Source of the DNA: a virus
Virus record (IMG/VR): IMGVR_UViG_3300037245_003639
DNA: 64,000 nucleotides
Reading direction: 5' to 3' (one strand)
Positions within the stretch are counted from its first letter, which is position 1. Each line of letters opens with the position of its first letter. This document shows positions 1 to 64,000 of the stretch, piece after piece. The notes beneath the pieces were generated by a model. It searched no databases and was not told where the DNA came from. It saw nothing but the letters and a program-made list of their open reading frames with translations. Position numbers and translations under genes: made by a program.

Positions 1-161
1 GCTGTGCGGCCCTTTAGAACGCTATAAGGAATGCCGCCAGGGCCTTCACCATAGTAATCAATCAGGGCCTGCACATCTTCTTGTTTGAGACGGGTAAGTC
101 CAACGTTTATCAACCGTTCGTAAATACCAACGAGTTTGGCTGCGAGTTGTTCTTTGTCCAT
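1..161 (-). CDS. hypothetical protein, N-terminal fragment (gene runs off the left edge)
   Basis: ATG at 161 reading leftward (MDKEQLAAKLVGIYERL...). A GGGGAG-type RBS lies just upstream, and the gene follows directly after the stop of gene 180..623. Confidence 0.4.
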   Translation of the reverse strand, partial: MDKEQLAAKLVGIYERLINVGLTRLKQEDVQALIDYYGEGPGGIPYSVLKGRT

Positions 162-179
162 GTTGGTTCTCCCCAAGTA

Positions 180-623
180 TCATGGAGTATCGATAATGGT
201 TGTTCCTGGGGGGAACTTTGGTGGCTCGCCGTCAGGATCAATAACCGAACCCGAGACATCGGTTATATAGGCTTCAAGAATTAGAGCGCCGTGAGTATCA
301 GTAACCTGATTGATAGCTTTGAGTTGTTCATCATAGTCGCTCCGAATACAATGCCAACAATGGTCATGCTGTCCCATGAATCGACGTTGCAACATTTCAA
401 AGCTGGTCAGCCCCAGTTCCAGAGCAAGGTCTTTATGTTTCTGAGTGGGTTCACTTTGAATTTGCAATTTGGATGGGTCGTCCACCAACTTTGCGAGACC
501 TATAGAAAGAGCGTTCAATTCGTCCGCCGAAAGCTCCAGAACAAACGTGTCATTTCCTGGATCGTCTTTACGAGCAACGAAGACACTGTGCTGTCTGTGG
601 GCGAGTTCGATAAACTTTCTCAT
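180..623 (-). CDS. hypothetical protein (147 aa, trimmed to the MRKF start)
   Basis: Six-frame ORF 180..716. The internal ATG at 623 forms an ATGA overlap with the stop of the upstream membrane ORF. No recognisable motif. Confidence 0.45.
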   Translation of the reverse strand: MRKFIELAHRQHSVFVARKDDPGNDTFVLELSADELNALSIGLAKLVDDPSKLQIQSEPTQKHKDLALELGLTSFEMLQRRFMGQHDHCWHCIRSDYDEQLKAINQVTDTHGALILEAYITDVSGSVIDPDGEPPKFPPGTTIIDTP

Positions 624-832
624 TGGCCATTCCTCTTCCTGCGTTCCCACACTGCATCCCAATAGAATAGAGAGTAGGCAATCACTCCCAGGACAAAGCA
701 AATCCATGCTTCCCATGGGATATGTTTGGCAATGAAGAGATCATAAGGTTTGCCCCAACACGCAATGAACCCGAGGACCACATAGATTCCTATCAATAAC
801 ACTCCAGTAATACCGAGACCATTACGAATCAT
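620..832 (-). CDS. small two-TM membrane protein
   Basis: 70-aa ORF with two hydrophobic stretches (GITGVLLIGIYVVLGFIA, ICFVLGVIAYSLFYW). Confidence 0.45.
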   Translation of the reverse strand: MIRNGLGITGVLLIGIYVVLGFIACWGKPYDLFIAKHIPWEAWICFVLGVIAYSLFYWDAVWERRKRNGQ

Positions 833-841
833 CTTTGGCTC

Positions 842-1330
842 CTATGACGTTGAGAGAGTTCCTTCAAAGTGATGGTGAAGCAGCACAACTTTGTCCTCAA
901 GACCGTCACAAGCCGCCTTGAAAGGACCGAACAGAGGCTTATGCATCAGAATGACGCAATCAGGCAAATCATCACCAATCAGCTTTTGCAGCGTCGTAAT
1001 CCTGTGCTCGTCGTCATCGAAGCCAGCGATAAAGCTGGGTTTTTCATTGCCTGGTTGGAACAAGTTGATATTCCAACGGCCCACGCCATTATCGCCGACA
1101 GTTTGGCCATGTTCCTCACCTCGTTGCATTTTGGCCCATTCCCATACATCGAGATGGTCAGAACTCTTGGAGTCGAGCGACATATAGCCCCATTTTGGAA
1201 AGGGCAGAGTATGATCATGAGGGGCGCCCGAGTCGAACATGAATTTGAATGAAACGCGACCAGTGAAGTCAATCTCATTGGCCGTAATGACTGAGATACG
1301 CTTGGGTTTCGTTTCTTCTGCGTCAACCAT
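842..1330 (-). CDS. hypothetical protein, possible metallophosphoesterase-like
   Basis: 162-aa ORF directly downstream of a consensus promoter and an AGGGAG RBS. The VVLLHHH and GDNGVGRW segments are weakly reminiscent of calcineurin-like phosphoesterases. Confidence 0.4.
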   Translation of the reverse strand: MVDAEETKPKRISVITANEIDFTGRVSFKFMFDSGAPHDHTLPFPKWGYMSLDSKSSDHLDVWEWAKMQRGEEHGQTVGDNGVGRWNINLFQPGNEKPSFIAGFDDDEHRITTLQKLIGDDLPDCVILMHKPLFGPFKAACDGLEDKVVLLHHHFEGTLSTS

Positions 1331-1353
1331 GAGTTATCTCCCTTATTCACCGT

Positions 1354-1382
1354 AGTATACAGGATGGCAGGAAGATTGTCAA
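1354..1382 (-). promoter_or_regulatory. sigma70-type promoter (TTGACA-17-TATACT) for gene 842..1330
   Basis: The minus strand reads ccTTGACAatcttcctgccatcctgTATACT, followed by aagggag and ATG at 1330. Confidence 0.7.
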
Positions 1383-1399
1383 GGCCCTTTAGAAGTGCT

Positions 1400-1600
1400 T
1401 TAACCCGCGGCTGTGGCCACGCCCCCTGAGATAAGTGTCAGGGCGAACCACCCGACAAGGACGCCGACGATGACTGACCATGCCATCAGGCCATTGGATA
1501 CGTCTTTGTCCTTATGCTGGAACTTGACGATGGTGATGTAACCAGCGAAGGGCAAAGCTATGGCTACGAACAGCAGGGTGATACCTGCGACCAATGGCAT
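1400..1600 (-). CDS. small membrane protein (2 TM)
   Basis: 66 aa, two hydrophobic helices. Confidence 0.45.
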   Translation of the reverse strand: MPLVAGITLLFVAIALPFAGYITIVKFQHKDKDVSNGLMAWSVIVGVLVGWFALTLISGGVATAAG

Positions 1601-1604
1601 TGCA

Positions 1605-1970
1605 TCACTCTGCTAACGACTGAGACACGATGACCAGCCGGATCTCTTCTTTGGTAACATCCGTTCCGTCGAAAATGGGGAACAGGGTATCTACCAACTT
1701 ATCCACGACTTGCTCAGCGGCATCCTGAAAATGCTCCTCAATCATTTGCTGGAGATTGGGATTGCTGGCCACAGCAGCAAATACTTCTTCTCCAACAGCC
1801 TCCTTGTAACCAACGAGACGTTCCGCCGCCGTGACCGGGAAACTCTCCGCAGTTTCCGCTTCGGCTTTCTGAGCCCCATCCAAGAACTTCTGAGCCCGTT
1901 CTTCATCGGCTTCGAGAACGCCTTCAACCTTCGCTAGGGCTGCGTGCATTTTTTCAGCAGATACTTTCAC
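1605..1970 (-). CDS. acidic hypothetical protein (GTG start)
   Basis: 121-aa ORF. TTAGGAG RBS lies 9 nt upstream of the GTG at 1970. Promoter at 2003..2031. Confidence 0.5.
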   Translation of the reverse strand: MKVSAEKMHAALAKVEGVLEADEERAQKFLDGAQKAEAETAESFPVTAAERLVGYKEAVGEEVFAAVASNPNLQQMIEEHFQDAAEQVVDKLVDTLFPIFDGTDVTKEEIRLVIVSQSLAE

Positions 1971-2002
1971 TTTTTGACTCCTAAAGCGATATCGCTCATG
2001 GT

Positions 2003-2031
2003 GTTATATCGGTTTCCTCACACATTGTCAA
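2003..2031 (-). promoter_or_regulatory. sigma70-type promoter (TTGACA-17-TATAAC)
   Basis: ccTTGACAatgtgtgaggaaaccgaTATAAC on the minus strand. Confidence 0.55.
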
Positions 2032-2034
2032 GGG

Positions 2035-2355
2035 TTATTCTCTGCTACCGTGAAACTTCTTACCCCGCCGTGCATTTCCTTTGTTGAGTGCTTCTAGCTG
2101 ACGTTGCTTGCGCATGTAGAGCATAATTTCCCACATGACAGCACAAGTGTAGCCCGCGTCGTCGAACCTGTGACGCATCGCCGCAGCGATGGCTTCCATC
2201 CCATTGGTATACGACAACCGGTCAAGCGGCGTATCCAACAGAATGTAGAGCGAATTGATAAAGTCTCGGCCTTTGTCACTAAGGGCCTTGAGGCGCAGAG
2301 TTTCCATATCAGACGATTGCATCACCAGACTCCTGTAGCCCTTTGAGCAAATCAC
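2035..2355 (-). CDS. hypothetical protein
   Basis: 106-aa ORF, no motif recognised. Confidence 0.4.
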   Translation of the reverse strand: MICSKGYRSLVMQSSDMETLRLKALSDKGRDFINSLYILLDTPLDRLSYTNGMEAIAAAMRHRFDDAGYTCAVMWEIMLYMRKQRQLEALNKGNARRGKKFHGSRE

Positions 2356-2361
2356 GCCAAA

Positions 2362-2895
2362 TCATTTCTGCCCCTTTTCGTAGCCGGGCCAACCCACCAA
2401 ATCGCAAGGCCGTAAACCATTTGGACGCTTCACGTTCGGGGCCTTATTGCCCGTATAAACCTTTGTTTTGGAATCAGCACCTTTGGAAAAGAGACTGAGG
2501 TGAAAGAGCACTTTACCATCAGGAACAATGCTTGCAGTAATGCGATAGCCGGTCCACTTCGTCTTTTTGAAGACTGGCCTTGTTGCGAACGTGCCGAGAC
2601 CCCACTCATCCAGTTCGAATAGATCTTTGAGCAACCGCATTACCGATGAGTGAGCATGGGTTTTTGACCAAGCTTTTAGTCCCAAGATTCCTCTTCTCAT
2701 CCGCCATTGACAAATCGAAATCATCGCAGTGTAATGCCGTTGCAAAAGGCGGTCGTGGTCTACGTCGAGCAGAACGTCACCGACATCTGTATCATAGACA
2801 TCAGGGAATTGATACTGACGAACCAGTTTATTACGAGCTTCGCCGAGTGAACTCAAGTCACCAGTCAAAACTGCTGGTCCTACTTGATACTTCAT
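2362..2895 (-). CDS. hypothetical protein
   Basis: 177-aa ORF whose stop overlaps the next gene (ATGA-type coupling). Confidence 0.45.
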   Translation of the reverse strand: MKYQVGPAVLTGDLSSLGEARNKLVRQYQFPDVYDTDVGDVLLDVDHDRLLQRHYTAMISICQWRMRRGILGLKAWSKTHAHSSVMRLLKDLFELDEWGLGTFATRPVFKKTKWTGYRITASIVPDGKVLFHLSLFSKGADSKTKVYTGNKAPNVKRPNGLRPCDLVGWPGYEKGQK

Positions 2896-3233
2896 TGCTT
2901 ACCTCCCAGTTTGATATAAGCCGCCTTGGCCCTAATGAACATCTTAGTGGCCTTCGCCTTGGCATCATCCCCTTGATGTTTGTCGGGATGCCATTTCAAC
3001 GCAGCAATCCGATAGGCTCGCTTGATTTCATCCATCGAGGCGCCATGTCCAATACCAAGAATAGCCCATGGCGAATCTTCGCCAACAATCTCTTCGACTT
3101 GTTCCTCGGAAAGAGCATCTCGAAAAGCGGCTCGCCACTGGTCAGCGGTCCAGCGAGGGCCAGAATATGTGCCGTAAGGACAAAATCCCTTCGCGAAGAT
3201 GCTAGGACGCTTTGGGCCTTTCTTACGTGGCAA
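2892..3233 (-). CDS. J-domain (DnaJ-like) protein
   Basis: C-terminal WAILGIGHGASMDEIKRAYRIAALKWHPDKHQGDD, with the diagnostic HPD tripeptide of J domains. Confidence 0.7.
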   Translation of the reverse strand: MPRKKGPKRPSIFAKGFCPYGTYSGPRWTADQWRAAFRDALSEEQVEEIVGEDSPWAILGIGHGASMDEIKRAYRIAALKWHPDKHQGDDAKAKATKMFIRAKAAYIKLGGKQ

Positions 3234-3513
3234 GTTTCTGCCTCCATTGCTTGCAAGCCAGACTACGCCGCTGTTTGCGTCCTGGGAGCCCCATTGCTGT
3301 TAAATGCTTACAGTTGCCGTGACGGATATTTCCTGGGCAGGAACAGGTCCAGTAACCCGCTCCAGGCGCAGCATCAAACGAGACCCGATAAACGCGTTCA
3401 GATGTACTAGAGCCAACGTCGAAACGGCATTTGAAACGCTGTGTATCGGGATGAGTTGCTAGAGCATATCGCTTGGCTCCCGGGACCACCGCTAAAGCAT
3501 TAGCCATTCTCAA
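3223..3513 (-). CDS. SWIM zinc-finger protein
   Basis: YWTCSCPGNIRHGNCKHLTAM matches the SWIM CxC...CxH signature. TTG or ATG start sits behind an AGGGAG RBS. Confidence 0.55.
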   Translation of the reverse strand: MRMANALAVVPGAKRYALATHPDTQRFKCRFDVGSSTSERVYRVSFDAAPGAGYWTCSCPGNIRHGNCKHLTAMGLPGRKQRRSLACKQWRQKLAT

Positions 3514-3534
3514 TCTCCCTTTCTTGCTACGCAG

Positions 3535-3563
3535 AGTATAACCGAAGCCAGGAAGATTGTCAA
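3535..3563 (-). promoter_or_regulatory. sigma70-type promoter (TTGACA-17-TATACT) with conserved leader
   Basis: TTGACAatcttcctggcttcggtTATACT, followed by the leader CTGCGTAGCAAGAAAGGGAGATTG that is shared with the promoters at 16654 and 23688. Confidence 0.7.
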
Positions 3564-3600
3564 GGATATTTTTAGGTTCAGACCTGGAGAGATGAGGGGT

Positions 3601-4098
3601 TTATCTCCACGGATGTAGTTTCATTTTATGGCAAATAGCACAGGTACCTGTGTGAGGGGTCTCACGACCCGTGCATTTACAATAGTAGTCATTACTTTGG
3701 AGAGCCTCGGGCTGTCCGTCAAGTTCCCGTTTCATATCCACGATATCAGAATATTCAAAGAGTTGCCCGCATAAAAGACAGCGGTCTTCTGGCAGGAGTT
3801 CGAAAGTATCCTGGTTTCGATTCACCAACAATATTCCAAATTTACACTGAGGGCAGTCGCTTCTGAACGGCGAATTTTCGCTAGCACGAGTCAAACTGGC
3901 GTGCTTGACCACCTGCTTGGGTTCATCGATATTCAAAACCCCCAGCAGTTCTTGAATGCGATGATTACCCTCGGGCGTTTTCTCATCTATGCGGTTGATT
4001 TCCTGCATGATGACTTTTCGTTGTTCAGGTGTCATTGATTTTTCTCGATGCTTGGAATTAACGAGGCAATAGCCCAAATGCATTTGTTCAGGCGTCAT
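3601..4098 (-). CDS. Cys-rich zinc-ribbon protein
   Basis: CPQC...CLLCGQ...CKCTG...CAICHK motifs. Confidence 0.45.
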   Translation of the reverse strand: MTPEQMHLGYCLVNSKHREKSMTPEQRKVIMQEINRIDEKTPEGNHRIQELLGVLNIDEPKQVVKHASLTRASENSPFRSDCPQCKFGILLVNRNQDTFELLPEDRCLLCGQLFEYSDIVDMKRELDGQPEALQSNDYYCKCTGRETPHTGTCAICHKMKLHPWR

Positions 4099-4405
4099 TT
4101 CTCTTCTCGATGCTTTGGATCAACGAGACAATGGCCCAAATGCAAGTCACACCCGCGTCAAGGGCTTCCGCTGCGAAGTCTTCAACGACATTCGTTTGGT
4201 GGGCATCAATGAGTTCTTTCCACTCCTCCAAGAGAATGCCCATTGACTCCGCAGGGCTGGCATGTTTGCCCATGCCGAACTTATCGATGCGGCGTTGGAG
4301 GTTGTGACGTAACAGATCGAAGGCCATCTCGATTTCTTCGGACGTGGCTTCCGTTCGCACTACAACTGGTTTCTTGTAAGTCGCTTTCAAGGTTGGTTCC
4401 TCCAC
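4088..4405 (-). CDS. hypothetical protein
   Basis: 105-aa ORF behind the promoter at 4424..4451. Confidence 0.45.
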   Translation of the reverse strand: MEEPTLKATYKKPVVVRTEATSEEIEMAFDLLRHNLQRRIDKFGMGKHASPAESMGILLEEWKELIDAHQTNVVEDFAAEALDAGVTCIWAIVSLIQSIEKRNDA

Positions 4406-4423
4406 AGGATGACCTTGATTTCA

Positions 4424-4451
4424 GTGTATACGATTCAGTAAGAAATGTCAA
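4424..4451 (-). promoter_or_regulatory. sigma70-type promoter (TTGACA with a TACACT/TATACA -10)
   Basis: cccTTGACAtttcttactgaatcgTATACAct, with a spacer of 15-17 nt depending on which -10 is used. Confidence 0.45.
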
Positions 4452-4535
4452 GGGAAATAGGAAGCCCCGTCCGTGATGTTATCCAAGCCGTTTCTCCCAG
4501 AGCGGGATTGAAGTGACGGACGGGGCTCATGGGAT

Positions 4536-4564
4536 ATGCTACAGGATTATCGGAGGATTGTCAA
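4536..4564 (-). promoter_or_regulatory. sigma70-type promoter (TTGACA-17-TAGCAT) upstream of the hairpin and tiny ORF
   Basis: TTGACAatcctccgataatcctgTAGCAT. The predicted transcription start coincides with a 12-bp perfect stem (4463-4474 with 4516-4527). Confidence 0.55.
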
Positions 4565-4600
4565 GGGTTTTTTCCTGAAACCAGTATTGTATGATCAGGC

Positions 4601-5437
4601 ATGAAACATGCAATTGGCTTAGTCATTCGCGACCGATGGGACTTGACAAAACAGACTCTCAAAAGCTTGCGAGCCAGCGCTCAGAAAAAATACGATCTGT
4701 ACCTTGTGGATAACGGTTCATCTGATGAGAATGTCAAAAAACTCCAGACCTTCATTGCAAAATCCAAATTACCCGTCAAGCATCTGTTTTTATTAGATGA
4801 AGTTCCTATATCAATAGCTTTCAATCTGACGTTATATATGGCCAGGGGTTATCAATTCCGCGTAAAAATGGACAATGATATTCTGATAGCTCACAGTCAG
4901 AAGAACTTTTTAGATATCATGGTCAAAACAATGCGGAGCAAACCCAAACGTCGTAAGCAACCGGAAATTGGGTTAGTTAGTGTCTTGCCGATAGCCACCA
5001 ATTGGACTAAGAACAAAACTCTCATAAAAAGATTTCGAGAAGAAGCTGCCACCTATCGAGAATTTGGTAAGCCATACATGTTCGCAGCCTGTCTGATGAT
5101 TTCAAAGGCGTGTTTTCAACAAGTAGGGTATTTCGACGAACGTTTATGGCGACGTATCGACGTTGATTACTGTCATCGGGCTCACTCCGCGGGCATCGGA
5201 CTTGCTTACGCCCATGATTATTGGATTGTGCATACAGGCGCTGGGACTTCCACGGAAGGGAAAGAAGAAGTTCGGAATAGGTACCGTCAAGCCAAGAAGT
5301 TTGCGCGGAGAGGCAAACGATCACATGGCACTATTTGGAAGGGACTCCAGGTACCTAACCAGCAGATTATTGACTGGCGGGGATTGTTACCCGAGCAGAT
5401 TGTGTCAGCCAATTGTGAGCCGCCCGAATCAACATAA
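4601..5437 (+). CDS. family-2 glycosyltransferase
   Basis: The N-terminal LYLVDNGSSDEN matches the GT2 D-N-G-S-x-D nucleotide-sugar binding motif. This is a lone plus-strand gene inside the minus-strand block. Confidence 0.6.
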   Translation: MKHAIGLVIRDRWDLTKQTLKSLRASAQKKYDLYLVDNGSSDENVKKLQTFIAKSKLPVKHLFLLDEVPISIAFNLTLYMARGYQFRVKMDNDILIAHSQKNFLDIMVKTMRSKPKRRKQPEIGLVSVLPIATNWTKNKTLIKRFREEAATYREFGKPYMFAACLMISKACFQQVGYFDERLWRRIDVDYCHRAHSAGIGLAYAHDYWIVHTGAGTSTEGKEEVRNRYRQAKKFARRGKRSHGTIWKGLQVPNQQIIDWRGLLPEQIVSANCEPPEST

Positions 5438-5933
5438 GAGCATCATCGTCTTTAGTCACCTGCCGCACTGTCGGACTGGCACATTCTGCCACAGCTTTGC
5501 GAGCCCACTGGCGAGACCTATGAGCATCCTTCATCGGATTTTCAAGTTTCATGCCCTGTTCGCCTAGAGCCTGACGTAGCATTAGCATTCGAGGATCATC
5601 AAGATCAAAAAACTTGAAATTAGCGCGTAAATCTTCGATGAGAACAATAATGAAGCGAGTAGGTTGCTGAATCATTTTGACGATTTCAAGTAATGACAGC
5701 GGCCCTGCCGTTTCTCCCGTAACCTTGAACATGAGGATAGGATTTTGTTCGAGATTGTGAAGCTCATGTTCGATATCAGCCTCGCACCAGCTTCTACCGT
5801 GGGTCTCAGGCATAACTTGGGGGTCAAAATAAGGCAGACCAATATGTTCTAGTTGAAGACGATAATAGTCTCGCCATTTTGACCCGCCGCAGGTTCCAAA
5901 AAGACCTACACAGTTTTTGGGATCGCTATCCAT
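5367..5933 (-). CDS. hypothetical protein, possible nucleoside 2-deoxyribosyltransferase-like Rossmann protein
   Basis: N-terminal VGLFGTCGGSKW resembles the glycine-rich start of the NDT/LOG-like fold. Weak call. Confidence 0.3.
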   Translation of the reverse strand: MDSDPKNCVGLFGTCGGSKWRDYYRLQLEHIGLPYFDPQVMPETHGRSWCEADIEHELHNLEQNPILMFKVTGETAGPLSLLEIVKMIQQPTRFIIVLIEDLRANFKFFDLDDPRMLMLRQALGEQGMKLENPMKDAHRSRQWARKAVAECASPTVRQVTKDDDALMLIRAAHNWLTQSARVTIPASQ

Positions 5934-6222
5934 GTTTCACAGAACCTCCAGCACCAACGTCGCCGCCCACGTCGCCACACTTTACGGAGCCCGAAGCGAC
6001 AACAGAGCCTTCCACGCTGCCGCATGTTACAGATCCACCCGCCTCCACGCATTCCCCGACGTTGTGACATGTTACCGAACCACCAGCATAAACAGGGCCT
6101 TGGACATTGTGACAAATCACGCTCGTGTTGGTCGTAAATGAATGAACATCATTTTCGACCTCAACGGTGATATCGTCACTGTCGATTTCGAGCGTTTGGC
6201 CGTTGATAGTCACTTTGGTCAT
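5926..6222 (-). CDS. small beta-helix-repeat protein (bactofilin- or hexapeptide-like)
   Basis: Degenerate six-residue GSV-rich repeats (GGSVTCHNVGECVEAGGSVTCGSVEGSVVASGSVKCGDVGGDVGAGGSV). Trimmed to the MTKV start. Confidence 0.35.
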   Translation of the reverse strand: MTKVTINGQTLEIDSDDITVEVENDVHSFTTNTSVICHNVQGPVYAGGSVTCHNVGECVEAGGSVTCGSVEGSVVASGSVKCGDVGGDVGAGGSVKHG

Positions 6223-6461
6223 AATAGTTCTTTTCCTACGTGATAGATGCCCACGCAGAAACAGATCAGACAAACGAGACCTATCAAAGCCACAGTAGTA
6301 CCTGCTACACCGTGGAAAACGCCGGATTCTTCTCTGTCTGAACTGATAGAACGACGGTCAGCCATATAAAACAGAATTGCCGCTACAAGTCCGCAGACCA
6401 GAGTTCCAATCAGATTCGTTACTGTGAACAACATCGGTCCTGACATTGTAAATCCCATCAC
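6219..6461 (-). CDS. small membrane protein
   Basis: 80 aa, two TM helices. Confidence 0.45.
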   Translation of the reverse strand: MMGFTMSGPMLFTVTNLIGTLVCGLVAAILFYMADRRSISSDREESGVFHGVAGTTVALIGLVCLICFCVGIYHVGKELL

Positions 6462-6471
6462 TTAACCTCCT

Positions 6472-6786
6472 TTATTCCTTGGTTAGAAATTCCAAAACTA
6501 CCCAGCCCCCGTTTTTGTAAACTTCCACTGCCTGTTCTACTGTAGTGACTTTGGGAGGCGTACAAAATTTACCCCTTGGTTCTGGAATTGAAGAATCTGC
6601 GTCCGCAATCTTCAAAGCGTTGGCGAGCAATGCTTCTTCACTTTCAGTGCTACCCATAACAACCATATTACGATAGCGAGAATCACCGTGGGCAGGACAA
6701 CCTCGAAAAACGCCGTGAGAAAGCCCTTCGACTTCCCCAACCTGCGCCTCTCCCGGTCGTGCTTCGATCACAAGAAACTGTCTCAT
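6472..6786 (-). CDS. hypothetical protein
   Basis: ORF 6472..6873 trimmed to the MRQF start. No motif. Confidence 0.35.
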   Translation of the reverse strand: MRQFLVIEARPGEAQVGEVEGLSHGVFRGCPAHGDSRYRNMVVMGSTESEEALLANALKIADADSSIPEPRGKFCTPPKVTTVEQAVEVYKNGGWVVLEFLTKE

Positions 6787-6802
6787 GCTAATTCTCCACT
6801 GT

Positions 6803-7138
6803 TCAACTGCAAGCGCAATTGTCAGATTGGTCGGCGTCTCGTGCAATGGATGATTGTTTGATAAAGCCCGCATCTAAGGCAGCCGCCTTATTCATCACGA
6901 ATGTCCGCCAATGCCCTGGATACAGCGACTTCTTAGCATCCCGACGATCCATCGCCCAGCGGATCTGTTCGTGGACCGCCTCGCCACTCTTTGCCCCAAC
7001 AACCTCCGCAAACTGGTCGCAGAATTGCGCGAACCCTTTCGGGCGAAGAGTCGTCCATGTCTCGTGCGGACCAAATTTCTTGACAAGCCTACGATACAAA
7101 AATGTCAAGTTCAACAACGTCCAAATCGTGCCATCCAT
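6803..7138 (-). CDS. hypothetical protein
   Basis: 111-aa ORF. Confidence 0.4.
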   Translation of the reverse strand: MDGTIWTLLNLTFLYRRLVKKFGPHETWTTLRPKGFAQFCDQFAEVVGAKSGEAVHEQIRWAMDRRDAKKSLYPGHWRTFVMNKAAALDAGFIKQSSIARDADQSDNCACS

Positions 7139-7163
7139 TGCTTTCTCCGTATTTCACCCACTA

Positions 7164-7475
7164 TCATCCAGCCATATCGAATGAAATAGCGTCATAGCCT
7201 TGAAAACCATCGAGCCCCGGCAGGATGTTTGTGGCGTGATAGCCAATCATCTCGGCCACGTCGCACATAATCCACGTTGGATCAGTTACACCCGGTATTG
7301 TGACTCTGATGGGCTCTGAAAGATCGGCTTTGGGGCATTTGAACACGTAGCCATGACGGCAGGTATGCTCAAACCCATCATCGGGAGCCGACTCTACTTG
7401 ACGGGGAGCCGAGCGGGGTTCTTCATGAAGAGGGGGACGAACCCACTTTCCTTCTGCGTTTTGGCCGTAAGGCAT
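7164..7475 (-). CDS. hypothetical protein
   Basis: 103-aa ORF. Confidence 0.4.
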   Translation of the reverse strand: MPYGQNAEGKWVRPPLHEEPRSAPRQVESAPDDGFEHTCRHGYVFKCPKADLSEPIRVTIPGVTDPTWIMCDVAEMIGYHATNILPGLDGFQGYDAISFDMAG

Positions 7476-7478
7476 AAC

Positions 7479-7814
7479 TCACTCCATGTTGTTCGCGACG
7501 ATTTCGATCCAACTGTCACGGATTTCCTCTTGGATTTCCTCATCGCAGTCTTCCCACGCGTCTTCGAGACCACTGCGCGAGCAGAGTTCCTCCATGATGG
7601 CATCAACGATTCGCTTTGCCGTCTTTTCGTTCTCTGACTCAGCAGGGAGCATGCCGCCAAAGGCTTTTAAGTTGTTCTCGACGACCTCCAGCCAAGACTG
7701 CCGGATTTCCTCTTGGATTTCCTCATCGCAGTTTTCCCACTCATCTCCAAGACCGCTACGGTCGCAGAGTTCGGTAATGATGGCATCGACGATTCGCTTG
7801 GCTACGTCGGTCAT
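7479..7814 (-). CDS. acidic protein made of two tandem ~50-aa repeats
   Basis: AKRIVDAI(I/M)(T/E)ELC(D/S)RSGL(G/E)D(E/A)WE(N/D)CDEEIQEEIR(Q/D)SW(L/I)E(V/I)V(E/A)NN occurs twice. The DNA duplication spans about 7486-7640 and 7650-7805. Confidence 0.5.
   Translation of the reverse strand: MTDVAKRIVDAIITELCDRSGLGDEWENCDEEIQEEIRQSWLEVVENNLKAFGGMLPAESENEKTAKRIVDAIMEELCSRSGLEDAWEDCDEEIQEEIRDSWIEIVANNME
7486..7805. repeat. about 160-bp direct tandem duplication inside gene 7479..7814
   Basis: The two halves of the ORF are about 80% identical at the protein level. Confidence 0.55.
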
Positions 7815-8194
7815 TTCTTCCCTTTCTTGATAACCCGCTTAATCTCGAATTCTGAGATGAAACAAATCTCAGGCCCAATAGAACCACGATCAGGCAGAGC
7901 AGGGTCTCCTCTTCGGGCCTTGCAACCCGCAGCCCCCTCAGCGATGGCGTCTGTCAAATGGGCAGGCGTCAGTTCGGCCCAAAACCGCCAACCGCATTCT
8001 TCGTCATACCAGCCCTTGACGATGGTTACGTGCCATTCTCGATGCTCGTCAAAAACAATGGTGCCACCAGCTTTATTGTAGCCACAGATCATTCCTTGGG
8101 CTGCGACTAAATCACCCAGTTTGAAGCGGCAATGATCCAAATCTGTGCAAGTTCCCATTTTATCCCCAAATCCATTTGAGGGCCGACAATACAA
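7811..8194 (-). CDS. hypothetical protein
   Basis: 127-aa ORF. Confidence 0.4.
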   Translation of the reverse strand: MYCRPSNGFGDKMGTCTDLDHCRFKLGDLVAAQGMICGYNKAGGTIVFDEHREWHVTIVKGWYDEECGWRFWAELTPAHLTDAIAEGAAGCKARRGDPALPDRGSIGPEICFISEFEIKRVIKKGKK

Positions 8195-8438
8195 ACGTCG
8201 TACCCGCCAGCCCCGATATTACGCAAAGAAATACTATGCTGGCCACCACTTTCGGGGAATCAGGTGCATATATGATTTCATAAGAGGCATGCGGCGAGTG
8301 CAGAACCGCTTCGCCTGCACACCTGAGAGCAATTTGAGCATCTGGCGTCAGATGACGGAATTTCACTGAATGGACGCTGTGGGTTTCCTTGTATCGCTTC
8401 CGAATATCACCGGGCACATACAGCTTCAAGTCCATCAC
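8160..8438 (-). CDS. small membrane protein
   Basis: C-terminal hydrophobic segment VVASIVFLCVISGLAGTTFVL. Confidence 0.35.
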   Translation of the reverse strand: MMDLKLYVPGDIRKRYKETHSVHSVKFRHLTPDAQIALRCAGEAVLHSPHASYEIIYAPDSPKVVASIVFLCVISGLAGTTFVLSALKWIWG

Positions 8439-8791
8439 TTTGACTCCAGTTGTTTTTCAGCCTTGTCTATCTTCTTGAGTTCTACTGCGATTTTCTGACG
8501 AGCCCATTCGCCATTGGCTCCATCAACAAACTCGCGGCAGAGTTGCATTACTTTATCCCTCCCGCGTTCCACTTTCGTATGCAAGTTCCAACGCAGGTCT
8601 TGATCTTTACTCTCTGCCTCCCATTTGGCGCTCCGCGCAGCCCTTCGTTTCTCGACTAGACTCGGAGCATGTTGCCAACAATAGAACTCTCCACCCTCTT
8701 TGATTGTGCCTGTCCGAATACACTGGTGATCCCACGGACCACTCAACAGGGTTGGGCTACTACATTGCGGCTTGTCTCTTTCGCGGGCCAT
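8435..8791 (-). CDS. hypothetical protein (leaderless mRNA)
   Basis: The ATG at 8791 lies 6 nt downstream of the -10 of promoter 8798..8826. Confidence 0.5.
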   Translation of the reverse strand: MARERDKPQCSSPTLLSGPWDHQCIRTGTIKEGGEFYCWQHAPSLVEKRRAARSAKWEAESKDQDLRWNLHTKVERGRDKVMQLCREFVDGANGEWARQKIAVELKKIDKAEKQLESK

Positions 8792-8797
8792 AACGGC

Positions 8798-8826
8798 AAT
8801 ATAGCCGTTTACCGAAAGATTGTCAA
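8798..8826 (-). promoter_or_regulatory. sigma70-type promoter (TTGACA-17-TATATT)
   Basis: ccTTGACAatctttcggtaaacggcTATATT. Confidence 0.6.
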
Positions 8827-8865
8827 GGATTTTAGAGGGAGTGTTTCAGGCAGCGAGAACGGCAT

Positions 8866-9147
8866 TCAGATGCGTACATGCGGGGCTATCTCGGTCTTGA
8901 CTTCAACGATATTGACGATGTTGCCGCGTGAACGGCCTGTTGGACCAAAGGAATTAACCCAGCTCTCAATATGGGCTTCGGTGGTCGAGGGACTTTCCAG
9001 CAGTTTCTTTGCCCCTTCTTCATTCTCAAGGATTGTGTTGTTATTGTTCTCTTCCAGCAACACGCGGAGGAGAGCGAACAGGTTGGCAAGGCTATATTCA
9101 TACGCATTGACATGGCCGTTGCTGTCTTGGATGATGATTGCTTTCAT
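8866..9147 (-). CDS. hypothetical protein
   Basis: ORF 8866..9249 trimmed to the MKAII start. It lies directly downstream of the U-tract terminator of ncRNA candidate 1. Confidence 0.4.
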   Translation of the reverse strand: MKAIIIQDSNGHVNAYEYSLANLFALLRVLLEENNNNTILENEEGAKKLLESPSTTEAHIESWVNSFGPTGRSRGNIVNIVEVKTEIAPHVRI

Positions 9148-9160
9148 CGTTCGTCTCGGA

Positions 9161-9446
9161 GAAAAAAATCTGCCATGATGCCGACTTACTTTGACTGTCT
9201 GCGAGCTACCGCTCTTGCGTGCTTCCGTTACACCACACCACATAAACACAATATATGCGTCTCATGGATGGACGGATTCGAACCGCCATTTCCAAACCAT
9301 CAAGACGGCGACTACGGAATCGAATCGCAGGAAGTTGGCGCTGCTGTGTAGCCGACCGCATTGTCTGCCGACAATGGGCGGGGTGGCCCTTCCTGGCGAT
9401 ATCCGTCCAAGGCCCGCTCATGGCTTCGACGGGCAGCCGTGTCTCA
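9161..9446 (-). ncRNA. structured small RNA candidate 1 (tRNA-like T-arm module)
   Basis: Promoter 9453..9481 predicts a start near 9446. The transcript contains GGCGGTTCGAATCCGTCC, a T-arm-like hairpin. A 7-bp long-range helix TGGACGG/CCGTCCA (+ coordinates 9403-9409 and 9269-9275) encloses about 141 nt, and there is an internal hairpin CATTGTC-GGCA-GACAATG. It ends with GATTTTTTTC (+ coordinates 9161-9170). Confidence 0.4.
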
Positions 9447-9452
9447 CTCAAT

Positions 9453-9481
9453 TTTATATCGGATAGCAGCCAGATTGTCAA
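9453..9481 (-). promoter_or_regulatory. sigma70-type promoter (TTGACA-17-TATAAA) driving ncRNA candidate 1
   Basis: cccTTGACAatctggctgctatccgaTATAAA. No ORF lies downstream for about 290 nt. Confidence 0.6.
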
Positions 9482-9647
9482 GGGAAATCTCAGACGACGG
9501 GAGCGGAGGGGTGGTCTATCATTGACGAGGCATCCCACGTTCATCGGGCCTTGCGAGCCCTCCAGTGGGCGGTATACGTCCTCTTCCACCTATTACTTTG
9601 CACTCCGCTCTTTCAGCAGCGTCCTGCCTAGTCGCCCGACCATGGTT

Positions 9648-10736
9648 TCACTTAGTTCGATACCCTCTACGAGCCTTCGTATTCACAGGCAGATCCGGTC
9701 TCACCGTAGTCTGCCCGAAAAACATCAACTTCACCATAGCTTTTCCTGGCCCGTGCCTGACCCAATGCCAGTGGGCTCCCCGCTGATGTTGGAAACTCAA
9801 TACTGAGCCATCTCCTGGCTCTCCTGAGCCCGTCTGACAGCCCGGAATGACGATTTCCCGCCCCATAGTCCAACCATGCTTGTGATTTCGTATGGCTCGG
9901 CTAATGATGCGCTCCTGAATCTCGGTATCTTCTTTTTGCTTCGCATCCAAATAGCGAAGTAGGTCTCTGTTTAGAACGTCACATTCGACGATTTTGTCTC
10001 CACCCGTGGCGAGAAAAGTTACGGCGACAGCAATCCTGTAACAGGCATCGATAACCGTGAGCGGGATGGGGATTCCACCATTAGCGACGCAATTGTCTTT
10101 GATATACAAACCCTTCTCTATATTCTTGCCCAAGACTTCTTCAACTGTCTGGGTCTCATCAGAGAACAACAACTGCTGATACGTAAGAATCGGATACTGC
10201 TGTTCCCCCATCGGCTCAAGTTCATTCACGTCTATAAAGATGATGATTTGGCGGAATTCACCCTCTACCACGCCCCCTTGAGGATTGCCGAATACTAACC
10301 CTGGATGCTTGCCTTGTTGATCACCGCCAACCAGGATGGTTCGAACGTAATGATTATCATCAATTTTAAGAACATCGACATTGTGTTCTTTAGGCAAGCG
10401 AATGATAAAAGCAGGAAAGGGTAAACGGAAGTATTCCGATGGAACATCCAGTTTGGTAGAGACAAAATACGGAAGCAAATCAGGATAAATTTTGTAATAG
10501 GGTCTCCGGTTCAGTTCCCAACTTCTCTCGCAGGTGTATTGGATATTGCCGAGAGTTGGTGTAAGCGTCTGCTCTATTGTAGCCTGCCCTCGTTTCTGGG
10601 CGTCAGACGACCTTAGAGCATCAGCAACTGTTCGTTTCAGCTCCTGATCATACCAATCGAGGGCAGACAGGGAAGTTCCCTTAAGCCGACGTATCAGATC
10701 GTAGATAGAAAGATATTCGTGAAATTCCATATGCAC
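9648..10736 (-). CDS. hypothetical protein (362 aa)
   Basis: Long clean ORF, no confident motif. Confidence 0.5.
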   Translation of the reverse strand: MHMEFHEYLSIYDLIRRLKGTSLSALDWYDQELKRTVADALRSSDAQKRGQATIEQTLTPTLGNIQYTCERSWELNRRPYYKIYPDLLPYFVSTKLDVPSEYFRLPFPAFIIRLPKEHNVDVLKIDDNHYVRTILVGGDQQGKHPGLVFGNPQGGVVEGEFRQIIIFIDVNELEPMGEQQYPILTYQQLLFSDETQTVEEVLGKNIEKGLYIKDNCVANGGIPIPLTVIDACYRIAVAVTFLATGGDKIVECDVLNRDLLRYLDAKQKEDTEIQERIISRAIRNHKHGWTMGREIVIPGCQTGSGEPGDGSVLSFQHQRGAHWHWVRHGPGKAMVKLMFFGQTTVRPDLPVNTKARRGYRTK

Positions 10737-10761
10737 AATCTAACAGGGGACAAGCAGAATG

Positions 10762-11577
10762 TCAAGAGCGTCTTCGCAACTCTTTGATTCCTTTCCAGAT
10801 ACCGACAAGGAATCCTATCCATACCCCAAAAGAAAACGCCCATCCGGTGGGTGTAAGTTCTGCTTGAAACAGACTGGCAGAACCGACCTTCAAAGTAAAA
10901 GCAGATGCAGTCTTCATGTCAAGCGAGCCAAAACTAAGAGCGTAAAGAATTAGCAAAATAGCCACGCCAAGAACGGCTCCGGAGGCGGTGTAGAATAACC
11001 ATGCCCCCAAACCGTTGGATAGTCGTCGTCCGAGGGTCTCTTTTGGTTGCCCGATAATCAGGATCTTTTCTGTTTCATCCATTTTTCTCTCCGTTGAAGG
11101 TTCAGGAGTATAACTCGGAACCCGGTCGTTCAGAATCCATCGGATAACTTTTCGCTGCCTGTCTGCGATATGATACTGAGTCCGCAGAATCGCCTCCAAA
11201 TGTCCTGTATCTGCGTCTTTCAAACGAATCCAACGTAACGGCCCAAGACCATCCTCGCCCATCGTTCCCCATAAGGCACAGTAAGCCAGTTCCTCAATTG
11301 TAGGATTATGAGTGACTAACGTTGCATTGGCTTCATTGACTTCATTGACCCCGTGGGTCTTATCAAGGTATTCAGGGCAGAACGCAGGATGATACAAAAT
11401 GACCCATTTATCTTCGGGAACATATCCTAACTTGATGGCCTCAGGAGCATAAACGCGGAAAGTTTTGTCTGCGACTCTGCAAAGGATATCTCCGGTGCCG
11501 GCGTGAGCGGGATCATCTACTTTGCAAACTCTACCCGCAGCGATAGCTGGCTGTCCGTATTTGTGGTTCGTTCTCAT
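10762..11577 (-). CDS. membrane-anchored hypothetical protein
   Basis: Soluble N-terminal part of about 180 aa, followed by 2-3 C-terminal TM helices. Confidence 0.45.
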   Translation of the reverse strand: MRTNHKYGQPAIAAGRVCKVDDPAHAGTGDILCRVADKTFRVYAPEAIKLGYVPEDKWVILYHPAFCPEYLDKTHGVNEVNEANATLVTHNPTIEELAYCALWGTMGEDGLGPLRWIRLKDADTGHLEAILRTQYHIADRQRKVIRWILNDRVPSYTPEPSTERKMDETEKILIIGQPKETLGRRLSNGLGAWLFYTASGAVLGVAILLILYALSFGSLDMKTASAFTLKVGSASLFQAELTPTGWAFSFGVWIGFLVGIWKGIKELRRRS

Positions 11578-11852
11578 TGGGTTTTACTCCGCACAATATT
11601 CCCGCCTTGCTTCACCACTTCTCCCGTTCCAGCCGCAGTATCACTGATACGTTCGGGCGAAGGCACCGTGCTCACTGTTATCTGATCGGCTTTCTCGTCC
11701 AACGTTTTACGCATCAAGCCACTTTGGAGAACTTCCTCATACCAATAATCAGGGTAATCGCCAAGAGCGGCTTTCACCTTGTCGCAGTTTTCATTCCACT
11801 CTTCGAGGCTGCGACTACTGGTCATCAGTTGAAGAACTTCTTCTTTGGTCAC
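11574..11852 (-). CDS. hypothetical protein
   Basis: 92-aa ORF overlapping its neighbours by 4 nt at both ends (operon-like coupling). Confidence 0.45.
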   Translation of the reverse strand: MTKEEVLQLMTSSRSLEEWNENCDKVKAALGDYPDYWYEEVLQSGLMRKTLDEKADQITVSTVPSPERISDTAAGTGEVVKQGGNIVRSKTQ

Positions 11853-12136
11853 AGTCTTACTCCCCGAAGGAACTTGAGACTATCGATAAACCAAGTCTTC
11901 TGGATGAGACGTTCCTCCGTGTCAGTATCCTCACCGTGATTCTCATCCATCAAACGTGCCACTATCTTTTTGATGGTGTCGAGATCCCTGTCAGGCGCGA
12001 CGATAGCGAAGGTAGTATTGCCCGTGAAAGTGGGTATAGTCCTATTTCTCTCGTGCTTGCGTTGCGAGGGAAAGTCAGAAATCATAGACCACTTAACTTC
12101 CACTTCAAACAGAAACTGTTCGTTCCGCTCGGGCAT
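11849..12136 (-). CDS. hypothetical protein
   Basis: 95-aa ORF. Confidence 0.45.
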   Translation of the reverse strand: MPERNEQFLFEVEVKWSMISDFPSQRKHERNRTIPTFTGNTTFAIVAPDRDLDTIKKIVARLMDENHGEDTDTEERLIQKTWFIDSLKFLRGVRL

Positions 12137-12137
12137 T

Positions 12138-12671
12138 TCAGTCCTCCACTTCCATTGGTTTCAGGCTTCCCGTCAAAAGGCCCCATTTCGTCAAAGCAAC
12201 GATTGTTTTGGCATCGGTAATTGTTCCGTCCGAAATCTGTTCGACAACATGACCGACAGACAGAGTAATCGGCTCAAATTCACGCTCACCCGGACAGACT
12301 TCCAATCCCCAAGCCAAATACAAGTGGATGACTTCGGAACAGAATCCGGGGGAAGGCAGCATCGTTCCCAAAGATGCTATGTGAGACGGCTTGTGGCCGA
12401 TTTCTTCCACCATCTCACGGACCCCCGTCATACTCAGGGCTTCGCCTGCCACGTCACAAGTCCCCGCAGGGATTTCGATAACGTCACATTCTGGCCCCGC
12501 TCGATGCTGACTACAGAGCAATATCAAAGAATCCTCTGCGCATGGCGGGGCTTGCCCTGCCTTGAGATCCTGTGAGCCCCATTTGAGCACAGGAATCACA
12601 GCGACGGAGCCAGGGTGATCAACGACGCTATAGCCGTTGTCACGGATAACAACTTTGAAGGGAGCAGGCAT
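12138..12671 (-). CDS. NUDIX hydrolase, ADP-ribose pyrophosphatase-like
   Basis: Nudix box GTCDVAGEALSMTGVREMVEEIGH (GX5EX7REUXEEXGU). The N-terminal SVAVIPV resembles the ADPRase family. Confidence 0.7.
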   Translation of the reverse strand: MPAPFKVVIRDNGYSVVDHPGSVAVIPVLKWGSQDLKAGQAPPCAEDSLILLCSQHRAGPECDVIEIPAGTCDVAGEALSMTGVREMVEEIGHKPSHIASLGTMLPSPGFCSEVIHLYLAWGLEVCPGEREFEPITLSVGHVVEQISDGTITDAKTIVALTKWGLLTGSLKPMEVED

Positions 12672-12673
12672 AT

Positions 12674-13006
12674 TTACATCCTTGTAAAACGACGCATTTC
12701 TCGAAATCGATGGCCCTGGTTAGCCAAATGAACCATCACTTCAATGCGTGAGCATAGAGATTGGCAAGGGACGCCACCCAAAACCATATCAGCAGGCACC
12801 CGCGCATCATCGAGGGCCTTTTCAATATTCTGCGTTCGCCTATGAGCGAAAGCGAGTCTCTTGCCAAGTTCTGCGCAGAGATTATCCAACTCCTCGCGAG
12901 AAAGAAACTCATCGACAATAAGTTTATCAAGAGCCGCTTTCGCTGCGGGATCTATGACAGCCTCTTTGCAAATTTTCGCGGCAACTGGGAGCAACGCTTT
13001 CTCCAT
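12674..13006 (-). CDS. hypothetical protein
   Basis: 110-aa ORF with its ATG directly behind promoter 13018..13046. Confidence 0.45.
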   Translation of the reverse strand: MEKALLPVAAKICKEAVIDPAAKAALDKLIVDEFLSREELDNLCAELGKRLAFAHRRTQNIEKALDDARVPADMVLGGVPCQSLCSRIEVMVHLANQGHRFREMRRFTRM

Positions 13007-13017
13007 TCACTGGATAC

Positions 13018-13046
13018 AGCATACCAGCAGACAAAAAGATTGTCAA
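13018..13046 (-). promoter_or_regulatory. sigma70-type promoter (TTGACA-17-TATGCT)
   Basis: ccTTGACAatctttttgtctgctggTATGCT. Confidence 0.6.
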
Positions 13047-13062
13047 GGAGAAATTCGAGTGC

Positions 13063-13371
13063 TTAGGCGGGTTCTGTTTCGATAAGATGACCGCATTGAG
13101 CGCAGCGGAGTAGTATTTGATCACTCTTTTTGCATCGAATTACATCCGTGGGAATGCGACAATGAGGACAATCGCTGCCATGTGGTAGTTCAAAAACAGC
13201 GTCTACATCGTCAAGAGCGTAATGAGTTTGGTGATTAATTGCAAAATGATAACCGTTCCAGCCCGCCACCATCCAACCGTCAGTAACATTGTAAATCAGA
13301 TATGGGCCAACGGTTAGTTGCCGGGCGTCAGTTTTCACTCTCCAAATGTTCATCGGATTCTCGACTTTCAT
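13063..13371 (-). CDS. zinc-ribbon protein, paralog of 13898..14203
   Basis: The C-terminal CPHCRIP...LLRCAQCGHLIETE is shared with ...CSCGLP...LLYCSQCGNLVEME in the paralog. Confidence 0.5.
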   Translation of the reverse strand: MKVENPMNIWRVKTDARQLTVGPYLIYNVTDGWMVAGWNGYHFAINHQTHYALDDVDAVFELPHGSDCPHCRIPTDVIRCKKSDQILLRCAQCGHLIETEPA

Positions 13372-13383
13372 TTATCCTATCCA

Positions 13384-13412
13384 AGTGTAGCGGATTGGCA
13401 TCCTGCTGTCAA
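13384..13412 (-). promoter_or_regulatory. sigma70-type promoter (TTGACA-17-TACACT)
   Basis: ctcTTGACAgcaggatgccaatccgcTACACT. Confidence 0.5.
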
Positions 13413-13579
13413 GAGTTTTATCACCCGTATAAAACTAAACATGCTTCTTACCTTCACAACGAGTGCATTTGGGGTTAGGAGTGGGAGAGCCGCACCATCC
13501 ACAAAAGTTTCTGCTCAATTGTGGTTTCTTCCATATGCCACCTACCATTTTCCGGTGCGGCGGACGCGGAGGCACAGGA

Positions 13580-13873
13580 TTAATCGGTCTTACCATGTTT
13601 CCACCAATCTCCCCCAAGACCGAATAAGTCGTCATCTTCGTCATCTTCGTCATCATCCTCGTCGCCTTTGCCGCATGCCATACGCATGGCTTTATATAGT
13701 GTTTCCGCATCTATGTCATGAAGTTTTGCAACCTTGTCGATCATACTCTCAACCATATCAAGTATAGAATGACCCAATTTCTCGGCGGTTATTTTATCCT
13801 TCAGATAAGCATCAAAAACTTTACTTAGATCCTGCGCAATTTGCAGAGTTATCCTTCTTAGTTCCGACTGCAT
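13580..13873 (-). CDS. hypothetical protein with poly-acidic tail
   Basis: 97 aa; C-terminal DEDDDEDDEDDD. Confidence 0.45.
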   Translation of the reverse strand: MQSELRRITLQIAQDLSKVFDAYLKDKITAEKLGHSILDMVESMIDKVAKLHDIDAETLYKAMRMACGKGDEDDDEDDEDDDLFGLGGDWWKHGKTD

Positions 13874-13897
13874 GTTTTATGTTGCCTCCACACATCT

Positions 13898-14203
13898 TCA
13901 TGATTCCATCTCCACCAGATTCCCGCATTGAGAACAGTAGAGAAGTTTTTGGTGGCTCTTTCTACAATAAACTGCGCTAAAGGGAAGACCGCAAGAACAA
14001 TTTCTCTGAGGGGATTCAAAATCGGGAATCTGGTCAATCCGCAAAAGATATGCACCGAAACCGAGATTCGCCGAAGACATCTCATCACTATGGATTTTGA
14101 GACATCTTTTCCATCGTCGCGTTGCCCTGTAAGTCAAGAACAAATCAACAATAGCAGGGATGATAGAAGCGAGCAAAATCCACCCCAGCCAATTGAACTT
14201 CAT
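13898..14203 (-). CDS. membrane-anchored zinc-ribbon protein (paralog of 13063..13371)
   Basis: Trimmed to MKFNWLGW because a TTGACA element (14233-14238) lies inside the longer six-frame ORF. About 101 aa, matching its paralog. Confidence 0.4.
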   Translation of the reverse strand: MKFNWLGWILLASIIPAIVDLFLTYRATRRWKRCLKIHSDEMSSANLGFGAYLLRIDQIPDFESPQRNCSCGLPFSAVYCRKSHQKLLYCSQCGNLVEMES

Positions 14204-14393
14204 GGTTGTCCAATTGCAGTTCAATGACGCCATTGTCAAGGCAAAAACAATGTAGATGGATTGCAAGTAACCGAAAAGTTTGTTTCTGCGAGTCATCTCG
14301 CACCTCTTAGAAACACTCTCATTGCGGTCAGTATACTCGATTTTCAAACCAATAGCAAGCAGGAGCCCAAATAAGATTTTCCGCAATATAGTT

Positions 14394-14918
14394 ATGAACT
14401 GGCTCCAAACACATTTGGCTCAAACCTCACCAATCTTTCCTGATGAGGTTGTCGAGAAGTATGTCAAAAACTTCTCTCCCGGCAAAGATAAAGTAACAGC
14501 GCTGTGCGAAAATTTCGATGATTCTAATGTCGCTGATTTTGGAGAGTGGATGCTACAAAATAGACCTGACATTTTCCCTGGATATCTGGCAGAGTTAGTT
14601 CAACAAATGGAGACAGAAGAGGCAGAGTTTCAAGCCCAAATGTATCCCGGCAAAGCACAACAGAGTATGGGATTCATCTTGGAGGCCATCATGAATCGAA
14701 CTCTTTCTTTCGATGATATTCCTAGCCCCGATGTTCGCCAAAAGTTAATTAACCAAATCAGACTTGATTACATCCCATCGTCTGCTGTAAGGCAGTTTAT
14801 GCTTCAAGACCCAGATTTCCGAACAGAAATTGAGAGAATTATTATCAACCATTCTACTTGGGATGGTGGTTTATTGAAAGATTTGGGCTTAGCCGAGGAC
14901 TTTCTCAATCGGACGTGA
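14394..14918 (+). CDS. hypothetical protein (plus-strand gene inside the minus block)
   Basis: ORF 14280..14918 trimmed to MNWLQTHL. TATACT and TATAGT boxes lie upstream on the + strand. Confidence 0.4.
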   Translation: MNWLQTHLAQTSPIFPDEVVEKYVKNFSPGKDKVTALCENFDDSNVADFGEWMLQNRPDIFPGYLAELVQQMETEEAEFQAQMYPGKAQQSMGFILEAIMNRTLSFDDIPSPDVRQKLINQIRLDYIPSSAVRQFMLQDPDFRTEIERIIINHSTWDGGLLKDLGLAEDFLNRT

Positions 14919-14922
14919 TGTT

Positions 14923-15040
14923 ATTTTTTACCGAGATAATGAATGAGAAGAAGCACTCCCCTCACTACGAGCTTCCACAGTAGCGCAGCTATAAAGAATA
15001 CCGCGATGACCCCCATGGCACCAATGATGGCTTTTACCAT
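14923..15040 (-). CDS. 39-aa hydrophobic peptide
   Basis: MVKAIIGAMGVIAVFFIAALLWKLVV... abuts the stop of gene 15041..15409. Confidence 0.25.
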
Positions 15041-15409
15041 TTACTTGTCCCTATCAGGATGAGCATTCCAAGCAGTCTCCAAACCTGTACCCCCGCCTTT
15101 TTCGCTCGGTTTCTTGGAATCAGAATGGAAAGCAAAAGGAACAATCTTCCAGGGAAATATCCTGGCATCAACGTTCTCGCATGCCCATTCCTCGGCATCT
15201 GACGGCATGTTGAAGGCTCCCACGATTCTCTCACTGTCACCCACGCGGATTTGCAGACAGTAACTTTTCTTAGCCAGGAGTTGTAGAGCTTCATGTAACC
15301 CCGTCTGAAAAGCCGTGTCTACCAATTTCCCGAGTTCACCAGACACTCGGCCCTCAAAGCGTTTTCGGTATGCAGCAGTAATCTCTGCCAGTTCTGCTTC
15401 TGATAACAT
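15041..15409 (-). CDS. hypothetical protein
   Basis: 122-aa ORF. Confidence 0.45.
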   Translation of the reverse strand: MLSEAELAEITAAYRKRFEGRVSGELGKLVDTAFQTGLHEALQLLAKKSYCLQIRVGDSERIVGAFNMPSDAEEWACENVDARIFPWKIVPFAFHSDSKKPSEKGGGTGLETAWNAHPDRDK

Positions 15410-15417
15410 AACTCTTC

Positions 15418-15735
15418 CTACCCTGAGCCGGATTCAGTTGTCTGTAAGTCCGCTGGTACTTCACTGCGCTCAAGCCAGCGTTCGGCCAACAGCTTGACAG
15501 CCGCTTGGCCAATCGTCTGAGCCATATGATGTCCATTCCCATGCACTTGTCCCGCATCTTCCAGCCGCTCGAACAGTATGGCTGCGGCATAGACTTGAGA
15601 TTCCAAGCTCGCTCGGGCAGTTTCAAAGGTCACTTTTGGAACTGACACAACTTTCTCCTGATTCAGACAGGCAAGCGTCCGCCAGCCACAGCGAACAGCA
15701 CTAGGAAGAACAACAGAACAAGCGCCACAATCCAA
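15418..15735 (-). CDS. hypothetical protein
   Basis: 105-aa ORF. Confidence 0.4.
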   Translation of the reverse strand: MDCGACSVVLPSAVRCGWRTLACLNQEKVVSVPKVTFETARASLESQVYAAAILFERLEDAGQVHGNGHHMAQTIGQAAVKLLAERWLERSEVPADLQTTESGSG

Positions 15736-15821
15736 CCAGCTAGCGGCAAGGTTAATGAGTACGTTTTACGCCAACGCATCTGCCTAGATTGGCTCTTTTC
15801 GTCCATCGTCGTTCGTTACTC

Positions 15822-16019
15822 CTATTCACGGCGGGGTGCGTCGCGACGGATCTGGGCGTGACGATAGCTCAAGTCCTTTTGAGCTTTGCGGAAACCAGTC
15901 TTATCGCACTTATGCTCAGTCCCGTCAGGATTCAGAGGACCGCCCCCTGCACCCCAGAGAAAACGTTGGCCACAATAAATGCAACGTCTAAGTGGCGGAG
16001 GCGGGCCTTTGCCGCTCAT
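15822..16019 (-). CDS. small zinc-ribbon protein
   Basis: CIYCGQRF...HKCDK. Confidence 0.4.
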   Translation of the reverse strand: MSGKGPPPPLRRCIYCGQRFLWGAGGGPLNPDGTEHKCDKTGFRKAQKDLSYRHAQIRRDAPRRE

Positions 16020-16034
16020 TTCGTCAACTCCTGG

Positions 16035-16625
16035 TTACAACCTGGGTTTACGCGCTCGGAGCATTCGTGGCCGCTTTTTGGCCTTTGTCACCTTGGCTGC
16101 CGCTTTGGCTATTGCTGCCTGTTTCTCAGGGCAATCAGCCGTATGCGTATAACCCCGTCCACGCCTCGGGCCACCGCATTTGGAGCATGTCACGACTGTT
16201 TTCTTCTTCTGCGTTGAGCAATCCGGCTTGTGAGCGTAGCCCTTGCCGCTCGCCGGGCCTCCGCAAGCCTCACAGGTCTTCACAGGTTTGTTGGCAGGCA
16301 ACGTGGAGCATTCAGCCGCATGGGCATAACCACGACCTTTGCGAGACCCACCACAATCAGGACAGGTCTCAGGACGATCATCATCTTTCGCGACGATGAC
16401 CCGAGGATCATATACAGGAAGGGAAGGAACCCAGTCGGTCTTGCAATCTTTGCAAGCAATGGCATCAACTGGATACGTCTTGTCCGGCACGTAGGTGTAC
16501 TTAGTCGCACAAACATCACATGCGCCGGGAGCAGTATTCTCATCGTCTGCGGTTGCAACGGTGACAAACCCAATCTTGCCATGCGGCGTTCTCGGGTCAT
16601 TCAAATGAGCCTGAATTACTTCCAT
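16035..16625 (-). CDS. protein with three tandem CxxCGG-(R/K)G(R/K)GY(A/T)H..(D/E)C zinc-binding repeats
   Basis: CPDCGGSRKGRGYAHAAEC, CEACGGPASGKGYAHKPDC and CSKCGGPRRGRGYTHTADC. Start trimmed to MEVIQ behind the conserved leader and AGGGAG. Confidence 0.5.
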   Translation of the reverse strand: MEVIQAHLNDPRTPHGKIGFVTVATADDENTAPGACDVCATKYTYVPDKTYPVDAIACKDCKTDWVPSLPVYDPRVIVAKDDDRPETCPDCGGSRKGRGYAHAAECSTLPANKPVKTCEACGGPASGKGYAHKPDCSTQKKKTVVTCSKCGGPRRGRGYTHTADCPEKQAAIAKAAAKVTKAKKRPRMLRARKPRL

Positions 16626-16653
16626 CGTCAAATCTCCCTTTTCTGCTGCGCAG

Positions 16654-16682
16654 AGTATATCACACTGGCGAGAGATTGTCAA
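16654..16682 (-). promoter_or_regulatory. sigma70-type promoter (TTGACA-17-TATACT) with conserved leader
   Basis: ggTTGACAatctctcgccagtgtgaTATACT, then CTGCGCAGCAGAAAAGGGAGATTTG. Confidence 0.65.
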
Positions 16683-16865
16683 CCGTTATTTATATGTTCA
16701 ATCTTGCCTTCAATCTGAAATTTCCCATTGGCCCAAATCCGTAAATGTAAGGTTTCCGGGCAAAGAACAAAACCACTTACCTGAATTTGATCAGGCATTA
16801 TCAGAATAGTGGTTTTGTCAAAGCGGCAATCTTTAGTAGGTCTCTGTTCCTTCTTGTTGGCCATG

Positions 16866-17303
16866 CTATAATTCCGCAATGATTAATTCGCACCGTTCAC
16901 AAACCTCATCCCCATCCTTAAGTTTGCAATCATCACAGCCGCAAGGATGCTCATGGGCAAAATGGTTGAATTTCAACCGCACACTACCCTGGTCCATGCA
17001 GATTTGGTCATTATCCAAAACACCGCAATGAGGACAGTAGCCAGCCTTTTGGGTGATAGCAATCTCAGCAAACTCTTGACAACGACGACAAAAAGCCGTC
17101 GCCAAATGCCAGTCAAATTCGATGAACGGTTTCTCGTCTGATGTTGTGATCCGAGGAGACATGTGAAGCCGCTTCGTTTCCTCGTCTATGCAAATAATGA
17201 TATTGTGAGAATCGTGATGCAGCATCGCTCCCAAGACAGGTTCTTCTTCAAGTGTGAACATGCCCGATCGAGAAGGTTGTTTGTATACAGCCTCGTATTT
17301 CAT
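16866..17303 (-). CDS. Cys-rich zinc-binding protein
   Basis: CRRC...CPHCG...CGCDDC...CERC. Confidence 0.45.
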   Translation of the reverse strand: MKYEAVYKQPSRSGMFTLEEEPVLGAMLHHDSHNIIICIDEETKRLHMSPRITTSDEKPFIEFDWHLATAFCRRCQEFAEIAITQKAGYCPHCGVLDNDQICMDQGSVRLKFNHFAHEHPCGCDDCKLKDGDEVCERCELIIAEL

Positions 17304-17621
17304 AACTGCTACCTTTCAGGGGCTTGAAGAATCGAGGCACTTCATCCCTCCCATCACCGTCATATCTAACAAAATATCATAGCTCCAGCGACAACCCACG
17401 GCAGGAGACACCTGTTCGTCCCTCGATTGAGCAGAATGACGATTCCGGCAAGACCTGCCAGCACCGCCATTGCGACCCCTGCCATAAAACAGGGTTGGCT
17501 TCCATTTATTTCTCGTTCATACCATGACCTCCATGTCAAACTACCGCATCCATGCTTTCTTTAGGGACTAACTCCACGGTAGAGTTTAGCCTTGAGCAAT
17601 ATAACGCATCAGCGAGAAAAA

Positions 17622-18494
17622 TCAACTGGAAGGACCATCTCCCCAACGAAATTTCGTAACTAGGTTATGCCAACGGGGATAATGGGGATTCTGCATGATT
17701 AGAGCGCGTTTCCGAGCGCTCCGCACTTCAAGAATATCCTGTGCATCAAGGTTAAAAACGTCCTGCCCGTCAACGACAACATCTGTTCCTTCATTGACTC
17801 GGACTGCCTCGATACGGATTTGGCTGTCAGCATCCACCACGATCGGGCAACAGTCAAAGGAATGGGCGTTGAGGGGATTGAGGATGATTCCTGGCATTCC
17901 AGGCATCATTACGGGGCCATGAGCGGACAGATTGTACGCTGTAGAGCCTGTAGGTGTCGCCACAATAATGCCGTCCCCACCGACCGTAGCAAGCTCGATA
18001 CCGTCCACAATCAGCTTTAGATAGACCATACGATGCGGGGCGCCAGCGTTGATAACCACGTCATTCAGCGCCCACTGCCACGGTCTCCAATCGCCCAGCT
18101 TGCCTTGAATCCGCATTTGCAGCATAAGTCGCCGTATAATGTTCGCATCTGTGAGTTCTGGCAGTAACTCTTTCAATTCCGCGACTGAAAAAGCGGTCAG
18201 GAATCCGACCTTGCCGAAGTTGACACCAATCAGCGGAACCTGACGTTCTTCCAACTGGCGGGCCACTGACAACATGGTTCCATCACCACCCAGAACGACG
18301 ATGCGGTCTGCATTGTACTTTGGCAAATCGCCAATAGTGAACTTGGAACCCTCCCCAACGGAGTCTACACAGACGAGTTCTCCAACAGACTTTACCAAAG
18401 CCAGAATTTCTGGGAGAGCATCTTGAACTTCTTGCTTCATGAGATTAGAGACAATTGCATATTTCATAGAGTTGCACTCGTGGGATGTTGCCAA
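17622..18494 (-). CDS. nadK: NAD+ kinase
   Basis: GGDGTMLSVARQ, NDVVINAG and DGIIVATPTGSTAYNLSAHGP are the diagnostic NadK/PpnK motifs. Confidence 0.8.
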   Translation of the reverse strand: MATSHECNSMKYAIVSNLMKQEVQDALPEILALVKSVGELVCVDSVGEGSKFTIGDLPKYNADRIVVLGGDGTMLSVARQLEERQVPLIGVNFGKVGFLTAFSVAELKELLPELTDANIIRRLMLQMRIQGKLGDWRPWQWALNDVVINAGAPHRMVYLKLIVDGIELATVGGDGIIVATPTGSTAYNLSAHGPVMMPGMPGIILNPLNAHSFDCCPIVVDADSQIRIEAVRVNEGTDVVVDGQDVFNLDAQDILEVRSARKRALIMQNPHYPRWHNLVTKFRWGDGPSS

Positions 18495-19507
18495 TGATAC
18501 GTGATATCCCCAGTATGAGGATCGAGTATTTCTGTTCGGATGGTATCAGGACTGTCAGAAACAGTCAAACAGTCAGCCAAACAAAGATTCTGGCCGTCGA
18601 TATCATAGACATGGAACTCGTGGTCACCGGCAGTGAAAGTATAGATACGAACACCGTTTTTCTTAACCCATGCCTCGATTATCTGTTCGTCTTGCGGTTC
18701 TAAACCATGTTTGTCAACCCATTCATCAGCCTCGGTCAGTTGACCCTCGGGCTTATGCTCAGGGCGACGGATTGGACGGATGGTAAGTTCTTCTATTCCA
18801 TATTTACGACACCAATGAACCGTTTGATTCACCGCATCAGATGAATCGACAAAACCCTTCTGCATCATCACGCAGATACGAACTTTGAATCCGAAACCAT
18901 GAAGGAACTGCACTGTCCGTTCGAGAGGCGGATACTCTTCATGCTCGCGGTGATGTAAATAAACTCTTTGATTCCATCCCTGGTGAACTCCCACCGTAGA
19001 AATGGCGATTTTGTTCAAACCAAGTTCTCTCCATTCCATCAATGCCCGATACAGACGTAATTGAGGCAAAGAAGCGCCCGTTTTAACTCCACGGTTCTCT
19101 TTCATCGCCACCTGGAACCGAGCCACTCCGTACTCTTCAATCAACTTGGCCAACCGGCCAATACGGATCGCATTGGTTTGTAGTTCCAGGATCGGGAAGA
19201 CAGGTAAATGAACTTTTTGGATTGGCTGCACTGACCCCGCAGGAGTAAACTCTACATCTTGTCCCATAGCTCGTAAAGCCCTGAGATAAGTTGTAATCTC
19301 TAACGGATAAAGTGTCGGTTCTCCCTTACCTGTCAGTAAGAGAGTTGTAGTTCGAGATTGTCGCGCTAATGCGACAGCCCTGCCAAACTCAGGCCAGTCA
19401 ATCCCAGCGGTGTCTTTTCTGTAACCGGTGCATTTCGAGATACAGAAAGGACAGCCGCCATCACAGGACGATGTACCTACCACAATAGAGAAGGTTGATA
19501 TCTTCAT
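18464..19507 (-). CDS. radical SAM enzyme (subfamily unknown)
   Basis: N-terminal CDGGCPFC (the CxxxCxxC cluster) and a GKGEPTLYP glycine-rich SAM motif. Trimmed to the MKIST start. Confidence 0.65.
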   Translation of the reverse strand: MKISTFSIVVGTSSCDGGCPFCISKCTGYRKDTAGIDWPEFGRAVALARQSRTTTLLLTGKGEPTLYPLEITTYLRALRAMGQDVEFTPAGSVQPIQKVHLPVFPILELQTNAIRIGRLAKLIEEYGVARFQVAMKENRGVKTGASLPQLRLYRALMEWRELGLNKIAISTVGVHQGWNQRVYLHHREHEEYPPLERTVQFLHGFGFKVRICVMMQKGFVDSSDAVNQTVHWCRKYGIEELTIRPIRRPEHKPEGQLTEADEWVDKHGLEPQDEQIIEAWVKKNGVRIYTFTAGDHEFHVYDIDGQNLCLADCLTVSDSPDTIRTEILDPHTGDITYHWQHPTSATL

Positions 19508-20034
19508 GCTGCCGCCCTCGGTTGTGCTAAAGTAAGGTTGTGTTCCCAAAAATAACGAGTCGGACTGTCGTCATCGAACTCGATTTCGTATGCTTGACAG
19601 CCAGGAGCAGGGAGACCAAACTCATTGTTGCGAGCTATCACTGTCCCTAGTTGGTCGTTCTTTGGACCGTAGGGGTACATAATTCCACTTCGCCCATTCA
19701 CGAAGACCCTATCTCCCACGTCGAACTTTCTGGCTGCCTCAGCCCGTTGCTTGGCAAGATCGAAGCCCTCTCGAATCAGGGCTTTCGGCGGGCCATAATC
19801 AGGATGTTTATTAGTTAGCCTGCAATGGCTGAATGAGACACAATTGTAATGACCACATTTCTTACAGAAGTAGCCAGAACCACAGCCGAGCATGTTGATT
19901 GTGGTATGACATTTGCCACAGCATTCACCGCTCCAACCATTGAAGCCCGGCCAACAAAGAGCATCGGCCACTTTCTCAATCGTCCAGCCCATAAGTCGGG
20001 CGAATCGGATAGCTGCTACTGCTGCACTTGCCAT
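19504..20034 (-). CDS. Cys-rich hypothetical protein
   Basis: CWPGFNGWSGECCGKCH...CGSGYFCKKCGHYNC. Confidence 0.45.
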   Translation of the reverse strand: MASAAVAAIRFARLMGWTIEKVADALCWPGFNGWSGECCGKCHTTINMLGCGSGYFCKKCGHYNCVSFSHCRLTNKHPDYGPPKALIREGFDLAKQRAEAARKFDVGDRVFVNGRSGIMYPYGPKNDQLGTVIARNNEFGLPAPGCQAYEIEFDDDSPTRYFWEHNLTLAQPRAAA

Positions 20035-20036
20035 GG

Positions 20037-21821
20037 CTAAATCCTCAATCTGCGGCAGCGTCTTTGCCGCTTGGACGCGGGCCGTTTCGCTTTGGGCGTT
20101 CGCTTGACCCCTGTACTGGCTGCTACTTTTGTTTTGTTCATGCCAAGCTTCTTCTGGCGCAATTCAAGTGCTTTTACTTCTCTCTCTTGGGCTTTGTCAT
20201 ACTTCTCGTCAATACGGGCGGTCTTCATTTCGTCACGAAAATAATTGATTCCAATTAACGGAGAAGTCAATGAATCATCATCAACGTCTCTGGCCCGGCC
20301 TTGTGACAAATCGTGATAAAGACGATAGAACTCCTCGGTGTGGATATGCGTTCGCCCTGTATCCTCATCGTGAGCCATTTCATGCGTCAGGACTGAGAAC
20401 AGTTCAACCATGCCACGTTCGCTGCCTGTCGCAACTCGCTTGAGCCATGTTTTACTCATGGCGATATACGTTCCGCCGTCAGTCCAAGCGGCGTAAGTAT
20501 CACTGACACCAACTGTCAAATGACGACCACGCCATAAATTGAAATACCCACCAACTTTATTCAAAACCCTGATAATGCGCCGTTCGGCCTCATTCCATTT
20601 ATCCTGAACCAAGATATAGGTAGACCGCGTGTAGGAACTCGACAAACCGCCGTAACCATCGAAAGGTCGAAACCATTTGCTGGACGGTTTGAAGGCATCG
20701 CCACCCGTGAGCCAAACGAAGAAATCAGCGGGGTCGCCCGAATAGCTCAACTCCGACAAGATTTGAGCGTTGATGCAGATAGCCCTGTCAAGCTGCATGA
20801 GTTTATCTGCGACTTCATCGTCCTGAGGAGCGAATGTCCACGGCGAGCGGTTCTTTCGTATTAGATCCAACGTCAGAGCCCGACCAGAACTCGTTTCGAT
20901 TAGAGAGATAGTTTTCCAGTCTGCGAATCTTTCAACGCCATCTCGCAAGTCGAGCAGCGTGGCAATTCGCTCATGCGGTTGGAGATATCCACGAGATTCG
21001 GTTCTTGTCCGTCTAACTCGATTCTCGCGGATAACTGCCTGAATGCACTTCCATACCGGGCAATCATATTGGATATCGTTGCGAGCGAAGTTCACCTTCA
21101 ACTGACGCTTCGAGACGACTACGCCGGTCACGCCAGCCGTCGAGGCGTCGATATCCTTACAGTGGGCTCCCAAGTTGTAAACGCTTAGATTGACGCCCCG
21201 CGCCCACAGATAGTAGGCGTAATCGTCCTCGTCATCCCAATCAAGTTCTGCGGGGTCAGTCGAAATCAGAGTCCCGTTGAAATAAACAGGGACAGCCACG
21301 AACTCAACTAGCTTCTTGATAGCCTCTTGTAGGGCATCCACTGAGGAATAGCCGTTGCCAATCGGATTCCTGTAAAGTTCAATGGCAATTTTGCACCCTT
21401 TAACAAGAGACTGTTTCTCTATCCAGTCAAAATCAGCAGTGCAATTTTCCTCATCAACCTCAATATTCCACTGTTCAATATCCACTACGAGCTTATGGGT
21501 TCCAGTGAGCCAAGTATTGACCCCGAAACTAAACAACTGTCCACGGCCAATGCGGAATTGAGCCCAAATCTTATGTTCGTCTGCTGTATGGGGCTGACCA
21601 ACCGAGGCGAAATACCGCATGATATCACGCTTTGTGATAATGCCCCCACCAGTATCGTCAATAGTTAGGATGGTTCCATCCAAACCTACATGCACAGCTT
21701 CAGAGCCCGCCTCAATAGCATTCATAACGCCTTCTAAGACGGCTTTAGCTAACGAACCAGCCTGCCGCCGAAAAGCGTCATAGATGAATTTCGGATGGAC
21801 TCTGAAAGCATGTTTTGCCAT
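20037..21821 (-). CDS. GHKL-type ATPase fused to an HExxH metallopeptidase-like region and a basic tail
   Basis: Bergerat motifs LEGVMNAIEAG (ExxxNAxDA) and DDTGGGI (DxGxG), as in MutL, Hsp90 or MORC. A distal THEMAHDED segment and a Lys/Arg-rich C-terminus follow. AGGAG RBS, promoter 21854..21882. Confidence 0.55.
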   Translation of the reverse strand: MAKHAFRVHPKFIYDAFRRQAGSLAKAVLEGVMNAIEAGSEAVHVGLDGTILTIDDTGGGIITKRDIMRYFASVGQPHTADEHKIWAQFRIGRGQLFSFGVNTWLTGTHKLVVDIEQWNIEVDEENCTADFDWIEKQSLVKGCKIAIELYRNPIGNGYSSVDALQEAIKKLVEFVAVPVYFNGTLISTDPAELDWDDEDDYAYYLWARGVNLSVYNLGAHCKDIDASTAGVTGVVVSKRQLKVNFARNDIQYDCPVWKCIQAVIRENRVRRTRTESRGYLQPHERIATLLDLRDGVERFADWKTISLIETSSGRALTLDLIRKNRSPWTFAPQDDEVADKLMQLDRAICINAQILSELSYSGDPADFFVWLTGGDAFKPSSKWFRPFDGYGGLSSSYTRSTYILVQDKWNEAERRIIRVLNKVGGYFNLWRGRHLTVGVSDTYAAWTDGGTYIAMSKTWLKRVATGSERGMVELFSVLTHEMAHDEDTGRTHIHTEEFYRLYHDLSQGRARDVDDDSLTSPLIGINYFRDEMKTARIDEKYDKAQEREVKALELRQKKLGMNKTKVAASTGVKRTPKAKRPASKRQRRCRRLRI

Positions 21822-21853
21822 TTCGACACTCCTCTTGTCTGACCACTAAGAGT

Positions 21854-21882
21854 AGTATACCAGAGCCGCCCATAATTGTCAA
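21854..21882 (-). promoter_or_regulatory. sigma70-type promoter (TTGACA-17-TATACT) for the GHKL-radical SAM-nadK operon
   Basis: cccTTGACAattatgggcggctctggTATACT. Confidence 0.65.
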
Positions 21883-21892
21883 GGGCATTTGA

Positions 21893-22675
21893 TTAGTTCA
21901 GATTATTTGCTTGCTCTCGTATCACCCGCAAACTATGTGGATGCGAGGCCAGTCTATGCAAAATGGCCGCATCATGCAAGGTGCCCGCATGTTTATACGG
22001 AGCTAGCTTATTGAAATGTTCGGGAAGTTCCTCGAAGAATTCGGGATGCTGACAGATGAGCCCCTGGAGGATATGCTGGTCACTGTGTCGCCAACCATCG
22101 ACGCCATTGACGGATTCCGCAGCCCATTTCAACAGCAATGGACTGGCCTGTCTGACCGCAATCACCCCCGAGTTGTAGAATTGTTCACTTTCTGGAATTA
22201 GGTTGTTTTCCCGTAGCTGCCGTCCCAAACGGGTCATATGAAAAAAGGGGTCACGGGCCAGAGCGAGTTTGTTCGCGTAATCGAAAAGGTCATCGATATT
22301 AGCTGCGACTTCGCAATCTAAGTCAATCCAGGCAATGCGTTTAAAGGGAGCATACAAGGGAGCAAAAGCTTTCCAGCCATGCTCAATACCGAATACTTTG
22401 TCATGCTCATCACCTTGGAGTAAAGAGCCCGTGAAGTCCAGAACACAGCCATGGGCCAAGCACCATTCGTGGCCCTCTCGGCTCATGCCTGCATTGACAA
22501 AAGCGACAGGATAGTCGTTGTGCTGACTGTAATGATACCACCACCATTTGAGCATCCATTCAAAGGCAGCGTTGCAACCGACCACCACGCCCTTCTCGGC
22601 TATTGTGCGGTTTTGGTTGAAGGCTTCAACTAAGTCAATAGGGTTACGAGCAGCAAAATGGTAGGTCTCATTCAT
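21893..22675 (-). CDS. GT8-like glycosyltransferase
   Basis: IDLDCEV (DxD motif) and YNSGVIAV are typical of the GT8 nucleotide-diphospho-sugar transferase fold. Confidence 0.5.
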   Translation of the reverse strand: MNETYHFAARNPIDLVEAFNQNRTIAEKGVVVGCNAAFEWMLKWWWYHYSQHNDYPVAFVNAGMSREGHEWCLAHGCVLDFTGSLLQGDEHDKVFGIEHGWKAFAPLYAPFKRIAWIDLDCEVAANIDDLFDYANKLALARDPFFHMTRLGRQLRENNLIPESEQFYNSGVIAVRQASPLLLKWAAESVNGVDGWRHSDQHILQGLICQHPEFFEELPEHFNKLAPYKHAGTLHDAAILHRLASHPHSLRVIREQANNLN

Positions 22676-22883
22676 TTAGGTATGCTTTCGCGCAGTCTTG
22701 GCAACAGTGATCTAAGTGCAGAGCACTGATTTCAACTTCCAAATCCCATGCCACTTTTCTGCCGCAAAGTGCATCAGTATCTGCCCCGCCCCCGGGTTTC
22801 CTCCCTTGAGAACTCAACGGGCGGATATGCCAAGGGCTGGTTCCTGTAGCTGTCACGGTTTCACAAAATGAATAATCACTCAT
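22668..22883 (-). CDS. small hypothetical protein
   Basis: 71-aa ORF. Confidence 0.3.
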   Translation of the reverse strand: MSDYSFCETVTATGTSPWHIRPLSSQGRKPGGGADTDALCGRKVAWDLEVEISALHLDHCCQDCAKAYLNE

Positions 22884-22897
22884 ATTGGATCATACCA

Positions 22898-23650
22898 TTA
22901 TTCAGGTTCAAGAGACAAACTTTCTCCGCTGGGTCGCACAATAAATACCTTATGTTCATCGTCCCAGTTCCCCCATTTACCATTGACAATCCCTCGCATC
23001 TTATCCATCGCATCAATGAAGGATTCAAGACTAAGAACTTGTCCGGGCTCCCACCCTTCCCACGCTGGTGCTATGTCATCATTCCAGTGGTTTTCAACCA
23101 CTTCGAACATATTGATAAGACGTTCGCCAAAACGAGGCAGGAACTTGCATTTGAGTTGAGGGAATCCGTCAGCGTAGACCGTTACCAAACCGTCTTTGGG
23201 AGAAGGAATAACCTTGCAAATCCACCAGAGAGTTCGCCCGATCTGGTTAAGGGGTTGGTAATACCAGGGAAGATCGTGTTCCAAAGTGGAGTTTCTGGAA
23301 TCGAGTTCTACACGGACGCTGTGCCACATGTCACGCAGGGTTTCACGGAACTCGGTTTCGTCCGTCCGCGACGCCTGTCCAGAGCAAATTTGTTCCGAAG
23401 CAGGAGTAGCAGGACAAACATTCACCAACTTGGCAAGATCGTCCGTTGTCACCGTAAATTCATGTTCGTCCATATCATGGATAAGCTGGTTCCCCGAAAA
23501 GACCTCCAGCCAATTGCCTGTGAGATTGACGATTTCCGTGGCGAAATCAACGTCAGGATGGGCCACAGCGTAACGCCGCAGACATTGTATATCCTGCAAC
23601 TGGAAGCGAATGACTTGGCTAACGCCATAGTGAAATCGGACGGTTTCCAT
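22898..23650 (-). CDS. hypothetical protein
   Basis: Trimmed to METVRF, which sits behind the conserved leader and AGGGAG. Confidence 0.5.
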   Translation of the reverse strand: METVRFHYGVSQVIRFQLQDIQCLRRYAVAHPDVDFATEIVNLTGNWLEVFSGNQLIHDMDEHEFTVTTDDLAKLVNVCPATPASEQICSGQASRTDETEFRETLRDMWHSVRVELDSRNSTLEHDLPWYYQPLNQIGRTLWWICKVIPSPKDGLVTVYADGFPQLKCKFLPRFGERLINMFEVVENHWNDDIAPAWEGWEPGQVLSLESFIDAMDKMRGIVNGKWGNWDDEHKVFIVRPSGESLSLEPE

Positions 23651-23687
23651 GAATTCTCCCTTTGGTGAAACCACGCTTTGCTACGCA

Positions 23688-23717
23688 GAGTATACAACGA
23701 AAAAGAGAGATTGTCAA
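23688..23717 (-). promoter_or_regulatory. sigma70-type promoter (TTGACA-17-TATACT) with conserved leader
   Basis: cccTTGACAatctctctttttcgttgTATACT, then CTGCGTAGCAAAG...AAAGGGAGAAT. Confidence 0.65.
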
Positions 23718-23735
23718 GGGCATTTTAGAGTGCGA

Positions 23736-25145
23736 TTAATCTTCGGACGTATCATCGTCCGACATTTTCACCAGTCGGGGATGGAAACAAGCGATAATGT
23801 CCACAAGGTCAGTCTGAGCGTCCATGACCTTCAAAATGTCTTTATACGCTCCTGGGACTTCATCCAATCCCGCGGAAATTAGTTTGACATTCCGGTGTCG
23901 TAATTGTTCTCGGACATCAGACCAGCGATACTTTTCCTTAGTTTTTGTTCTGCTCATCGCCCGCCCCGCACCATGCGATGCCGACGATAATGATGCAGCG
24001 TTACCTTTTCCCCGAACAAGAAAACCAGGCGTTGCCATTGAGCCCGGAATGACCCCTAGAACATCCACCCCAGCGGGAGTCGCCCCTTTGCGATGGACAA
24101 TCACAGTCCTGCCATCGTGTTCCTCTCGCCACGCAAAATTATGATGGTTCTCTACCTGTAGCAGAGCATCCCACCCCAATTCACGCAATACATGATAGTG
24201 AATCAGATTATGGTTTGCTGATGCATACTCTCCAGCGAGTTCCATCGCCTTCCAGTAAGCTATGCCATCTTCATCATCCATCGACAACCACGCCAGCCTT
24301 TTATACTGAGGCGGCAGCAAGGGATGTTTCGCTCCTGCAACACGGGTGAAGTGATTGGCCACCTTCGACCCAAGCCCGCGAGAACCGCTATGCGTCAAAA
24401 TGGCTACATACTTACCAGGAGGAACATCTCCAAATTGCTCAGTGAACTCTATTTCACCAACATCGAGGAAGTGATTCCCACTGCCTGATGAACCAAGCTG
24501 ATTCCACGCTCTGTCTTTATCCACAATCCCATCAAGGATAGACCAGTCCCGATCCATTACTTCGTGCTGGCGACGACCTGAACGTTGGAATGCGGCTCCC
24601 AGACCAAAGCGGGTATGCTTCTCGATTGCTTTCGTGATTACAGTTTCTTGCTGCTTGATGGGGTCTCCAGCCGTATCGATGGGGACCACAGATAGCATCA
24701 TGCGACATGCAATGTCTACGCCCACACCATAAGGCATGACAGCATTGTCCATAGCGAGCACGCCACCGATTGGCAAACCATAACCAAGGTGAGCGTCCGC
24801 ACATAAAGCCCCTCTTATCGCAGGCGGAATACTCAGAGCGCGGTTCATCTGATCGATGGTATTTTCATCGATGAAGTCTTTGCCCCAAATGGCTAAGGGC
24901 TTATCTTCGCGGAATGTATACAGTTCTTCTGGGTGGAGAATATTGTACCATAAAGACGCCGCTTCGCCAAAGTGCGCATCGCTTCGTAAAGATGCTGGGT
25001 TGCTAAACAACTCGCGAGCAATCTTCTTGCGAGTTTCAGCACCAACTCCTGCTGTCTTCGCGGATTCCTCGGCTTTCAGCAAAACACCAATCACTGGCCC
25101 TTGCTTGAAGCCAATATTGAGCAATCCTCGTGCCTTGAGTCCCAT
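23736..25145 (-). CDS. rtcB: RtcB-family RNA ligase
   Basis: Diagnostic ENHHNFAW motif, the HNLIHYH stretch, and overall length and composition consistent with 3-phosphate/5-OH RNA ligase. Confidence 0.8.
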   Translation of the reverse strand: MGLKARGLLNIGFKQGPVIGVLLKAEESAKTAGVGAETRKKIARELFSNPASLRSDAHFGEAASLWYNILHPEELYTFREDKPLAIWGKDFIDENTIDQMNRALSIPPAIRGALCADAHLGYGLPIGGVLAMDNAVMPYGVGVDIACRMMLSVVPIDTAGDPIKQQETVITKAIEKHTRFGLGAAFQRSGRRQHEVMDRDWSILDGIVDKDRAWNQLGSSGSGNHFLDVGEIEFTEQFGDVPPGKYVAILTHSGSRGLGSKVANHFTRVAGAKHPLLPPQYKRLAWLSMDDEDGIAYWKAMELAGEYASANHNLIHYHVLRELGWDALLQVENHHNFAWREEHDGRTVIVHRKGATPAGVDVLGVIPGSMATPGFLVRGKGNAASLSSASHGAGRAMSRTKTKEKYRWSDVREQLRHRNVKLISAGLDEVPGAYKDILKVMDAQTDLVDIIACFHPRLVKMSDDDTSED

Positions 25146-25157
25146 AGCTCTTCCGCC

Positions 25158-25616
25158 TCATTCGGTAAATTTCGACAATAACTCTATGGCCTCGGTCTTG
25201 TGGTATTTGAGGAAGCTATCAATCAAGATCGAAACTTGCTCGGCGGTCAGTGGACCGAGCGTATCAGCCCTCTCAGTCACGAGCTTCTTGAGCGTCTTAA
25301 GTCGCTCGGAACTGCTCGGCACCTGATCGATCAAGTCGTGGATTGTTTTCCATGACGACGGCATCGCGGCATACTCGTTTGCGCGTTGCTCAGCCTTCTC
25401 ACTCTCTTGTTGGGCAATGAGAACCGCAAAGAATACGAAGATGACGACCAGGGCCGAGGTGGCGGCCACGGGCTGCCACGCAATTCGCTGATACCAGCGT
25501 GGTGTTGCTCGTGTTGGCTGATACGCGTCAATCTTCTTTCCACAGCGATTACAGAACTTCGCCCCGGGAGTGACCACTGCGCCACAGGATTCGCAGTAAA
25601 GCGTCTTTGACTCCAT
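25158..25616 (-). CDS. membrane-anchored zinc-ribbon protein
   Basis: MESKTLYCESCGAVV...CNRCGKK, then a TM helix. Trimmed behind promoter 25660..25689. Confidence 0.45.
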   Translation of the reverse strand: MESKTLYCESCGAVVTPGAKFCNRCGKKIDAYQPTRATPRWYQRIAWQPVAATSALVVIFVFFAVLIAQQESEKAEQRANEYAAMPSSWKTIHDLIDQVPSSSERLKTLKKLVTERADTLGPLTAEQVSILIDSFLKYHKTEAIELLSKFTE

Positions 25617-25659
25617 CGCTCGCGTCCCTTCTGGTTGCCGCAGTCTTTGTCCAGTGAGC

Positions 25660-25689
25660 ATATTACCAGAGAGAGACCAGATTGTCAAG
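25660..25689 (-). promoter_or_regulatory. sigma70-type promoter (TTGACA-17-TAATAT)
   Basis: ccTTGACAatctggtctctctctggTAATAT. Confidence 0.6.
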
Positions 25690-25857
25690 GATTTTTGCAG
25701 GGTGCTTTACTACTTTCTTGTGTTTTCCAGAACAGTCACACTTCCATAACCTCGGTCGTCTGGGTCTATACTCTCTGCCGCTTCCTGAAACTGTGACAGC
25801 AGCAATAGTGCAACTACCACTCCAAGAAGCAGCAGGAAGACAAACCCTTTCCATACG

Positions 25858-26589
25858 CTATTCATTGTTTGTGCCCACCATGTTTAGGAATACCGCCAGT
25901 TGATTAAGAAACACATGTAGTTCCTTATCACTGGTAAAGACCAGTGTACTGGTATCACCTACTCCCCGTAGTTCTAACGCTGGCTTTCCCTTTGCTTTCC
26001 TTATCTCTGTAGTAGGTAGAAACTTATTGATTGTAGTAAGACTGTCGTTGATTGTACCTGCCCACTTGTCTACCGTTGCATTGCATACCTTGCAACCTGC
26101 CTGTTTCTTCATTCCGCATTTGCAAGGCACTTTGCCTTTGGTACAATCAATGCACTTGCCTTTGACTGTCCTACTCCCTTCACCTAAGCAACGGGGACAG
26201 ACGACAGTGCCTTGGTTGTTGCAAGTGGTGCAAGGTAGTTGTCCACGAGTGCATTTATGACAATCTGTCGTATACTTCTCTATCCACCATTCTCTACGGT
26301 TATATCGGTTGTAGCGTTTACGCGAAGTTGTTATACTGCCACTGCCGTTGCAGACTCCGCATTTCTTGCACCCTTTACCAAAGCATTTATTGCACCTAGC
26401 TATCCCCGCTCCATTGCAACCTGTATTCTCTGTACGCTTGCACGTTACTTGTCTCTCTACTCTGACCCAGTCACCCTTGCAAGTATTACAGATACTCTCG
26501 CCTGTGTTGTTGCAGTCTGTACAGACTTGTCCATGCGCAGGAACAACAACAAACGCCAGCAGCACAACGATTGTCAGTAACGTCCTCAT
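25858..26589 (-). CDS. secreted Cys-rich protein with DnaJ-type CxxCxGxG zinc-finger repeats
   Basis: Signal peptide MRTLLTIVVLLAFVVVPAHG, then repeated CxxCxGxG units (CNGAGIARCNKCFGKG, CGVCNGSGS, CTTCNNQGTVVCPRCLGEGS). Confidence 0.55.
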   Translation of the reverse strand: MRTLLTIVVLLAFVVVPAHGQVCTDCNNTGESICNTCKGDWVRVERQVTCKRTENTGCNGAGIARCNKCFGKGCKKCGVCNGSGSITTSRKRYNRYNRREWWIEKYTTDCHKCTRGQLPCTTCNNQGTVVCPRCLGEGSRTVKGKCIDCTKGKVPCKCGMKKQAGCKVCNATVDKWAGTINDSLTTINKFLPTTEIRKAKGKPALELRGVGDTSTLVFTSDKELHVFLNQLAVFLNMVGTNNE

Positions 26590-26607
26590 ATCTTATCTCC
26601 AGTCGTT

Positions 26608-28128
26608 CTAACGTCTATACACTCCTAACAACGCAGCCAAGTCCGAAAGGTCTACGTCTCCATCAAAGTCAAAGTCTCCCTCGGCTGGCGTCGTATCCCC
26701 GGTCTCTCTGTAGTGGCTGAGGAGTGCGGCGAGGTCAGAGAGATCTACATCCCCATCTCCATCCATATCACCAGGACGATGCGAAGCGTATTCATCGGCA
26801 CCCATGTCCACCAGCCAGCCAGACCCGCCATCCCAAACGCGCAATTGACCGTCCATATCACGCTCATAGAGTGAGTACAGAACATCAGGATCGCCGGTAT
26901 CAATACAGGGAGAACCTGACAACAGATGCCCCTCGCTGCCCAGTAGAGGGTCGAGAGCGATAGAAGTATCGTGGTCCCAAAGAAGCACGCCGCCCGGGGT
27001 GATAAAAACCCCATACCAGCCATATTCGACATCAGAATATGAGACTGTGACGGTGCCGGAACTGCTAATGGCTATTTCCGCCCCCTCATTTGCTGTATCT
27101 CCCCATAAAATCGAATTCACTAGATAAACATCGCCGCGGTAGTCGCAGTGGACGCCGCCGCCACGATCGAAAGCCGTGTTCCCCGTGATCGTGCAGTTGG
27201 TGATGGTTATGTCGGAGTAGTAGTCGCAGTGCGCCCCACCGCCGCCGTCGTCAGCCGTATTCCCACTGATTGTGCAGTTGGTCAGCGTCGCGCTGCTGTT
27301 TTCACTGCAATGGACGCCGGCGCCGGACCCGCCCATGTTGTCGCTGATCGTGCAGTTGGTCAGCGTCGCGCTGGAGGAGTAATAACAGCTAATGCCGCCG
27401 CCGAAGGAGCTTGCCGTGTTCCCCGAGATCGTGCAGTTGGTAATCACCGAGCTGGAGTCGCGGCAGTAGATGCCCCCGCCGTAGCCGTCTGCCGTGTTGT
27501 CGTTGATCGTACAGTTTGTGAGCGTGGGGCTGCCGATCCGACAGTAGACGCCGCCGCCGTAGACTGCCGTGTTGTCGTTGATTGTGCAATTTGTAATGGT
27601 CGGACTGGAGGAGTCGTTGCAATAGACGCCGCCGCCGTTTGTGCTTGCCGTGTTCCCAATTATTATGCAGTTTATAATAACCGGGCTGGATGAGTTGATG
27701 CAGCGGATACCACCGCCATAATCGCTAACCTGCCCATTAGTAATAGAAAATCCATTCACCACGGAATCAGGCCCTTCACCAAACCTGAAATAGAACCCCC
27801 TGCCATCACCTTCGCAATCGATGACGCAATTAGCAGCTCCGTTCTCGGAGCGCACCGTGACCGCCTTACCGCCAAAGTCCAGGTTTTTGTTGAAAAGCCC
27901 CGTATAACGCCCATTGGCCACCAGAACAGTATCGCCATCTTGACAAAGGAAGATAGCTTCCTGAATAGCATCGAACGGATGCTCGACAGAACCATCCTCC
28001 AGTGGGTCACTAACCATCGGATCGCCGGGACCGGGGTCACTGGGTGCATTGTCATCAACATACCAAGTGGTTTGGCTCCAGGCAGGAGCAATAACGAATA
28101 ACAAAACCGAAAGAGTGAGATATCTCAT
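26608..28128 (-). CDS. secreted parallel beta-helix repeat protein with C-terminal dockerin
   Basis: Signal peptide, NCTI(S/N)(G/D)NTA beta-helix repeats, and C-terminal DMDGDGDVDLSDLAALL plus DFDFDGDVDLSDLAALL (type-I dockerin Ca-binding repeats). Confidence 0.7.
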   Translation of the reverse strand: MRYLTLSVLLFVIAPAWSQTTWYVDDNAPSDPGPGDPMVSDPLEDGSVEHPFDAIQEAIFLCQDGDTVLVANGRYTGLFNKNLDFGGKAVTVRSENGAANCVIDCEGDGRGFYFRFGEGPDSVVNGFSITNGQVSDYGGGIRCINSSSPVIINCIIIGNTASTNGGGVYCNDSSSPTITNCTINDNTAVYGGGVYCRIGSPTLTNCTINDNTADGYGGGIYCRDSSSVITNCTISGNTASSFGGGISCYYSSSATLTNCTISDNMGGSGAGVHCSENSSATLTNCTISGNTADDGGGGAHCDYYSDITITNCTITGNTAFDRGGGVHCDYRGDVYLVNSILWGDTANEGAEIAISSSGTVTVSYSDVEYGWYGVFITPGGVLLWDHDTSIALDPLLGSEGHLLSGSPCIDTGDPDVLYSLYERDMDGQLRVWDGGSGWLVDMGADEYASHRPGDMDGDGDVDLSDLAALLSHYRETGDTTPAEGDFDFDGDVDLSDLAALLGVYRR

Positions 28129-28376
28129 GTTTTTCTCCGACCGCCCCGTTTACCCAATTCCAGTGATTTGTCAGGACCGTAGAAAATATACTGCACTACT
28201 TCGACGCTGACCGTGTGGCCATGTGCTTTGGCATGTCTCGCTGCAACGCCCTGAGCATTCAGACTGGACCATTCCTTCTCACAGTCTTGGCATACTGCAA
28301 AAATGCATCGGCGACCCAGTTTGTAGCTCATGTCAATCCTACCAGCTAATTCCGTAGTCTCCAAGCAAGTCGGCAA
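28125..28376 (-). CDS. small zinc-binding protein
   Basis: CIFAVCQDCEKEW...HAKAHGH. The start is uncertain because the ORF overlaps its neighbour. Confidence 0.3.
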   Translation of the reverse strand: MPTCLETTELAGRIDMSYKLGRRCIFAVCQDCEKEWSSLNAQGVAARHAKAHGHTVSVEVVQYIFYGPDKSLELGKRGGRRKT

Positions 28377-29115
28377 GGTCGCTTAGATCGACGCACCCAT
28401 CACCGTCGAAATCAGCGTCAGGGTTGTAGTCATCATCGCCGGTGCATGAGAAGTAGGCCGCTAACAGCGCGGCGAGGTCGGAGAGATCCACGTCACCGTC
28501 ACCATCGATGTCGCAGATCACAACGACTTCCAGATCATCTATCCATACATCATCATGATGTTCCGGTATGTAATTCCCAAGACTGAGTTCAACAGAGTAG
28601 ATAGCATTACCTTCCGTAGATATACCAAATCGCCGACTATGTCCGTCACCTCCTCTGGATGGTTGTATTTGATGAAGTGGGTTACCTTCGGCATCAAACG
28701 CAGTTATAAGAGTACCCCATCCCTCTGCTGATGCTTCGAGATCAATGAAGCTTGCGCTTACAGATTGAACTCCCCGTGGACTGCCGCTGATTGGATCGAC
28801 AAACCGTAACCGAAAAATCCCCGAAACCCAAACCTCGCCAGGGATGACCCCAATGGAAGGGGCTGGAATCAGTACGTGGCCCAAATACTCTCTACCATCA
28901 CCATACACATTTTGCATAGTTTGTCCATTTTGCACGGACGGCAGTTGAGACTCGTCAGGATCTCCCAGGTGAGAAATGGGTTCGAAAACGATTCCCACAC
29001 TCATCAACTGGTTCGCCAGGATAGTTCCCACGGGGAATGTATCAAAATTCACAGTTGTCGTCGAGCCTCCATAGGCCACAGCCGCGAGCAAGAACGATAC
29101 CAAAGTCGCTTTCAT
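28339..29115 (-). CDS. secreted protein with C-terminal dockerin
   Basis: MKATLVSFLLAAVAYGG signal peptide behind a GGAGG RBS. C-terminal DIDGDGDVDLSDLAALLAAY and DFDGDGCVDLSDLADLL. Confidence 0.65.
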   Translation of the reverse strand: MKATLVSFLLAAVAYGGSTTTVNFDTFPVGTILANQLMSVGIVFEPISHLGDPDESQLPSVQNGQTMQNVYGDGREYLGHVLIPAPSIGVIPGEVWVSGIFRLRFVDPISGSPRGVQSVSASFIDLEASAEGWGTLITAFDAEGNPLHQIQPSRGGDGHSRRFGISTEGNAIYSVELSLGNYIPEHHDDVWIDDLEVVVICDIDGDGDVDLSDLAALLAAYFSCTGDDDYNPDADFDGDGCVDLSDLADLLGDYGISW

Positions 29116-29167
29116 AGTTTGCCTCCAGAGAATCACAGAATCATAACCAGGACTACTGCCGAGATGT

Positions 29168-29196
29168 ATGCTACCAGAGATAGAGAAGATTGTCAA
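29168..29196 (-). promoter_or_regulatory. sigma70-type promoter (TTGACA-17-TAGCAT)
   Basis: ccTTGACAatcttctctatctctggTAGCAT. It lies in a roughly 47-bp block that is duplicated at 29684-29730. Confidence 0.6.
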
Positions 29197-29221
29197 GGCT
29201 TTTTTCAGGGTGCCTCATCTC

Positions 29222-29674
29222 TCAAGCACATTGGATACCAGCAACAATCGAGACCAGCACAATTACAGCCGCGACCCCGACGACTACCGGCGCATGTCGG
29301 CCACTCAATTCTCGACATCGGCGACATGCTACTTGGCCCTGCGCCTTCATAGCCGCCATCGCCCTCTGTCTGTTCTCCTTCCACTCCGCTCTCAGTTCAT
29401 TTTCTCTCTGGAGTTGCTCTTGGCATTCCCTTTGTTGTCGCGCCGCTTGTTCGTTATCTTGTTCCTTACGCTTCTTTATCACAGCATCCGGGATGGCGGG
29501 CACTGCCGCAATCGCGATGAGCGCAAGTAGACTAAAAAAGAATCCCACCGCAAACCACCCGCCAGGATCTCGGTTTTTCTGGCCTGCGATGTAGGCGCAA
29601 AACCCACCCATCACAACACCCCCAGCAAGCATTAGGATCAACAAGAGTCCTACCGGCAACTCATCCATAGCCAT
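29222..29674 (-). CDS. membrane protein
   Basis: Three TM helices and a Gln/Arg-rich coiled segment. Confidence 0.45.
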   Translation of the reverse strand: MAMDELPVGLLLILMLAGGVVMGGFCAYIAGQKNRDPGGWFAVGFFFSLLALIAIAAVPAIPDAVIKKRKEQDNEQAARQQRECQEQLQRENELRAEWKENRQRAMAAMKAQGQVACRRCRELSGRHAPVVVGVAAVIVLVSIVAGIQCA

Positions 29675-29684
29675 CCTCCAGTAA

Positions 29685-30245
29685 TTATATGCTACCAGAG
29701 ACAGACGAAATTGTCAAGGCTCTTTTAGAGTGTCCAATTTTCTCCATTAGTTTCTCCATAAAATCGGCCACTTTTCTTAGTTCCTCCGCCGTCGCATCAC
29801 TTTTTATAGTGTTCGCCCGATGGCTGATAATCTGAACATTTCCCTTAACGTATCCTTCTGATGGGACAATTCGATCCACTGTAGGAGAGTTGTGTCCGGC
29901 ACCACCTGAGTTGATTTCGAGTGTGTAACCAAGAACAGGACATTTTTCCGGAACCTTAACATCATCATGAGTCAAATTAAACGGAAGCCCTCGTTTTTTT
30001 GCCCGAGTCTTTGTTTGGTACAGCAGATAGGATTCAGGATTCCGCCTGATTTCTGCCCGCTTATACGCCCGCATAGCATCGGGATCTTTCTTATACTTAC
30101 CATTGTAGCTCTTTAGGGCTCTGGCAATCTCCTGGCCTCGATTTTCAACGTAATAACGTTTTAGATAATCCTTACACTTGGAACATGTTTTCAAACCATT
30201 GAAATCGGACTCTGGGCGGTCTTGTCCACATCTGGAACAAATCAT
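29685..30245 (-). CDS. HNH endonuclease
   Basis: CSRCG...CSKC zinc ribbon plus GHNSPTVDRIVPSEGYVKGNVQIISHRAN (the H-N-H core). Its last 10 codons overlap the promoter copy at 29688..29716. Confidence 0.65.
   Translation of the reverse strand: MICSRCGQDRPESDFNGLKTCSKCKDYLKRYYVENRGQEIARALKSYNGKYKKDPDAMRAYKRAEIRRNPESYLLYQTKTRAKKRGLPFNLTHDDVKVPEKCPVLGYTLEINSGGAGHNSPTVDRIVPSEGYVKGNVQIISHRANTIKSDATAEELRKVADFMEKLMEKIGHSKRALTISSVSGSI
29688..29716 (-). promoter_or_regulatory. sigma70-type promoter (TTGACA-17-TAGCAT), the duplicated copy
   Basis: ccTTGACAatttcgtctgtctctggTAGCAT. Confidence 0.55.
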
Positions 30246-30312
30246 GGCAATCTCCTGTCAAAAGCCTATTGATACTTAGGCTTTCGACGAAAGAGATGTC
30301 TGTTCCTTTATT

Positions 30313-31257
30313 TTATCCAAAAAAGTCATCGGCGTGGATGAATTGGAATCCGCATCGAGAGGCGAAGGTGCGATCTGTCGTCTGATCCCCCACCATTATT
30401 GAGTCACTCGGGGACAGGTTATGTTTCATAATGAACTGGACGCCCAATCCGCTCATTGGTTTGCGACAGTAGCAGTTGATGGGAGCAGGGTTATGAGGAC
30501 AGTAGGCATACTCAATGTCTACCTGGAGCTTCCTATTCGTAATATCAAAGCAAGCTCTAGCTTGCTCATCAGTTGGGCTCCCCTTGGCCACTCCGCTCTG
30601 GTTGCTGACGCCGAGTAAGGCGTAGCCCTCTTTTTCATACTTACGCAGGACAGCCGCCCGCCCTGGAAGAACCACAACTTGCTTCGGGTCTGTAGGCCAC
30701 TTCAACTCTGCCCCATTAGTATCTTCGCTTACCCGGAGAGTGCCATCGTAGTCCAAGATGATAGCGGCGTTCGTCCACTTTGCGGGAAAGCCCCGCATAA
30801 ACGGTCGCCTGTCAACTCGATGGAAGCCCTCAGCTACAGTGGGCGCCTGGAACTGCTTGCGGTAATTGAACAACACAGCAGTGGGAAACATATTTGGGCT
30901 GGAATGCTTTTTGATTTCCTCAGGCATCAACAGTCTGCCTTCACGCTCGATCATCCGCACGCAAGCGTTGAATTGAGCGTCTTCGATGGTGGCTGTGAGC
31001 CAGTCACAAATGACTGTAACATCGAATTTTTTGGCAGCCTCAAGGAAGGGTTTGCGGCTCTCGACTGTAGGGAAGGTGTTGTCGAGAACAACGTCTTTGC
31101 CCGCTTTGAGAGCGGCCACCATCTTGGGAACCAAATCAGCTACTTTGCCCCCGGCCTTATCTCGATTGAGATAGACAAAACCCTGCTCTGTATAGGCCGA
31201 GGCGATTGAGGACTTACCCGCAGCGGGATAGCCCATTACCATAACGACTCGTGGCAT
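30313..31257 (-). CDS. pnkp: T4-type polynucleotide 5-kinase / 3-phosphatase
   Basis: N-terminal P-loop GYPAAGKSS (kinase) and C-terminal ILDYDGTL (the DxDGT HAD-phosphatase motif), in the same order as T4 Pnk. Confidence 0.7.
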   Translation of the reverse strand: MPRVVMVMGYPAAGKSSIASAYTEQGFVYLNRDKAGGKVADLVPKMVAALKAGKDVVLDNTFPTVESRKPFLEAAKKFDVTVICDWLTATIEDAQFNACVRMIEREGRLLMPEEIKKHSSPNMFPTAVLFNYRKQFQAPTVAEGFHRVDRRPFMRGFPAKWTNAAIILDYDGTLRVSEDTNGAELKWPTDPKQVVVLPGRAAVLRKYEKEGYALLGVSNQSGVAKGSPTDEQARACFDITNRKLQVDIEYAYCPHNPAPINCYCRKPMSGLGVQFIMKHNLSPSDSIMVGDQTTDRTFASRCGFQFIHADDFFG

Positions 31258-31264
31258 CAGATTC

Positions 31265-31489
31265 TCACGTTGCAAAGTAGATGACGACAGTAACGACAGT
31301 AATCAAAGCAGCTAGTCGAACGTAGATGCGGGCTTCCATGCCATTCACGCCATTCACGCCATTCACGACTTCCGCTCGCAGTTTCTCGTAACAATCCGGA
31401 CTAATGTCGCCGTTGGCAAGAGCTTCGGCAAAATGCACCGTGTGGCCCGGTGACTGTATCGTCTCCGCAATCAGCTTCTGGCTGTCCAT
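31265..31489 (-). CDS. hypothetical protein
   Basis: 74 aa with a C-terminal TM segment. Confidence 0.35.
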   Translation of the reverse strand: MDSQKLIAETIQSPGHTVHFAEALANGDISPDCYEKLRAEVVNGVNGVNGMEARIYVRLAALITVVTVVIYFAT

Positions 31490-31890
31490 CAGTCTTCCTT
31501 TGAGGCTTTCACGATACGAGGCATGGTTTGGTCTGGAACTTTGTAGAAAGCGACGTAATACTTCTTGTCTTCTACCATGCTGTTGTAGAGTTCCAGGTCT
31601 GTGGTTTCTTCTGAGCCTTCACAGAGCCAAGTCTTTTGTTTGTCATCTACGACGAAGAATTGTTCCTTGTGCTCTCTCTTCTCGGCGATGGTAATGAAAC
31701 AACGCTGTAGATTCTGCTGGGCTTCCTCAACTTGTTCGAGTTCTCTTGCTCGATTGATAGAAGGGATGAGGATTGAAGCACAGAGCGCGACAATAGCCAC
31801 CACCACGATGAGTTCGAGTAGCGTGAAGCCTTTAGTCGGGATAGAGCTTTTGGCGTGCCTCATTGAGTTTCTCCGATACGAACTCAGCAA
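31489..31890 (-). CDS. prepilin-type (type IV pilin or pseudopilin-like) protein
   Basis: KGFTLLELIVVVAIVALCASILIP is the classic prepilin N-terminal cleavage and methylation segment. Confidence 0.6.
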   Translation of the reverse strand: MLSSYRRNSMRHAKSSIPTKGFTLLELIVVVAIVALCASILIPSINRARELEQVEEAQQNLQRCFITIAEKREHKEQFFVVDDKQKTWLCEGSEETTDLELYNSMVEDKKYYVAFYKVPDQTMPRIVKASKED

Positions 31891-32059
31891 GCAGACTGCC
31901 TTCTACATCTCCGTCGTAGAATTTGGCCAACAGTGCGTCATCCCCTGGCTCGTCCTCAGTTTCTGGGACGCCATCTCGTTCTAAAAGCTCCCAGCATTCG
32001 TCCTCGTGATTACAGCGGAAATACAGTTTGCGAACATCGTAGGTTTCTTGAAGTTTCAT
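31832..32059 (-). CDS. small acidic hypothetical protein
   Basis: 75-aa ORF. Confidence 0.35.
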   Translation of the reverse strand: MKLQETYDVRKLYFRCNHEDECWELLERDGVPETEDEPGDDALLAKFYDGDVEGSLLAEFVSEKLNEARQKLYPD

Positions 32060-32098
32060 TCTCGCCCTCAGTGATGGATGAATTCCTCGGGCGGAATG

Positions 32099-32184
32099 AA
32101 AAAAATCAACGTGGGAGATATGTTCCCGGCTACACCACCGACCCTATGGATCGAGCAGGATTCGAACCCGCCATCTTCTCCCAC
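32099..32184 (-). ncRNA. tRNA-like small RNA candidate 2 (74-nt cloverleaf-like core plus U-tract)
   Basis: Promoter 32191..32219 puts the start exactly at GTGGGAG. The RNA forms a 7-bp terminal helix GTGGGAG/CTCCCAC enclosing three hairpins, the first being GCGGG-TTCGAAT-CCTGC (a T-arm consensus), and ends in GTTGATTTTTTTC. It shares the motifs ATGGCGG(G)TTCGAATCC, GGTGTA(A/G)C(C)GG and GATTTTTTTC with candidate 1. Confidence 0.5.
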
Positions 32185-32190
32185 ATTTCT

Positions 32191-32219
32191 ATCATACCAT
32201 ATGTACCTGAGACTGTCAA
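32191..32219 (-). promoter_or_regulatory. sigma70-type promoter (TTGACA-17-TATGAT) driving the tRNA-like RNA
   Basis: ccTTGACAgtctcaggtacatatggTATGAT. Confidence 0.65.
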
Positions 32220-32234
32220 GGGAAATCCTGAGTG

Positions 32235-32804
32235 TTACGGGACTTCCGGAGCAGTGATAGTCACGAATTTCTTGAGCATGTCCGTGAGCGGCACAGACTG
32301 TCCCATGGCGGAACTATCGGAAAAAGCCTGATTGACAATGCGAGTGAAACCTGTCAAGCCCAAAGACGGAAGATCCTCGGCATTCTCCAGGAAAACGCCA
32401 AGCGTCAGCAAGCGGGCTTCTTGGTTGACGTAACCCTCCATCTCGCCCATGCTATCGTAGAGAACTTTCCACGCTCCCGGCAGATCATCATTCAACGCCG
32501 CTTCGCCAGCTTCGATGACGTTGCCGATGCAGAAGATAGCTCCACCCAGAATCACTGAAACCATCGTCACGGTGAACACGAGTCTGCCAATCACGCCCGG
32601 ATGCTCTTTCATGTAGGCTCGGGCTTTCTTGACGCGGAAGCCTACCACGCGCATGAATCCAGCCAGCAAAACCAGCCCACCAGCAGCCATCCAGCCCCAC
32701 GACAGGAAACCCTGCCATAGAGCCCGCATCGCAACAGGGTCAAACGCGATTTGTACCCCGTTCTCTGTCCATTCAGCGTCCATTTCGGAACTCCAAGTAG
32801 TCAA
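32235..32804 (-). CDS. membrane protein
   Basis: Several TM helices (WGWMAAGGLVLLAGFM, LVFTVTMVSVILGGAIFCIG). Confidence 0.45.
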   Translation of the reverse strand: MTTWSSEMDAEWTENGVQIAFDPVAMRALWQGFLSWGWMAAGGLVLLAGFMRVVGFRVKKARAYMKEHPGVIGRLVFTVTMVSVILGGAIFCIGNVIEAGEAALNDDLPGAWKVLYDSMGEMEGYVNQEARLLTLGVFLENAEDLPSLGLTGFTRIVNQAFSDSSAMGQSVPLTDMLKKFVTITAPEVP

Positions 32805-33090
32805 TTACAGTCCCAGGCAAGAGATGTTTCGGATCCCATCTCCACGTAACCAGTGCGAACATGGGCCAGCAACAGGCCCATAATATCAATGCTTCGGGAT
32901 ACATCAGGAAACTACGGATGAAATGCACAGAGAGCTTCTTCAACTCAAACTTACCTGAGATAGCTTCGTCGAGTCGGAGCATCAGAGCATAGCAGCGTTG
33001 CAAATAAGCAGCGGCTGCCAGCTTGACACAAACCCAACCGATAATCAGGCTGGCCGTTGAAAACTCGATGACAATGCGGTCTTCATCCAT
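32773..33090 (-). CDS. membrane protein (leaderless)
   Basis: Trimmed to MDEDRIV, 7 nt downstream of the TATTAT of promoter 33098..33126. Confidence 0.4.
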   Translation of the reverse strand: MDEDRIVIEFSTASLIIGWVCVKLAAAAYLQRCYALMLRLDEAISGKFELKKLSVHFIRSFLMYPEALILWACCWPMFALVTWRWDPKHLLPGTVIDYLEFRNGR

Positions 33091-33097
33091 AAACACG

Positions 33098-33126
33098 ATA
33101 ATACCCGTCTTTGAGAAGATTGTCAA
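33098..33126 (-). promoter_or_regulatory. sigma70-type promoter (TTGACA-17-TATTAT)
   Basis: gacTTGACAatcttctcaaagacgggTATTAT. Confidence 0.6.
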
Positions 33127-33833
33127 GTCTTTGAGTCTGTCTTTTCTTCATCTTCTGGCTCCCCTTCATAAAGAGGGGCAAGCTCGAAGGATGGCTCGGG
33201 TTGGCTCGGAGTGTAATCGTCCAACCTTAGCTCTCCATGGGCCTTGAGCCCCACAGCCCAAGTTTGGTTCAATGTCAAAAGTCGAGGGTCTACAATAACA
33301 TCTCCAACATCACGTTTGCATTTACTGCATTCCAAGACATGGATAAAAGGTCTACGGGCCACAATATCATCTCTTGTCCATGACTTCAATTGTTCCACAC
33401 CGCATTCGAGACATTGCCATTTGATATAGGCGGTAGGAATGGCTGGTTTATTGTAGTGAGGTTTATGATCCTCTACATATGTCGCGAGAATACGGGGCAA
33501 CTTGGATGGAGGGGTTTTATCAAAGGGATGGCCACAGACTGGACAGAACTTTACGTTCTTTTGGACAATGATGACGTTACAATTAGGGCAGCGTGGCTTA
33601 TAGCTGTCGATTTGCGGTATCAGTTCCGCAGCAAGTTGTTGGACAGTGGGCGGCGTCCACTTGGGTGGTTCCCAATCCGCTTTTTCCTCTAGCGCATTGA
33701 TTTTGTCGCGTAGCTCCCAATAATTCCTGGACTCCCTAGCAATCCGAGCAGTTTGTTTGGCGAGCACTACTGATACCGCGATGATAAACCCTACAAAGGC
33801 GGCAATAGAGAATCCTATCCACACGGCAATCAT
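33123..33833 (-). CDS. membrane-anchored protein with zinc ribbons
   Basis: N-terminal TM segment, then CPNC...CPVCGH and CLECG...CSKC. Confidence 0.45.
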   Translation of the reverse strand: MIAVWIGFSIAAFVGFIIAVSVVLAKQTARIARESRNYWELRDKINALEEKADWEPPKWTPPTVQQLAAELIPQIDSYKPRCPNCNVIIVQKNVKFCPVCGHPFDKTPPSKLPRILATYVEDHKPHYNKPAIPTAYIKWQCLECGVEQLKSWTRDDIVARRPFIHVLECSKCKRDVGDVIVDPRLLTLNQTWAVGLKAHGELRLDDYTPSQPEPSFELAPLYEGEPEDEEKTDSKT

Positions 33834-34011
33834 GGCTCTGCTCGTTTGAAATTCCGTAATACCGCACGTACTCGCAGTTGTAATCGAGACCACCGTGATC
33901 TTTGCCGCCTGGGTGGCTTATTTGCTCGGCATACAGCAAGCATCGTCAGCATCGGCAGGGCAAACGGTAAACGTTTGATCCGAGCCTCAAGTTCTTGATC
34001 ATTCATTCCAC

Positions 34012-34494
34012 TCATGGTTGCTCGTCATCAGACTTAGTTTTCCTGCCGGGCAGATGTGCTTTTAACGCATTCAAGGCTCCACGAGCGCCGCCTCGAATCC
34101 CGGCTCCCACGCCAGCAAGATTTGCGGCTCGCCGTTCGACAGTAAGATCGTCGCTTGTATATTCTTCTCCATCAGGCCCCCAAGACCGAACTTCAACGGT
34201 CTCCATTCCTCCACCACGAGAATACAAGGCCACAAGACTGTTACCCCACGGGTCTATCTCAGGCAGAATATGCTTTGGCTCATCATTGTCTGGTCGCTTG
34301 TAAACGCCAGCATCTGTTGTCTGGCTATCCAGATTGGCTGCCCATTTCGTGCAGAGATTCTTGGCGGTCTCAATTTGCGCAGCGTTCTTCGCGGCGTTCT
34401 CGTTCATCTTCCAAATTGCAGCGCAGCCAAAGACAAGAATCACAAGGACTGTGACCCCTAGAGCAGCGTAATGTTTGTTCCCGTCTTTGTTCAT
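34012..34494 (-). CDS. membrane-anchored GspG-like (pseudopilin-domain) protein
   Basis: A signal-anchor, then PEIDPWGNSL and SWGPDGEEY, which resemble the DPWGN and SxGxDG motifs of type II secretion pseudopilin GspG. Confidence 0.4.
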   Translation of the reverse strand: MNKDGNKHYAALGVTVLVILVFGCAAIWKMNENAAKNAAQIETAKNLCTKWAANLDSQTTDAGVYKRPDNDEPKHILPEIDPWGNSLVALYSRGGGMETVEVRSWGPDGEEYTSDDLTVERRAANLAGVGAGIRGGARGALNALKAHLPGRKTKSDDEQP

Positions 34495-34591
34495 CCTTAA
34501 TCCTCTAAAGCTTTGGACCAACTTGCCCTAAACGTATTCCCTTCGGGCAACATCTGATCTCGGGTATGGTGATACAGTTCTTTCCTTCTGG

Positions 34592-34771
34592 TCAGCTCGG
34601 AGTTTTCGTATCTTCATTGAGTTCTCTTGTGATCGCTTTGCGAACTAAATCCGACATCGTGACATCCGCATCTTGCTCAATGCTTTTCTTCCGCGCCAAT
34701 CGCTTGAGCCGATCACGGTCGTTCGGATCAACCAAAACCGATATCATCACTTTTCTGCTGTTTCTGCTCAT
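34592..34771 (-). CDS. ribbon-helix-helix (CopG/Arc-type) DNA-binding protein
   Basis: MSRNSRKVMISVLVDPNDRDRLKRLARKKSIE is the RHH beta-strand plus helix signature. Confidence 0.5.
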   Translation of the reverse strand: MSRNSRKVMISVLVDPNDRDRLKRLARKKSIEQDADVTMSDLVRKAITRELNEDTKTPS

Positions 34772-34841
34772 ATGAGGGAGTATACCATATGATGCTATGA
34801 AAGTCAATAATTGACGGCGATGATTTCAGATTGGTTTTCGG

Positions 34842-35477
34842 CTAATATCTTTCCGAAGTGATATCGCGATATTTAAGCTTGAATTGGCAACGCGACTTCT
34901 TCGAGCTATTTAGGTCAAGTTGCAACTTACCGCGTTTCTTCTTTAGCACAATGCCTTCGGTGAGATGCATTCCCATGCCACCTGCGATCCAGTCGTCCTT
35001 GAGTTCATTGAAGTGGCCAAAGAAATCATTCTCGCGGGTCTCGGCCAAACAGACATCCTGCCCGTTGGCAAGGTCTTGACAACGAGCCCAACGCTCGACG
35101 TATGGTTCATTGGGCAACCATGCGTCATCCCACGCCAAACAGTCGAAGATGTAAACCCGAGGTTCATGGCCTCCCCGTGGACCCACGAACTCAGCATCAA
35201 TGACTGTCTCATCAGGAATGGGCAGCCGCAGCAACTGTTGGATGATGACTTCGGGCATCTTCGATCTGGCACTGATAAAGCGCCCCACCCGAGACAGTAG
35301 CGACATACCGGCTGGAGTTTGACCATCAGGCAACAGGATCATACCTGCCGATTTGTAGATTTCCAAACGCCAGCCATCATATTTGTGCTGACTGAGCCAT
35401 TCATGGGGGCGCAGGGTAGGCAATAACTCTGGTGTGCATTCCTTGGGCTTATCTGGATGACGAAAGCGCTTGAGCAT
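34842..35477 (-). CDS. minimal ATP-dependent polynucleotide ligase (DNA-ligase-like nucleotidyltransferase)
   Basis: Motif I KYDGWR (KxDGxR), motif III VIDAEFV, motif IV EGIVLKKK and motif V FKLKYR. Confidence 0.6.
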   Translation of the reverse strand: MLKRFRHPDKPKECTPELLPTLRPHEWLSQHKYDGWRLEIYKSAGMILLPDGQTPAGMSLLSRVGRFISARSKMPEVIIQQLLRLPIPDETVIDAEFVGPRGGHEPRVYIFDCLAWDDAWLPNEPYVERWARCQDLANGQDVCLAETRENDFFGHFNELKDDWIAGGMGMHLTEGIVLKKKRGKLQLDLNSSKKSRCQFKLKYRDITSERY

Positions 35478-35810
35478 TTAGCATTTCCAAATAGGGGCCG
35501 TTAGAAGTTGATTGACAGTCGCCCCATCATAACCATCAGGCACTGGTTTGGTATGCTTTTGGTCAACGGCTAGGAACTTGACGCCAAGATTGGCTTCTAA
35601 TGCTGTCAGTAATTCTCGGTCATGTTCCGGCAGCACCGCAATGTCACAGATAGGATGCAAATGCCCTTCCGTAAAGCCGTGCCCCTCAGGAACAGCACAA
35701 TTCCCAAAGAGACAGGCGATCTTGCGTCCTGAACTATCGGGAGCATCCCCATATTGCCGGAATATCAACTGTCCCGTGATAACATGGTCTGTCTTGACTG
35801 TCTTGGCCAT
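35478..35810 (-). CDS. hypothetical protein
   Basis: 110-aa ORF with its ATG behind promoter 35817..35845. Confidence 0.45.
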   Translation of the reverse strand: MAKTVKTDHVITGQLIFRQYGDAPDSSGRKIACLFGNCAVPEGHGFTEGHLHPICDIAVLPEHDRELLTALEANLGVKFLAVDQKHTKPVPDGYDGATVNQLLTAPIWKC

Positions 35811-35816
35811 GCTGAC

Positions 35817-35845
35817 ACTGTAATAAATATCGGGGAGATTGTCAA
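35817..35845 (-). promoter_or_regulatory. sigma70-type promoter (TTGACA-17-TACAGT)
   Basis: ctaTTGACAatctccccgatatttatTACAGT. Confidence 0.55.
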
Positions 35846-35870
35846 TAGAAAAGGCCCGCCGAAGCGGGCC
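35846..35870 (-). terminator. intrinsic terminator (GGCCCGC-ttcg-GCGGGCC followed by TTTTCT) abutting the next promoter
   Basis: Perfect 7-bp GC stem with a tetraloop, followed on the minus strand by TTTTCTATTGACA. Confidence 0.6.
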
Positions 35871-35945
35871 TTGTTGGGTTCAAAAAGAACCGATGGGCAA
35901 AAGTTTGGACAGCGAGGATGCTGGCCGAGGCCAGCGGTTCACCAT

Positions 35946-36197
35946 TCAACTGGTTTGTACGCTGCTCCTGCTAGGCTGCTCATCGATTCTGTCCGAAGTA
36001 TAACCCATGTTTCCGTGGTTGTCAAGCCCTAATTCCGAAGAAATTACCGCATCCATTGCTGCATCCATTTTTGCCTTTGTCAAGTAAGTTCCGTTCTCAA
36101 TCTCGCTTCGAACTCTTGCTATCTTTTGAGCATCCATTAGCTGGTCTCCCTTACTAATAGATATCGGTAGTTTGCCTATCCGACTTGAAGTAAGCAA
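35946..36197 (-). CDS. possible FlgM-like anti-sigma protein (uncertain, contains an internal consensus promoter)
   Basis: KIARVRSEIENGTYLTKAKMDAAMDAV resembles the FlgM GTY helix. A perfect TTGACA-17-TATACT at 35997..36025 lies inside this ORF, so the region may instead encode a roughly 145-nt RNA that ends at terminator 35846..35870. Confidence 0.3.
   Translation of the reverse strand: MLTSSRIGKLPISISKGDQLMDAQKIARVRSEIENGTYLTKAKMDAAMDAVISSELGLDNHGNMGYTSDRIDEQPSRSSVQTS
35997..36025 (-). promoter_or_regulatory. sigma70-type promoter (TTGACA-17-TATACT)
   Basis: ggcTTGACAaccacggaaacatgggtTATACT. Confidence 0.55.
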
Positions 36198-36583
36198 TTT
36201 TCTTTGCGGATTTTTTGAAGGGCGATAAAGTGGATGCTCAGAGCGAGTTTATTGGGAAGCCCGACGACATGATCCCCGCCATTGGTAAGCCAAAGATGCC
36301 TCCCCACATCCTGTTCTATCTTCTCAATCGCCTCTATGGTTCGCTCGGCCTGGATGATGAACGTGCCTAAAATTTTGCCTCTTCCATCTTCTTGGGTGGC
36401 GACAAACCAGGAGGGATGAGGGATTTCACCCTGTAGTCTAATCCTATTCTGTAAAGCTGTGGATTCGATGATAGCATTGTCATTCCCCAATACCAAACCG
36501 CCGGGCAAGGCCCTTCTCCTGGCTGGCAGAGGAGGGTCTATGCACGGCGGTATGGGATGTCGTTTTGTCGTATTCGCTACCAT
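36176..36583 (-). CDS. hypothetical protein
   Basis: Trimmed to MVANTT behind promoter 36594..36622 (TTGACA-17-TACCAT). Confidence 0.4.
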   Translation of the reverse strand: MVANTTKRHPIPPCIDPPLPARRRALPGGLVLGNDNAIIESTALQNRIRLQGEIPHPSWFVATQEDGRGKILGTFIIQAERTIEAIEKIEQDVGRHLWLTNGGDHVVGLPNKLALSIHFIALQKIRKENCLLQVG

Positions 36584-36593
36584 TGTCTTGCCT

Positions 36594-36622
36594 ATGGTAG
36601 CAGAAAACATCCAGGTTGTCAA
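36594..36622 (-). promoter_or_regulatory. sigma70-type promoter (TTGACA-17-TACCAT)
   Basis: agcTTGACAacctggatgttttctgcTACCAT. Confidence 0.5.
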
Positions 36623-36631
36623 GCTATTTCT

Positions 36632-37453
36632 TTAGCGTCCATGCTGAAAAAAAGCATTTTTACTGAGTGACCCAGACGACACTCGGGCTTGGCTGGTCGA
36701 GATTACCGACTGCGAAACTGTACCGAAGACTCGACGAATACCCGTGCCATCCAAGCTTGAAGTTAGACGATGATGACGAGGGAACCCAATTTCATTAGCC
36801 GCTCCATCACCATCGTTCTCCTCGCCAAAGAACACGTAGGCCAGTACAAACTCCTGGGCCTTTAAAACATCCGCCGTCAGATTGCGGACTTTTGTCTGGC
36901 CCACCAGCGAGGCGTTCTCCCAGCCATCAGACAAAACGACCACAATCGATTTCGTGCGGGTTCCGTTGTCTCGCAAAGTCTGACCGTAGCTTACCAACCC
37001 GGTAATTCCCTTGAAAACCGCGTCAAACAGTGGGGTCATACCGTTCGGTTGATAATCAGCGTCGGTCAGTTCAGGACATTGAGGGACCGGCGTAAAACCA
37101 TGAATCAGCCGCACATTATCCTTGGGCTCACCGATACGAGAGAAAGCCCATACAGAGACCAAAATCGACTCAGCATTCTTGGCCCCCTTGAGCGGCTCAA
37201 GAAACTGTTCTTTGTACTGCTTGAGAACTTCGGCCTGATAAGGATTCATCGAATCGCTGGCGTCAAGCAGAACCACGACCAAGGTCACTTCTTCCGAATC
37301 GATCTCATCCACGTCCACGCCCGCGCATCCAGCCAGAGCGATATCGTCCAACTCTGTCTCGATGGCTGCTTGTGAAGCAGAACTGATGATACCCGCCGAG
37401 GCCGCATTCGCAAGCGTTGCGGCCACCTGGGGATTGCTTACAGATGAAACCAT
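36632..37453 (-). CDS. von Willebrand factor A (vWA) domain protein
   Basis: The MIDAS motif DASDS in VVVLLDASDSM, plus the downstream LSDGWEN. Confidence 0.65.
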   Translation of the reverse strand: MVSSVSNPQVAATLANAASAGIISSASQAAIETELDDIALAGCAGVDVDEIDSEEVTLVVVLLDASDSMNPYQAEVLKQYKEQFLEPLKGAKNAESILVSVWAFSRIGEPKDNVRLIHGFTPVPQCPELTDADYQPNGMTPLFDAVFKGITGLVSYGQTLRDNGTRTKSIVVVLSDGWENASLVGQTKVRNLTADVLKAQEFVLAYVFFGEENDGDGAANEIGFPRHHRLTSSLDGTGIRRVFGTVSQSVISTSQARVSSGSLSKNAFFQHGR

Positions 37454-37456
37454 GTG

Positions 37457-37801
37457 TCAAACTCCCTTCCAGTAACATTGGCCCTCTGCGGGCATGTAAC
37501 CCCGACGTTCCAAGAACGCTCTAAGTCGTTCGTTGTGAACACATTCAACAAAAACTACCAAACCCAACTCGGTAGCATAACTTTCCACCAACGCAATAAA
37601 GCGAGTAAACAAACCCTTACCTCGATATCGCTCTGGAATTTCAAAAGAGGCCAAGTCCAACGTCTCCACCCGACTTTCACCAAGATATCTTTTTGCTCTT
37701 CTTGTGTAAAGTCGGAGTTTGAAGGCTGGAAGCTCGATCCACGCATTGATAGGATACTGTTCGTATCCTTGAGCAAAATCAATAAGGGGTTGAATTTCCA
37801 T
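37457..37801 (-). CDS. GNAT-family acetyltransferase-like protein
   Basis: RGKGLFTRFIALVE...ELGLVVFVECV...FLERRGY matches the acetyl-CoA binding motif A (R/QxxGxG/A). Confidence 0.5.
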   Translation of the reverse strand: MEIQPLIDFAQGYEQYPINAWIELPAFKLRLYTRRAKRYLGESRVETLDLASFEIPERYRGKGLFTRFIALVESYATELGLVVFVECVHNERLRAFLERRGYMPAEGQCYWKGV

Positions 37802-38818
37802 TTACACGCCGATGGGGTCTGTGGAATTGACCAATTTCACGCCCAATTGTTCCAGTTCGGCAAGCCGAGCGTTGGCCATCTTATCAAACTCAATCTTGCT
37901 GCCATCAGGCAGGTCGATATCGGCCACACTGCTCATACAGTCTTGCAGAACGTGTAGCTTCTCCAGCAGGTGATTCTTTCCTTGATGCTGAAAAAGAGCA
38001 ACGACTTGGTTCAGCGTCTCGATGACGCAGTGCGATTTGGCCTGACCTGCAAAATAGACGCGATCGGCCTCTTCCCACTTGGCCAGAACTCTTGTATTGA
38101 GCCGAGTTTGCGGGTCTTCGGGAAACTCTACTTCGGCTTGCAGGACGCCGTAGTTCTCCGATAATGCCGACATTCCCTTTGTGGTCGCATCATATTGATT
38201 CGACCGAGCCGAGGAGTGAAACATAAGAGCCTCGGCGAAAGCCGGATCGAAGGCATGGCCGGGCGTGCCAAGTATGCAATGGATAGGCCAGATACAAAGG
38301 TTCTTTTTCGACTGTTGTTCGAGCTTATCGAGATACTGTTGCATCTTGACCGGATGACGCACTGGACGCCATACATCGTCCCGAACATCCTTGGCCGTAA
38401 TGATGGTAAAGGGGTCGGGATGCTCGTTCTGCTGATACACTACTCCGTTCGGCCGCGTCGTCGGCTTCGTCCCAGCAATCCAATTGAAGCGATGAAAAGG
38501 CTGGTACAGGAAATGTGAATCCAGCGAGCCAAGAACGTGAGAAATTCTGCCCACGTTCTCATACATGAAACGGCAGAGACGGTCGGTGTCTGCTACCGCC
38601 CCAGGGACCGGCAGGGCTCCCTCGGGATGAACAAAATCGACTTGGCAGTCGATCACTGACAGAATGATACCACCATCTTCATCATTCTGCCACTTTTGGC
38701 ATTTCTTGACGCCATGCTGCGCAGCAAAAGCGGCACCATCTGTAGCTGCCCGATCCAATTCGGGAAGTCGAAGAGTACCGCATCGGGATGCGTCATGCCA
38801 GGATGGAACGTTACTCAT
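37802..38818 (-). CDS. isochorismatase/nicotinamidase-family cysteine hydrolase (long form)
   Basis: ILSVIDCQVDF (compare LLVIDMQNDF) and AGQAKSHCV (the catalytic Cys motif GxxxxxCV). Confidence 0.55.
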   Translation of the reverse strand: MSNVPSWHDASRCGTLRLPELDRAATDGAAFAAQHGVKKCQKWQNDEDGGIILSVIDCQVDFVHPEGALPVPGAVADTDRLCRFMYENVGRISHVLGSLDSHFLYQPFHRFNWIAGTKPTTRPNGVVYQQNEHPDPFTIITAKDVRDDVWRPVRHPVKMQQYLDKLEQQSKKNLCIWPIHCILGTPGHAFDPAFAEALMFHSSARSNQYDATTKGMSALSENYGVLQAEVEFPEDPQTRLNTRVLAKWEEADRVYFAGQAKSHCVIETLNQVVALFQHQGKNHLLEKLHVLQDCMSSVADIDLPDGSKIEFDKMANARLAELEQLGVKLVNSTDPIGV

Positions 38819-38848
38819 AGGTCAGACCTCCATGTAGAGTCCATCAGT

Positions 38849-38889
38849 AGCTTACTCGATTGTCAAGGGTCTGTCAAGGCCCTGTCAAG
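38849..38889 (-). promoter_or_regulatory. promoter with a triple TTGACA array (tgtcaa at 38861, 38872 and 38884)
   Basis: gcTTGACAgggccTTGACAgacccTTGACAatcgag TAAGCT. The middle copy has a 17-nt spacer to TAAGCT. Confidence 0.5.
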
Positions 38890-38895
38890 CCAAAA

Positions 38896-39096
38896 TCACT
38901 CGTTTATGCAATCCCACACGACCAGTGACACGGTGATGAAAAGAAACGCCGCGCCAATGCCTAATCCCAGCCAGCCGCCGGTCGGCGGACGACGGGGCAA
39001 CCCCAACCCGTGCATCTCACGGGCATACGCATAGCCGTCCCATTCCTCCGGGGGCATACCTGGAGGGGGCGGACACGGGCCTATGGGTATCACCAT
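38896..39096 (-). CDS. small Pro-rich membrane protein
   Basis: PCPPPPGMPPEEW, then the TM segment GIGAAFLFITVSLVVW. Confidence 0.35.
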   Translation of the reverse strand: MVIPIGPCPPPPGMPPEEWDGYAYAREMHGLGLPRRPPTGGWLGLGIGAAFLFITVSLVVWDCINE

Positions 39097-39113
39097 ATCG
39101 TTTTACTCCAAAA

Positions 39114-41018
39114 TCACATAATCGTAAGATAGTTAATTGTCTTATCTCCAGTCACCAATAGGCCATCTCTATACTGGTCAATGGTATCGCTATCGGAGAC
39201 AAACTGTTCAGTTTCACTAATCAGTCCGAACTGGCTTTTCCCTGATAAGTCAATAATTTCCTGCACCACTCCGTCATCAGTTGGATGCAGAATAATGCCA
39301 TTTACGCCCTGTGGAACAGCAAAAGCCTTACCATGAATGTTCCTATGAGTATCCGAGGAGACCGCATCCACTCGGTAATGGCACTTGATTACGTCCTCAC
39401 GGATGATGAATACATGCGTGAATGTCTTTCCTTGGATTTCGGTTTTTAGCAACAATAGAATCGATGATCCCGCAAAACGGACAGATACATCGATAATAGA
39501 TTCATTGTCTTTGAGTTTTGTTTCAGCCGGTGGGTACCAGAGTTCACCTTGAGGCTGCTTGTCAAAACGATATACGAAGAACTTCAAGACATCAAAGAAA
39601 CGTTGCATTCCGAATAGCATGTCTCTGTGTGATGAGGCCGTAATCCAGGTTTGCTTACGGGCTACCGCGTTTATATTCCGCTCTTCCGTAGTAATGAGAT
39701 TCACTCGATAGAGGAACCCCTGAGAAACCCTGAATAAGTAACTCTTGCTGCTACTAAAAACGCGGGAGCCATGGAAGGAATCCACGGGCAGTCTGTTTGG
39801 TATTGGAGGATTATCGATAGCAATGAAAGAGAGATCGTCTCGCATACCGTCATTGATAACCAAATACCCTTGGCAGAGAGCAAAACGAGGTTTCCCCCTC
39901 CGTACCATCACTGGCATTCTGTGGGGAACCTTGTTGGGCTCAGAGTGATACAAGACGTACTGTGAGCCCTCCAGAGCAACAGCGTAGATGCTACGACCCG
40001 ACAGATGCCGCCAGACAAAGCTTCCAGGGGTCTCTAGCATCTTCTCGCAGTTCACCGTTCGCTTTCCTGGAACGACCTTGACCTTAACCTGCCGTTGGAT
40101 CTGTTGGGTATTGACTTTGGCACATTGCGGACAAGATGAATGCTCCGAAGGGTACATGGCCGCACATGAATGGCAAGTAACCAGCGAATCTCTGTATTCT
40201 TCTAAGACTTCCACAGGGGGAATGAAACGCTCACCCTTTTTGAACATTCTGTCAAATAACCCCTTCAAAGCATCACCCAACAAATCAGGATGGAAACCTG
40301 CTTTGGGATATTTTACATCAGGATCAAAAAAAGTAATGCGGGCCTCAGCTCTGTCTGGGACTGTCTTGAACTTCTTATGAACGCCACCGTATGGGTGGAC
40401 CATCAACAACGACCTAATATACATGACCAACCATGCATACCAGTCATGTTCCGGCTTGAAATACGGCTTAGTTGCAAGTTTCAGATTGTACAACTCTGGG
40501 GCCAGGAAATTCTCTGTTCCAACCATACAGGGATGCTGACCAAACTGAAAGCTATCAGCATCAATGAAAACCATACGGGTTTTCCAAAAAAGAGCGTTCA
40601 AATCGTTGTAGTCGCCGACAGTGATGCCCAAAGGGTGAAGGAGGCTAGTTGTTCTATGGGCATCCAAAAACAGGTCCGTCACCACCGCAGAAGTAAGGGC
40701 GGGATTACTCTGACGGAACTTTTTGCTGGCGAGCATCTGGATAACTTCAAACTGTGGAGAAACCATTTGCATCGCATAGCCAATGACCTTCTTACCCGAT
40801 GGGTCAAAAACCAAAGATGATGGCGCACAAATCGTTTTGGGGAGCCCAGTGATTTTGAGGAAATCTTCTAATTTCTCAGCGCGGGCTGAACTGGGTTTAT
40901 GGAATAGTTTGACCGCAGTTGATCCAACTTGCACAACAGTCGCTTCCCCACCTACGCCGAGAACGTCGCTCTGGCGGAGTTTTATCCGCTTCCCGTTAAG
41001 GAGTATGGTCTTCTGCAT
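39114..41018 (-). CDS. eukaryotic-like Ser/Thr protein kinase with C-terminal zinc-ribbon and extension
   Basis: GVGGEATVVQVG with TAVKLF (Gly loop and the VAIK lysine), DADSFQFG (DFG motif), GTENFLAPE (APE motif), then CHSCAAM...CPQC. Confidence 0.65.
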   Translation of the reverse strand: MQKTILLNGKRIKLRQSDVLGVGGEATVVQVGSTAVKLFHKPSSARAEKLEDFLKITGLPKTICAPSSLVFDPSGKKVIGYAMQMVSPQFEVIQMLASKKFRQSNPALTSAVVTDLFLDAHRTTSLLHPLGITVGDYNDLNALFWKTRMVFIDADSFQFGQHPCMVGTENFLAPELYNLKLATKPYFKPEHDWYAWLVMYIRSLLMVHPYGGVHKKFKTVPDRAEARITFFDPDVKYPKAGFHPDLLGDALKGLFDRMFKKGERFIPPVEVLEEYRDSLVTCHSCAAMYPSEHSSCPQCAKVNTQQIQRQVKVKVVPGKRTVNCEKMLETPGSFVWRHLSGRSIYAVALEGSQYVLYHSEPNKVPHRMPVMVRRGKPRFALCQGYLVINDGMRDDLSFIAIDNPPIPNRLPVDSFHGSRVFSSSKSYLFRVSQGFLYRVNLITTEERNINAVARKQTWITASSHRDMLFGMQRFFDVLKFFVYRFDKQPQGELWYPPAETKLKDNESIIDVSVRFAGSSILLLLKTEIQGKTFTHVFIIREDVIKCHYRVDAVSSDTHRNIHGKAFAVPQGVNGIILHPTDDGVVQEIIDLSGKSQFGLISETEQFVSDSDTIDQYRDGLLVTGDKTINYLTIM

Positions 41019-41805
41019 TTAATCTCTCCGCAGTTATGATGGAACAATCGTCCTCGAAATATCCCCTATCGGAACGACTGTTCATCCACTTCTTAAGCCC
41101 GAATTGACCCGTCTTTCCCCATTGTTGATTGAAAAGGACAGGCGTTAATTCGGAATGCTTCTGCATGGAGAGGCTAAGTTTATGTTCATTGTGATGGCTG
41201 AAACCATCAGAAGCCACCATGACCCGTTTGGTATTGGCATCGAATGATAGCGTTTCAAAAGCCATGGGAATTACATCAGGACCGACTCCCACACTGCCGG
41301 GGTCTCGCAAACAATGATAGGCCAGATAATGTGGAACATTCTGCTGGTCAAGCTCGTGGTGGTAATCGTCACAAGCGTAGATGCCGTCACCGCAATGGAA
41401 TATGATTCCGCTTCCTTCACGGGGGATAATGAACCCCATCATAGTAGCCAGCCAATGATGCTTGACGTAATAGGCGATTTGCTGAGGGGTCTCTATAGGA
41501 CATGCCAAATGCACCTGCATATCAACGAAACGGGTCAAACTCCCGAACAATGTGGTCACAATTTCATCAGAAGTAAACCCCATACGATGCAAGCGAGAGA
41601 CTTCGGACAAAGCAAAATTGCACAACATACGAGCGCCAACTTCGGAATAATCACCTGAACCGCAGCCATCACAACCTATGCCGCAGATAATTTCATCGGA
41701 AGCGAAAAAGTCAGCCGCATCTTGGCAGTTGGCTCCCTTGTAAAGGTGATGATGACCTACCTTGACAGCGGCACTCACTGTCCATCGGTCTGTATCAACT
41801 CTCAT
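40996..41805 (-). CDS. PP2C-family Ser/Thr phosphatase
   Basis: NCQDAADF, IGCDGCGSGD and VASDG are the PP2C metal-binding Asp motifs. Confidence 0.65.
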   Translation of the reverse strand: MRVDTDRWTVSAAVKVGHHHLYKGANCQDAADFFASDEIICGIGCDGCGSGDYSEVGARMLCNFALSEVSRLHRMGFTSDEIVTTLFGSLTRFVDMQVHLACPIETPQQIAYYVKHHWLATMMGFIIPREGSGIIFHCGDGIYACDDYHHELDQQNVPHYLAYHCLRDPGSVGVGPDVIPMAFETLSFDANTKRVMVASDGFSHHNEHKLSLSMQKHSELTPVLFNQQWGKTGQFGLKKWMNSRSDRGYFEDDCSIITAERLNAEDHTP

Positions 41806-41812
41806 CTAACAC

Positions 41813-42043
41813 CTATGTGCGAATGGCACGTTTAATGCTGCGGGTTCGGCGTTGTTTTGGAGTCACAGTTCTGGAACGGCTTCGCTTAACAGGGCGTCCA
41901 TCATTTAGGGCATCTTGATAAATCTGATGAGCCCTGGCACGAGAGACTCCTAGTTCGTCCGCGATTTCTCGGAAAGTCATTTTCTTCTGTGAACGCAGAG
42001 TCAGAACTTTTCGATACCTACGATTACGTTCGTACGGCTTCAT
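41813..42043 (-). CDS. small sigma-70 region-4-like HTH protein
   Basis: MTFREIADELGVSRARAHQIYQDAL resembles region 4.2. No region 2 is present. Confidence 0.5.
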   Translation of the reverse strand: MKPYERNRRYRKVLTLRSQKKMTFREIADELGVSRARAHQIYQDALNDGRPVKRSRSRTVTPKQRRTRSIKRAIRT

Positions 42044-42066
42044 GGAGCATCTCCATTTCCACTCCC

Positions 42067-42095
42067 AGTATACACGACCACAGGTAAACTGTCAA
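42067..42095 (-). promoter_or_regulatory. sigma70-type promoter (TTGACA-17-TATACT)
   Basis: ctaTTGACAgtttacctgtggtcgtgTATACT, then gggagtgg and the ATG at 42043. Confidence 0.65.
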
Positions 42096-42103
42096 TAGAA
42101 AAT

Positions 42104-42131
42104 GCCGCCTCAGGAACGTCCCGAGGCGGCA
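42104..42131. terminator. strong hairpin (GCCGCCTC...GAGGCGGC) with T-rich flanks on both strands
   Basis: 8-10 bp GC-rich stem. On the minus strand it is followed by ATTTTCTATTGACA. Confidence 0.55.
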
Positions 42132-42149
42132 TTTCCTTGCTCGTTATGT

Positions 42150-42857
42150 TTACTTCGCAAATGAAGGTTTCTGGAGCTTGCAGAGCCCATTCTCTTGCAG
42201 CGTTTTCCAACGCTTTGTCATCTTCGGATTGGTCATGGCCTCCGTCAAGAACGCCTCAGTCGGCTTCACCGAAGTTACAATCGTGAGAATGTCGGCATCC
42301 TCCCCAAGAGCATTGAGCAAGCGGTTGGCCAGCCCTTTACGCTCGTTGATCGCGGACACGTCGATCTCGAACTTCTGATCGGTGGCAAACAGCCGCTTGT
42401 ATTCCACGGGATCAGTGAACTCGGCCTCAAGTGCGGTCTTGGCGGCGTCAGTCATCTTGAGAAACTTGGCTGCTTGAGTACAGCGGACGCTGCCCTGGAA
42501 ATGCTTCTGAACAGGCTTGCCATTCTGGAGGACGGGACTTCCATCGGAGTCCACCTGAACGTATTCGCATTCGCCAGCAAGACGAACCGACTTGACCACT
42601 GAACCACTTTTGAGCGATCTCTCAGCCAAATCTTCCAATCCGATGTCGATGAGGGTTTCCTCGGCAGAGGCCATGAGGGATTCACCGGTCTTCTTCAACC
42701 GATGACCATTATGCCAATTCATGACCGCTTCGGCGTCGCCTGCATCGAGGGTGGTTGACTGAATCGTGCTCTTTTTGGCGGCTGTAGTGGGCTTTTTGCC
42801 CGCAGCGGCGGTAAGAGCAGCGAGAGCGTCAGTACCGGTACTCTTACGCTTTGCCAT
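42150..42857 (-). CDS. hypothetical Lys/Ala-rich protein
   Basis: 235-aa ORF with a GGAG RBS, behind the tandem -35 promoter. Confidence 0.45.
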   Translation of the reverse strand: MAKRKSTGTDALAALTAAAGKKPTTAAKKSTIQSTTLDAGDAEAVMNWHNGHRLKKTGESLMASAEETLIDIGLEDLAERSLKSGSVVKSVRLAGECEYVQVDSDGSPVLQNGKPVQKHFQGSVRCTQAAKFLKMTDAAKTALEAEFTDPVEYKRLFATDQKFEIDVSAINERKGLANRLLNALGEDADILTIVTSVKPTEAFLTEAMTNPKMTKRWKTLQENGLCKLQKPSFAK

Positions 42858-42917
42858 TGCTGCATCTCCTCTGTGATTTAAGACTTTGCGGCATACACAG
42901 CCGCTTTCATTACTCGT

Positions 42918-42958
42918 ATACTACTCGGTGTTGCTCCCTTTGTCAACCCTTTTGTCAA
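42918..42958 (-). promoter_or_regulatory. promoter with tandem TTGACA (tgtcaa at 42941 and 42953)
   Basis: acgTTGACAaaagggTTGACAaagggagcaacaccgag TAGTAT. Confidence 0.45.
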
Positions 42959-42989
42959 CGTTTTTCTGAGTTCTCTTTTTCTTTTCAGC

Positions 42990-43475
42990 TCATTTCCAAT
43001 TTGGAGGGATAAAAGAAAACAGTCTATTTCGACGCATTGGATGCTGCAAACTCCTAATGGCCTTGGCCTCAATTATCCGAACGGTCTCTTTAGACAGCCT
43101 GAACATCTCGCCTATTTCTCGTAAATTATGCGAGGAGCCACCGATGCCATATCGCAGCCTGATCACTTTTTGCTGCCTATATGTCAAGGTGCTGACCAGC
43201 TTGTCTATTATTTCTTTTAGTTCAGACGCGCAAATAGGGTCAACGGTATGATCATCAACAGCGAGGTGTTCAGCCGTTAATGCTCGCTGCATCAAACATT
43301 TGCTAGGGTCCAAGTCTTCGGGCCTACAGTCGCATAAGGCAGATATTTTGTTCAGAGTTTCTATCCCTACCGATAGCCGACCAGTTTCGATGCCATTCCA
43401 AGTCCCTAAAGCCGTTCCAGAAAGCAAAGCAGCGCAAGCTTGACTTAAGTTATAGTCCAAACGGAACGAAACCAT
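42990..43475 (-). CDS. XRE-type HTH fused to a sigma-70 region 4 domain
   Basis: N-terminal LSQACAALLSGTALGTWNGIETG...IETLNKISALC...PEDL (Cro/C1-type HTH). C-terminal LTYRQQKVIRLRYGIG...HNLREIGEMFRLSKETVRIIEAKAIRSLQHP (classic region 4.2). Confidence 0.6.
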   Translation of the reverse strand: MVSFRLDYNLSQACAALLSGTALGTWNGIETGRLSVGIETLNKISALCDCRPEDLDPSKCLMQRALTAEHLAVDDHTVDPICASELKEIIDKLVSTLTYRQQKVIRLRYGIGGSSHNLREIGEMFRLSKETVRIIEAKAIRSLQHPMRRNRLFSFIPPNWK

Positions 43476-43492
43476 GATTTTGTTCCGCGAAC

Positions 43493-44509
43493 TCATAAGA
43501 GCATCAAGGGCATCTCGCCCACCATGACTTCGAACTCGAAGCCTTCTTCCACAAAATTAGGATCACCTACCCACACCGGATGGATATAGCGCCGTGGAAC
43601 TTTGTTCATGTGGACCAAACGAATACGATCTGTGGGTCGCTCGGGCAAGAACATCCTATTGACGGGCGGAATGCCTTTTAGCCACAGATGCCGAATATGA
43701 CCATGCCGGAAATGAGAAGCATGAGGCTGCCCCTCATCGGACTTGCCATTGAGAACATGATACAACCGCTCATGCGGAATCACGCTGAAAATTGCTTTAT
43801 CGCGAGTAAGTCTCTTGATTTCCCCCGTGGGACCAAACCCTTTCTTGGGCTTACTGCGAAGCATGTAATGGCAAGGAATGGCAAGGTTTGCCAAGTAAGC
43901 CAGAAAATCCGCCGCCAATCCAGGTTTAGGCTGTTTGGACTCCTGTTCGAAAGCCACCCACGCAGAACAGCCTTTCTGAACCAAAACCCTACTGAGATAG
44001 TCTCGGTATCGCTCGGGAGTGGTTTCCGCTCCAATGCTTTTGCAGACTTCTTCCAGAATTGCGATGGTTTTGTTTTTCGATACATTAGGGTTTTTATCAT
44101 CGAAACGGTCAGGGTCGAGATGTTCTAACCAGTGGAGCGCAGGTTTAGTATGAACCAACCTGCCGTCAATCAGCATTACGGCTCCCACATAAACCAACTC
44201 CGAACTGTCAGGTCGAGCAAGCAAAACTTTCAGGTTCTTACTGTAGACCATCCAGACGAGGCTGCGAACTGTCTCATCTTTGCATATTAATGAGGCAGCT
44301 ACGTCTTCGGCCAAAATCACGCAAGCATCATCTGGCCAAGGAATCTGCTCGATTGCTTGAAGAGATTGCACTCCGAGCCCCACTCGTTCCACGTCGCCAT
44401 CGAAGGCAAAGTAATAGACTGGCAGTGGCTTTGCAAATTGGGTGCGGGGATTCCGATAGATCGTAATCAAGGCCTCTCGAATCAGCCGTTGCCAAATCTT
44501 ACCGATCAT
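43493..44509 (-). CDS. hypothetical protein (338 aa)
   Basis: Long ORF, no confident motif. Confidence 0.45.
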   Translation of the reverse strand: MIGKIWQRLIREALITIYRNPRTQFAKPLPVYYFAFDGDVERVGLGVQSLQAIEQIPWPDDACVILAEDVAASLICKDETVRSLVWMVYSKNLKVLLARPDSSELVYVGAVMLIDGRLVHTKPALHWLEHLDPDRFDDKNPNVSKNKTIAILEEVCKSIGAETTPERYRDYLSRVLVQKGCSAWVAFEQESKQPKPGLAADFLAYLANLAIPCHYMLRSKPKKGFGPTGEIKRLTRDKAIFSVIPHERLYHVLNGKSDEGQPHASHFRHGHIRHLWLKGIPPVNRMFLPERPTDRIRLVHMNKVPRRYIHPVWVGDPNFVEEGFEFEVMVGEMPLMLL

Positions 44510-44994
44510 CCTTCGACCTTCGTTTTTTTAGCCCGTTGGCGTTGCTCTTTACGTTTACGAGACTTAGACTTCTTAGACTCCGGCATTGGTGCCGGTAGCT
44601 CAGGTTCGCGCCCAAGGGCTTTCAGGGCCTTGATTTCCATACTCTTCTGAGAGCAGAGCTGAACTACTACATCGCACTCGATGACAGTCAGATACTCGAT
44701 ATGCATCTCGGGCGACGTTAGATTGAGTCGGTCGGCTAACCATTTGTATGCCTGCCCTCGCTTGAGCCATCGTTCTTGCCAGAGCGGATCAAATGCTGCA
44801 TGAGCCCGCTTACGAGCGTCCCGGGTGGACTGGTCCGAGATACGGAACTTCTTGTCATGCTGCGAAGTATCTCCAATGATATCACAGTCTGGCCATGCAG
44901 GACAACCGTAAAACGAGCCGTACCTCCCGCTGCGTAATTCCAAAGCGATGCTGTGATTCGGACATATACGTGAACTCGTTGTCGGTACCGGCAT
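44506..44994 (-). CDS. topoisomerase-type C4 zinc-finger DNA-binding protein
   Basis: CPNHSIALELRSGRYGSFYGCPAWPDC matches the Topo I C-terminal zinc-ribbon consensus. Basic tail. Confidence 0.55.
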   Translation of the reverse strand: MPVPTTSSRICPNHSIALELRSGRYGSFYGCPAWPDCDIIGDTSQHDKKFRISDQSTRDARKRAHAAFDPLWQERWLKRGQAYKWLADRLNLTSPEMHIEYLTVIECDVVVQLCSQKSMEIKALKALGREPELPAPMPESKKSKSRKRKEQRQRAKKTKVEG

Positions 44995-45672
44995 CTACAA
45001 CTTCGCTATATCATCCGCCTCAGCCGTCAACTCCTCGGGCTCTGGCGTGGTTATCGGTGCTGGAATTACATCGCCCTCATCAGGGGCAGCGGCCCCCAAG
45101 TCGGCTGTATCAGAAGGGGCAGAGACATAAGATTCCGCCGTCGTGTCATCAAACTCCCAGAGCGTGATATTCAGCTCCAGCGGCGTATCAGTATGTTCCT
45201 TGACCCACTTGGCAAACTTACTGCTGGTCTCGGTTCTCTTCTTCATTGCCTCGATGATTCCGAGAATCTTGGCTTTATCGCCACCTGCCAAACCACTGCC
45301 CATACCCGCCGGGATATGGACCTGATAGCCCAATCGCAAAGCTCTTAGAAACGTTACTTTCAAACAACGCTCCAAAGCTCTGTAATCAACCAGACAACCA
45401 GTACCGAGGGTTTGAGCGCACATGTTGGCGACAAACTTGCCCGTCTCGACTTCGACAAACTGTGTCTCCCCCATCGGAATGTCGCCCTGTGATTGTTCGT
45501 GCCACGCTTTGTAGGCCGCGACAGGAATGGGTGACATTTTACTCAGTGCCAAAACGAAGCCCCCACCCCAGGCACCCTTGCAGTTGACGATATGGGCAAT
45601 GATGACCCCATTTTTAGGAGTTCGAGAAACCGCCGTGGCATCTCCAGTTTTTATCTCAATCGGCATGGACAT
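44995..45672 (-). CDS. macro domain protein (ADP-ribose binding or hydrolase)
   Basis: VIIAHIVNCKGAWGGGFVLAL parallels the macro-domain (I/V)VNAAN...GGGGV motif. Confidence 0.6.
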   Translation of the reverse strand: MSMPIEIKTGDATAVSRTPKNGVIIAHIVNCKGAWGGGFVLALSKMSPIPVAAYKAWHEQSQGDIPMGETQFVEVETGKFVANMCAQTLGTGCLVDYRALERCLKVTFLRALRLGYQVHIPAGMGSGLAGGDKAKILGIIEAMKKRTETSSKFAKWVKEHTDTPLELNITLWEFDDTTAESYVSAPSDTADLGAAAPDEGDVIPAPITTPEPEELTAEADDIAKL

Positions 45673-45913
45673 ACCTTTCCAGTTCTTTTTTGTGACGACG
45701 ATAACAGGCCGAGCCAATCGGCCAAGCCCCAGCGTCATCTGACTGTTCAGCTTCGGCAGGCGTCAAGAAACGACAGTTGCCATCGCCAACGTAAACCCAT
45801 ACAGCCGCTTTGCCCTCATCTATTCCTTTACCACAAACGGCGCATGAAGTCTGGCTGTCTCCACAACGCCGTTCATTCTCGTGGTATCTCGGATGGCTAA
45901 AGGGCCTCAACAT
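45656..45913 (-). CDS. small Cys-containing protein (leaderless)
   Basis: ATG lies 6 nt after the TAATAT of promoter 45920..45948. Confidence 0.4.
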   Translation of the reverse strand: MLRPFSHPRYHENERRCGDSQTSCAVCGKGIDEGKAAVWVYVGDGNCRFLTPAEAEQSDDAGAWPIGSACYRRHKKELERYVHAD

Positions 45914-45919
45914 AGCTGC

Positions 45920-45948
45920 ATATTACATTCACACAGCCAGATTGTCAA
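45920..45948 (-). promoter_or_regulatory. sigma70-type promoter (TTGACA-17-TAATAT)
   Basis: ccTTGACAatctggctgtgtgaatgTAATAT. Confidence 0.6.
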
Positions 45949-45953
45949 GGATT

Positions 45954-46256
45954 TCACGCGACGATTCGCAGCTTCGGATGCTTGCCACTAGTCGAAACTC
46001 GACAAGCCCCATTCAGCACTTTCTGAGAGGAATCGTTTTCGCCTTTACGCCAATCACTCAGTTTGACGCCCTCTTCCTTGGCAACGCGATAGACTCGTCT
46101 GATCTCTGTATCGCTCGCCGTGTAGTTAGGATTCCCTCCACCAAAGATGCGGGCAGCAATGACCCGTCCATAGAAGCCATACTCTGCGAGCAAAGCAATC
46201 CGCCAGCGCTCCGAATCAGTCACTACTCGGCGTACGATTCGTTTGTTTCGACCCAT
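45954..46256 (-). CDS. hypothetical protein
   Basis: 100-aa basic ORF. Confidence 0.4.
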   Translation of the reverse strand: MGRNKRIVRRVVTDSERWRIALLAEYGFYGRVIAARIFGGGNPNYTASDTEIRRVYRVAKEEGVKLSDWRKGENDSSQKVLNGACRVSTSGKHPKLRIVA

Positions 46257-46283
46257 CGTGGTCTCCTGTTTATTAGGGTCTCT

Positions 46284-46889
46284 TTAGTCTGTTGCCAACG
46301 CTACAAGGATGCGAGTGAGACCCATAATAGCCTCAGCTTTCTTTTCATTCAACCGACGCAGAGAAAGAATCTCGGACGCTGCGGCAGACGGATCAAAGAC
46401 TTCTTCGGTCGGGTTTGGGAAGAGTCGGTTGGCATCCTTCTTGAGACCGTAAACTCCATACCCAATTCTTTGGATGTCGCCGCCGCCTTCGCGTGCTGCG
46501 GTCGATATGCGAGTGCGCACGGAATCGTCATTCCGGCTGTCGGTAACACCATTCTGACGAAGATCGTCCATGATTTCGGCGGTTGTGAGTTGGAGAGTAG
46601 GAGACCTGCGAAGAGCATCGATCATACCTTCCATGAAACGCCGCGAACTGACAGAAGATCTAACCCTTTTCCTTTTCACCACCTCCCTTTTTGGCTCCCT
46701 TAGCTCATCCCTTGGCTCCTGCGTCCCAGGAAAAGTTGGGAGTTTCTCACGATCATTCAAAAGGGCCTGCCAGTCTGTATCCCACTTCCCCAAGTCCTTA
46801 TGAACACGACTAAAATGGACTTGTGCGCCATGTGCCTTTTCAAACTTACGATTACAGCCAGGGGCAACGCATGGATACGGTTCCGCCAT
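46284..46889 (-). CDS. C2H2 zinc-finger plus HARE-HTH (winged-helix) protein
   Basis: CVAPGCNRKFEKAHGAQVHFSRVH (C-x4-C-x12-H-x4-H). C-terminal TAEIMDDLRQNGV...SVRTRISTAAR...IQRIGYGVYGL resembles the HARE-HTH / RNA polymerase delta subunit N-terminal fold. Confidence 0.5.
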   Translation of the reverse strand: MAEPYPCVAPGCNRKFEKAHGAQVHFSRVHKDLGKWDTDWQALLNDREKLPTFPGTQEPRDELREPKREVVKRKRVRSSVSSRRFMEGMIDALRRSPTLQLTTAEIMDDLRQNGVTDSRNDDSVRTRISTAAREGGGDIQRIGYGVYGLKKDANRLFPNPTEEVFDPSAAASEILSLRRLNEKKAEAIMGLTRILVALATD

Positions 46890-46933
46890 CGGTTTTCTCC
46901 TGTTGGCTACTCATGAATAGTAAATCACCATCG

Positions 46934-46995
46934 CATCCTAACTTATCGGGGCTTGATTGTCAAGTCCCTGTCAAGGAGATAATTTCGTGCTGTCA
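46934..46995 (-). promoter_or_regulatory. promoter (TTGACA-17-TAGGAT) with two extra upstream TTGACA copies
   Basis: tgtcaa at 46957, 46968 and 46990. The proximal copy gives TTGACAatcaagccccgataagtTAGGAT. Confidence 0.5.
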
Positions 46996-47164
46996 AACTG
47001 GCAGAAACAGCAGACACTACAAGGACGATAACCCCTGACACCCACAGACATTACGAAGTTTTAGTCCCCTGGCACGCCGTTTGCATGGATATTCAGTGCT
47101 ACTCGTTAGGAGTGGATTTAGAACATTTTGGAGGTATCTGAGGGCGTACCGTCCCTCTGTCTTT

Positions 47165-49861
47165 TTAGATCAACGGTTCTTCAGGCCCAGGCCCAGACAC
47201 TGGCATACCTGGATGAAGCGTCGGCCCAGGCCCTTGCTCTGCTATCGGAATGCCAACATTACGTGGATTACGAACAACCTGGCGCAATTGCTCCCAGAGT
47301 TCCTCGTCATCTTCATCCCAATCACCATCATCCTCTTCCATTTGATTGAAACCAAGCTTTATTCTGTCTTGGAACTCATTGCGATGACGATCAAAGAGTC
47401 TAAAAGTGCGTCCGGTATCAAGTTTTTTGTGACTAATGATGTCCAAAGCAAACAATTTGCGAATTTCTTCCATTTCCGCGAAAGTATAATCTTTTGTGCG
47501 TTCGGTCAGATCGCTTATATCCAAAACGCTCAACATGTCCTGTTGGAACCTCTCTGTAATAAACTGCGTCCGTAGTTTCTCTCCCGGGGCAGAGAATGGC
47601 AGCCACAGGTCAATACGCCCTGGACGCACAAACGCTTCATCCAATTCAACCATTTCGTTGGCAGTAAAAACGAAGACGATTCCTTCGGTCGGATAGATAC
47701 CATCCATGTTCGTCAGGAAGGGCAGAATCTCATAGTTGCCTGTCTTCCGATCTTTGATCATTACATCCAAATCATCAAAGAAGACAATAGCCGAACGATT
47801 GCGGGGCGGCGTGAATAACTGCCGAACTGAACCATGCCGTCTGACATCTTCATATTCTTCAAGCGTTATTACTCGATGGTAGAATCCATGTTCAATGGCC
47901 AGATTTCGCAGCCATTTGCAAGTCATCGTGTTATGATTTATAAAGCCACCCGCAGCGAAGGAGTGAGATTCTGGCACATAGAAGTCTGCGACAAAGTTCT
48001 GCGCAGAAACGTTGCTTTTGACCTGATCCCAGAAAATATCACCGCGAGCAATATTCCGCATTCTCGCAAGAACTTCTTTCCCAATTTTAGTTTCATCTAC
48101 AAGTTGAAGAAGGCGTTCAGACTTTCCATGAGACATTCTCTGAGTTCCGTCCTTGTATCTCTGGAACTCAGCGTGCATTCGACGATTGAAATTGCCACTT
48201 AATTTACATACATCTCTGAGCAAATCTGGATCATAGGGCACAATATCATAATTAGTGTTATACTTTTTCTCCTGGAATCTGATTTGTTTCCGTGCCACGC
48301 GGAATCCGATTTCGTCGAAGAAGCATTTAGCCTCCTTGCCATTTATATCTATAGCCCAAGCACCGTTATAATCATTGGGCTTATGACGCAATGATGAGAT
48401 AATACCAAAGTTGGTGAGCATCAGATGGACTGTTCGAGCTAACTCCTCAGAGTAGGAGTCAAAACCAACTCGACCCGTTGTATCTGCCCACCCGTCAGTA
48501 TCAAACAACCCCTGCAAAAACGCTCTTACACAGTCTTGCGGAGCCTCCAAAATACAACGTGGAACAGATTTTTGACATGCTCCCGCAGAACCAAGACCCA
48601 GGAGTTTGAGGAATCCTTTGATCTGAACGCTTTCAATGGTCACCGAAGTCAACCCATCGCGTCGTTTATCATCCTGCACATGAGGAGTTACCGAGAAGAG
48701 TCTGGAGAATAAAGCCACATATTCTCTCTCTAAGTCCGCCGTGGAGAATGCGATTCTGTTCTTGGTAGTTAAATTACCATCACCAGTAAGTAACCCCAGA
48801 AGATATGCGAGATCATCATCGAGAACAGATGGCAAGGAAACAGGGAGCCTACCAGAAGCCGTATGAGCATACGAGATATCTGTTTTGTACCCGAACAACA
48901 TCATCTTACGAGGAACAGCTACAAAATCGCCCTCTTCAATCTCGTCTAGCCTTTTCCATGTAATATCCTGTCCATCTGTTACAATGACGCGATGATTCCA
49001 CGTTCCTTCAAGTTGATAGCCAAAACGAGTGCTTATCTTTTTAGTGTCTCGCCATCCGCCATTGTAAATTTGGGCAGTTTCTTCTCGATGGCCATCTTTA
49101 TTCCATATAGTTACTGACTTGTCTGTGGCGTCATCAACTGCAAGATCTTCTATAAACTCGCCAATAGGCAGCAACCCGCTATTTGTAAATACAGGAGTAT
49201 CAAGAGAACAGCACTTTCCACATCCGGGTTTTCCGCACAACAAGGCTCCCCGTTTGTAAGGAATGTTGTACTTATCGTATTGGGCCTTCTTCTCTTTACC
49301 ATCCACTAGAAAACCAATAGTGTTTTTGTAAATATCAGTCAACATTCCACGAGGCAGGACAGGTGGTTCCAAGTTAGTAGCAGAGTGCTTCTCAATCTTC
49401 CTGGCGAATTTACGTAGACTAAAAAGGTTCCGTTTCTCCACAAATATGGAGAAACTAAGGGGATGATCGTCGAATTCACCGTTCCAATGCCAAAAACGAA
49501 CGGAATCACGTTCTCTTTGTGGACGGTTACGCTGATCAGGATTGAAGATAACGTATTCCCGCAACCCTACATCATAGCGGTCATACCATGAGCCATCATG
49601 TAATGCTGCCTGGGTTTGAACTATAAGTTTACCTTTTCCCTGGTCCTTTTTAGGCAACATTCCCATGGGCATGTCAATAGCGACAGGAATTCGCCTGATA
49701 TGTTTGACATCACGGGTTTCTTTAGAATTAGTAAGCTTGAGGCTTGCAGAAAATCTGCACATACAAAGGTCATCTTGTGAGAAGTCATATTCATCACAAA
49801 GGGCCTTAACAGCATATGCAAAAACAGCTTCGGGGTACTCAGGTTCAAAAACCATATTCAA
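47165..49861 (-). CDS. AAA+ ATPase (classic-clade type) interrupted by an intein
   Basis: The Walker A motif GKPGCGK|C...HN|T is split. The second region of homology is FTANEMVELDEAFVRPGRIDL. Acidic C-terminus. Confidence 0.7.
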   Translation of the reverse strand: MNMVFEPEYPEAVFAYAVKALCDEYDFSQDDLCMCRFSASLKLTNSKETRDVKHIRRIPVAIDMPMGMLPKKDQGKGKLIVQTQAALHDGSWYDRYDVGLREYVIFNPDQRNRPQRERDSVRFWHWNGEFDDHPLSFSIFVEKRNLFSLRKFARKIEKHSATNLEPPVLPRGMLTDIYKNTIGFLVDGKEKKAQYDKYNIPYKRGALLCGKPGCGKCCSLDTPVFTNSGLLPIGEFIEDLAVDDATDKSVTIWNKDGHREETAQIYNGGWRDTKKISTRFGYQLEGTWNHRVIVTDGQDITWKRLDEIEEGDFVAVPRKMMLFGYKTDISYAHTASGRLPVSLPSVLDDDLAYLLGLLTGDGNLTTKNRIAFSTADLEREYVALFSRLFSVTPHVQDDKRRDGLTSVTIESVQIKGFLKLLGLGSAGACQKSVPRCILEAPQDCVRAFLQGLFDTDGWADTTGRVGFDSYSEELARTVHLMLTNFGIISSLRHKPNDYNGAWAIDINGKEAKCFFDEIGFRVARKQIRFQEKKYNTNYDIVPYDPDLLRDVCKLSGNFNRRMHAEFQRYKDGTQRMSHGKSERLLQLVDETKIGKEVLARMRNIARGDIFWDQVKSNVSAQNFVADFYVPESHSFAAGGFINHNTMTCKWLRNLAIEHGFYHRVITLEEYEDVRRHGSVRQLFTPPRNRSAIVFFDDLDVMIKDRKTGNYEILPFLTNMDGIYPTEGIVFVFTANEMVELDEAFVRPGRIDLWLPFSAPGEKLRTQFITERFQQDMLSVLDISDLTERTKDYTFAEMEEIRKLFALDIISHKKLDTGRTFRLFDRHRNEFQDRIKLGFNQMEEDDGDWDEDDEELWEQLRQVVRNPRNVGIPIAEQGPGPTLHPGMPVSGPGPEEPLI
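47930..49213 (-). mobile_element. intein (about 428 aa) with a LAGLIDADG homing-endonuclease domain, inserted in the P-loop of the AAA+ ATPase
   Basis: It starts at Cys217 (CSLDTPV) and ends FINHN followed by Thr. It carries two LAGLIDADG motifs (LLGLLTGDGNL and LQGLFDTDGWA). Excising it restores GKPGCGKT. Confidence 0.65.
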
Positions 49862-49895
49862 TCCCAGTTAGCGGTCAAATTTCAGTCACAATTCA

Positions 49896-50909
49896 TTATA
49901 CAATTTTGACGAAAACCGATGCAGAAGCCGCGGAAGGAGCTATTGATGGAGGGCGCTTGCTTTTGCGGGCTTTAGCGGGAGCATAAGCGGCATCGAATTC
50001 CCGTATAGCAGTGGCTTCATCCACTCCTTGTTGCGCTCTTTGTTGCACCCACTCGGGTTTCCCTTTTCCTATGTTCCTTAACATTTGTCTGGTGGGAGTC
50101 GGAGCTTGTGGGGCCATTGGAGAAGCAGCAGCAGCCGGGGCTGTTTGGGGTGTAACTTGCTCTACAGGAGCAGCGGGGCCAAGATCCGCAGGCAGAGGCT
50201 GCTCGAAACCAGGCTGCGGAGCGGGTCGTGTAGCTGGCATTCCTGCCCCTCCAGCAGGTGCCGCTGCCCCTTCAGCAGGTGCCGCTGCCTGGGGTTCAGG
50301 AGTTACCCCGTAGGGCTCAATAGATGATTTTGGAGTGGGTGTTCCTACATCAGGCGCTGTTTGTGGAGCTACTTGTGGAGTTTCTTGTGGAGTTTCTTGT
50401 GGTGCCATACCTTGTAAAGCAGCATTTTCTTCAGGAGTTGCTTGCCCAATCGGCTTGCCTGTGGTTGGGTCCATCTGGCCTACTTCTCCCTGCATGCCCA
50501 AGGCCCCTGCGAGTTCAGTAACAGTCTGGTTGATATTCGACAAGACTTGGACATCCTGGTTTTCACCTTGTACAGCCTGATTCAGTGTATCAATCAACCC
50601 TTGTATTTTCTGAGCATGTTCACCAAGCAAGTTATTGTCAGGATCAACAGCCTTCATGGTTCTGATGATCATTTCAACGTGTTTGTAAGCTGCTTTGAGA
50701 GGTTGAATTTGCTGATTGTATAGATTGGCAAAGGTTCTCCAAGCAGTTCCCAGTTGCTGCGCCATTTCCTGCACATTTTGGAATTGCGGTGCCTGTGGGG
50801 TAGTGGGTTGAGTTTGTCCGCCAGGCATGAGACCACGCATTGTATCCATAAATCCTGCGGCTTCTTTGTAGCCAACTGTTTCTCGGGCTGTAACGAGACG
50901 CAATTCCAT
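49896..50909 (-). CDS. Pro/Gln/Ala-rich low-complexity protein
   Basis: Trimmed to MELRLV. Long PQ(A/T)P-rich region. Confidence 0.45.
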   Translation of the reverse strand: MELRLVTARETVGYKEAAGFMDTMRGLMPGGQTQPTTPQAPQFQNVQEMAQQLGTAWRTFANLYNQQIQPLKAAYKHVEMIIRTMKAVDPDNNLLGEHAQKIQGLIDTLNQAVQGENQDVQVLSNINQTVTELAGALGMQGEVGQMDPTTGKPIGQATPEENAALQGMAPQETPQETPQVAPQTAPDVGTPTPKSSIEPYGVTPEPQAAAPAEGAAAPAGGAGMPATRPAPQPGFEQPLPADLGPAAPVEQVTPQTAPAAAASPMAPQAPTPTRQMLRNIGKGKPEWVQQRAQQGVDEATAIREFDAAYAPAKARKSKRPPSIAPSAASASVFVKIV

Positions 50910-50965
50910 AATAAACCTCCTAGGCAGATAACTTATCTTCTTGATCCCAGGAGTTCGTTCCTTCC

Positions 50966-51244
50966 TCAATATATCAATTGTTCTGGCTCATGGTGACAGC
51001 GGCAAGCAGCCGCCAACATCCAGCCCGCATCCATGTCCAAAGGTTTCTCTATACTTTGTAACTCTTTCCAGGTCGCCTCTATATCTGGCAAAATCAGGTC
51101 AACCAGACCTTCTTTGTATTTCGTCACAAGTTCTGTGTGCGAAATACTTTGTATCACTTGTCCTGCTTCAGCAGGTTCAATCCCCAACTCCAATAGCTTT
51201 ATATACAGGGCCAACAAAATGTGGCTAGCGCGTCGAACACTCAT
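50966..51244 (-). CDS. hypothetical protein
   Basis: 92-aa ORF. Confidence 0.4.
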   Translation of the reverse strand: MSVRRASHILLALYIKLLELGIEPAEAGQVIQSISHTELVTKYKEGLVDLILPDIEATWKELQSIEKPLDMDAGWMLAAACRCHHEPEQLIY

Positions 51245-51743
51245 TGTGACTCCCTAACACTTTGCGGGGGTTAATGGTTGGCTGTTCAATTTTGCGATAG
51301 CCAAGGCTAATAAATAGCTCAAAAATCTCAGTCAATGAAGGAAAGGGCTTATTATTGAAATGCTTAAAGCCCTCGCAAGCCAGCACAAACTCGAAAGAAT
51401 CGCCTTCATATTGTCCAGTTTCAGCCGCCAGACGTTCATCACTGCGTCTGATGCCTGCTCCTCGCTTGCGAATAATTGTCTCAGGTAAATCTTCATCTGA
51501 CCGGTCATTGAATTTACCTTCTCCGAAGAAGAACCATGGGATACTCACTTCAATGGCATTGACTATCATCCACAATTGATTGAGGGACCGATACTGTTTA
51601 CCACCCTCAATATTAACGATGGCGCTTGTCTTAACCTGAGCCTGCTTGGCAATCTCTTCCACTGACAAACCGTGTATCAAACGGTAGGCTTTTATTCGCT
51701 CACCCACTTTGGTGAAATTCACTTTGTCTAGTTCTACTTTCAT
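51225..51743 (-). CDS. XRE-family HTH regulator (repressor-like)
   Basis: VGERIKAYRLIHGLSVEEIAKQAQVKTSAIVNIEGGKQYRSLNQLWMIVNAI matches the Cro/C1-type HTH. Confidence 0.55.
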   Translation of the reverse strand: MKVELDKVNFTKVGERIKAYRLIHGLSVEEIAKQAQVKTSAIVNIEGGKQYRSLNQLWMIVNAIEVSIPWFFFGEGKFNDRSDEDLPETIIRKRGAGIRRSDERLAAETGQYEGDSFEFVLACEGFKHFNNKPFPSLTEIFELFISLGYRKIEQPTINPRKVLGSHNECSTR

Positions 51744-51744
51744 T

Positions 51745-52053
51745 TTACATCTCGTCGATGAGCTGGTGCAAAATACTCTGACCATCAAGTTGGGCAGGGC
51801 GTCTGAAATCTACCAGTTCTCGGAGGCCATGGGGGAAACGGATGTACAAAGGATAGAATTCACCATCTTTAACCGCCCATAAGATAGCCTCTCTATCCGA
51901 TGTTATGACGATGGCCATCGTCAGTGTGTAATCGGGATGAACTGCAAAAACAGCTTCTCGATAGCATCCTGCTTTGTCGAGATATTCAATCTCGAAATTG
52001 AACCCATTGATTGCTCCCCCGAATAATTCGATGCCAGAATCTGTGATAATCAT
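51745..52053 (-). CDS. hypothetical protein (last minus-strand gene before the strand switch)
   Basis: GGAGAGG RBS. A TTGCAA-16-TAATAT promoter lies at about 52090-52117. Confidence 0.45.
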   Translation of the reverse strand: MIITDSGIELFGGAINGFNFEIEYLDKAGCYREAVFAVHPDYTLTMAIVITSDREAILWAVKDGEFYPLYIRFPHGLRELVDFRRPAQLDGQSILHQLIDEM

Positions 52054-52234
52054 CGTTCCTCTCCGTCACCTTTTCCGAGACGCTATGCTATATTAGCAGT
52101 ATGAAATGGGATTGCAAGCGGATTCAGGATAAAGTTCACCGTCCAGTAAATCATCGTCCTTTAACAAAAGCTCTGATAACGTTTCTCGACAAACCTTGCA
52201 GGAATTACATCACTTTCTGAGTTACACACATATC

Positions 52235-55200
52235 ATGGAGTCCCAAATGTCCTTCCGATATCAATTCAATAAAAAAGCCATGTTTGTCCATGGCGAAGGC
52301 GACCAAATTGTTGCTTACCGCGATAAAATATGGCTGCTGAGTCGTAACGACGACGAAGCCAATGTCCCTATTATGGAAGACATCGAGAAAACGCTCGCAT
52401 TTGAGCCATTAGGAGATGTCCATGATTTGCTGGGAGCTATTAGGGACAATCGCCCTGATGTTCTGACAGGTTTTATCGAAGGTGACCAGTTGAATATCAA
52501 CGTCGGTAGCGACTGGCGTTTTGGTCGAGGGTCTCACCTTCTTCAGAAAGTCATGGAGGAACTTGGACTAAGAGAAGTCATCTATACCAACCTTGAAGGA
52601 GAGGAATACGAAACCACTCACGGTTCAGAAATCACTGGCCAAATGCCCAAGTATCTCTATCATGGAACTACATCAGAGAACGCTTTCGGCATACTGCGTT
52701 TCGGACTCGCTCCTGACAGAGCCGATACAAATTACCCCAGTAAAGGCGGTAATCCACCCATTGAACATTATGACAAAGTATTCCTCACGGAAGATATCCA
52801 GAATGCTGAGTATCACGCTTTCAATGCGGTAACTCGCGATATCCAACCTGGAATGCCTGGGCAATATGACGTTAACAACCAAGGCCGAGGATTCCCGGTT
52901 ATCTTCCAGTTTCAAATTCCTGATCCAAATCTCTTAATCGCAGATTTAGATGTTGAACATATGTCGGATACTCCTACCGGGCACTATGATTATGTGCCTG
53001 AAAGGAGAGAGCACGATCCCCAAATTAAAGAATCCCCCGAGCAATTCTCTAAGCAAGTTGGGCTTCTGGGATATAAAGGTCGTATCCCTGCGAACTTCAT
53101 TACTGACATCATGGTCTGGATCGGCGACACAGAAAAAACCTATGGCTTTGATGAGGACAACTGGCAAAGAGTAGAGGCCGAGCAACTTGAACGAGCATTG
53201 GAGTGGGGCGACATTCAAGGCATCTATTACGATCCTGAAGAGGATGAAGACTACTGTGCTGAATGCGGTAGTATGCGTGATGATGAAGGCCGCTGTGAAT
53301 GCGAGGAACCTGAAGTTGAGTCCATAGCAAGACAAGCTATGGTCAAAACCGCTCGCACGAAAAAGATAGTTAATGCACTTGCGGAAACTAAAACCGAAAG
53401 TTATTTGATTCACGATATTGACCGCTACATCTCAGATGATATTGCCATCAATATTACTTTCCAAGAAACAAAGCATCGTTATTCCGTGGGCGTATACAGC
53501 ACTAACTATAAGGTTGGAGTTTCCGGCTATCAAGAATACTGGCATTATGATCGTAGCGACCGAGCGCAGGCCCTAAAGACTTACAACTCTATCGTCGCTG
53601 TGATAGCCGAAATGGTAGAAGAAATCGAGTTCAATGCTATCCCGCACACTTTGGCTAAGCCTTTTTTGGTAAAACGTCTCGATAAAATCGACGTGGAGCA
53701 CAAAGAACGAAGTGGCGTGTATCATTACAATTGGTTCGCCGCAGAGGCTGAAAAAGAAGAAGACTGGCGCTCAACCATTTATGGCAAACGGTATCCTGTT
53801 GCTCCTTACTTAGAGCGGTTAGACCACAACTGGAATGAGCCCGGGCAAAGCAGTGCTATTGAAACTAAAGGCCAAAGCAGGCACAAAACATATCAATTCC
53901 GTTATGCGTCAAGCAAGACAAGTCTGACTAAAGACGGAGGCAAGGGTCTAGGATTCTTACTCGGTTTGTCACCTGGATTATTGGGTGCCTTTCTAATGTG
54001 GGCTGCTCATATTAAGGGGCTACCACAAGAAGAAGTTATTCAGCAGGCCAATGAGAATCCTCAAATGCTCGCTCCTATTGTTCATGAGTTTAAGGAGTAC
54101 GCTGAAGTTCCCCTGTACGAGGAACCACTAGAAGCCATCACAGCCCCTACCGAGACCACTTCTTTTGACGATGCTTTAGCCGTCACATTGCAACATGAAG
54201 GTGGCTACGTCAAAAATGAGGTTGAGGAATCTTACCGAGGTGTTCGACGAATAACCTACGAGAGATATCTGGAGCAGCGGGGTTTACCGACTGACAATAT
54301 AGACATGCATAACATTCCAGAAGAGCATCTTCAGGATATTTATCGCACAATGTATTGGGATGCTTCAGGGGCAAACGAATTATCTCCACTTTTGGCTCAG
54401 CAAGTATTTGATTTTGCAGTCAATTCTGGCTCAGGCCGAGCAACACGTTATCTTCAAGGGATTATTGGAGTTGGTCAGGACGGGATTTTCGGCCCAAAAA
54501 CAAAAGCAGCCACAGAAGCCTATATCACCAAACATGGCGAGGAAGCCTTGGCCCAAGAGTACATTCATCGCCGTCGTGCTTTTATAACAGAGTCTGAGAA
54601 GATTCCTGACAAACTCAAGCCAGGGTTATTGAACCGTATTGATGCTATGGAACAATTGATTTCTCCCGCGAAAGAGATGCCCATCAAACCAAACTCTCCC
54701 GAACGTCGTTCCAGGGATGTTCCTGAACGTTTGATTCGTCCATTCTGGAGCAACCAGATTCATATACTGAATGATGGCAAAGAGGCTCAAGCCAAACCTA
54801 TGGCCTTAGAGCCAGGGGCTTACAAAGACGAGCCCATTCCGCACAGGTGGGTCAGCCATTTAGATGCCGCTCCGACGCCATATGGCATAATCCCTCAAAA
54901 ACAAGATCCGAAAGAAATTGAAGAGATGTATGCAGGCGTTCACGCTACTCCCAATATCAACATCGCCGCAATTTATGCGAACAACAGGGGGACAAAAAAA
55001 GATCCACCCGTTGTGATTGAGTTTGCCACTAAGCAATCTTGGGAACCTGACGTGGATATCGATACTCCAAGCGCTCGCGCTCAAATGGAGAGTATTCACG
55101 AACAAATTCAGGAAATCGATGGCCTTGGAGAACATATTGAGAGGTTCGAAGAGACCAACGAAATCGACTGGGAATATATCGAGGAGGTGTTCGATAAAAT

Positions 55201-55909
55201 CGAATCTAACGACGAATATCCCGATGTCTATGAGACCGATTATTCCAATTTTGATGTAAGTGACTACTTGCAAGAGAATGCTCAACGCGCTACACTCTCG
55301 GACTTGGCTGAGTTTTTCAGGACATTCTACGCGGAAGAAGATGACAGACAAGGCGTCTTTGATTTCCAACCTCCCCGGCACCTATTGGGTTTCTACGAAT
55401 GGTATCTAGCACCACTTTTCACAGGTCATGGAACCCTCGATGCGCGAATCGACGCTTGGTTTCTGAACCAGATGCGGTTTATGGACCCAATAAATGAGGA
55501 CGAAATCCTTGCTATTTACGAAGTTACCCGCTATAATCCAGAGGTATATGACTCCTGGAATCCCGAGACCGGCGAGGATGACGCTCGGGAGGAAGACGAT
55601 GAGGGTCGTCAGCTTGTCTCTCTGGAAGAAACGAATTATTGGGAACCGTCATTATCAAAGATTTGGGAATCGCCAACTGCCGATGCCAACCGCCAAAAAC
55701 AAACCTCTTACTACCATGGAACATCACTCAACCGAGCCCAAAAGGCCCTCAGTGGCATTCTTGATGTCCGCTCTGCCGCTTCAGAACTTGTGGTCAAACA
55801 TGGCCGGCATTGGGGAAAGATTGCCACGGAATTACGGCGGCGCGGCTTGCCCAAAACAGTGATAGCGAGCGTAAATGAGCAGTTTTTGAGAAATTTACGC
55901 ACCGCCTAA
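52235..55909 (+). CDS. giant multidomain protein with a GH108-type lysozyme and a peptidoglycan-binding domain, flanked by PARP-like (ART) segments
   Basis: The central LAVTLQHEGGYVKN...YRGV is the GH108 EGGY signature. It is followed by a PG_binding_3-like region (FDFAVNSG...GQDGIFGPKTKAA). YLYHGTTSENAFGILRFGL at the N-terminus and YYHGTSLNRAQKALSGIL near the C-terminus resemble the H-G-S/T...GIL catalytic start of the PARP at 59513. The start could be 52235 or 52247. Confidence 0.55.
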   Translation: MESQMSFRYQFNKKAMFVHGEGDQIVAYRDKIWLLSRNDDEANVPIMEDIEKTLAFEPLGDVHDLLGAIRDNRPDVLTGFIEGDQLNINVGSDWRFGRGSHLLQKVMEELGLREVIYTNLEGEEYETTHGSEITGQMPKYLYHGTTSENAFGILRFGLAPDRADTNYPSKGGNPPIEHYDKVFLTEDIQNAEYHAFNAVTRDIQPGMPGQYDVNNQGRGFPVIFQFQIPDPNLLIADLDVEHMSDTPTGHYDYVPERREHDPQIKESPEQFSKQVGLLGYKGRIPANFITDIMVWIGDTEKTYGFDEDNWQRVEAEQLERALEWGDIQGIYYDPEEDEDYCAECGSMRDDEGRCECEEPEVESIARQAMVKTARTKKIVNALAETKTESYLIHDIDRYISDDIAINITFQETKHRYSVGVYSTNYKVGVSGYQEYWHYDRSDRAQALKTYNSIVAVIAEMVEEIEFNAIPHTLAKPFLVKRLDKIDVEHKERSGVYHYNWFAAEAEKEEDWRSTIYGKRYPVAPYLERLDHNWNEPGQSSAIETKGQSRHKTYQFRYASSKTSLTKDGGKGLGFLLGLSPGLLGAFLMWAAHIKGLPQEEVIQQANENPQMLAPIVHEFKEYAEVPLYEEPLEAITAPTETTSFDDALAVTLQHEGGYVKNEVEESYRGVRRITYERYLEQRGLPTDNIDMHNIPEEHLQDIYRTMYWDASGANELSPLLAQQVFDFAVNSGSGRATRYLQGIIGVGQDGIFGPKTKAATEAYITKHGEEALAQEYIHRRRAFITESEKIPDKLKPGLLNRIDAMEQLISPAKEMPIKPNSPERRSRDVPERLIRPFWSNQIHILNDGKEAQAKPMALEPGAYKDEPIPHRWVSHLDAAPTPYGIIPQKQDPKEIEEMYAGVHATPNINIAAIYANNRGTKKDPPVVIEFATKQSWEPDVDIDTPSARAQMESIHEQIQEIDGLGEHIERFEETNEIDWEYIEEVFDKIESNDEYPDVYETDYSNFDVSDYLQENAQRATLSDLAEFFRTFYAEEDDRQGVFDFQPPRHLLGFYEWYLAPLFTGHGTLDARIDAWFLNQMRFMDPINEDEILAIYEVTRYNPEVYDSWNPETGEDDAREEDDEGRQLVSLEETNYWEPSLSKIWESPTADANRQKQTSYYHGTSLNRAQKALSGILDVRSAASELVVKHGRHWGKIATELRRRGLPKTVIASVNEQFLRNLRTA

Positions 55910-56032
55910 AACTTGAAGATAAGGGTGATAAAACAAGCCATAGGTAGTCTCAAACCCGTATACCACTAGTTATAGTGACCTTGTAGAAACTCAATGAATA
56001 CTACATTAAAGCTGGAAAGTGCAATAAAAAGC

Positions 56033-56061
56033 TTGACACGACTTGTCAAGCCCTGTAATGT
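56033..56061 (+). promoter_or_regulatory. sigma70-type promoter (TTGACA-17-TAATGT) embedded in the palindrome CTTGACAcgacTTGTCAAG
   Basis: gcTTGACAcgacttgtcaagccctgTAATGT. Confidence 0.55.
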
Positions 56062-56135
56062 CTATCGACGGGGTCAACGGGGGATTGGTAATAAGACCAA
56101 AAATGTAAGTTCATTAGGACGAACGGAGAAAGACG

Positions 56136-57113
56136 ATGGCGACGGCAATAAGGAAAAGAAAACAGCCCCCGGCTAAGCCCCAAATTCCTTTGCAAGGAAG
56201 AAGGGCCAACCGAATAGCTCTGGACTTTACAAGAGGTCAGGGACCAAATCGCCGCACATTTTACAAGTGCGGCGTACTCGAAGCCGCAAGACGGCATCAG
56301 CTTCCGCTAAGAGTGGTTGATAAGAATGGCGTTGTACACCTCATTCCGCCTGACCGCATGGTTCACCGACCCCAACTCGATGACAAATTCGGTGATGCCC
56401 ATGAATTGTCAGGACAGGGCAAATACATCGACAACGATGCCCTCAGCGGGCGAGGCCAAAACACAACCGTAACCGGCGCTCAATATGTCAACCCGTATCT
56501 GGCCGAAGACCGTTCCTACCATACCATCATTCAGTGCTTCCATCATCTTGCAAAACAGACCATCACCAGATTGTCGGCTCGCTTTGCGCGTGATCGCGTC
56601 AACGGTCAACATCTGCTGTGGCAAGGTAAATCCGCTGTGGACGGAGCAGTAGCTGTCTCACCCTGGATCACCGAGGACGAATTGTGGGAGCTGGCCAACA
56701 ACCTCAATCCGGGTTTGAAGGCTCTACTCCGCAAATCCAAAGCCGCCATCAAGAAGGGCGTCAAGAAGCATCAGACGCCGAGAGGCAAATTCGGCGACAA
56801 CCTAAATGTTCTTCGTCGTGCGCGACGGACATTCCGGACAGCGACAGGTGAAACCGAGTATCGCGGCGGTGAGACACCTTACGGAGTCCCGTTGGAGCAA
56901 TGTGGTTTTGCCATCGACATGTTCTTCCTCACGACAGGCTACGACGAGGGTCTAGAAGTAGGCGAATACCACTTCCGTCTCGCCTATGGTCGAAATACGC
57001 CGTGGATACTGTATTATCGTGACTGGCAAGGCATGGGAACCCAAGACCGCATCGCGTTCCTCAACAACAAAATCCGCACAGACGTAATCCAGCGATACGA
57101 TCAGCAGACTTAG
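56136..57113 (+). CDS. hypothetical protein (325 aa)
   Basis: GGAG RBS, no confident motif. Confidence 0.45.
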   Translation: MATAIRKRKQPPAKPQIPLQGRRANRIALDFTRGQGPNRRTFYKCGVLEAARRHQLPLRVVDKNGVVHLIPPDRMVHRPQLDDKFGDAHELSGQGKYIDNDALSGRGQNTTVTGAQYVNPYLAEDRSYHTIIQCFHHLAKQTITRLSARFARDRVNGQHLLWQGKSAVDGAVAVSPWITEDELWELANNLNPGLKALLRKSKAAIKKGVKKHQTPRGKFGDNLNVLRRARRTFRTATGETEYRGGETPYGVPLEQCGFAIDMFFLTTGYDEGLEVGEYHFRLAYGRNTPWILYYRDWQGMGTQDRIAFLNNKIRTDVIQRYDQQT

Positions 57114-57529
57114 TTGGGCTCGCCCGGTGATACGGCGTGTTCGCCGCCGGGCATGACTGCTACTGTTAGATGTAGTGGGACTAAAGGTTGTGCAGGCAAC
57201 CCAAGAGCCTGACGAATCTGCAATAAACCTTCACATTCTACCGGCAACCAGAGATGCTTGTCATTCGTGACAAGTTGGTGGGCATATCCAAACTGCATCT
57301 CTCTGTTCTGGTACGGTAGAATCTTTCCTTCCTCTACCAGTTCTTGTCTCATAACTGTAATATGCGGCCCCCATGCTGGAGGCATCATGGCCGCATAGCG
57401 ACAAGTGAACTTGCGACATAGGTAACGATGATACCGAGCAAGCTCAGTGCAACATTCCACGAGCATCCACCAGTAACCGGGTCTAGCCCGAGATGGAATC
57501 ACTTTAATGTTTCCGCTTGACAATCTCAT
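57110..57529 (-). CDS. 2H phosphoesterase superfamily protein (LigT/CPDase or Acb1-like fold)
   Basis: Two H-x-T-x motifs (GPHITVM and PLHLTVAV). This is a minus-strand gene inside the plus block and is leaderless behind promoter 57536..57564. Confidence 0.5.
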   Translation of the reverse strand: MRLSSGNIKVIPSRARPGYWWMLVECCTELARYHRYLCRKFTCRYAAMMPPAWGPHITVMRQELVEEGKILPYQNREMQFGYAHQLVTNDKHLWLPVECEGLLQIRQALGLPAQPLVPLHLTVAVMPGGEHAVSPGEPN

Positions 57530-57545
57530 GGCTACAGCGTATTCT
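57517..57545 (+). promoter_or_regulatory. sigma70-type promoter (TTGACA-17-TATTCT)
   Basis: cgcTTGACAatctcatggctacagcgTATTCT. Its -10 overlaps the -10 of the opposing minus promoter. Confidence 0.55.
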
Positions 57546-57564
57546 ACACGAGTAAGATTGTCAA
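57536..57564 (-). promoter_or_regulatory. sigma70-type promoter (TTGACA-17-TACGCT) for the 2H phosphoesterase gene
   Basis: ccaTTGACAatcttactcgtgtagaaTACGCT. Confidence 0.5.
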
Positions 57565-57577
57565 TGGAGACCTTAGC

Positions 57578-58054
57578 ATGGCTGTTGAATTTACACATGG
57601 CGGAAAGACCTACTCGGTGGTCTTTGACACAAAGCAACATCGAACCAGGAATCTCCAGAAAAGAGGGATTCTACAACCCCGCAAAACCCAAGCCAAGCGG
57701 ACTGCGGACCCGCTAACCCGCCGATGTACTCATTGCACCGTTAAGGATGGCGAAAAGCCGATTGCCAACGGGATGGCAGTCTGTAGTCCCACGGACAAGT
57801 TCGATAACAGGACTGGCCAGAAGATGGCATTACGGCGAGCGATTAGTCGGGCTCGACAAGACAGAACCCGTCAACTAATAGTTGACAGGACGCTGCCGAC
57901 TGCCGAAAACATTGTCTCTCTTGACAAGGGACTAACGCCAGTTTTAGATCGAGATTGGGCCGCAGAAGCGTGGCAAGCTCTATTTGATTCGCAAACCATC
58001 AACGCCAGAGCCGCGCGACAACGTGCAAAGAAACAGACCGAGAAACACGCTTGA
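57578..58054 (+). CDS. hypothetical basic protein
   Basis: GGAG RBS, 158 aa. Confidence 0.45.
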   Translation: MAVEFTHGGKTYSVVFDTKQHRTRNLQKRGILQPRKTQAKRTADPLTRRCTHCTVKDGEKPIANGMAVCSPTDKFDNRTGQKMALRRAISRARQDRTRQLIVDRTLPTAENIVSLDKGLTPVLDRDWAAEAWQALFDSQTINARAARQRAKKQTEKHA

Positions 58055-58079
58055 CTTTCTACAAGACTCCTGATAGTCT
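58051..58079 (+). promoter_or_regulatory. sigma70-type promoter (TTGACT-17-TAGTCT)
   Basis: cgcTTGACTttctacaagactcctgaTAGTCT. Confidence 0.45.
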
Positions 58080-58102
58080 ATATAGAGAGAAAGGATACAA
58101 GC

Positions 58103-58339
58103 GTGCCTAAGAACCAACAACCAACGCCCAAAAAACAGGCTCTTTGCATAGTCACCCAAGAGACCCAAAGGGGAGACAGGCTTGTTGCCACTACTGCTCT
58201 CTTCAATCCAAGATTGCGCGACGTTGACAACACCACTATCCTTGTGATGGCCAATTTCTTTGTCAAAACTCTTGCTAGAAGAGTGGGACCAGAACGAGCC
58301 CAAGAGCTTATCGCTGCAAGTTTGATGGGTAATTTATAA
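58103..58339 (+). CDS. hypothetical protein (GTG start)
   Basis: 78-aa ORF with an AGAAAGGA RBS. Confidence 0.4.
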   Translation: MPKNQQPTPKKQALCIVTQETQRGDRLVATTALFNPRLRDVDNTTILVMANFFVKTLARRVGPERAQELIAASLMGNL

Positions 58340-58343
58340 AATT

Positions 58344-58790
58344 ATGACAGACAGCAACGTGGATGACAGACAGCCTACGACCGTATTGGCTCGGCAGGCT
58401 ATCAAAAAAGCGCTCAAGGAAGTAGAATGGTGGAAACTTGTTCACGATGAAGTGAAAAAAGCCTTACATCTCATCATTGAACATATAGATACGCTTGGAA
58501 CACCTTTTCGAGATTCGTTTCGGGCAGCCTGTCAACTCGAAGCCATCCGTCGAGTAATACTCCAACAAAGCGGGGATGATAGCCCTAGTATCGTGTTCGG
58601 CTCAAAACTCCCAGAAGAAAAATACCAAAGCTCAAAGGCACCCGTAAAGTTATTGCTGGGATTAAATGACTGGTTTGATCCTAATGAAGCTGATGTTCAA
58701 TCTTGTTATTTAATCTGTGACCATGTGAACATTCTGGAACGACTAGATGTCATCGAAGGTCAAGATAAAAGCGGACCAAATGAAGAATAG
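58344..58790 (+). CDS. hypothetical protein
   Basis: 148-aa ORF. Confidence 0.45.
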   Translation: MTDSNVDDRQPTTVLARQAIKKALKEVEWWKLVHDEVKKALHLIIEHIDTLGTPFRDSFRAACQLEAIRRVILQQSGDDSPSIVFGSKLPEEKYQSSKAPVKLLLGLNDWFDPNEADVQSCYLICDHVNILERLDVIEGQDKSGPNEE

Positions 58791-58801
58791 GGAGCTTCCG
58801 C

Positions 58802-59443
58802 ATGATCAGCGAGGCCCAACTGCTCAAACAATGGGGAAACGACAGATTGGGTCTGGCAGCATTCCTGGGTTCAGCACTCAGTCACATTCCATCGTTAACC
58901 GATCCTTTTTGTAGCAGCTTCGGAGAAACTCTGTTTGCGAAACTAAGGATGTGCGAACGCATCGACCACTTGTACAACAAAATCGAACATCGACACAGAG
59001 AAAAAAAGGAGTTCCAAAAAACTGTAATATTCGGCTACCGAGATAAAATCGCATTCATCGAAGACAAAATCGGGGATTATGGTCATCTCTGCCTGATGAT
59101 GCTTCGCGATTTAGACCCTCCGAATCAAGTCTACGCTATTCGAATTTATACCGATGGCTCAGATTGTCCTCCTTTCTTATTGTCCACTTGGACTGACAAA
59201 TTTCCGACTTTCGAGAATGTCGCTGGTTATTGTAAACATGTGGTTCATAATAGCAGCAGTGAAAACGAAAGTGATTATGAACATGTTTGCGACCACGATG
59301 AAACCTTCTGGAATTTCGTATGCAATGACGAAGGTCTAAAAGTCTGGGAGCACTCCGAAGGGTTCATGGACTTACGTATGACCCGACGCATCGCCAAGCT
59401 TACCGAATGGACGAGCAATATGCTCGGATTCCAGGAAAGTTGA
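58802..59443 (+). CDS. hypothetical protein
   Basis: 213-aa ORF. Confidence 0.45.
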   Translation: MISEAQLLKQWGNDRLGLAAFLGSALSHIPSLTDPFCSSFGETLFAKLRMCERIDHLYNKIEHRHREKKEFQKTVIFGYRDKIAFIEDKIGDYGHLCLMMLRDLDPPNQVYAIRIYTDGSDCPPFLLSTWTDKFPTFENVAGYCKHVVHNSSSENESDYEHVCDHDETFWNFVCNDEGLKVWEHSEGFMDLRMTRRIAKLTEWTSNMLGFQES

Positions 59444-59457
59444 TTTTCTATAAAGGC

Positions 59458-59486
59458 TTGACAATCTTCCGAAAACTTGGTAATCT
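59458..59486 (+). promoter_or_regulatory. sigma70-type promoter (TTGACA-17-TAATCT)
   Basis: ggcTTGACAatcttccgaaaacttggTAATCT, then ggagatcctgcATG. Confidence 0.6.
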
Positions 59487-59512
59487 TCCGTAGTGTCAAT
59501 CGGAGATCCTGC

Positions 59513-61114
59513 ATGGCTACCAAACTTGGCAGAAAAGCGTATCCATCTGGCGTCAGCCCAGGCGATTTTGAGTGCTTTGGCCCAGTTGCTACAAAAGATG
59601 GTGAATTCGACGACGCCCGGCTCGCTGACCTGGGATGTTTCAACCAGGAAGGCGTAGATTCCAACAAATATTACCATGGGTCCATATGTAAAGCGAATGG
59701 CAAGTGGTATGTATACTTCCAGTGGGGACGGACGGGAGGCACGGGTGATTTCCAGTTCTTCGAGTGCTATGATGAGCATGATGCTCAGGAACAGTTCACC
59801 AAACAACTACGCTCGAAGAATGATAAACGGGGTGAATGGGTGATGAAAGGGGGACTCGGCAAAGTCCTCCGGGCCAAGCCCAATAAAGACTGCTATTTGG
59901 TTCGCCCGCTGGCTACCCGAGACGATACCAGCCCTGGATTGCCAGGAGCAATTGCTGTTACCACAGGTGACGTGAAGGTTAAGAAGACCGTCAAGAAAAC
60001 ATCGAAGAAGAAAACGAAAACTCCGTCTCGCACTTTCGATGCTGAAACGATCAGTCTCATGCGAGCAATGAATGTTGCTGCCGTCCAGTTTACAAAGAAA
60101 AGCATCCAAGGCGGCACCATTCCCACGCAAGCGTCTATCGAGGAAGCCCGAACGGTTCTTATCGAAGCCCAAAAACGGCTGGTCGTTGTAGGCGACAACG
60201 TAAAATCCCAAATCGCTGATACAGAGCTTCGCCAGTTGACCTATCACCTGTACGGCAGGGTTCCCAAAATCAAGCGGGTAGGAGCCCCCGAGAGCGAGTG
60301 GATTCTAAGCCAGGATAACATCTTTACTTGGACCGCTGACTTGGATGCGTTCGAAAACGCTCTGGCCGTTGCTACAGTCGAAATCGAGGAAACCCAAACT
60401 GACAAAGACCCGCTCGGTGGGATGAAGATCGACATGCGGCACCTGCCTCTCGGTGACAAGCAAGGTGATTTCATCCGTAAATGGATGCCTGACGCTTCGC
60501 TTGACCGCCATTCGTGGGTTGGGGACATGAAGATCAAACATGTTTGGGAAGTCACTCGCCACGATGACCCCAAACGATTTGCTGGAGCTATTGACCGAAT
60601 CACTAAGGGGCGAGTGGACACAAGGCATAAGCCAATCAAACAGCCCCGAAAGCGAATCGACTTGGACACTCAGGAAGCCAAGCGTTACGAGGCTGCCAAT
60701 GTCGGAATGCTTTTCCACGGCACTCGTAGCGTCAACGTCCCGGGCATCCTGCGCACAGGATTGCGTTTACCCAACCAACTTGTTGGCGTCGTCATTACAG
60801 GAGCCATGTTTGGCCCTGGTATTTATTGGGCTGACGACTGGAAGAAGAGTGCGGGATACACGAGCCTCAGTGGTTCATACTGGAGTTCTGGCAGCGGCGG
60901 GGTGCGCGGTCGCAAAGCATTTATGTTCGTGGCCGACGTTGCACTTGGGACTGCCCACGTAGCAAACGGATACCGTGGTTATACGGCGGCGCCAAGGGGC
61001 TGTCACTGTGTTTTCGGGAAAGCGGGTAGTAGCGGAGTTGCAAATAACGAGTGGATCGTCTATACTAACGAGCAAAATCGTCTTCGCTATCTCGTGGAGT
61101 TTGATGCCAAATAG
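59513..61114 (+). CDS. WGR-domain poly(ADP-ribose) polymerase-like protein
   Basis: WGR motif WYVYFQWGRTGGTG. The catalytic core LFHGTRSVNVPGILRTGLRLP...AMFGPGIYWADDWKKSAGY...NEWIVY parallels the PARP1 H-G-S / GKGIYFAD / YNEYIVY triad. Confidence 0.75.
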   Translation: MATKLGRKAYPSGVSPGDFECFGPVATKDGEFDDARLADLGCFNQEGVDSNKYYHGSICKANGKWYVYFQWGRTGGTGDFQFFECYDEHDAQEQFTKQLRSKNDKRGEWVMKGGLGKVLRAKPNKDCYLVRPLATRDDTSPGLPGAIAVTTGDVKVKKTVKKTSKKKTKTPSRTFDAETISLMRAMNVAAVQFTKKSIQGGTIPTQASIEEARTVLIEAQKRLVVVGDNVKSQIADTELRQLTYHLYGRVPKIKRVGAPESEWILSQDNIFTWTADLDAFENALAVATVEIEETQTDKDPLGGMKIDMRHLPLGDKQGDFIRKWMPDASLDRHSWVGDMKIKHVWEVTRHDDPKRFAGAIDRITKGRVDTRHKPIKQPRKRIDLDTQEAKRYEAANVGMLFHGTRSVNVPGILRTGLRLPNQLVGVVITGAMFGPGIYWADDWKKSAGYTSLSGSYWSSGSGGVRGRKAFMFVADVALGTAHVANGYRGYTAAPRGCHCVFGKAGSSGVANNEWIVYTNEQNRLRYLVEFDAK

Positions 61115-61180
61115 CGGTAGCGAGTGCGTCAGCGTAGACGGGCTCGTAGCGTTTTGTTTCACACAGCTTGGAGGTTAGTC

Positions 61181-62566
61181 ATGCCTTACGGAAATTCAGG
61201 ACCAGCAATCTCAAAACGCACCATTTTCGGAGGTGCAGCGGCAGTCTTCTGCATTATTATTTTAGTTGTCGTCCTCATAGGCGGCTTCGGGATGAACAAT
61301 CTCAGCGACTGGCAGGTCAAACAGAGCATCAATGGCCACATTACGGTCATTGACAACCCCGGCTGGTACATGAAGATGTTCGCCAGCGTTTGGACGTATC
61401 CCCGTGCCTATCAGACCGAATACGGCACTGGTGATGATGACAGCGGCAACCAGACAGTGCGGGTCACCTTCAACGACGGCGGTACGGCTCAAGTTAGTTC
61501 GATGATCCGTTTCGGCACGCCCAAGAGGGAAGAGACCCGCTTGCTCTCTCACCGAGAATTTGGCAGCATCGGAAACATTGCCTCCTCTGTGCGAGCCCAT
61601 CTGGTAAACTGCATGAAGGCGTCCGCGCCGTTGATGTCGTCATCGGAACACCAATCGGCGCGTAAAGCCGAGTTCACGCAGATTGTGGACGATATGCTCC
61701 GCAAGGGCATCTACCAGATGCGACAGGTCGAGACGCAACTGAAAGATCAGACAGACGAAACCGGTGCTCCAATCACAGTCATGGCTACCGAAGTCATACG
61801 TGATGAAAACGGCCTGCCAGAGATCGCCCAAACATCGCCGTTACTCACCTACGATATCGAAGTCTTGCAGTTTTCGATCACTTCGACCAACTATGACGAG
61901 ATCACCTTGCAGAAGTTCGCAGCCAAGAAAGAATCGTACCTGCGGGCTGAGCAGTCCAAGGCCGAACGTGAGGAAGAAGTTCAGCAGCGATTGATGGTTA
62001 TCGAGAAGGGCAAACGCGAACTCGCCGAAGTTGAAGCTGCGGCAAATAAAGAGATGATGACTGCCACAGTTAACGCCGAGCGAGACGCCAGCGTTGCCAG
62101 AATCGATGCCCAGAAGAAAGTCACAGTGGCAGAGCAAACTAAGCTTGAAGCTGAGACTGCTGCCAGTCAAAAGGTTGCAGTGGCCGAACTTCAACTCGCA
62201 GAGGCTAAGCTGATTGCCCAATCTGCTGATGAACAAGCCAAGGCCATCCGCGTCCTGGCGGCTGCTGAGGAAGAGAAGATTCAAAAGGGTGGAGCCATCA
62301 CCGAACACGAGCGTGTCCTCGCCCAAATCGAATGGGACGGACGAGCCAAGGTAATGGAAGCCTTCGCTCAGATGAGCCCAAACACGCTTGTTCCCAGCGT
62401 TATGATCGACGGCGGGGGCGGCGCGGGATCTGGTACCAGCATGAAAGATGATCTGATTGTTCTTAAGCTTCTGCAAGAACTTGGCATGCTCAATATGTCC
62501 CAGGCACGCCCTGGTGCTGGAAAGATGATTCCCAGCAGCGCGGCAGCTCCTGAGATCAGCGAGTAG
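61181..62566 (+). CDS. SPFH/flotillin-like membrane protein
   Basis: N-terminal TM helix, a band-7-like region, then a long Ala/Glu-rich coiled coil (EAE repeats) as in flotillin or YqiK. Confidence 0.55.
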   Translation: MPYGNSGPAISKRTIFGGAAAVFCIIILVVVLIGGFGMNNLSDWQVKQSINGHITVIDNPGWYMKMFASVWTYPRAYQTEYGTGDDDSGNQTVRVTFNDGGTAQVSSMIRFGTPKREETRLLSHREFGSIGNIASSVRAHLVNCMKASAPLMSSSEHQSARKAEFTQIVDDMLRKGIYQMRQVETQLKDQTDETGAPITVMATEVIRDENGLPEIAQTSPLLTYDIEVLQFSITSTNYDEITLQKFAAKKESYLRAEQSKAEREEEVQQRLMVIEKGKRELAEVEAAANKEMMTATVNAERDASVARIDAQKKVTVAEQTKLEAETAASQKVAVAELQLAEAKLIAQSADEQAKAIRVLAAAEEEKIQKGGAITEHERVLAQIEWDGRAKVMEAFAQMSPNTLVPSVMIDGGGGAGSGTSMKDDLIVLKLLQELGMLNMSQARPGAGKMIPSSAAAPEISE

Positions 62567-62587
62567 TAAAACACCTGGGAGGTTGCC

Positions 62588-62947
62588 ATGCGAATGTTCG
62601 CTTACCTTATACTGCTGGGAATCGCTGCTTTGATTTCCTTCCTGGCCTGGATTATTATCTTGGCCAAGAGAGAATATCAGTACAAGCGGCAATTCAGACA
62701 AGCCCTGGACCGTGAACAGTCGAAGCGTGATACCATCTGGAAAGAGGCGAGAGCCATTACGGATATGGTGAACCTGTACATGGGCGTGGTCTGCAAACAC
62801 GGCCCAAATTCGCCAACGGCAAAGGCTTTCCGCTTCGGAACAGATAGTAAGCTGATGAAGAAGCTCCACGGTGACGATGAGGCTATGGAGGCGTTCAATC
62901 AGCAATGTGACATCATTGACGCTACTTACCGACAAGCTGTGAGATGA
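62588..62947 (+). CDS. membrane-anchored hypothetical protein
   Basis: N-terminal TM, 119 aa, GGAGG RBS. Confidence 0.45.
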   Translation: MRMFAYLILLGIAALISFLAWIIILAKREYQYKRQFRQALDREQSKRDTIWKEARAITDMVNLYMGVVCKHGPNSPTAKAFRFGTDSKLMKKLHGDDEAMEAFNQQCDIIDATYRQAVR

Positions 62948-63333
62948 TGACAACGAACCCAAAAATCAAGTTCGTTTGTCCCACCTGTAGGGAAGATCGA
63001 ATTGTTGAACTTCGCTCTCAGGTGGACCTTAAAACCGAAGTGGCGGGGGTCTTTGTAACAAGAGACCCCGCCACCAATGGGACTAAGTGCAGTCTCGAAC
63101 AGGGTAATGAAGGCGGACGTACTGACGGAAAAGTAACTGGCTTCTGTTGTGACGCCTGCGGGTTTATCATCAAAACCCAACGACGACTTCTCGGGACGTG
63201 GCAGCGCAAACATTACAATAAGCCCGAGTTTTCAACCCCGAAACCAATTACCACCCCCAGAGGCTTGTATCTTTGGCTGAAACGCAACAATATGATCGAG
63301 GAGCCAGAAAATGCAATTGCAACTACCGCCTAG
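62944..63333 (+). CDS. zinc-ribbon protein
   Basis: CPTCRED...CCDACG. Confidence 0.45.
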   Translation: MMTTNPKIKFVCPTCREDRIVELRSQVDLKTEVAGVFVTRDPATNGTKCSLEQGNEGGRTDGKVTGFCCDACGFIIKTQRRLLGTWQRKHYNKPEFSTPKPITTPRGLYLWLKRNNMIEEPENAIATTA

Positions 63334-63559
63334 CGCCATCTTCGGGATTATTCTTTTCGCTCTATCATTCGTCCATTTAATTGCAGCCATAATAATGGGT
63401 CAGATAGCTGCCAAAAAGCAAGGGGAGCACGTAGGCGACTATGGCTGGACAATCGGCTGCGTTGTATCCGCTATCGGAGCACTAGTCTACGGGATTTTGT
63501 TTGCCCGGTTCCTGTACAACCTAGGCGAGAGTTTCTTTGGTCATTCATGTACAATCTAG
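63311..63559 (+). CDS. small membrane protein
   Basis: Two TM helices. Confidence 0.4.
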   Translation: MQLQLPPSAIFGIILFALSFVHLIAAIIMGQIAAKKQGEHVGDYGWTIGCVVSAIGALVYGILFARFLYNLGESFFGHSCTI

Positions 63560-63584
63560 GTCTGCGATTTCGGGCAGAAAATCC

Positions 63585-63613
63585 TTGACAATCTCTGGTT
63601 AATGTCTTAGTGT
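63585..63613 (+). promoter_or_regulatory. sigma70-type promoter (TTGACA-17-TAGTGT)
   Basis: atccTTGACAatctctggttaatgtctTAGTGT. Confidence 0.5.
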
Positions 63614-63651
63614 ATGCTCTGACGAAACATTACTCTAACCGGAGCGATACA

Positions 63652-64000
63652 ATGGACAGCGCGGTTCTCAAGCAGCGGGTTCGTGATGCGGTTTTTGAGA
63701 AGATCGAGGGCCGCGTGGCCTTCACGAACGTAGACATCAGCCATCCCATCATTTCCGACGATTCCAGCGTTCGTCACAGGGAAGTGCGGGCCGAAATCGA
63801 CGCTTTATGGGATGCCGGGGAAATCCAAAACGAAGAGTATACGGCATCCACCATCACAGTCTACCCGAAGCCCAGCAAGCCGGTTGGAGCGCGACTGTTC
63901 CACCCTGACGAGCCCGACTACGACCCCGACGAATATACCGCCACTAACCAGGAACTCCATCGATCTGGCTCTGGAACTTCCCCTACTCTCTCAGCCCCCG
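63652..64000 (+). CDS. hypothetical protein, N-terminal fragment (runs off the right edge)
   Basis: ATG at 63652 behind a GGAG RBS. No stop before the window end. Confidence 0.45.
   Translation, partial: MDSAVLKQRVRDAVFEKIEGRVAFTNVDISHPIISDDSSVRHREVRAEIDALWDAGEIQNEEYTASTITVYPKPSKPVGARLFHPDEPDYDPDEYTATNQELHRSGSGTSPTLSAP

Follow-up and report, generated by a model that had tools for sequence, protein, structure and literature searches.

Does a set of NAD+ and ADP-ribose enzymes spread along one phage genome form a functional unit, and if so, what would that unit do? The question is raised by a 64,000-nucleotide stretch of the IMG/VR virus record IMGVR_UViG_3300037245_003639, here referred to as the window, which belongs to a huge phage genome of ~0.4 to 0.6 Mb. 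The initial annotation described a five-enzyme toolkit and proposed that it manipulates host ADP-ribosylation in the manner of T4 Alt/ModA and/or counters NAD-depleting defenses by resynthesizing or rerouting NAD+. All five enzyme calls proved correct in identity and position (Table 1), and the interpretation built on them is partly supported: the toolkit is smaller than the one described, and its wiring is different, because just three of the five enzymes, the PARP, the macro hydrolase, and the nicotinamidase, recur together or adjacent to each other in related huge phages. The new result concerns the nicotinamidase, which in the window is set in a cassette with a von Willebrand factor A (vWA) protein, a PP2C-type phosphatase, and a Ser/Thr kinase and which in other phages has genes of the Preiss-Handler pathway as neighbors.

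Table 1. Coordinates of the NAD+/ADP-ribose genes, the nicotinamidase cassette, and the domains of the 1,237-aa protein in the window
Feature	Coordinates	Strand	Basis or remark
NudF/NudE-clade Nudix hydrolase, probably ADP-ribose pyrophosphatase	12138..12671	-	Pfam NUDIX; PDB NudF-type
NAD kinase (NadK)	17622..18467	-	Both Pfam NAD-kinase domains; ORF 17622..18494, likely start ATG 18467
vWA protein, MIDAS motif DxSxS, last gene of cassette	36632..37453	-	Pfam VWA 6.7e-6
GNAT-like small acetyltransferase, between nicotinamidase and vWA, lineage specific	37457..37801	-	Pfam Acetyltransf_1 0.0012 (weak)
PncA-type nicotinamidase (isochorismatase superfamily), 338 aa, family-specific insertions	37802..38818	-	Profile and fold searches
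Ser/Thr protein kinase, CxxC...CxxC zinc ribbon, C-terminal ~330-aa domain	39114..41018	-	Family profile
PP2C-type protein phosphatase, first gene of cassette, overlaps kinase gene start	40996..41805	-	Pfam PP2C_2 1.2e-11
Macro hydrolase, SCO6735/TARG1 (ALC1-like) class, phage-specific C-terminal extension, acidic tail	44995..45672	-	PDB 5e3b
ADP-ribosyltransferase-fold domain, N terminus of 1,237-aa protein (gene 52235..55909)	52574..53119	+	
GH108 lysozyme and peptidoglycan-binding domain, same protein	54179..54589	+	Pfam, PHROG
WGR-helical regulatory domain-ART poly(ADP-ribose) polymerase homologue	59513..61114	+	533 aa from ATG; ORF opens at TTG 59477

Enzymes predicted to attach and remove ADP-ribose

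The PARP has recognizable WGR and PARP domains (Pfam, 3.3e-8 and 8.9e-21), and its family profile aligns with human PARP1 across the WGR, helical regulatory, and ART domains (E value, 8e-41). The catalytic H-Y-E triad is intact, with H402, Y438, and E513 (counted from the ATG at 59513) being invariant among 32 homologues. The protein thus resembles the PARP1/2/3-type WGR-PARPs of eukaryotes and bacteria in domain order and triad but has neither zinc fingers nor a BRCT domain. At a threshold of an E value of ≤1e-10, 860 homologues were found, many of them on contigs of 370 to 595 kb. The clade of the window PARP is large and unannotated and consists of ~530-aa proteins on 0.3- to 0.6-Mb contigs, with gene neighborhoods that, apart from the cases described below, are not conserved. 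PARP ("PART") genes have already been noted in very large phages, such as Xanthomonas phage XacN1 (PMC7824862), and tblastn searches with the window PARP gave matches in XacN1, Xoo-sp13, and others; identity to annotated phage PARPs is 32 to 41%, over the ART domain only. The initial annotation regarded the complement as unusual. This view does not hold, because comparable gene sets have been described in jumbo phages before: 45% of them carry a Nudix gene, and Macro, ART, and PARP genes are also common (PMC9503650, PMC7824862).

Two further PARP-like segments had been assigned to the 1,237-aa protein. One is genuine, being an ADP-ribosyltransferase-fold domain with more likeness to Tpt1/KptA than to PARP, while the second is spurious. 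The same protein carries a lysozyme region (Pfam Glyco_hydro_108, 3.6e-15; PG_binding_3, 4.5e-5; PHROG endolysin family, 8e-28), an arrangement consistent with virion delivery of the kind known for T4 Alt. The proposed parallel with Alt/ModA is supported in that two predicted NAD+-consuming transferases are present, one of them possibly delivered by the virion, but not in the fold: Alt, a virion-packaged enzyme, belongs to the R-S-E clade, whereas the window domain falls in the H-type clade (Tpt1, PARP, and DarT).

No Pfam match was obtained for the window macro protein, although several of its homologues carry PF01661. It matches the macrodomain of SCO6735 from Streptomyces coelicolor (PDB 5e3b) at 5e-22 and is ~40% identical to this protein, a relative of TARG1 and DarG, over the core. 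H49, N52, Q109, and the GxGLAGG loop, which correspond to SCO6735 residues His24, Asn27, Gln85, and Gly128, whose roles have been described (PMC9411070), are invariant in 34 homologues. The phage proteins differ from SCO6735 in having an additional ~60 to 80 C-terminal residues that end in the acidic tail, and the window protein has a shorter "mobile loop," the element that SCO6735 uses for DNA. SCO6735, the closest characterized macro protein, removes thymidine-ADP-ribose made by DarT faster than protein ADP-ribose (PMC9411070). No DarT-type partner was recognizable in the window; the transferase-fold domain of the 1,237-aa protein matches DarT weakly.

Nudix hydrolase and NAD kinase

The Nudix protein scores barely above the Pfam NUDIX cutoff (22.9 versus 21.1 bits). 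Its closest solved structures are NudF-type ADP-ribose pyrophosphatases (4e-14 to 7e-14), and the Nudix box RExxEExG is followed by an "SPGF" proline 15 residues downstream, so that an ADP-ribose pyrophosphatase activity is probable. In NadK, both NAD-kinase domains (6e-26 and 7e-17) and the motifs GGDG and GDG..TPTGSTAY are present, and NCBIfam NAD kinase models match at up to 1.4e-53, yet below their equivalog cutoffs. The gene overlaps the stop of the upstream radical-SAM gene (18464..19549) by 4 bases; locus L163 shows the same gene call and the same overlap. Possible roles are the removal of free ADP-ribose for the Nudix enzyme and the diversion of NAD+ to NADP+ for NadK. Both are real genes, but a conserved link to the other three was not found: homologues of the NudF-type Nudix and of NadK were absent from ~200 loci (~4 Mb) flanking the PARP, macro, and nicotinamidase genes of other phages and were not found in the nearest complete genome, LR756511.1. 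Taken together, the five genes do not make up a single unit.

It is conceivable, though unlikely in our view, that there is no toolkit at all and that five independent acquisitions in a gene-rich genome perform separate jobs. The macro protein would then act against DarT-type DNA ADP-ribosylation, as the substrate preference of SCO6735 suggests, NadK would supply NADPH to the adjacent radical-SAM enzyme, the Nudix protein would have a housekeeping role, and the nicotinamidase would be the effector of a TerY-P-like system. The first of these jobs fits with DarTG being a known anti-phage system. The genes are scattered over 49 kb on both strands, NadK and the Nudix gene have no conserved partners, and domains of the NAD+-ADP-ribose network are reported to rise with phage genome size (PMC9503650). 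What this reading accommodates poorly is the recurrence, described below, of macro, PARP, PncB, and NadE genes beside the nicotinamidase cassette.

The nicotinamidase and its cassette

The nicotinamidase falls below the Pfam model, and a Pfam search gave no match; its family profile matches only nicotinamidases in the PDB (2.4e-11). The AlphaFold model (pLDDT, 95) agrees, with all 15 of the best Foldseek matches being nicotinamidases. The Asp-Lys-Cys triad (D57, K214, and C264), the metal ligands (D100, H102, and H180), and the fold are shared with PncA/Pnc1, and the six residues are invariant in the family. PncA/Pnc1 proteins, however, are 180 to 235 aa long, and the substrate of the window enzyme could differ because of its ~120 extra residues relative to characterized enzymes. 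In further contrast to PncA/Pnc1, the phage nicotinamidase usually sits between a Ser/Thr kinase, a PP2C phosphatase, and a vWA protein.

In the window, this cassette runs on one strand in the order PP2C, kinase, nicotinamidase, GNAT, vWA. The kinase family profile matches protein kinases (RSK2, 7e-8), and the GGEG loop, K37, and the DxNxxN and ID motifs are invariant; the zinc ribbon is kept in the subfamily of the window kinase, while most related loci (type B) encode a kinase without it. The MIDAS motif of the vWA protein reads "LLDASDSM." Of 62 related IMG/VR nicotinamidase loci, 27 have the four-gene core of nicotinamidase, vWA, PP2C, and kinase genes on one strand. A vWA gene directly adjoining the nicotinamidase gene and a PP2C gene (detected by iterative search) are each found in 27 of the 62, and the nicotinamidases of these 27 cassette loci are just 30 to 36% identical to that of the window. 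The initial annotation did not mention this context.

The three accompanying components are those of the TerY-P triad, which is composed of a vWA protein, a PP2C phosphatase, and a Ser/Thr kinase with a C-terminal zinc ribbon, and TerY-P-like modules have been reported to act as stand-alone anti-phage systems (PMC11090510). The window encodes all three in one same-strand cluster, complete with MIDAS motif and zinc ribbon; its version differs in being phage encoded, in the interposed nicotinamidase, and in the additional 330-aa domain of the kinase. The cassette could on these grounds be a conflict system carried by the phage and serving superinfection exclusion or defense against other mobile elements, in which the isochorismatase-fold enzyme, with its large family-specific insertions, would be an effector whose substrate is something other than free nicotinamide (e.g., NMN, NAD+, or another amide). 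We consider this improbable. None of the cassette proteins had a credible match among the PADLOC models (a vWA match to a helicase model, at 0.006, is at chance level), the enzyme has the catalytic and metal-binding residues of true nicotinamidases, and ordinary nicotinamide salvage is indicated by the linkage to PncB and NadE genes and by a Chloroflexota homologue that adjoins a gene for an NrtR-type NAD regulator.

Conserved gene neighborhoods

The window genes do not form one operon: a distance of 18 kb separates the cassette from the PARP gene, which is on the opposite strand, and the macro gene lies 3 kb upstream of the cassette, with unrelated genes intervening. The synteny of macro with PP2C-kinase-nicotinamidase and that of the 1,237-aa protein with PARP are kept in a relative with ~56 to 65% protein identity. 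In other phages, the nicotinamidase gene often adjoins a macro gene and sometimes a WGR-PARP gene. A macro gene is found within 10 kb in 7 of the 27 cassette loci (plus L087) and is often directly adjacent (L019, L021, L030, and L047); ~2.7 would be expected if each genome of at least 200 kb had one such gene at a random place (binomial P, ~0.016, with kinship ignored). Locus L030 is one codirectional array of PARP (WGR, PARP_reg, and PARP domains), x, macro (detected by iterative search only), nicotinamidase, vWA, further genes, PP2C, x, kinase, x, PncB, and NadE, where x is an intervening gene. Three loci anchored on PARP (L181, L195, and L202) have macro, nicotinamidase, vWA, or PncB genes within a few kilobases. 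In the complete 595-kb genome LR756511.1, the nicotinamidase, vWA, PP2C, and kinase genes lie on one strand within 12 kb, with the macro gene 15 kb upstream of the nicotinamidase gene and the PARP gene 55 kb away.

Among 40 PARP-bearing IMG/VR contigs, two (one being that of L030) are in the nicotinamidase scan list, and at least four are in the macro scan list, which holds the best 80 of 129 matches; a large share of the co-occurrence in close relatives may thus reflect shared ancestry. Inheritance alone is a poor explanation, because the gene order varies among the loci in which macro, PARP, PncB, and NadE genes stand beside the cassette, and the proteins of these phages are just 25 to 36% identical to those of the window. 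This argues against five unconnected acquisitions.

Of 63 nicotinamidase loci, 33 have a PncB gene and 15 a NadE gene at a distance of 10 kb or less from the nicotinamidase gene, and in L078 a NadD-like gene completes the set. Rerouting of NAD+, as the initial annotation proposed, is therefore a credible role for this nicotinamidase family. The window itself encodes the nicotinamidase without the rest of the Preiss-Handler route (PncA-PncB-NadD-NadE): of the NAD+-forming enzymes, NAMPT, NMNAT, NadR, Adps, Namat, PncB, NadD, and NadE were all not found there, and the three soluble-metabolite enzymes that it does encode are catabolic or diverting relative to NAD+.

These neighbors also bear on the possibility that the main role is counterdefense, by a deamidated, Preiss-Handler analogue of the phage NAD+ reconstitution pathways NARP1 to NARP3 (bioRxiv 2024.02.11.579819; PMC13464706). 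Host TIR, SIR2, or SEFIR effectors would cleave NAD+ to nicotinamide and ADP-ribose, and the nicotinamidase would rebuild NAD+ together with PncB, NadD, and NadE of the phage or the host; the Nudix enzyme would convert ADP-ribose to AMP and ribose-5-phosphate for PRPP, and the macro protein would degrade ADP-ribose-derived signals or adducts. NARP1, NARP2, and NARP3 likewise consist of phage genes that act on NAD+ breakdown products, and they provide a precedent, as the PncB, NadE, and NadD genes in many phage contigs provide a pathway. However, the window encodes none of the enzymes that define them (Adps/Namat, Nampt/Nmnat, and PnuC/NadR), and the route suggested for the window family runs via nicotinic acid instead, a PncA route being mentioned in neither NARP paper (bioRxiv 2024.02.11.579819; PMC13464706). 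The window holds the first step only, and this step destroys nicotinamide, on which a NAMPT-type route would act directly, and duplicates an enzyme that many hosts already possess. In addition, the Nudix gene is not linked, and the association of an NAD+-consuming PARP and a kinase/phosphatase/vWA triad with the cluster is left unexplained. We therefore regard counterdefense as a rather unlikely main role.

A proposed phage-run ADP-ribosylation cycle

The explanation that we favor, and to which we give about an even chance, is a phage-run ADP-ribosylation cycle with its own nicotinamide recycling and with the cassette as a possible regulator. It builds on the protein identities, catalytic residues, and conserved neighborhoods given above, from which the enzymatic activities, their targets, delivery by the virion, and control by the kinase are inferred. 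The soluble PARP, of the PARP1-3 type, would consume NAD+ as a first writer; its H-Y-E triad suggests that it is able to build chains, and its WGR domain suggests that it responds to nucleic acid ends. The second NAD+-using writer would be the transferase-fold domain of the lysozyme-bearing protein, which probably enters the cell from the virion. The macro hydrolase would strip ADP-ribose from protein Glu/Asp residues and possibly from thymidine in DNA. Each transfer would free nicotinamide, an inhibitor of such transferases, and the nicotinamidase would turn it into nicotinic acid, the Preiss-Handler entry towards NAD+; the PncB, NadD, and NadE steps, encoded beside the nicotinamidase gene in other phages, would here come from the host or from the genome outside the window. 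The PP2C, zinc ribbon kinase, and vWA proteins, which resemble the TerY-P triad, would plausibly act as a phosphorylation switch on the nicotinamidase step. The fifth gene of the cassette, for the putative GNAT acetyltransferase, is restricted to the same phage and its closest copies (L015 and L162).

The window derives from a huge phage

The source of the window is a huge phage, since the nearest GenBank phage, the uncultured LR756511.1, has a complete genome of 595 kb and several window proteins have relatives on contigs of 0.3 to 0.6 Mb. The PARP protein of LR756511.1 is 53% identical to that of the window, and identical proteins come from assembled fragments of run SRR11832402 and from one short JGI contig. 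Gene orientation switches at about 52 kb, nearly all genes being on the minus strand before this point and on the plus strand after it; no tRNA or known Rfam RNA was found in the window. The initial annotation had described a dispersed NAD+/ADP-ribose toolkit of a WGR-PARP, a macro domain, a Nudix hydrolase, an NAD kinase and a nicotinamidase-like hydrolase, and domain, profile and motif evidence upheld all five identities. The further claim that such a complement is unusual did not stand, as surveys of jumbo phages report Macro, Nudix, ART, PARP and NAD+ synthesis genes to be common and to rise with genome size (PMC7824862, PMC9503650); nicotinamidase and NAD kinase are not mentioned in these two surveys. 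The enzymes are all new members of known families, and NAD+/ADP-ribose systems have already been published for jumbo phages.

Features of the window, in order of position
Feature	Coordinates	Strand	Basis
DnaJ-domain protein	2892-3233	-	Pfam scan
Family-2 glycosyltransferase	4601-5437	+ (opposite strand)	Pfam scan
Nudix hydrolase	12138-12671	-	Best PDB relatives NudF-type ADP-ribose pyrophosphatases
NAD kinase (NadK)	17622-18467	-	PF01513 + PF20143, GGDG and glycine-rich motifs
Radical-SAM protein	18464-19549	-	Weak Pfam, NrdG/MoaA-like matches
594-aa protein, GHKL-type ATPase domain	20037-21821	-	HATPase_c_3, weak
RtcB ligase (RNA repair)	23736-25145	-	Pfam, 3.6e-77
Beta-helix protein with dockerin-like repeats	26608-28128	-	Pfam Beta_helix 8.5e-25, Dockerin_1
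Second protein with dockerin-like repeats	28339-29196	-	
Polynucleotide kinase-phosphatase-like (RNA repair)	30313-31275	-	Pfam, AAA_33 + PNK3P/HAD
Pilin-like protein	31489-31890		N-terminal methylation motif
ATP-dependent ligase domain protein (RNA repair)	34842-35477	-	Pfam
vWA protein, MIDAS	36632-37453	-	Pfam scan
Small GNAT	37457-37801	-	Pfam scan
Nicotinamidase (PncA type)	37802-38818	-	Invariant triad + metal ligands, profile, fold
Ser/Thr kinase, 634 aa	39114-41018	-	Family profile, conserved catalytic motifs
PP2C phosphatase	40996-41805	-	Pfam scan
Small sigma-70 region 4 protein	41813-42043	-	
Small sigma-70 region 4 protein	42990-43496	-	
DUF3268/Top1-type zinc-finger protein	44506-44994	-	
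Macro hydrolase	44995-45672	-	5e-22 to solved SCO6735 macrodomain, PDB 5e3b
AAA ATPase	47165-49861	-	Pfam Intein_splicing, LAGLIDADG_3, AAA
Giant protein, 1,237 aa	52235-55909	+	Pfam; family profile and model
PARP	59513-61114	+	Pfam WGR 3.3e-8, Pfam PARP 8.9e-21
480-aa protein	61124-62566	+	

A nicotinamidase in a kinase/phosphatase/vWA cassette

The catalytic triad (D57, K214 and C264) and the metal site (D100, H102 and H180) of the nicotinamidase are invariant in 34 sequences, and its motifs align with those of Mtb PncA and P. horikoshii PncA. The profile matched nicotinamidases alone in the PDB, and the structure model (pLDDT 95) had nicotinamidases as all of its best 15 Foldseek matches, 14 of them with TM-scores of 0.70 to 0.81 on the target. 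The Pfam Isochorismatase model PF00857 did not match the window protein and was carried by 1 homologue among the 120 listed.

The PP2C, kinase, GNAT and vWA genes surround the nicotinamidase gene on its own strand, separated by very short gaps or overlapping slightly, and the kinase domain of the 634-aa protein is followed by a CxxC...CxxC zinc ribbon. This cassette shares its composition and its clustering on one strand with the TerY-P triad, defined as vWA, PP2C and a Ser/Thr kinase with a zinc ribbon (PMC11090510). A conflict system resembling TerY-P, with the amidase as its effector, would fit this likeness; PADLOC models, searched at E<=0.01, gave no credible match to the vWA, PP2C or kinase proteins, the sole match being that of the vWA protein to the HamB helicase model at 0.006, which is chance level, and we consider such a system highly improbable. 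Nor did NCBIfam models give an informative match to any cassette protein.

The cassette is conserved and joined to NAD+ salvage genes

Single-protein scans of IMG/VR (nicotinamidase, macro, NadK and Nudix) initially gave no relatives, as the search demanded exact matches to 8-residue patterns and was too strict; alignment-based scans then recovered relatives of the nicotinamidase and the macro protein. For the nicotinamidase, 63 phage loci were obtained, 62 of which were scored in an iterative ORF search. Nicotinamidase, vWA, PP2C and kinase genes share one strand in 27 of these 62 loci, in two gene orders, and the nicotinamidases concerned are just 30 to 36% identical to that of the window. 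An SCO6735-type macro gene lies within 10 kb, often directly adjacent, in seven of the 27 cassette loci and also in L087, and a WGR-PARP gene lies within 10 kb in three cassette loci. In a closer relative, whose proteins are 56 to 65% identical, the giant protein is again followed at intervals by the AAA ATPase, the macro gene and the PP2C-kinase-nicotinamidase run, and the PARP gene again lies beyond the giant protein. In LR756511.1, the four core cassette genes lie on one strand inside 12 kb, the macro gene 15 kb upstream of the nicotinamidase gene and the PARP gene 55 kb distant.

In one locus, L030, a single codirectional array comprises PARP (WGR, PARP_reg and PARP), an unknown gene, macro, nicotinamidase, vWA and, further along, PP2C, an unknown gene, kinase, an unknown gene, nicotinate phosphoribosyltransferase (PncB) and glutamine-dependent NAD synthase (NadE). 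With the last two as queries against all loci, PncB turned up no more than 10 kb from the nicotinamidase gene in 33 of the 63, and NadE did so in 15; six or more different gene arrangements are represented, and a NadD-like adenylyltransferase in L078 completes the Preiss-Handler set, the route to NAD+ via nicotinic acid. A Chloroflexota homologue of the nicotinamidase adjoins an NrtR-type regulator of NAD metabolism and lacks kinase, PP2C and vWA neighbors. A second scan, anchored on PARP, placed PARP by macro (L181), by nicotinamidase and PncB (L195), and by nicotinamidase and vWA (L202). These neighborhoods argue that the family, as predicted from sequence, consists of nicotinamidases that truly serve salvage; its phage members show recurrent ties to PARP, macro and the signaling triad.

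The kinase/PP2C/vWA trio is missing from other phage lineages, namely L075-L081 (IMG/VR sample 3300045988) and L052-L074 (human-gut samples); in these, either the full Preiss-Handler set (nicotinamidase-PncB-NadE-NadD) is present or PncB adjoins nicotinamidase. In L029, a SPFH/Band-7 protein comes after NadE.

The window itself holds just part of this system. A Pfam scan of all remaining ORFs detected no NAD+-forming enzyme in the window, and the domains of the known phage NAD+ reconstitution pathways NARP1, NARP2 and NARP3 (Adps and Namat, Nampt and Nmnat, PnuC and NadR, respectively) were found in none of its approximately 90 proteins. We therefore view as doubtful the explanation that the genes serve chiefly as a counter-defense route reconstituting NAD+, for which the PncB and NadE neighbors in other loci would speak.

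The macro hydrolase and its neighbors

In the macro protein, H49, N52, Q109 and G147/G149/G152/G153 are invariant in the homologue alignment; the roles of these functional residues in SCO6735 have been described (PMC9411070). Together with the match to 5e3b, they place the protein in the ALC1-like/SCO6735 subclass, confirming the macro fold. The Pfam Macro model PF01661 did not match it at E<=0.01 and is present in several more distant homologues; PADLOC and NCBIfam models gave nothing useful. SCO6735, the closest characterized macro protein, strips ADP-ribose from protein Glu/Asp and, faster, from DarT-modified thymidine (PMC9411070). A role mainly in RNA repair was set aside, as the class is SCO6735/TARG1 rather than Appr-1''-p phosphatase and as the macro gene never adjoins RtcB, Pnkp-like kinase-phosphatase or ligase genes.

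The C-terminal third of the phage macro proteins contains an extra segment, 'VTLWEFxDxxAxSYV', and after it an acidic tail whose last residues read DDIAxL or DDLSELG, both missing from bacterial homologues; this part could be a docking peptide. Between the macro and PP2C genes lie the zinc-finger gene, whose start abuts the macro stop, and the two sigma-70 region 4 genes, and their products may be regulators of this region. The nearby AAA ATPase gene is split by an intein with a LAGLIDADG homing endonuclease; the orthologue in a related scaffold, of 462 aa, has no intein.

Two putative ADP-ribosylation writers

H402, Y438 and E513 of the PARP are invariant in 32 sequences and align with the FHG, GIYFAD and NEYIVY motifs of PARP1 and PARP2, so that the catalytic H-Y-E triad is intact. 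The family profile (32 homologues) covered the WGR, helical regulatory and ART domains of human PARP1 (E 8e-41), matching the helical domain at positions 203-353 (i-E 5.6e-9); Pfam PARP_reg was reached by the L030 relative only, not by the window PARP. Judged by sequence, the window protein thus has the domain content of the PARP1-3 clade, namely WGR, helical regulatory domain and ART with the triad. NCBIfam and PADLOC models gave nothing useful, and GenBank phages gave no megablast match to the PARP region. The gene right after PARP encodes a protein that has a membrane segment at its N-terminus and long repeats resembling coiled coils; it has no Pfam match, and its place is kept in a related scaffold (444 aa, 57% identical).

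The neighborhood of the window-type PARP clade is not conserved, unrelated neighbors being usual, and when all window proteins were compared by tblastn with the first 14 PARP loci, PARP alone was in common. Among 40 PARP-bearing IMG/VR contigs, 2 were also in the list from the nicotinamidase scan and at least 4 were among the macro matches listed. That there is no functional unit at all we regard as unlikely, given the recurrent linkage of nicotinamidase to the trio, macro and PARP.

The giant protein, in which Pfam recognizes a GH108 lysozyme and a peptidoglycan-binding domain, had been proposed to contain two further PARP-like segments, of which one stood. This N-terminal domain is one of a family with at least 354 members, whose profile and model match ADP-ribosyltransferases, Tpt1/KptA best of all, and it shows the ART fold and the N-terminal His motif; when the terminus was searched against the PDB as a single sequence no match appeared, the fold surfacing only with the family profile and structure model. 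The C-terminal 'YYHGT' segment was rejected as an ART domain: just 64 residues follow the motif, an orthologue reads YYDDE there, and the hhalign probability was 2%.

Nudix and NadK fall outside the cluster

The idea that all five genes form one toolkit failed for Nudix and NadK, homologues of which are absent from approximately 200 PARP, macro or nicotinamidase loci (about 4 Mb); LR756511.1 likewise yielded neither by tblastn. Among JGI metagenome contigs no NadK relative turned up, and NadK-Nudix conservation was therefore judged only by absence from those loci and LR756511.1.

The Nudix fold itself was borne out by the Nudix box 'GEALSMTGVREMVEEIGH' and a downstream 'LPSPGF', read from the sequence; ADPRases typically carry a conserved proline about 15 to 16 residues past the box, and a proline of this type is present. 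The protein is a candidate NudF-type ADP-ribose pyrophosphatase; it did not reach the cut-offs of the NCBIfam NudE and AdpP models. NadK likewise scored below the NCBIfam equivalog cut-offs (182 bits versus 371). The radical-SAM gene stop overlaps the NadK start by 4 bases, which suggests translational coupling and a different partnership for NadK.

A possible phage-run ADP-ribosylation cycle

Much of the conflict between bacteria and phages is fought over NAD+. To our knowledge, three phage pathways that rebuild NAD+ have been described, none of them via nicotinic acid. From the protein identities, catalytic residues and gene linkages observed here, we infer enzymatic activities, targets, packaging and regulation that would make up an ADP-ribosylation cycle run by the phage itself, the mechanism we favor with even confidence. 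The soluble WGR-PARP and the ART domain on the probable virion lysozyme protein would be its writers and the SCO6735-class macro its eraser; the nicotinamidase would clear the inhibitory by-product nicotinamide and supply the Preiss-Handler route, with the kinase/PP2C/vWA trio as the likely switch.

More tentatively, huge phages may possess, in the nicotinamidase-vWA-PP2C-kinase cassette, a pathway of NAD+ reconstitution that is controlled by phosphorylation and has not been described before; this 'fourth NARP', of Preiss-Handler type, would recycle nicotinamide via nicotinic acid both for the phage's own ADP-ribosylation and for survival of host NADase defenses. In other phages, the cassette is joined to PncB, NadE, NadD, SCO6735-type macro and WGR-PARP, and the window phage would carry the regulated entry step.

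The literature searched contained no phage nicotinamidase inside a vWA/PP2C/kinase cassette, no link of such a cassette with PncB, NadE, NadD, macro or PARP, and no phage Preiss-Handler route. Our data point to a widespread gene cluster of huge phages in which a nicotinamidase, often with the rest of the Preiss-Handler route, is coupled to a kinase/phosphatase/vWA switch and further to an ADP-ribose-removing macro and sometimes a true PARP. If functional, it would be the first case of a virus both spending NAD+ on PARP-type signaling and recycling the by-product under its own control, and would offer a bacterial-virus system for studying PARP-macro-nicotinamidase coupling; every predicted activity is testable by standard assays.

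Other genes of the window

The three RNA-repair genes suggest that the phage shields itself from host anticodon nucleases; they showed no direct connection with the macro or ART genes. Dockerin-like 'DGDGDVDLSDLAALL' repeats lie at the C-terminus of two proteins that look secreted, of which the first has a right-handed beta-helix, and a pilin-like protein is encoded nearby.

Follow-up and report, generated by a model that had tools for sequence, protein, structure and literature searches.

A huge-phage genome region encoding RtcB, Pnkp, a ligase without OB domain and a 2H phosphoesterase, probably as separately inherited end-processing genes

The analysed window, a stretch of 64 kb, belongs to the ~400-kb genome of a huge phage. 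This setting was deduced from the lengths of the contigs carrying homologs of its small ligase (263-522 kb), from those of the phages with Pnkp and 2H homologs (366-595 kb) and from the gene content of the window, which also encodes a sigma factor, an AAA ATPase with an intein and a 1237-aa protein containing a GH108 lysozyme. The phage clade had no nucleotide match in INPHARED when one 13-kb stretch was used as query. All four genes assigned in the initial annotation to RNA end healing and sealing (RtcB, Pnkp, a small ligase and a 2H phosphoesterase) are present at the positions given there with intact catalytic motifs, and the assigned identities were borne out by profile, motif and structure matches; the functions proposed for them below are those suggested by homology. 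The following features were considered:

21893..32059, (-) strand: variable segment of ~10 kb with 14 genes, including those of RtcB and Pnkp (comparison with the related loci L053 and L054)
23736..25145, (-) strand: RtcB-type 3'-phosphate/5'-OH RNA ligase, 469 aa (Pfam, PHROG, PDB alignment)
30313..31257, (-) strand: Pnkp, bifunctional polynucleotide 5'-kinase/3'-phosphatase, 314 aa (Pfam, PDB, homologs)
32100..32219 (RNA ~32100-32186), (-) strand: YrlA-like tRNA-mimic RNA with promoter (Rfam RF02553, promoter, fold, copy in L053)
34842..35477, (-) strand: stand-alone nucleotidyltransferase (ligase) domain without OB domain, 211 aa (PF01068, motifs, fold)
57110..57529, (-) strand: compact stand-alone 2H (HxT/HxT) phosphoesterase, 139 aa (motifs, PHROG, predicted structure)
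59477-61114: PARP+WGR protein with intact H-Y-E triad

The assignments of RtcB and Pnkp are secure. RtcB matches the Pfam family PF01139 with 264 bits (cutoff 27; E=3.9e-78) and, over residues 80-463, PHROG 1075 “tRNA splicing ligase” (E=5.9e-88), and carries an N-terminal extension of ~80 aa. In the alignment with the P. horikoshii enzyme from the PDB (E=3e-32) the motifs DAHxGYG, DI.C, GSGNHF and HSGSRGLG as well as the nucleophile motif HGAGR (His391) are kept, as is the counterpart of the HN motif (AHN in P. horikoshii, HHNF here). Homologs were detected in 521 phage records, every one with less than 60% identity. The enzyme would seal 2',3'-cyclic-phosphate or 3'-phosphate ends directly to 5'-OH ends with GTP and Mn2+.

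Pnkp combines an N-terminal P-loop kinase (GYPAAGKS, residues 9-16; AAA_33, E=3e-9 for residues 10-97) with a C-terminal HAD phosphatase of the DxDxT type (DYDGT, residues 169-173; PNK3P, E=2.4e-5 for residues 175-316). Its correct start is the ATG, the mechanically called open reading frame running on to a TTG at 31275. The T4 enzyme repairs, together with Rnl1, tRNA-Lys cut by the anticodon nuclease PrrC. The designation “T4-type” holds for the domain order only. Chemistry and heal-then-seal logic are likewise shared, but the sequence shows no significant similarity to T4 Pnkp (1LTQ; E=1.2) and is closest to mammalian PNKP (E=2e-24), and the window lacks an Rnl1. A link of this Pnkp to anticodon nucleases is inferred. 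An ortholog sharing 58% identity occurs in L054, and full-length homologs are encoded by two huge uncultured phages (49.5% in LR756511, 32.6% in LR756500). Pnkp would turn the same breaks that RtcB could seal into 3'-OH and 5'-phosphate ends for an ATP-dependent ligase, and both the direct and the heal-then-seal chemistry are encoded, as had been proposed.

The small ligase is the sole unusual member of the four. It matches PF01068 with 33 bits (cutoff 26.2) and contains the motifs I KYDGWR (32-37), III DAEFVG (94-99), IIIa YIFDC (109-113), IV EGIVLKK (174-180) and V FKLKYR (199-204), the key residues of which are invariant in 23 homologs. No protein match was obtained in INPHARED or IMG/VR. 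The homologs found number ~36 (138-242 aa; ~190-240 aa for full-length members), besides 37 metagenome loci. The family ends ~10 residues past motif V. As the stop codons differ among members and no conserved frame follows them, the proteins are truly short: this is a genuine family genuinely without OB domain. The textbook example of a minimal ATP-dependent DNA ligase, the 298-aa enzyme of Chlorella virus PBCV-1, shares the nucleotidyltransferase lineage and motifs I-V, but it possesses an OB domain with motif VI at its C terminus and is ~90 residues longer. The OB domain with this motif is normally required for self-adenylylation in DNA ligases and capping enzymes, so that an enzyme of the DNA-ligase lineage lacking it may depend on a partner or act in another way.

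Based on the AlphaFold2 model (pLDDT 93) the 50 best Foldseek matches comprised DNA ligases and a capping enzyme but no RNA ligase, and a profile search against the PDB returned only DNA ligases (Lig1, 8e-10; LigD, 1.6e-9) and capping enzymes. By fold and profile, with Lig1, LigIV, LigD and the ASFV ligase as the closest enzymes, the protein groups with the ATP-dependent DNA ligases and not with the RNA ligases, which argues against its initial annotation as an RNA ligase. It would most likely be adenylylated at Lys32 and seal 3'-OH/5'-phosphate nicks in DNA or a DNA/RNA hybrid. As the 64-kb window encodes no other classical ligase, it may also complete breaks healed by Pnkp in this phage.

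A YrlA-like RNA lies between the genes of the small ligase and Pnkp. It is preceded by a sigma70-type promoter (TTGACA at 32219-32214, a 17-nt spacer and TG-TATGAT at 32196-32191) matching at 11 of 12 positions, and a U-run follows the closing stem. The match to RF02553 amounts to 26.2 bits (gathering score 69), with an E-value of 0.23 window-wide and 0.0022 locally, and the fold has a z-score of -3.1. At the syntenic position L053 has a copy with 40.5 bits (E=1.6e-5) and an identical promoter layout, which the model R1 detects at 47.5 bits; 93% of cells are paired, with 11 pairs changed on both sides, whereas slid controls reached at most 54%. The Rfam search of the window yielded nothing at the gathering score and ARAGORN predicted no tRNA gene, so that of the tRNA-like RNAs mentioned previously a single sub-threshold tRNA mimic stands.

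The 2H protein carries the motifs HITV (56-59) and HLTV (120-123), both histidines being invariant in 36 members of a stand-alone huge-phage family of ~135 aa. It matches PHROG 12204 (E=2.6e-14) and falls below the cutoff of 27 bits for Pfam 2H-SAK (20.4 bits); the predicted structure resembles those of 2H enzymes. Homologs are located within tRNA gene arrays in L047 and L049, in the latter adjoining RlaP and TROVE/Ro60, and homologs also lie near NAD kinase, NUDIX, PARP and macro genes. The enzyme probably serves as a 2',3'-cyclic phosphodiesterase for RNA ends or for cyclic phosphates derived from ADP-ribose, and the earlier wording that left the substrate between an RNA cyclic-phosphate end and a cyclic-nucleotide signal is justified.

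RtcB and Pnkp are both encoded in the variable segment, which lies directly downstream of the promoter-driven YrlA-like RNA and is bordered by this conserved RNA and a conserved HATPase_c_3 gene (20037-21821). According to Pfam, the segment also encodes pilin-like, beta-helix/dockerin, EF-hand-like and zinc-ribbon proteins. In L053 it is replaced by ~2 kb of unrelated small open reading frames, although the flanking genes are conserved (30-78% identity): this relative keeps the small ligase (70% identical) and the three genes downstream of it, together with the YrlA-like RNA and the genes for the HATPase, the radical-SAM protein and the NAD kinase. L054 retains Pnkp, while RtcB is absent from the segment, and shows the gene order ligase, 107-aa protein, Rnl2-type RNA ligase, zinc ribbon, NUDIX, Pnkp. 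Among ~20 distinct loci, RtcB was found within 10 kb of the small ligase in none and the Pnkp type of the window only in L054 and L055; phosphoesterase or kinase genes occur at a distance of at most 10 kb in 15 of them, which could indicate a functional link of the ligase to end healing. The small ligase is a core gene of the phage clade that is inherited independently of Pnkp. In L011, L018 and L028 a protein of 745-753 aa fuses a kinase, a Metallophos and an RNA_lig_T4_1 (Rnl1-type) domain. The bacterial Pnkp of the Pnkp/Hen1 RNA repair system (Clostridium thermocellum type) consists of kinase, metallophosphoesterase and ligase; the fusions have this domain order, their ligase domain matching RNA_lig_T4_1, whereas the Pnkp of the window is a two-domain kinase-HAD protein without ligase domain.

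The initial annotation had regarded the four genes as one redundant system for healing and sealing RNA ends, with the small ligase as the partner of Pnkp and the 2H enzyme preparing cyclic-phosphate ends. The position of the ligase on the strand of Pnkp and 3.6 kb upstream of it, the occurrence of both within 3 kb in L054 and L055, the tRNA-mimic RNA between them, the weak precomputed Pfam RNA_ligase matches of some ligase homologs and the lack of any Rnl1- or Rnl2-like sequence in the window are in line with such a system. However, the four genes are scattered over 34 kb amid unrelated genes, and the 2H gene is located 22 kb away in a different conserved block as the lone minus-strand gene among plus-strand genes. 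The small ligase occurs in L053 in the absence of the whole Pnkp/RtcB segment, and in GenBank the nearest phages with a Pnkp have no small ligase. The Rnl2-type enzyme beside Pnkp in L054 and the Pnkp-Rnl1 fusions furthermore indicate that Pnkp has other partners in this clade. Taking also the DNA-ligase-like fold and profile into account, a single system seems unlikely. We favour, with a probability of roughly 55%, an account in which four separately inherited end-processing genes fulfil the roles proposed above, RtcB and Pnkp being the parts that would most plausibly reverse tRNA or rRNA damage by host RNases. As the window covers 64 of ~400 kb, the pairing logic may change: the genome may encode other ligases (LigA, Rnl1/2), Ro60, archease or tRNA genes elsewhere.

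Alternatively, Pnkp, the small ligase and the PARP+WGR protein could act in a eukaryote-like path repairing single-strand breaks of the phage genome, namely those with 3'-phosphate/5'-OH ends made by host nucleases. The similarity of the Pnkp kinase to the mammalian DNA-repair enzyme PNKP, the closest relatives of the ligase, the WGR domain and intact triad of the PARP, the PARP gene following the small ligase at a distance of 3-4 kb in L029, L033 and L034 (with a weaker PARP-like match in L023) and the genes for NAD salvage and turnover in the window (nicotinamidase-like, NAD kinase, NUDIX) point in this direction. This path is nevertheless somewhat less probable still than the single RNA repair system, since the ligase has neither an OB nor another DNA-clamping domain, Pnkp is accessory whereas the ligase is core, and Pnkp neighbours tRNA genes or an RNA ligase in LR756500 and L054; the association of PARP and ligase differs by lineage and may reflect synteny only, and phage PARPs are usually taken as host-modifying enzymes (PMC7824862). 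It is even more improbable that the 211-aa protein is no polynucleotide ligase at all but a regulatory remnant or a nucleotidyltransferase with another acceptor, as in cap-like GMP/AMP transfer or AMPylation of proteins or small molecules. The missing OB domain and motif VI, the capping enzymes among the matches, the precomputed mRNA_cap_enzyme matches of some homologs and the lack of a conserved adjacent partner gene would fit this view; yet the invariant motifs III (DAEFVG), IV (EGIVLK) and V (KLK) match the ligase and not the capping consensus, and DNA ligases exceed capping enzymes by at least three orders of magnitude in E-value. For the 2H protein, a role in anti-defence with no relation to RNA repair, degrading cyclic-oligonucleotide or 2'-5'-linked second messengers of the host like Acb1, ns2 or the poxvirus cGAMP phosphodiesterase, is about as doubtful as the single system. 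The protein has the 2H fold and a pair of HxT motifs in common with Acb1, coronavirus ns2 and LigT/ThpR, but it is shorter than LigT, shows 9-15% identity to all of them and could be placed in no subfamily.

In the favoured account of separate inheritance, the four genes belong to a repertoire known from jumbo phages and do not make up a coordinated repair module. In the survey of Iyer, Anantharaman, Krishnan, Burroughs and Aravind (2021, Viruses 13:63; PMC7824862) jumbo phages encode varying mixes of RtcB, ATP-grasp RNA ligases, polynucleotide kinases, phosphoesterases and 2H enzymes, besides Ro/TROVE with a tRNA-like partner RNA, PARPs and NAD-salvage enzymes, and the ligases were argued to be non-redundant. 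The window fits this description, except that the sole classical ligase in view is of the OB-less DNA-ligase type and not an Rnl1 or Rnl2.

A further parallel is the bacterial Rtc/Rsr locus, represented by rsr-yrlBA-rtcBA of Salmonella with its tRNA-mimicking YrlA Y RNAs (Chen et al. 2014, PMC4201824); YrlA RNAs have been reported from bacteria and phages. Shared with this locus are RtcB and an RNA composed of a T-arm (GGUUCGAAUCC), an acceptor-like hairpin and a D-arm. However, no Ro60/TROVE, RtcA or RtcR gene was found in the 64-kb window, and the RNA, of ~85 nt and below the Rfam gathering threshold, has no clear Ro60-binding stem. It is furthermore located 7 kb from RtcB and is kept in L053, where the corresponding segment contains no RtcB.

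The four open reading frames in which the initial annotation had seen one redundant set for the healing and sealing of RNA ends are all present in the window, at the coordinates and on the strand proposed:

23736-25145, minus strand: RtcB
30313-31257, minus strand: Pnkp
34842-35477, minus strand: small ligase of 211 aa
57110-57529, minus strand: 2H protein

Based on the analysis of the encoded proteins and on the comparison with related metagenome loci, our preferred reading, to which we assign a probability of roughly 0.55, is that RtcB and Pnkp would serve as accessory counter-defence genes against RNA breaks, the small ligase as a core nick-sealing enzyme and the 2H protein as a cyclic phosphodiesterase.

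The assignment of RtcB is upheld by its Pfam score for the catalytic domain (PF01139, 264 bits against a cutoff of 27, E=3.9e-78) and by the catalytic motifs DAHLGYG, DIAC, GSGNHF, HSGSRGLG, HHNF and SHGAGR, which align with those of the P. horikoshii enzyme (PhoRtcB). In this alignment the metal-binding Asp, Cys and His residues and the GMP-accepting histidine (PhoRtcB His404, motif HGAGR) are kept, and the protein is predicted to join 3'-phosphate or 2',3'-cyclic phosphate to 5'-OH ends in a GTP- and Mn2+-dependent manner.

The Pnkp protein consists of an N-terminal P-loop kinase (GYPAAGKS, residues 9-16) and a C-terminal HAD phosphatase (DYDGT, residues 169-173), with the Pfam domains AAA_33 at 10-97 and PNK3P at 175-316. 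Its earlier description as T4-type holds for the order of an N-terminal P-loop 5'-kinase and a C-terminal DxDxT acyl-phosphatase, but not for the sequence: the T4 enzyme (1LTQ) was matched at E=1.2 and 11.4 bits only, whereas both domains align to mammalian PNKP (1YJ5) at E=2.1e-24. The latter alignment is in permuted order, since mammalian PNKP is arranged as FHA, phosphatase and kinase and the window protein as kinase and phosphatase without FHA. A tblastn search of the phage collection with Pnkp returned seven records, none of them from a T4-like phage. In LR756500, a deposited huge uncultured phage, the Pnkp homolog is located amid tRNA genes and a tmRNA gene, which is consistent with a role on RNA.

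For the small ligase, the motifs I, III, IV and V claimed previously were recovered together with motif IIIa; all five, including motif I (KxDGxR), are invariant through the homologs, and the protein scores 33 bits against PF01068 (cutoff 26.2). A search of 5.8 billion proteins yielded 36 relatives, the full-length ones having 190-240 aa, and a metagenome scan yielded 37 loci; there were no relatives in IMG/VR and no tblastn matches in deposited phage genomes. AlphaFold2 modelled the protein with confidence (pLDDT 93), and the best 50 PDB matches of the model in Foldseek were adenylation domains of ATP-dependent DNA ligases (ASFV, LigIV, Lig1, LigIII, LigD and archaeal enzymes) and a capping enzyme. 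The family profile, compared with PDB sequences, matched Lig1 (8e-10), LigD (1.6e-9) and the capping enzyme (6.5e-6), and no RNA ligase occurred among the best 50 Foldseek matches or the 45 PDB profile matches. Precomputed PF09414 matches on some homologs were weak or faint only. Because Foldseek and the family profile both rank DNA ligases first, the small ligase is classified, by sequence and structural model, as a nucleotidyltransferase of the DNA-ligase lineage without OB domain, and is predicted to adenylylate its lysine and to seal nicks. That this enzyme, with its capping-enzyme matches and its invariant motifs, has a role other than ligation is considered improbable.

The small ligase and all full-length homologs lack a C-terminal OB domain with motif VI and stop about 10 residues past motif V. 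This absence appears to be real, because the stop codons vary among members (TAA 13, TAG 8 and TGA 3 in the 24 ORFs examined) and nothing is conserved in the downstream frames, which are full of stops. Stop-codon recoding, a possibility raised by the amber-suppressor tRNAs of relatives, was rejected as the origin of the short length in view of the same mixed stops and stop-rich frames. An OB partner encoded beside the ligase was rejected as well, the adjoining genes being heterogeneous in about 20 loci and none of them conserved.

Compared with the Chlorella virus DNA ligase, the protein is shorter by about 90 residues. The OB domain is held necessary for self-adenylylation and nick clamping, and a literature text search for an enzyme of the DNA-ligase lineage without it turned up nothing. 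We would only tentatively entertain the possibility that the small ligase is a self-sufficient OB-less polynucleotide ligase, the smallest ATP-dependent one of the DNA-ligase lineage and a core gene in an uncultured clade of 260-520 kb phages, sealing nicks in DNA or DNA/RNA hybrids. If it did seal nicks unaided, it would redefine the minimal ATP-dependent ligase and provide a compact enzyme for biotechnology, and within the gene set it is the part that merits testing.

Whether the four genes belong together was addressed by clustering the genes of about 20 distinct loci bearing the small ligase, the comparison covering 64 kb of the approximately 400-kb genome and 10 kb to either side in the relatives. 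Within 10 kb of the small ligase RtcB was found in none of these loci and a Pnkp of the window type only in L054/L055. In the related metagenome locus L053, whose small ligase is 70% identical to that of the window, the block upstream of the ligase (634 aa, 338 aa, VWA and 148 aa), the ligase itself and three downstream genes are kept, followed by the HATPase, radical-SAM, NAD-kinase and NUDIX genes. Where the window has the 10 kb with Pnkp and RtcB (21.9-32.1 kb), L053 has small, unrelated ORFs over about 2 kb instead. The features of this segment are:

21893-32059: variable segment of 14 genes, absent from L053, holding RtcB, Pnkp and secreted- or surface-type proteins
26608-28128: beta-helix protein with Chlam_PMP repeats and dockerin
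28339-29196: weak EF-hand protein, EF-hand matches sub-threshold
31489-31890: pilin-like protein with N-terminal methylation motif

Such secreted- or surface-type proteins are unusual for a phage.

The locus L054 (ligase 59% identical) is organised as small ligase, 107 aa, Rnl2-type RNA ligase, zinc ribbon, NUDIX and Pnkp; its Pnkp is 58% identical to that of the window and RtcB is absent. In three further loci one protein, encoded a few kb from the small ligase, unites a P-loop kinase with a calcineurin-type metallophosphoesterase and an RNA ligase of the Rnl1 type, and is predicted to be a complete heal-and-seal enzyme:

L054, 10967-11794: Rnl2-type RNA ligase, 275 aa, motif I KVDG, between small ligase and Pnkp
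L028, 13396-15657: kinase-metallophosphoesterase-Rnl1 fusion (745-753 aa in the three loci)
L011, 4709-6943: the same fusion
L018, 8256-10496: the same fusion

The Rnl2-type ligase of L054 has no counterpart in the window, which has RtcB instead. Among deposited phages, the two huge ones closest in Pnkp gave no match to the small ligase over their entire records, and up to 20 kb from Pnkp no RtcB. From this comparison of gene contents, the small ligase is taken to be a core gene, and the genes of Pnkp, RtcB and the true RNA ligases to be accessory ones that are exchangeable within a variable region.

The view of the initial annotation that the four genes form one RNA repair system would require the small ligase to act on RNA ends healed by Pnkp. 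Where relatives encode Pnkp, a true RNA ligase lies beside it or is fused to it, and phmmer and tblastn searches of the window with the ligase domains of the relatives revealed no Rnl1- or Rnl2-like ligase or remnant, so that for the sealing of Pnkp-healed ends no candidate other than the small ligase is in view, an argument from absence within 64 of about 400 kb. Taking into account the DNA-ligase lineage of the small ligase and its status as core gene beside accessory Pnkp and RtcB, both of which weaken the integrated system, we regard the latter as unlikely. A reading in terms of DNA repair, in which Pnkp and the small ligase would work together with a PARP, draws on the PNKP-like sequence of the former, the DNA-ligase-like character of the latter and the following gene:

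59477-61114, plus strand: PARP+WGR protein, 545 aa, with WGR domain (FQWGRTG) and PARP catalytic domain with intact H-Y-E triad

L006 has an ortholog of this PARP, and so have L029, L033 and L034, where it lies 3-4 kb from the small ligase; a weaker PARP-like match in L023 is at the same distance. In view of the setting of the Pnkp homolog of LR756500 amid tRNA and tmRNA genes, DNA repair seems rather improbable as the common function, and we retain the division into accessory RNA-break genes and a core nick-sealing ligase.

With respect to the 2H protein, the HxT/HxT signature reported before was found as HITV (56-59) and HLTV (120-123), and H56 and H120 are invariant in 36 sequences. No Pfam 2H model exceeded its gathering score (PF22547, 2H-SAK, 20.4 bits against 27) and a sequence search against the PDB gave no match, so that its classification was informed by fold comparison alone, which places it in the 2H fold. 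Within this fold an Acb1-like role is considered less likely, and the assignment as cyclic phosphodiesterase is preferred. Homologs in two loci are found inside dense phage tRNA arrays, in L047 (126-5761) with 22 tRNAs in 5.7 kb and in L049 beside RlaP and TROVE/Ro60.

Combinations of RtcB, RNA ligases, PNK, phosphoesterases and 2H enzymes, as well as Ro-associated tRNA-like RNAs, PARPs and NAD-salvage genes, have already been described in jumbo phages, whose ligases were argued to be non-redundant (PMC7824862). The RNA-repair set of the window is a further example of this catalogued pattern. The main lesson is the swapping of repair genes through the variable region, which holds RtcB here, an Rnl2-type ligase in L054, the Pnkp-Rnl1 fusion in L011, L018 and L028 and nothing of the kind in L053; this fits local arms races with host RNases.

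Of the tRNA-like RNAs noted nearby, one sub-threshold YrlA-like (Y RNA-like) RNA remains, as the window contains no true tRNAs or tmRNA and no Rfam family at gathering score. A permissive Rfam scan gave one notable match, YrlA at 32093-32195 on the minus strand, in the 175-nt gap of two minus-strand ORFs between ligase and Pnkp:

32100-32219, minus strand: YrlA-like RNA (about 85 nt) and promoter
L053, 8910-9045, plus strand: syntenic copy with the same promoter layout

The YrlA model (RF02553) gave 26.2 bits for the window copy and 40.5 bits (E=1.6e-5) for that of L053, both below the gathering score of 69. The near-consensus promoter (TTGACA, 17-nt spacer, TG-TATGAT) agrees at 11/12 positions. 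In the RNA a stem of 10 bp, with a U-run after it, closes a structure made up of a T-loop (GGUUCGAAUCC), an acceptor-like hairpin and a D-arm (fold energy z=-3.1), and the cmscan alignment shows the tRNA-like domain of T-arm, acceptor-like hairpin, D-arm and long closing stem. When the L053 copy was folded independently by minimum free energy, the same four helices were obtained, and model R1, a covariance model derived from the copy in the window, finds L053 at 47.5 bits and L042 weakly. With three sequences aligned to this model, 93% of cells are paired and both sides have changed in 11 pairs, compared with at most 54% pairing in slid controls, which is suggestive of covariation in support of the helices.

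YrlA RNAs are known beside Ro60 in bacteria and phages (PMC4201824), whereas no TROVE Pfam match and no adjoining Ro60/Rsr gene was found among the scanned ORFs of the window. L053 retains the RNA although Pnkp and RtcB are lacking in its corresponding segment. The conserved pair of the 338-aa (37802-38818) and VWA (36632-37453) genes, which at first resembled TROVE plus vWA, was considered as a split Ro60 partner and rejected: the isochorismatase/nicotinamidase signature (DxQxDF ... K ... C) and weak PncA matches of the 338-aa protein rule it out as a Ro60 half, and the VWA protein is generic and matched neither the PDB nor a Ro60-type protein. An exact GGTTCGAATCC recurs at 9274-9284 on the minus strand, where it is followed by the D-arm-like GUGGUGUAACGGAAGCAC; it is probably due to chance, since its fold is weak (z=-1.7), the GGTTCGAATCC motif count is at chance level and neither a minus-strand promoter nor a model R1 match was detected there. 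A conserved, promoter-driven tRNA-mimic RNA without adjoining Ro60 represents a second small lead; a decoy function is conceivable, as is that of a cofactor in RNA-targeting defence or repair.

The PARP+WGR protein gives this phage a PARP of eukaryote-like, break-sensing architecture. A network of NAD/ADP-ribose genes in the window may support or balance it:

5367-5933, minus strand: nucleoside 2-deoxyribosyltransferase-like protein, 28.3 bits, just under the Pfam cutoff of 30
12138-12671, minus strand: NUDIX protein
17622-18494, minus strand: NAD kinase
37802-38818, minus strand: nicotinamidase/isochorismatase-like protein

The window has a G+C content of 49%, and its coding strand is minus up to about 52 kb and plus beyond. 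Its region 23000-36000 has no nucleotide match in 50,697 deposited phage genomes. Homologs of the studied genes come from metagenomic contigs 263-522 kb long and from phages, cultured or uncultured, of 366-595 kb. The predicted gene content, including a GH108 lysozyme, an intein-bearing AAA ATPase and a sigma-70 region-4 protein in the window and GroEL, Cpn10 and ClpS in relatives, points to a huge phage. These window genes and further regulatory and enzymatic ones are:

18464-19549, minus strand: radical-SAM protein, just under the Pfam cutoff, homologs in L053 and L054
20037-21821, minus strand: GHKL (HATPase_c_3) protein, under the Pfam cutoff, homolog in L053
40996-41805, minus strand: PP2C phosphatase, homolog in L054
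42990-43496, minus strand: sigma-70 region-4 protein
44506-44994, minus strand: DUF3268 zinc-finger-containing-domain protein, sub-threshold topoisomerase-type zinc-ribbon match
47165-49861, minus strand: AAA ATPase split by an intein with LAGLIDADG homing-endonuclease domain
52196-55909, plus strand: 1237-aa protein with internal GH108 lysozyme and peptidoglycan-binding domain, L006 counterpart 1248 aa

The 1237-aa protein, probably an injection protein or a lysin associated with the virion, has a gene that marks the coding-strand switch. The AAA ATPase ortholog of L006 (457 aa) is without intein. The long ORFs of the window end in TAA (9), TGA (7) and TAG (6). Amber-suppressor tRNAs (anticodon CTA) were detected in loci of related huge phages, namely L023 (775-844), L029 (4192-4265), L034 (3790-3862) and L052 (24535-24603), a hint that part of the clade recodes TAG.
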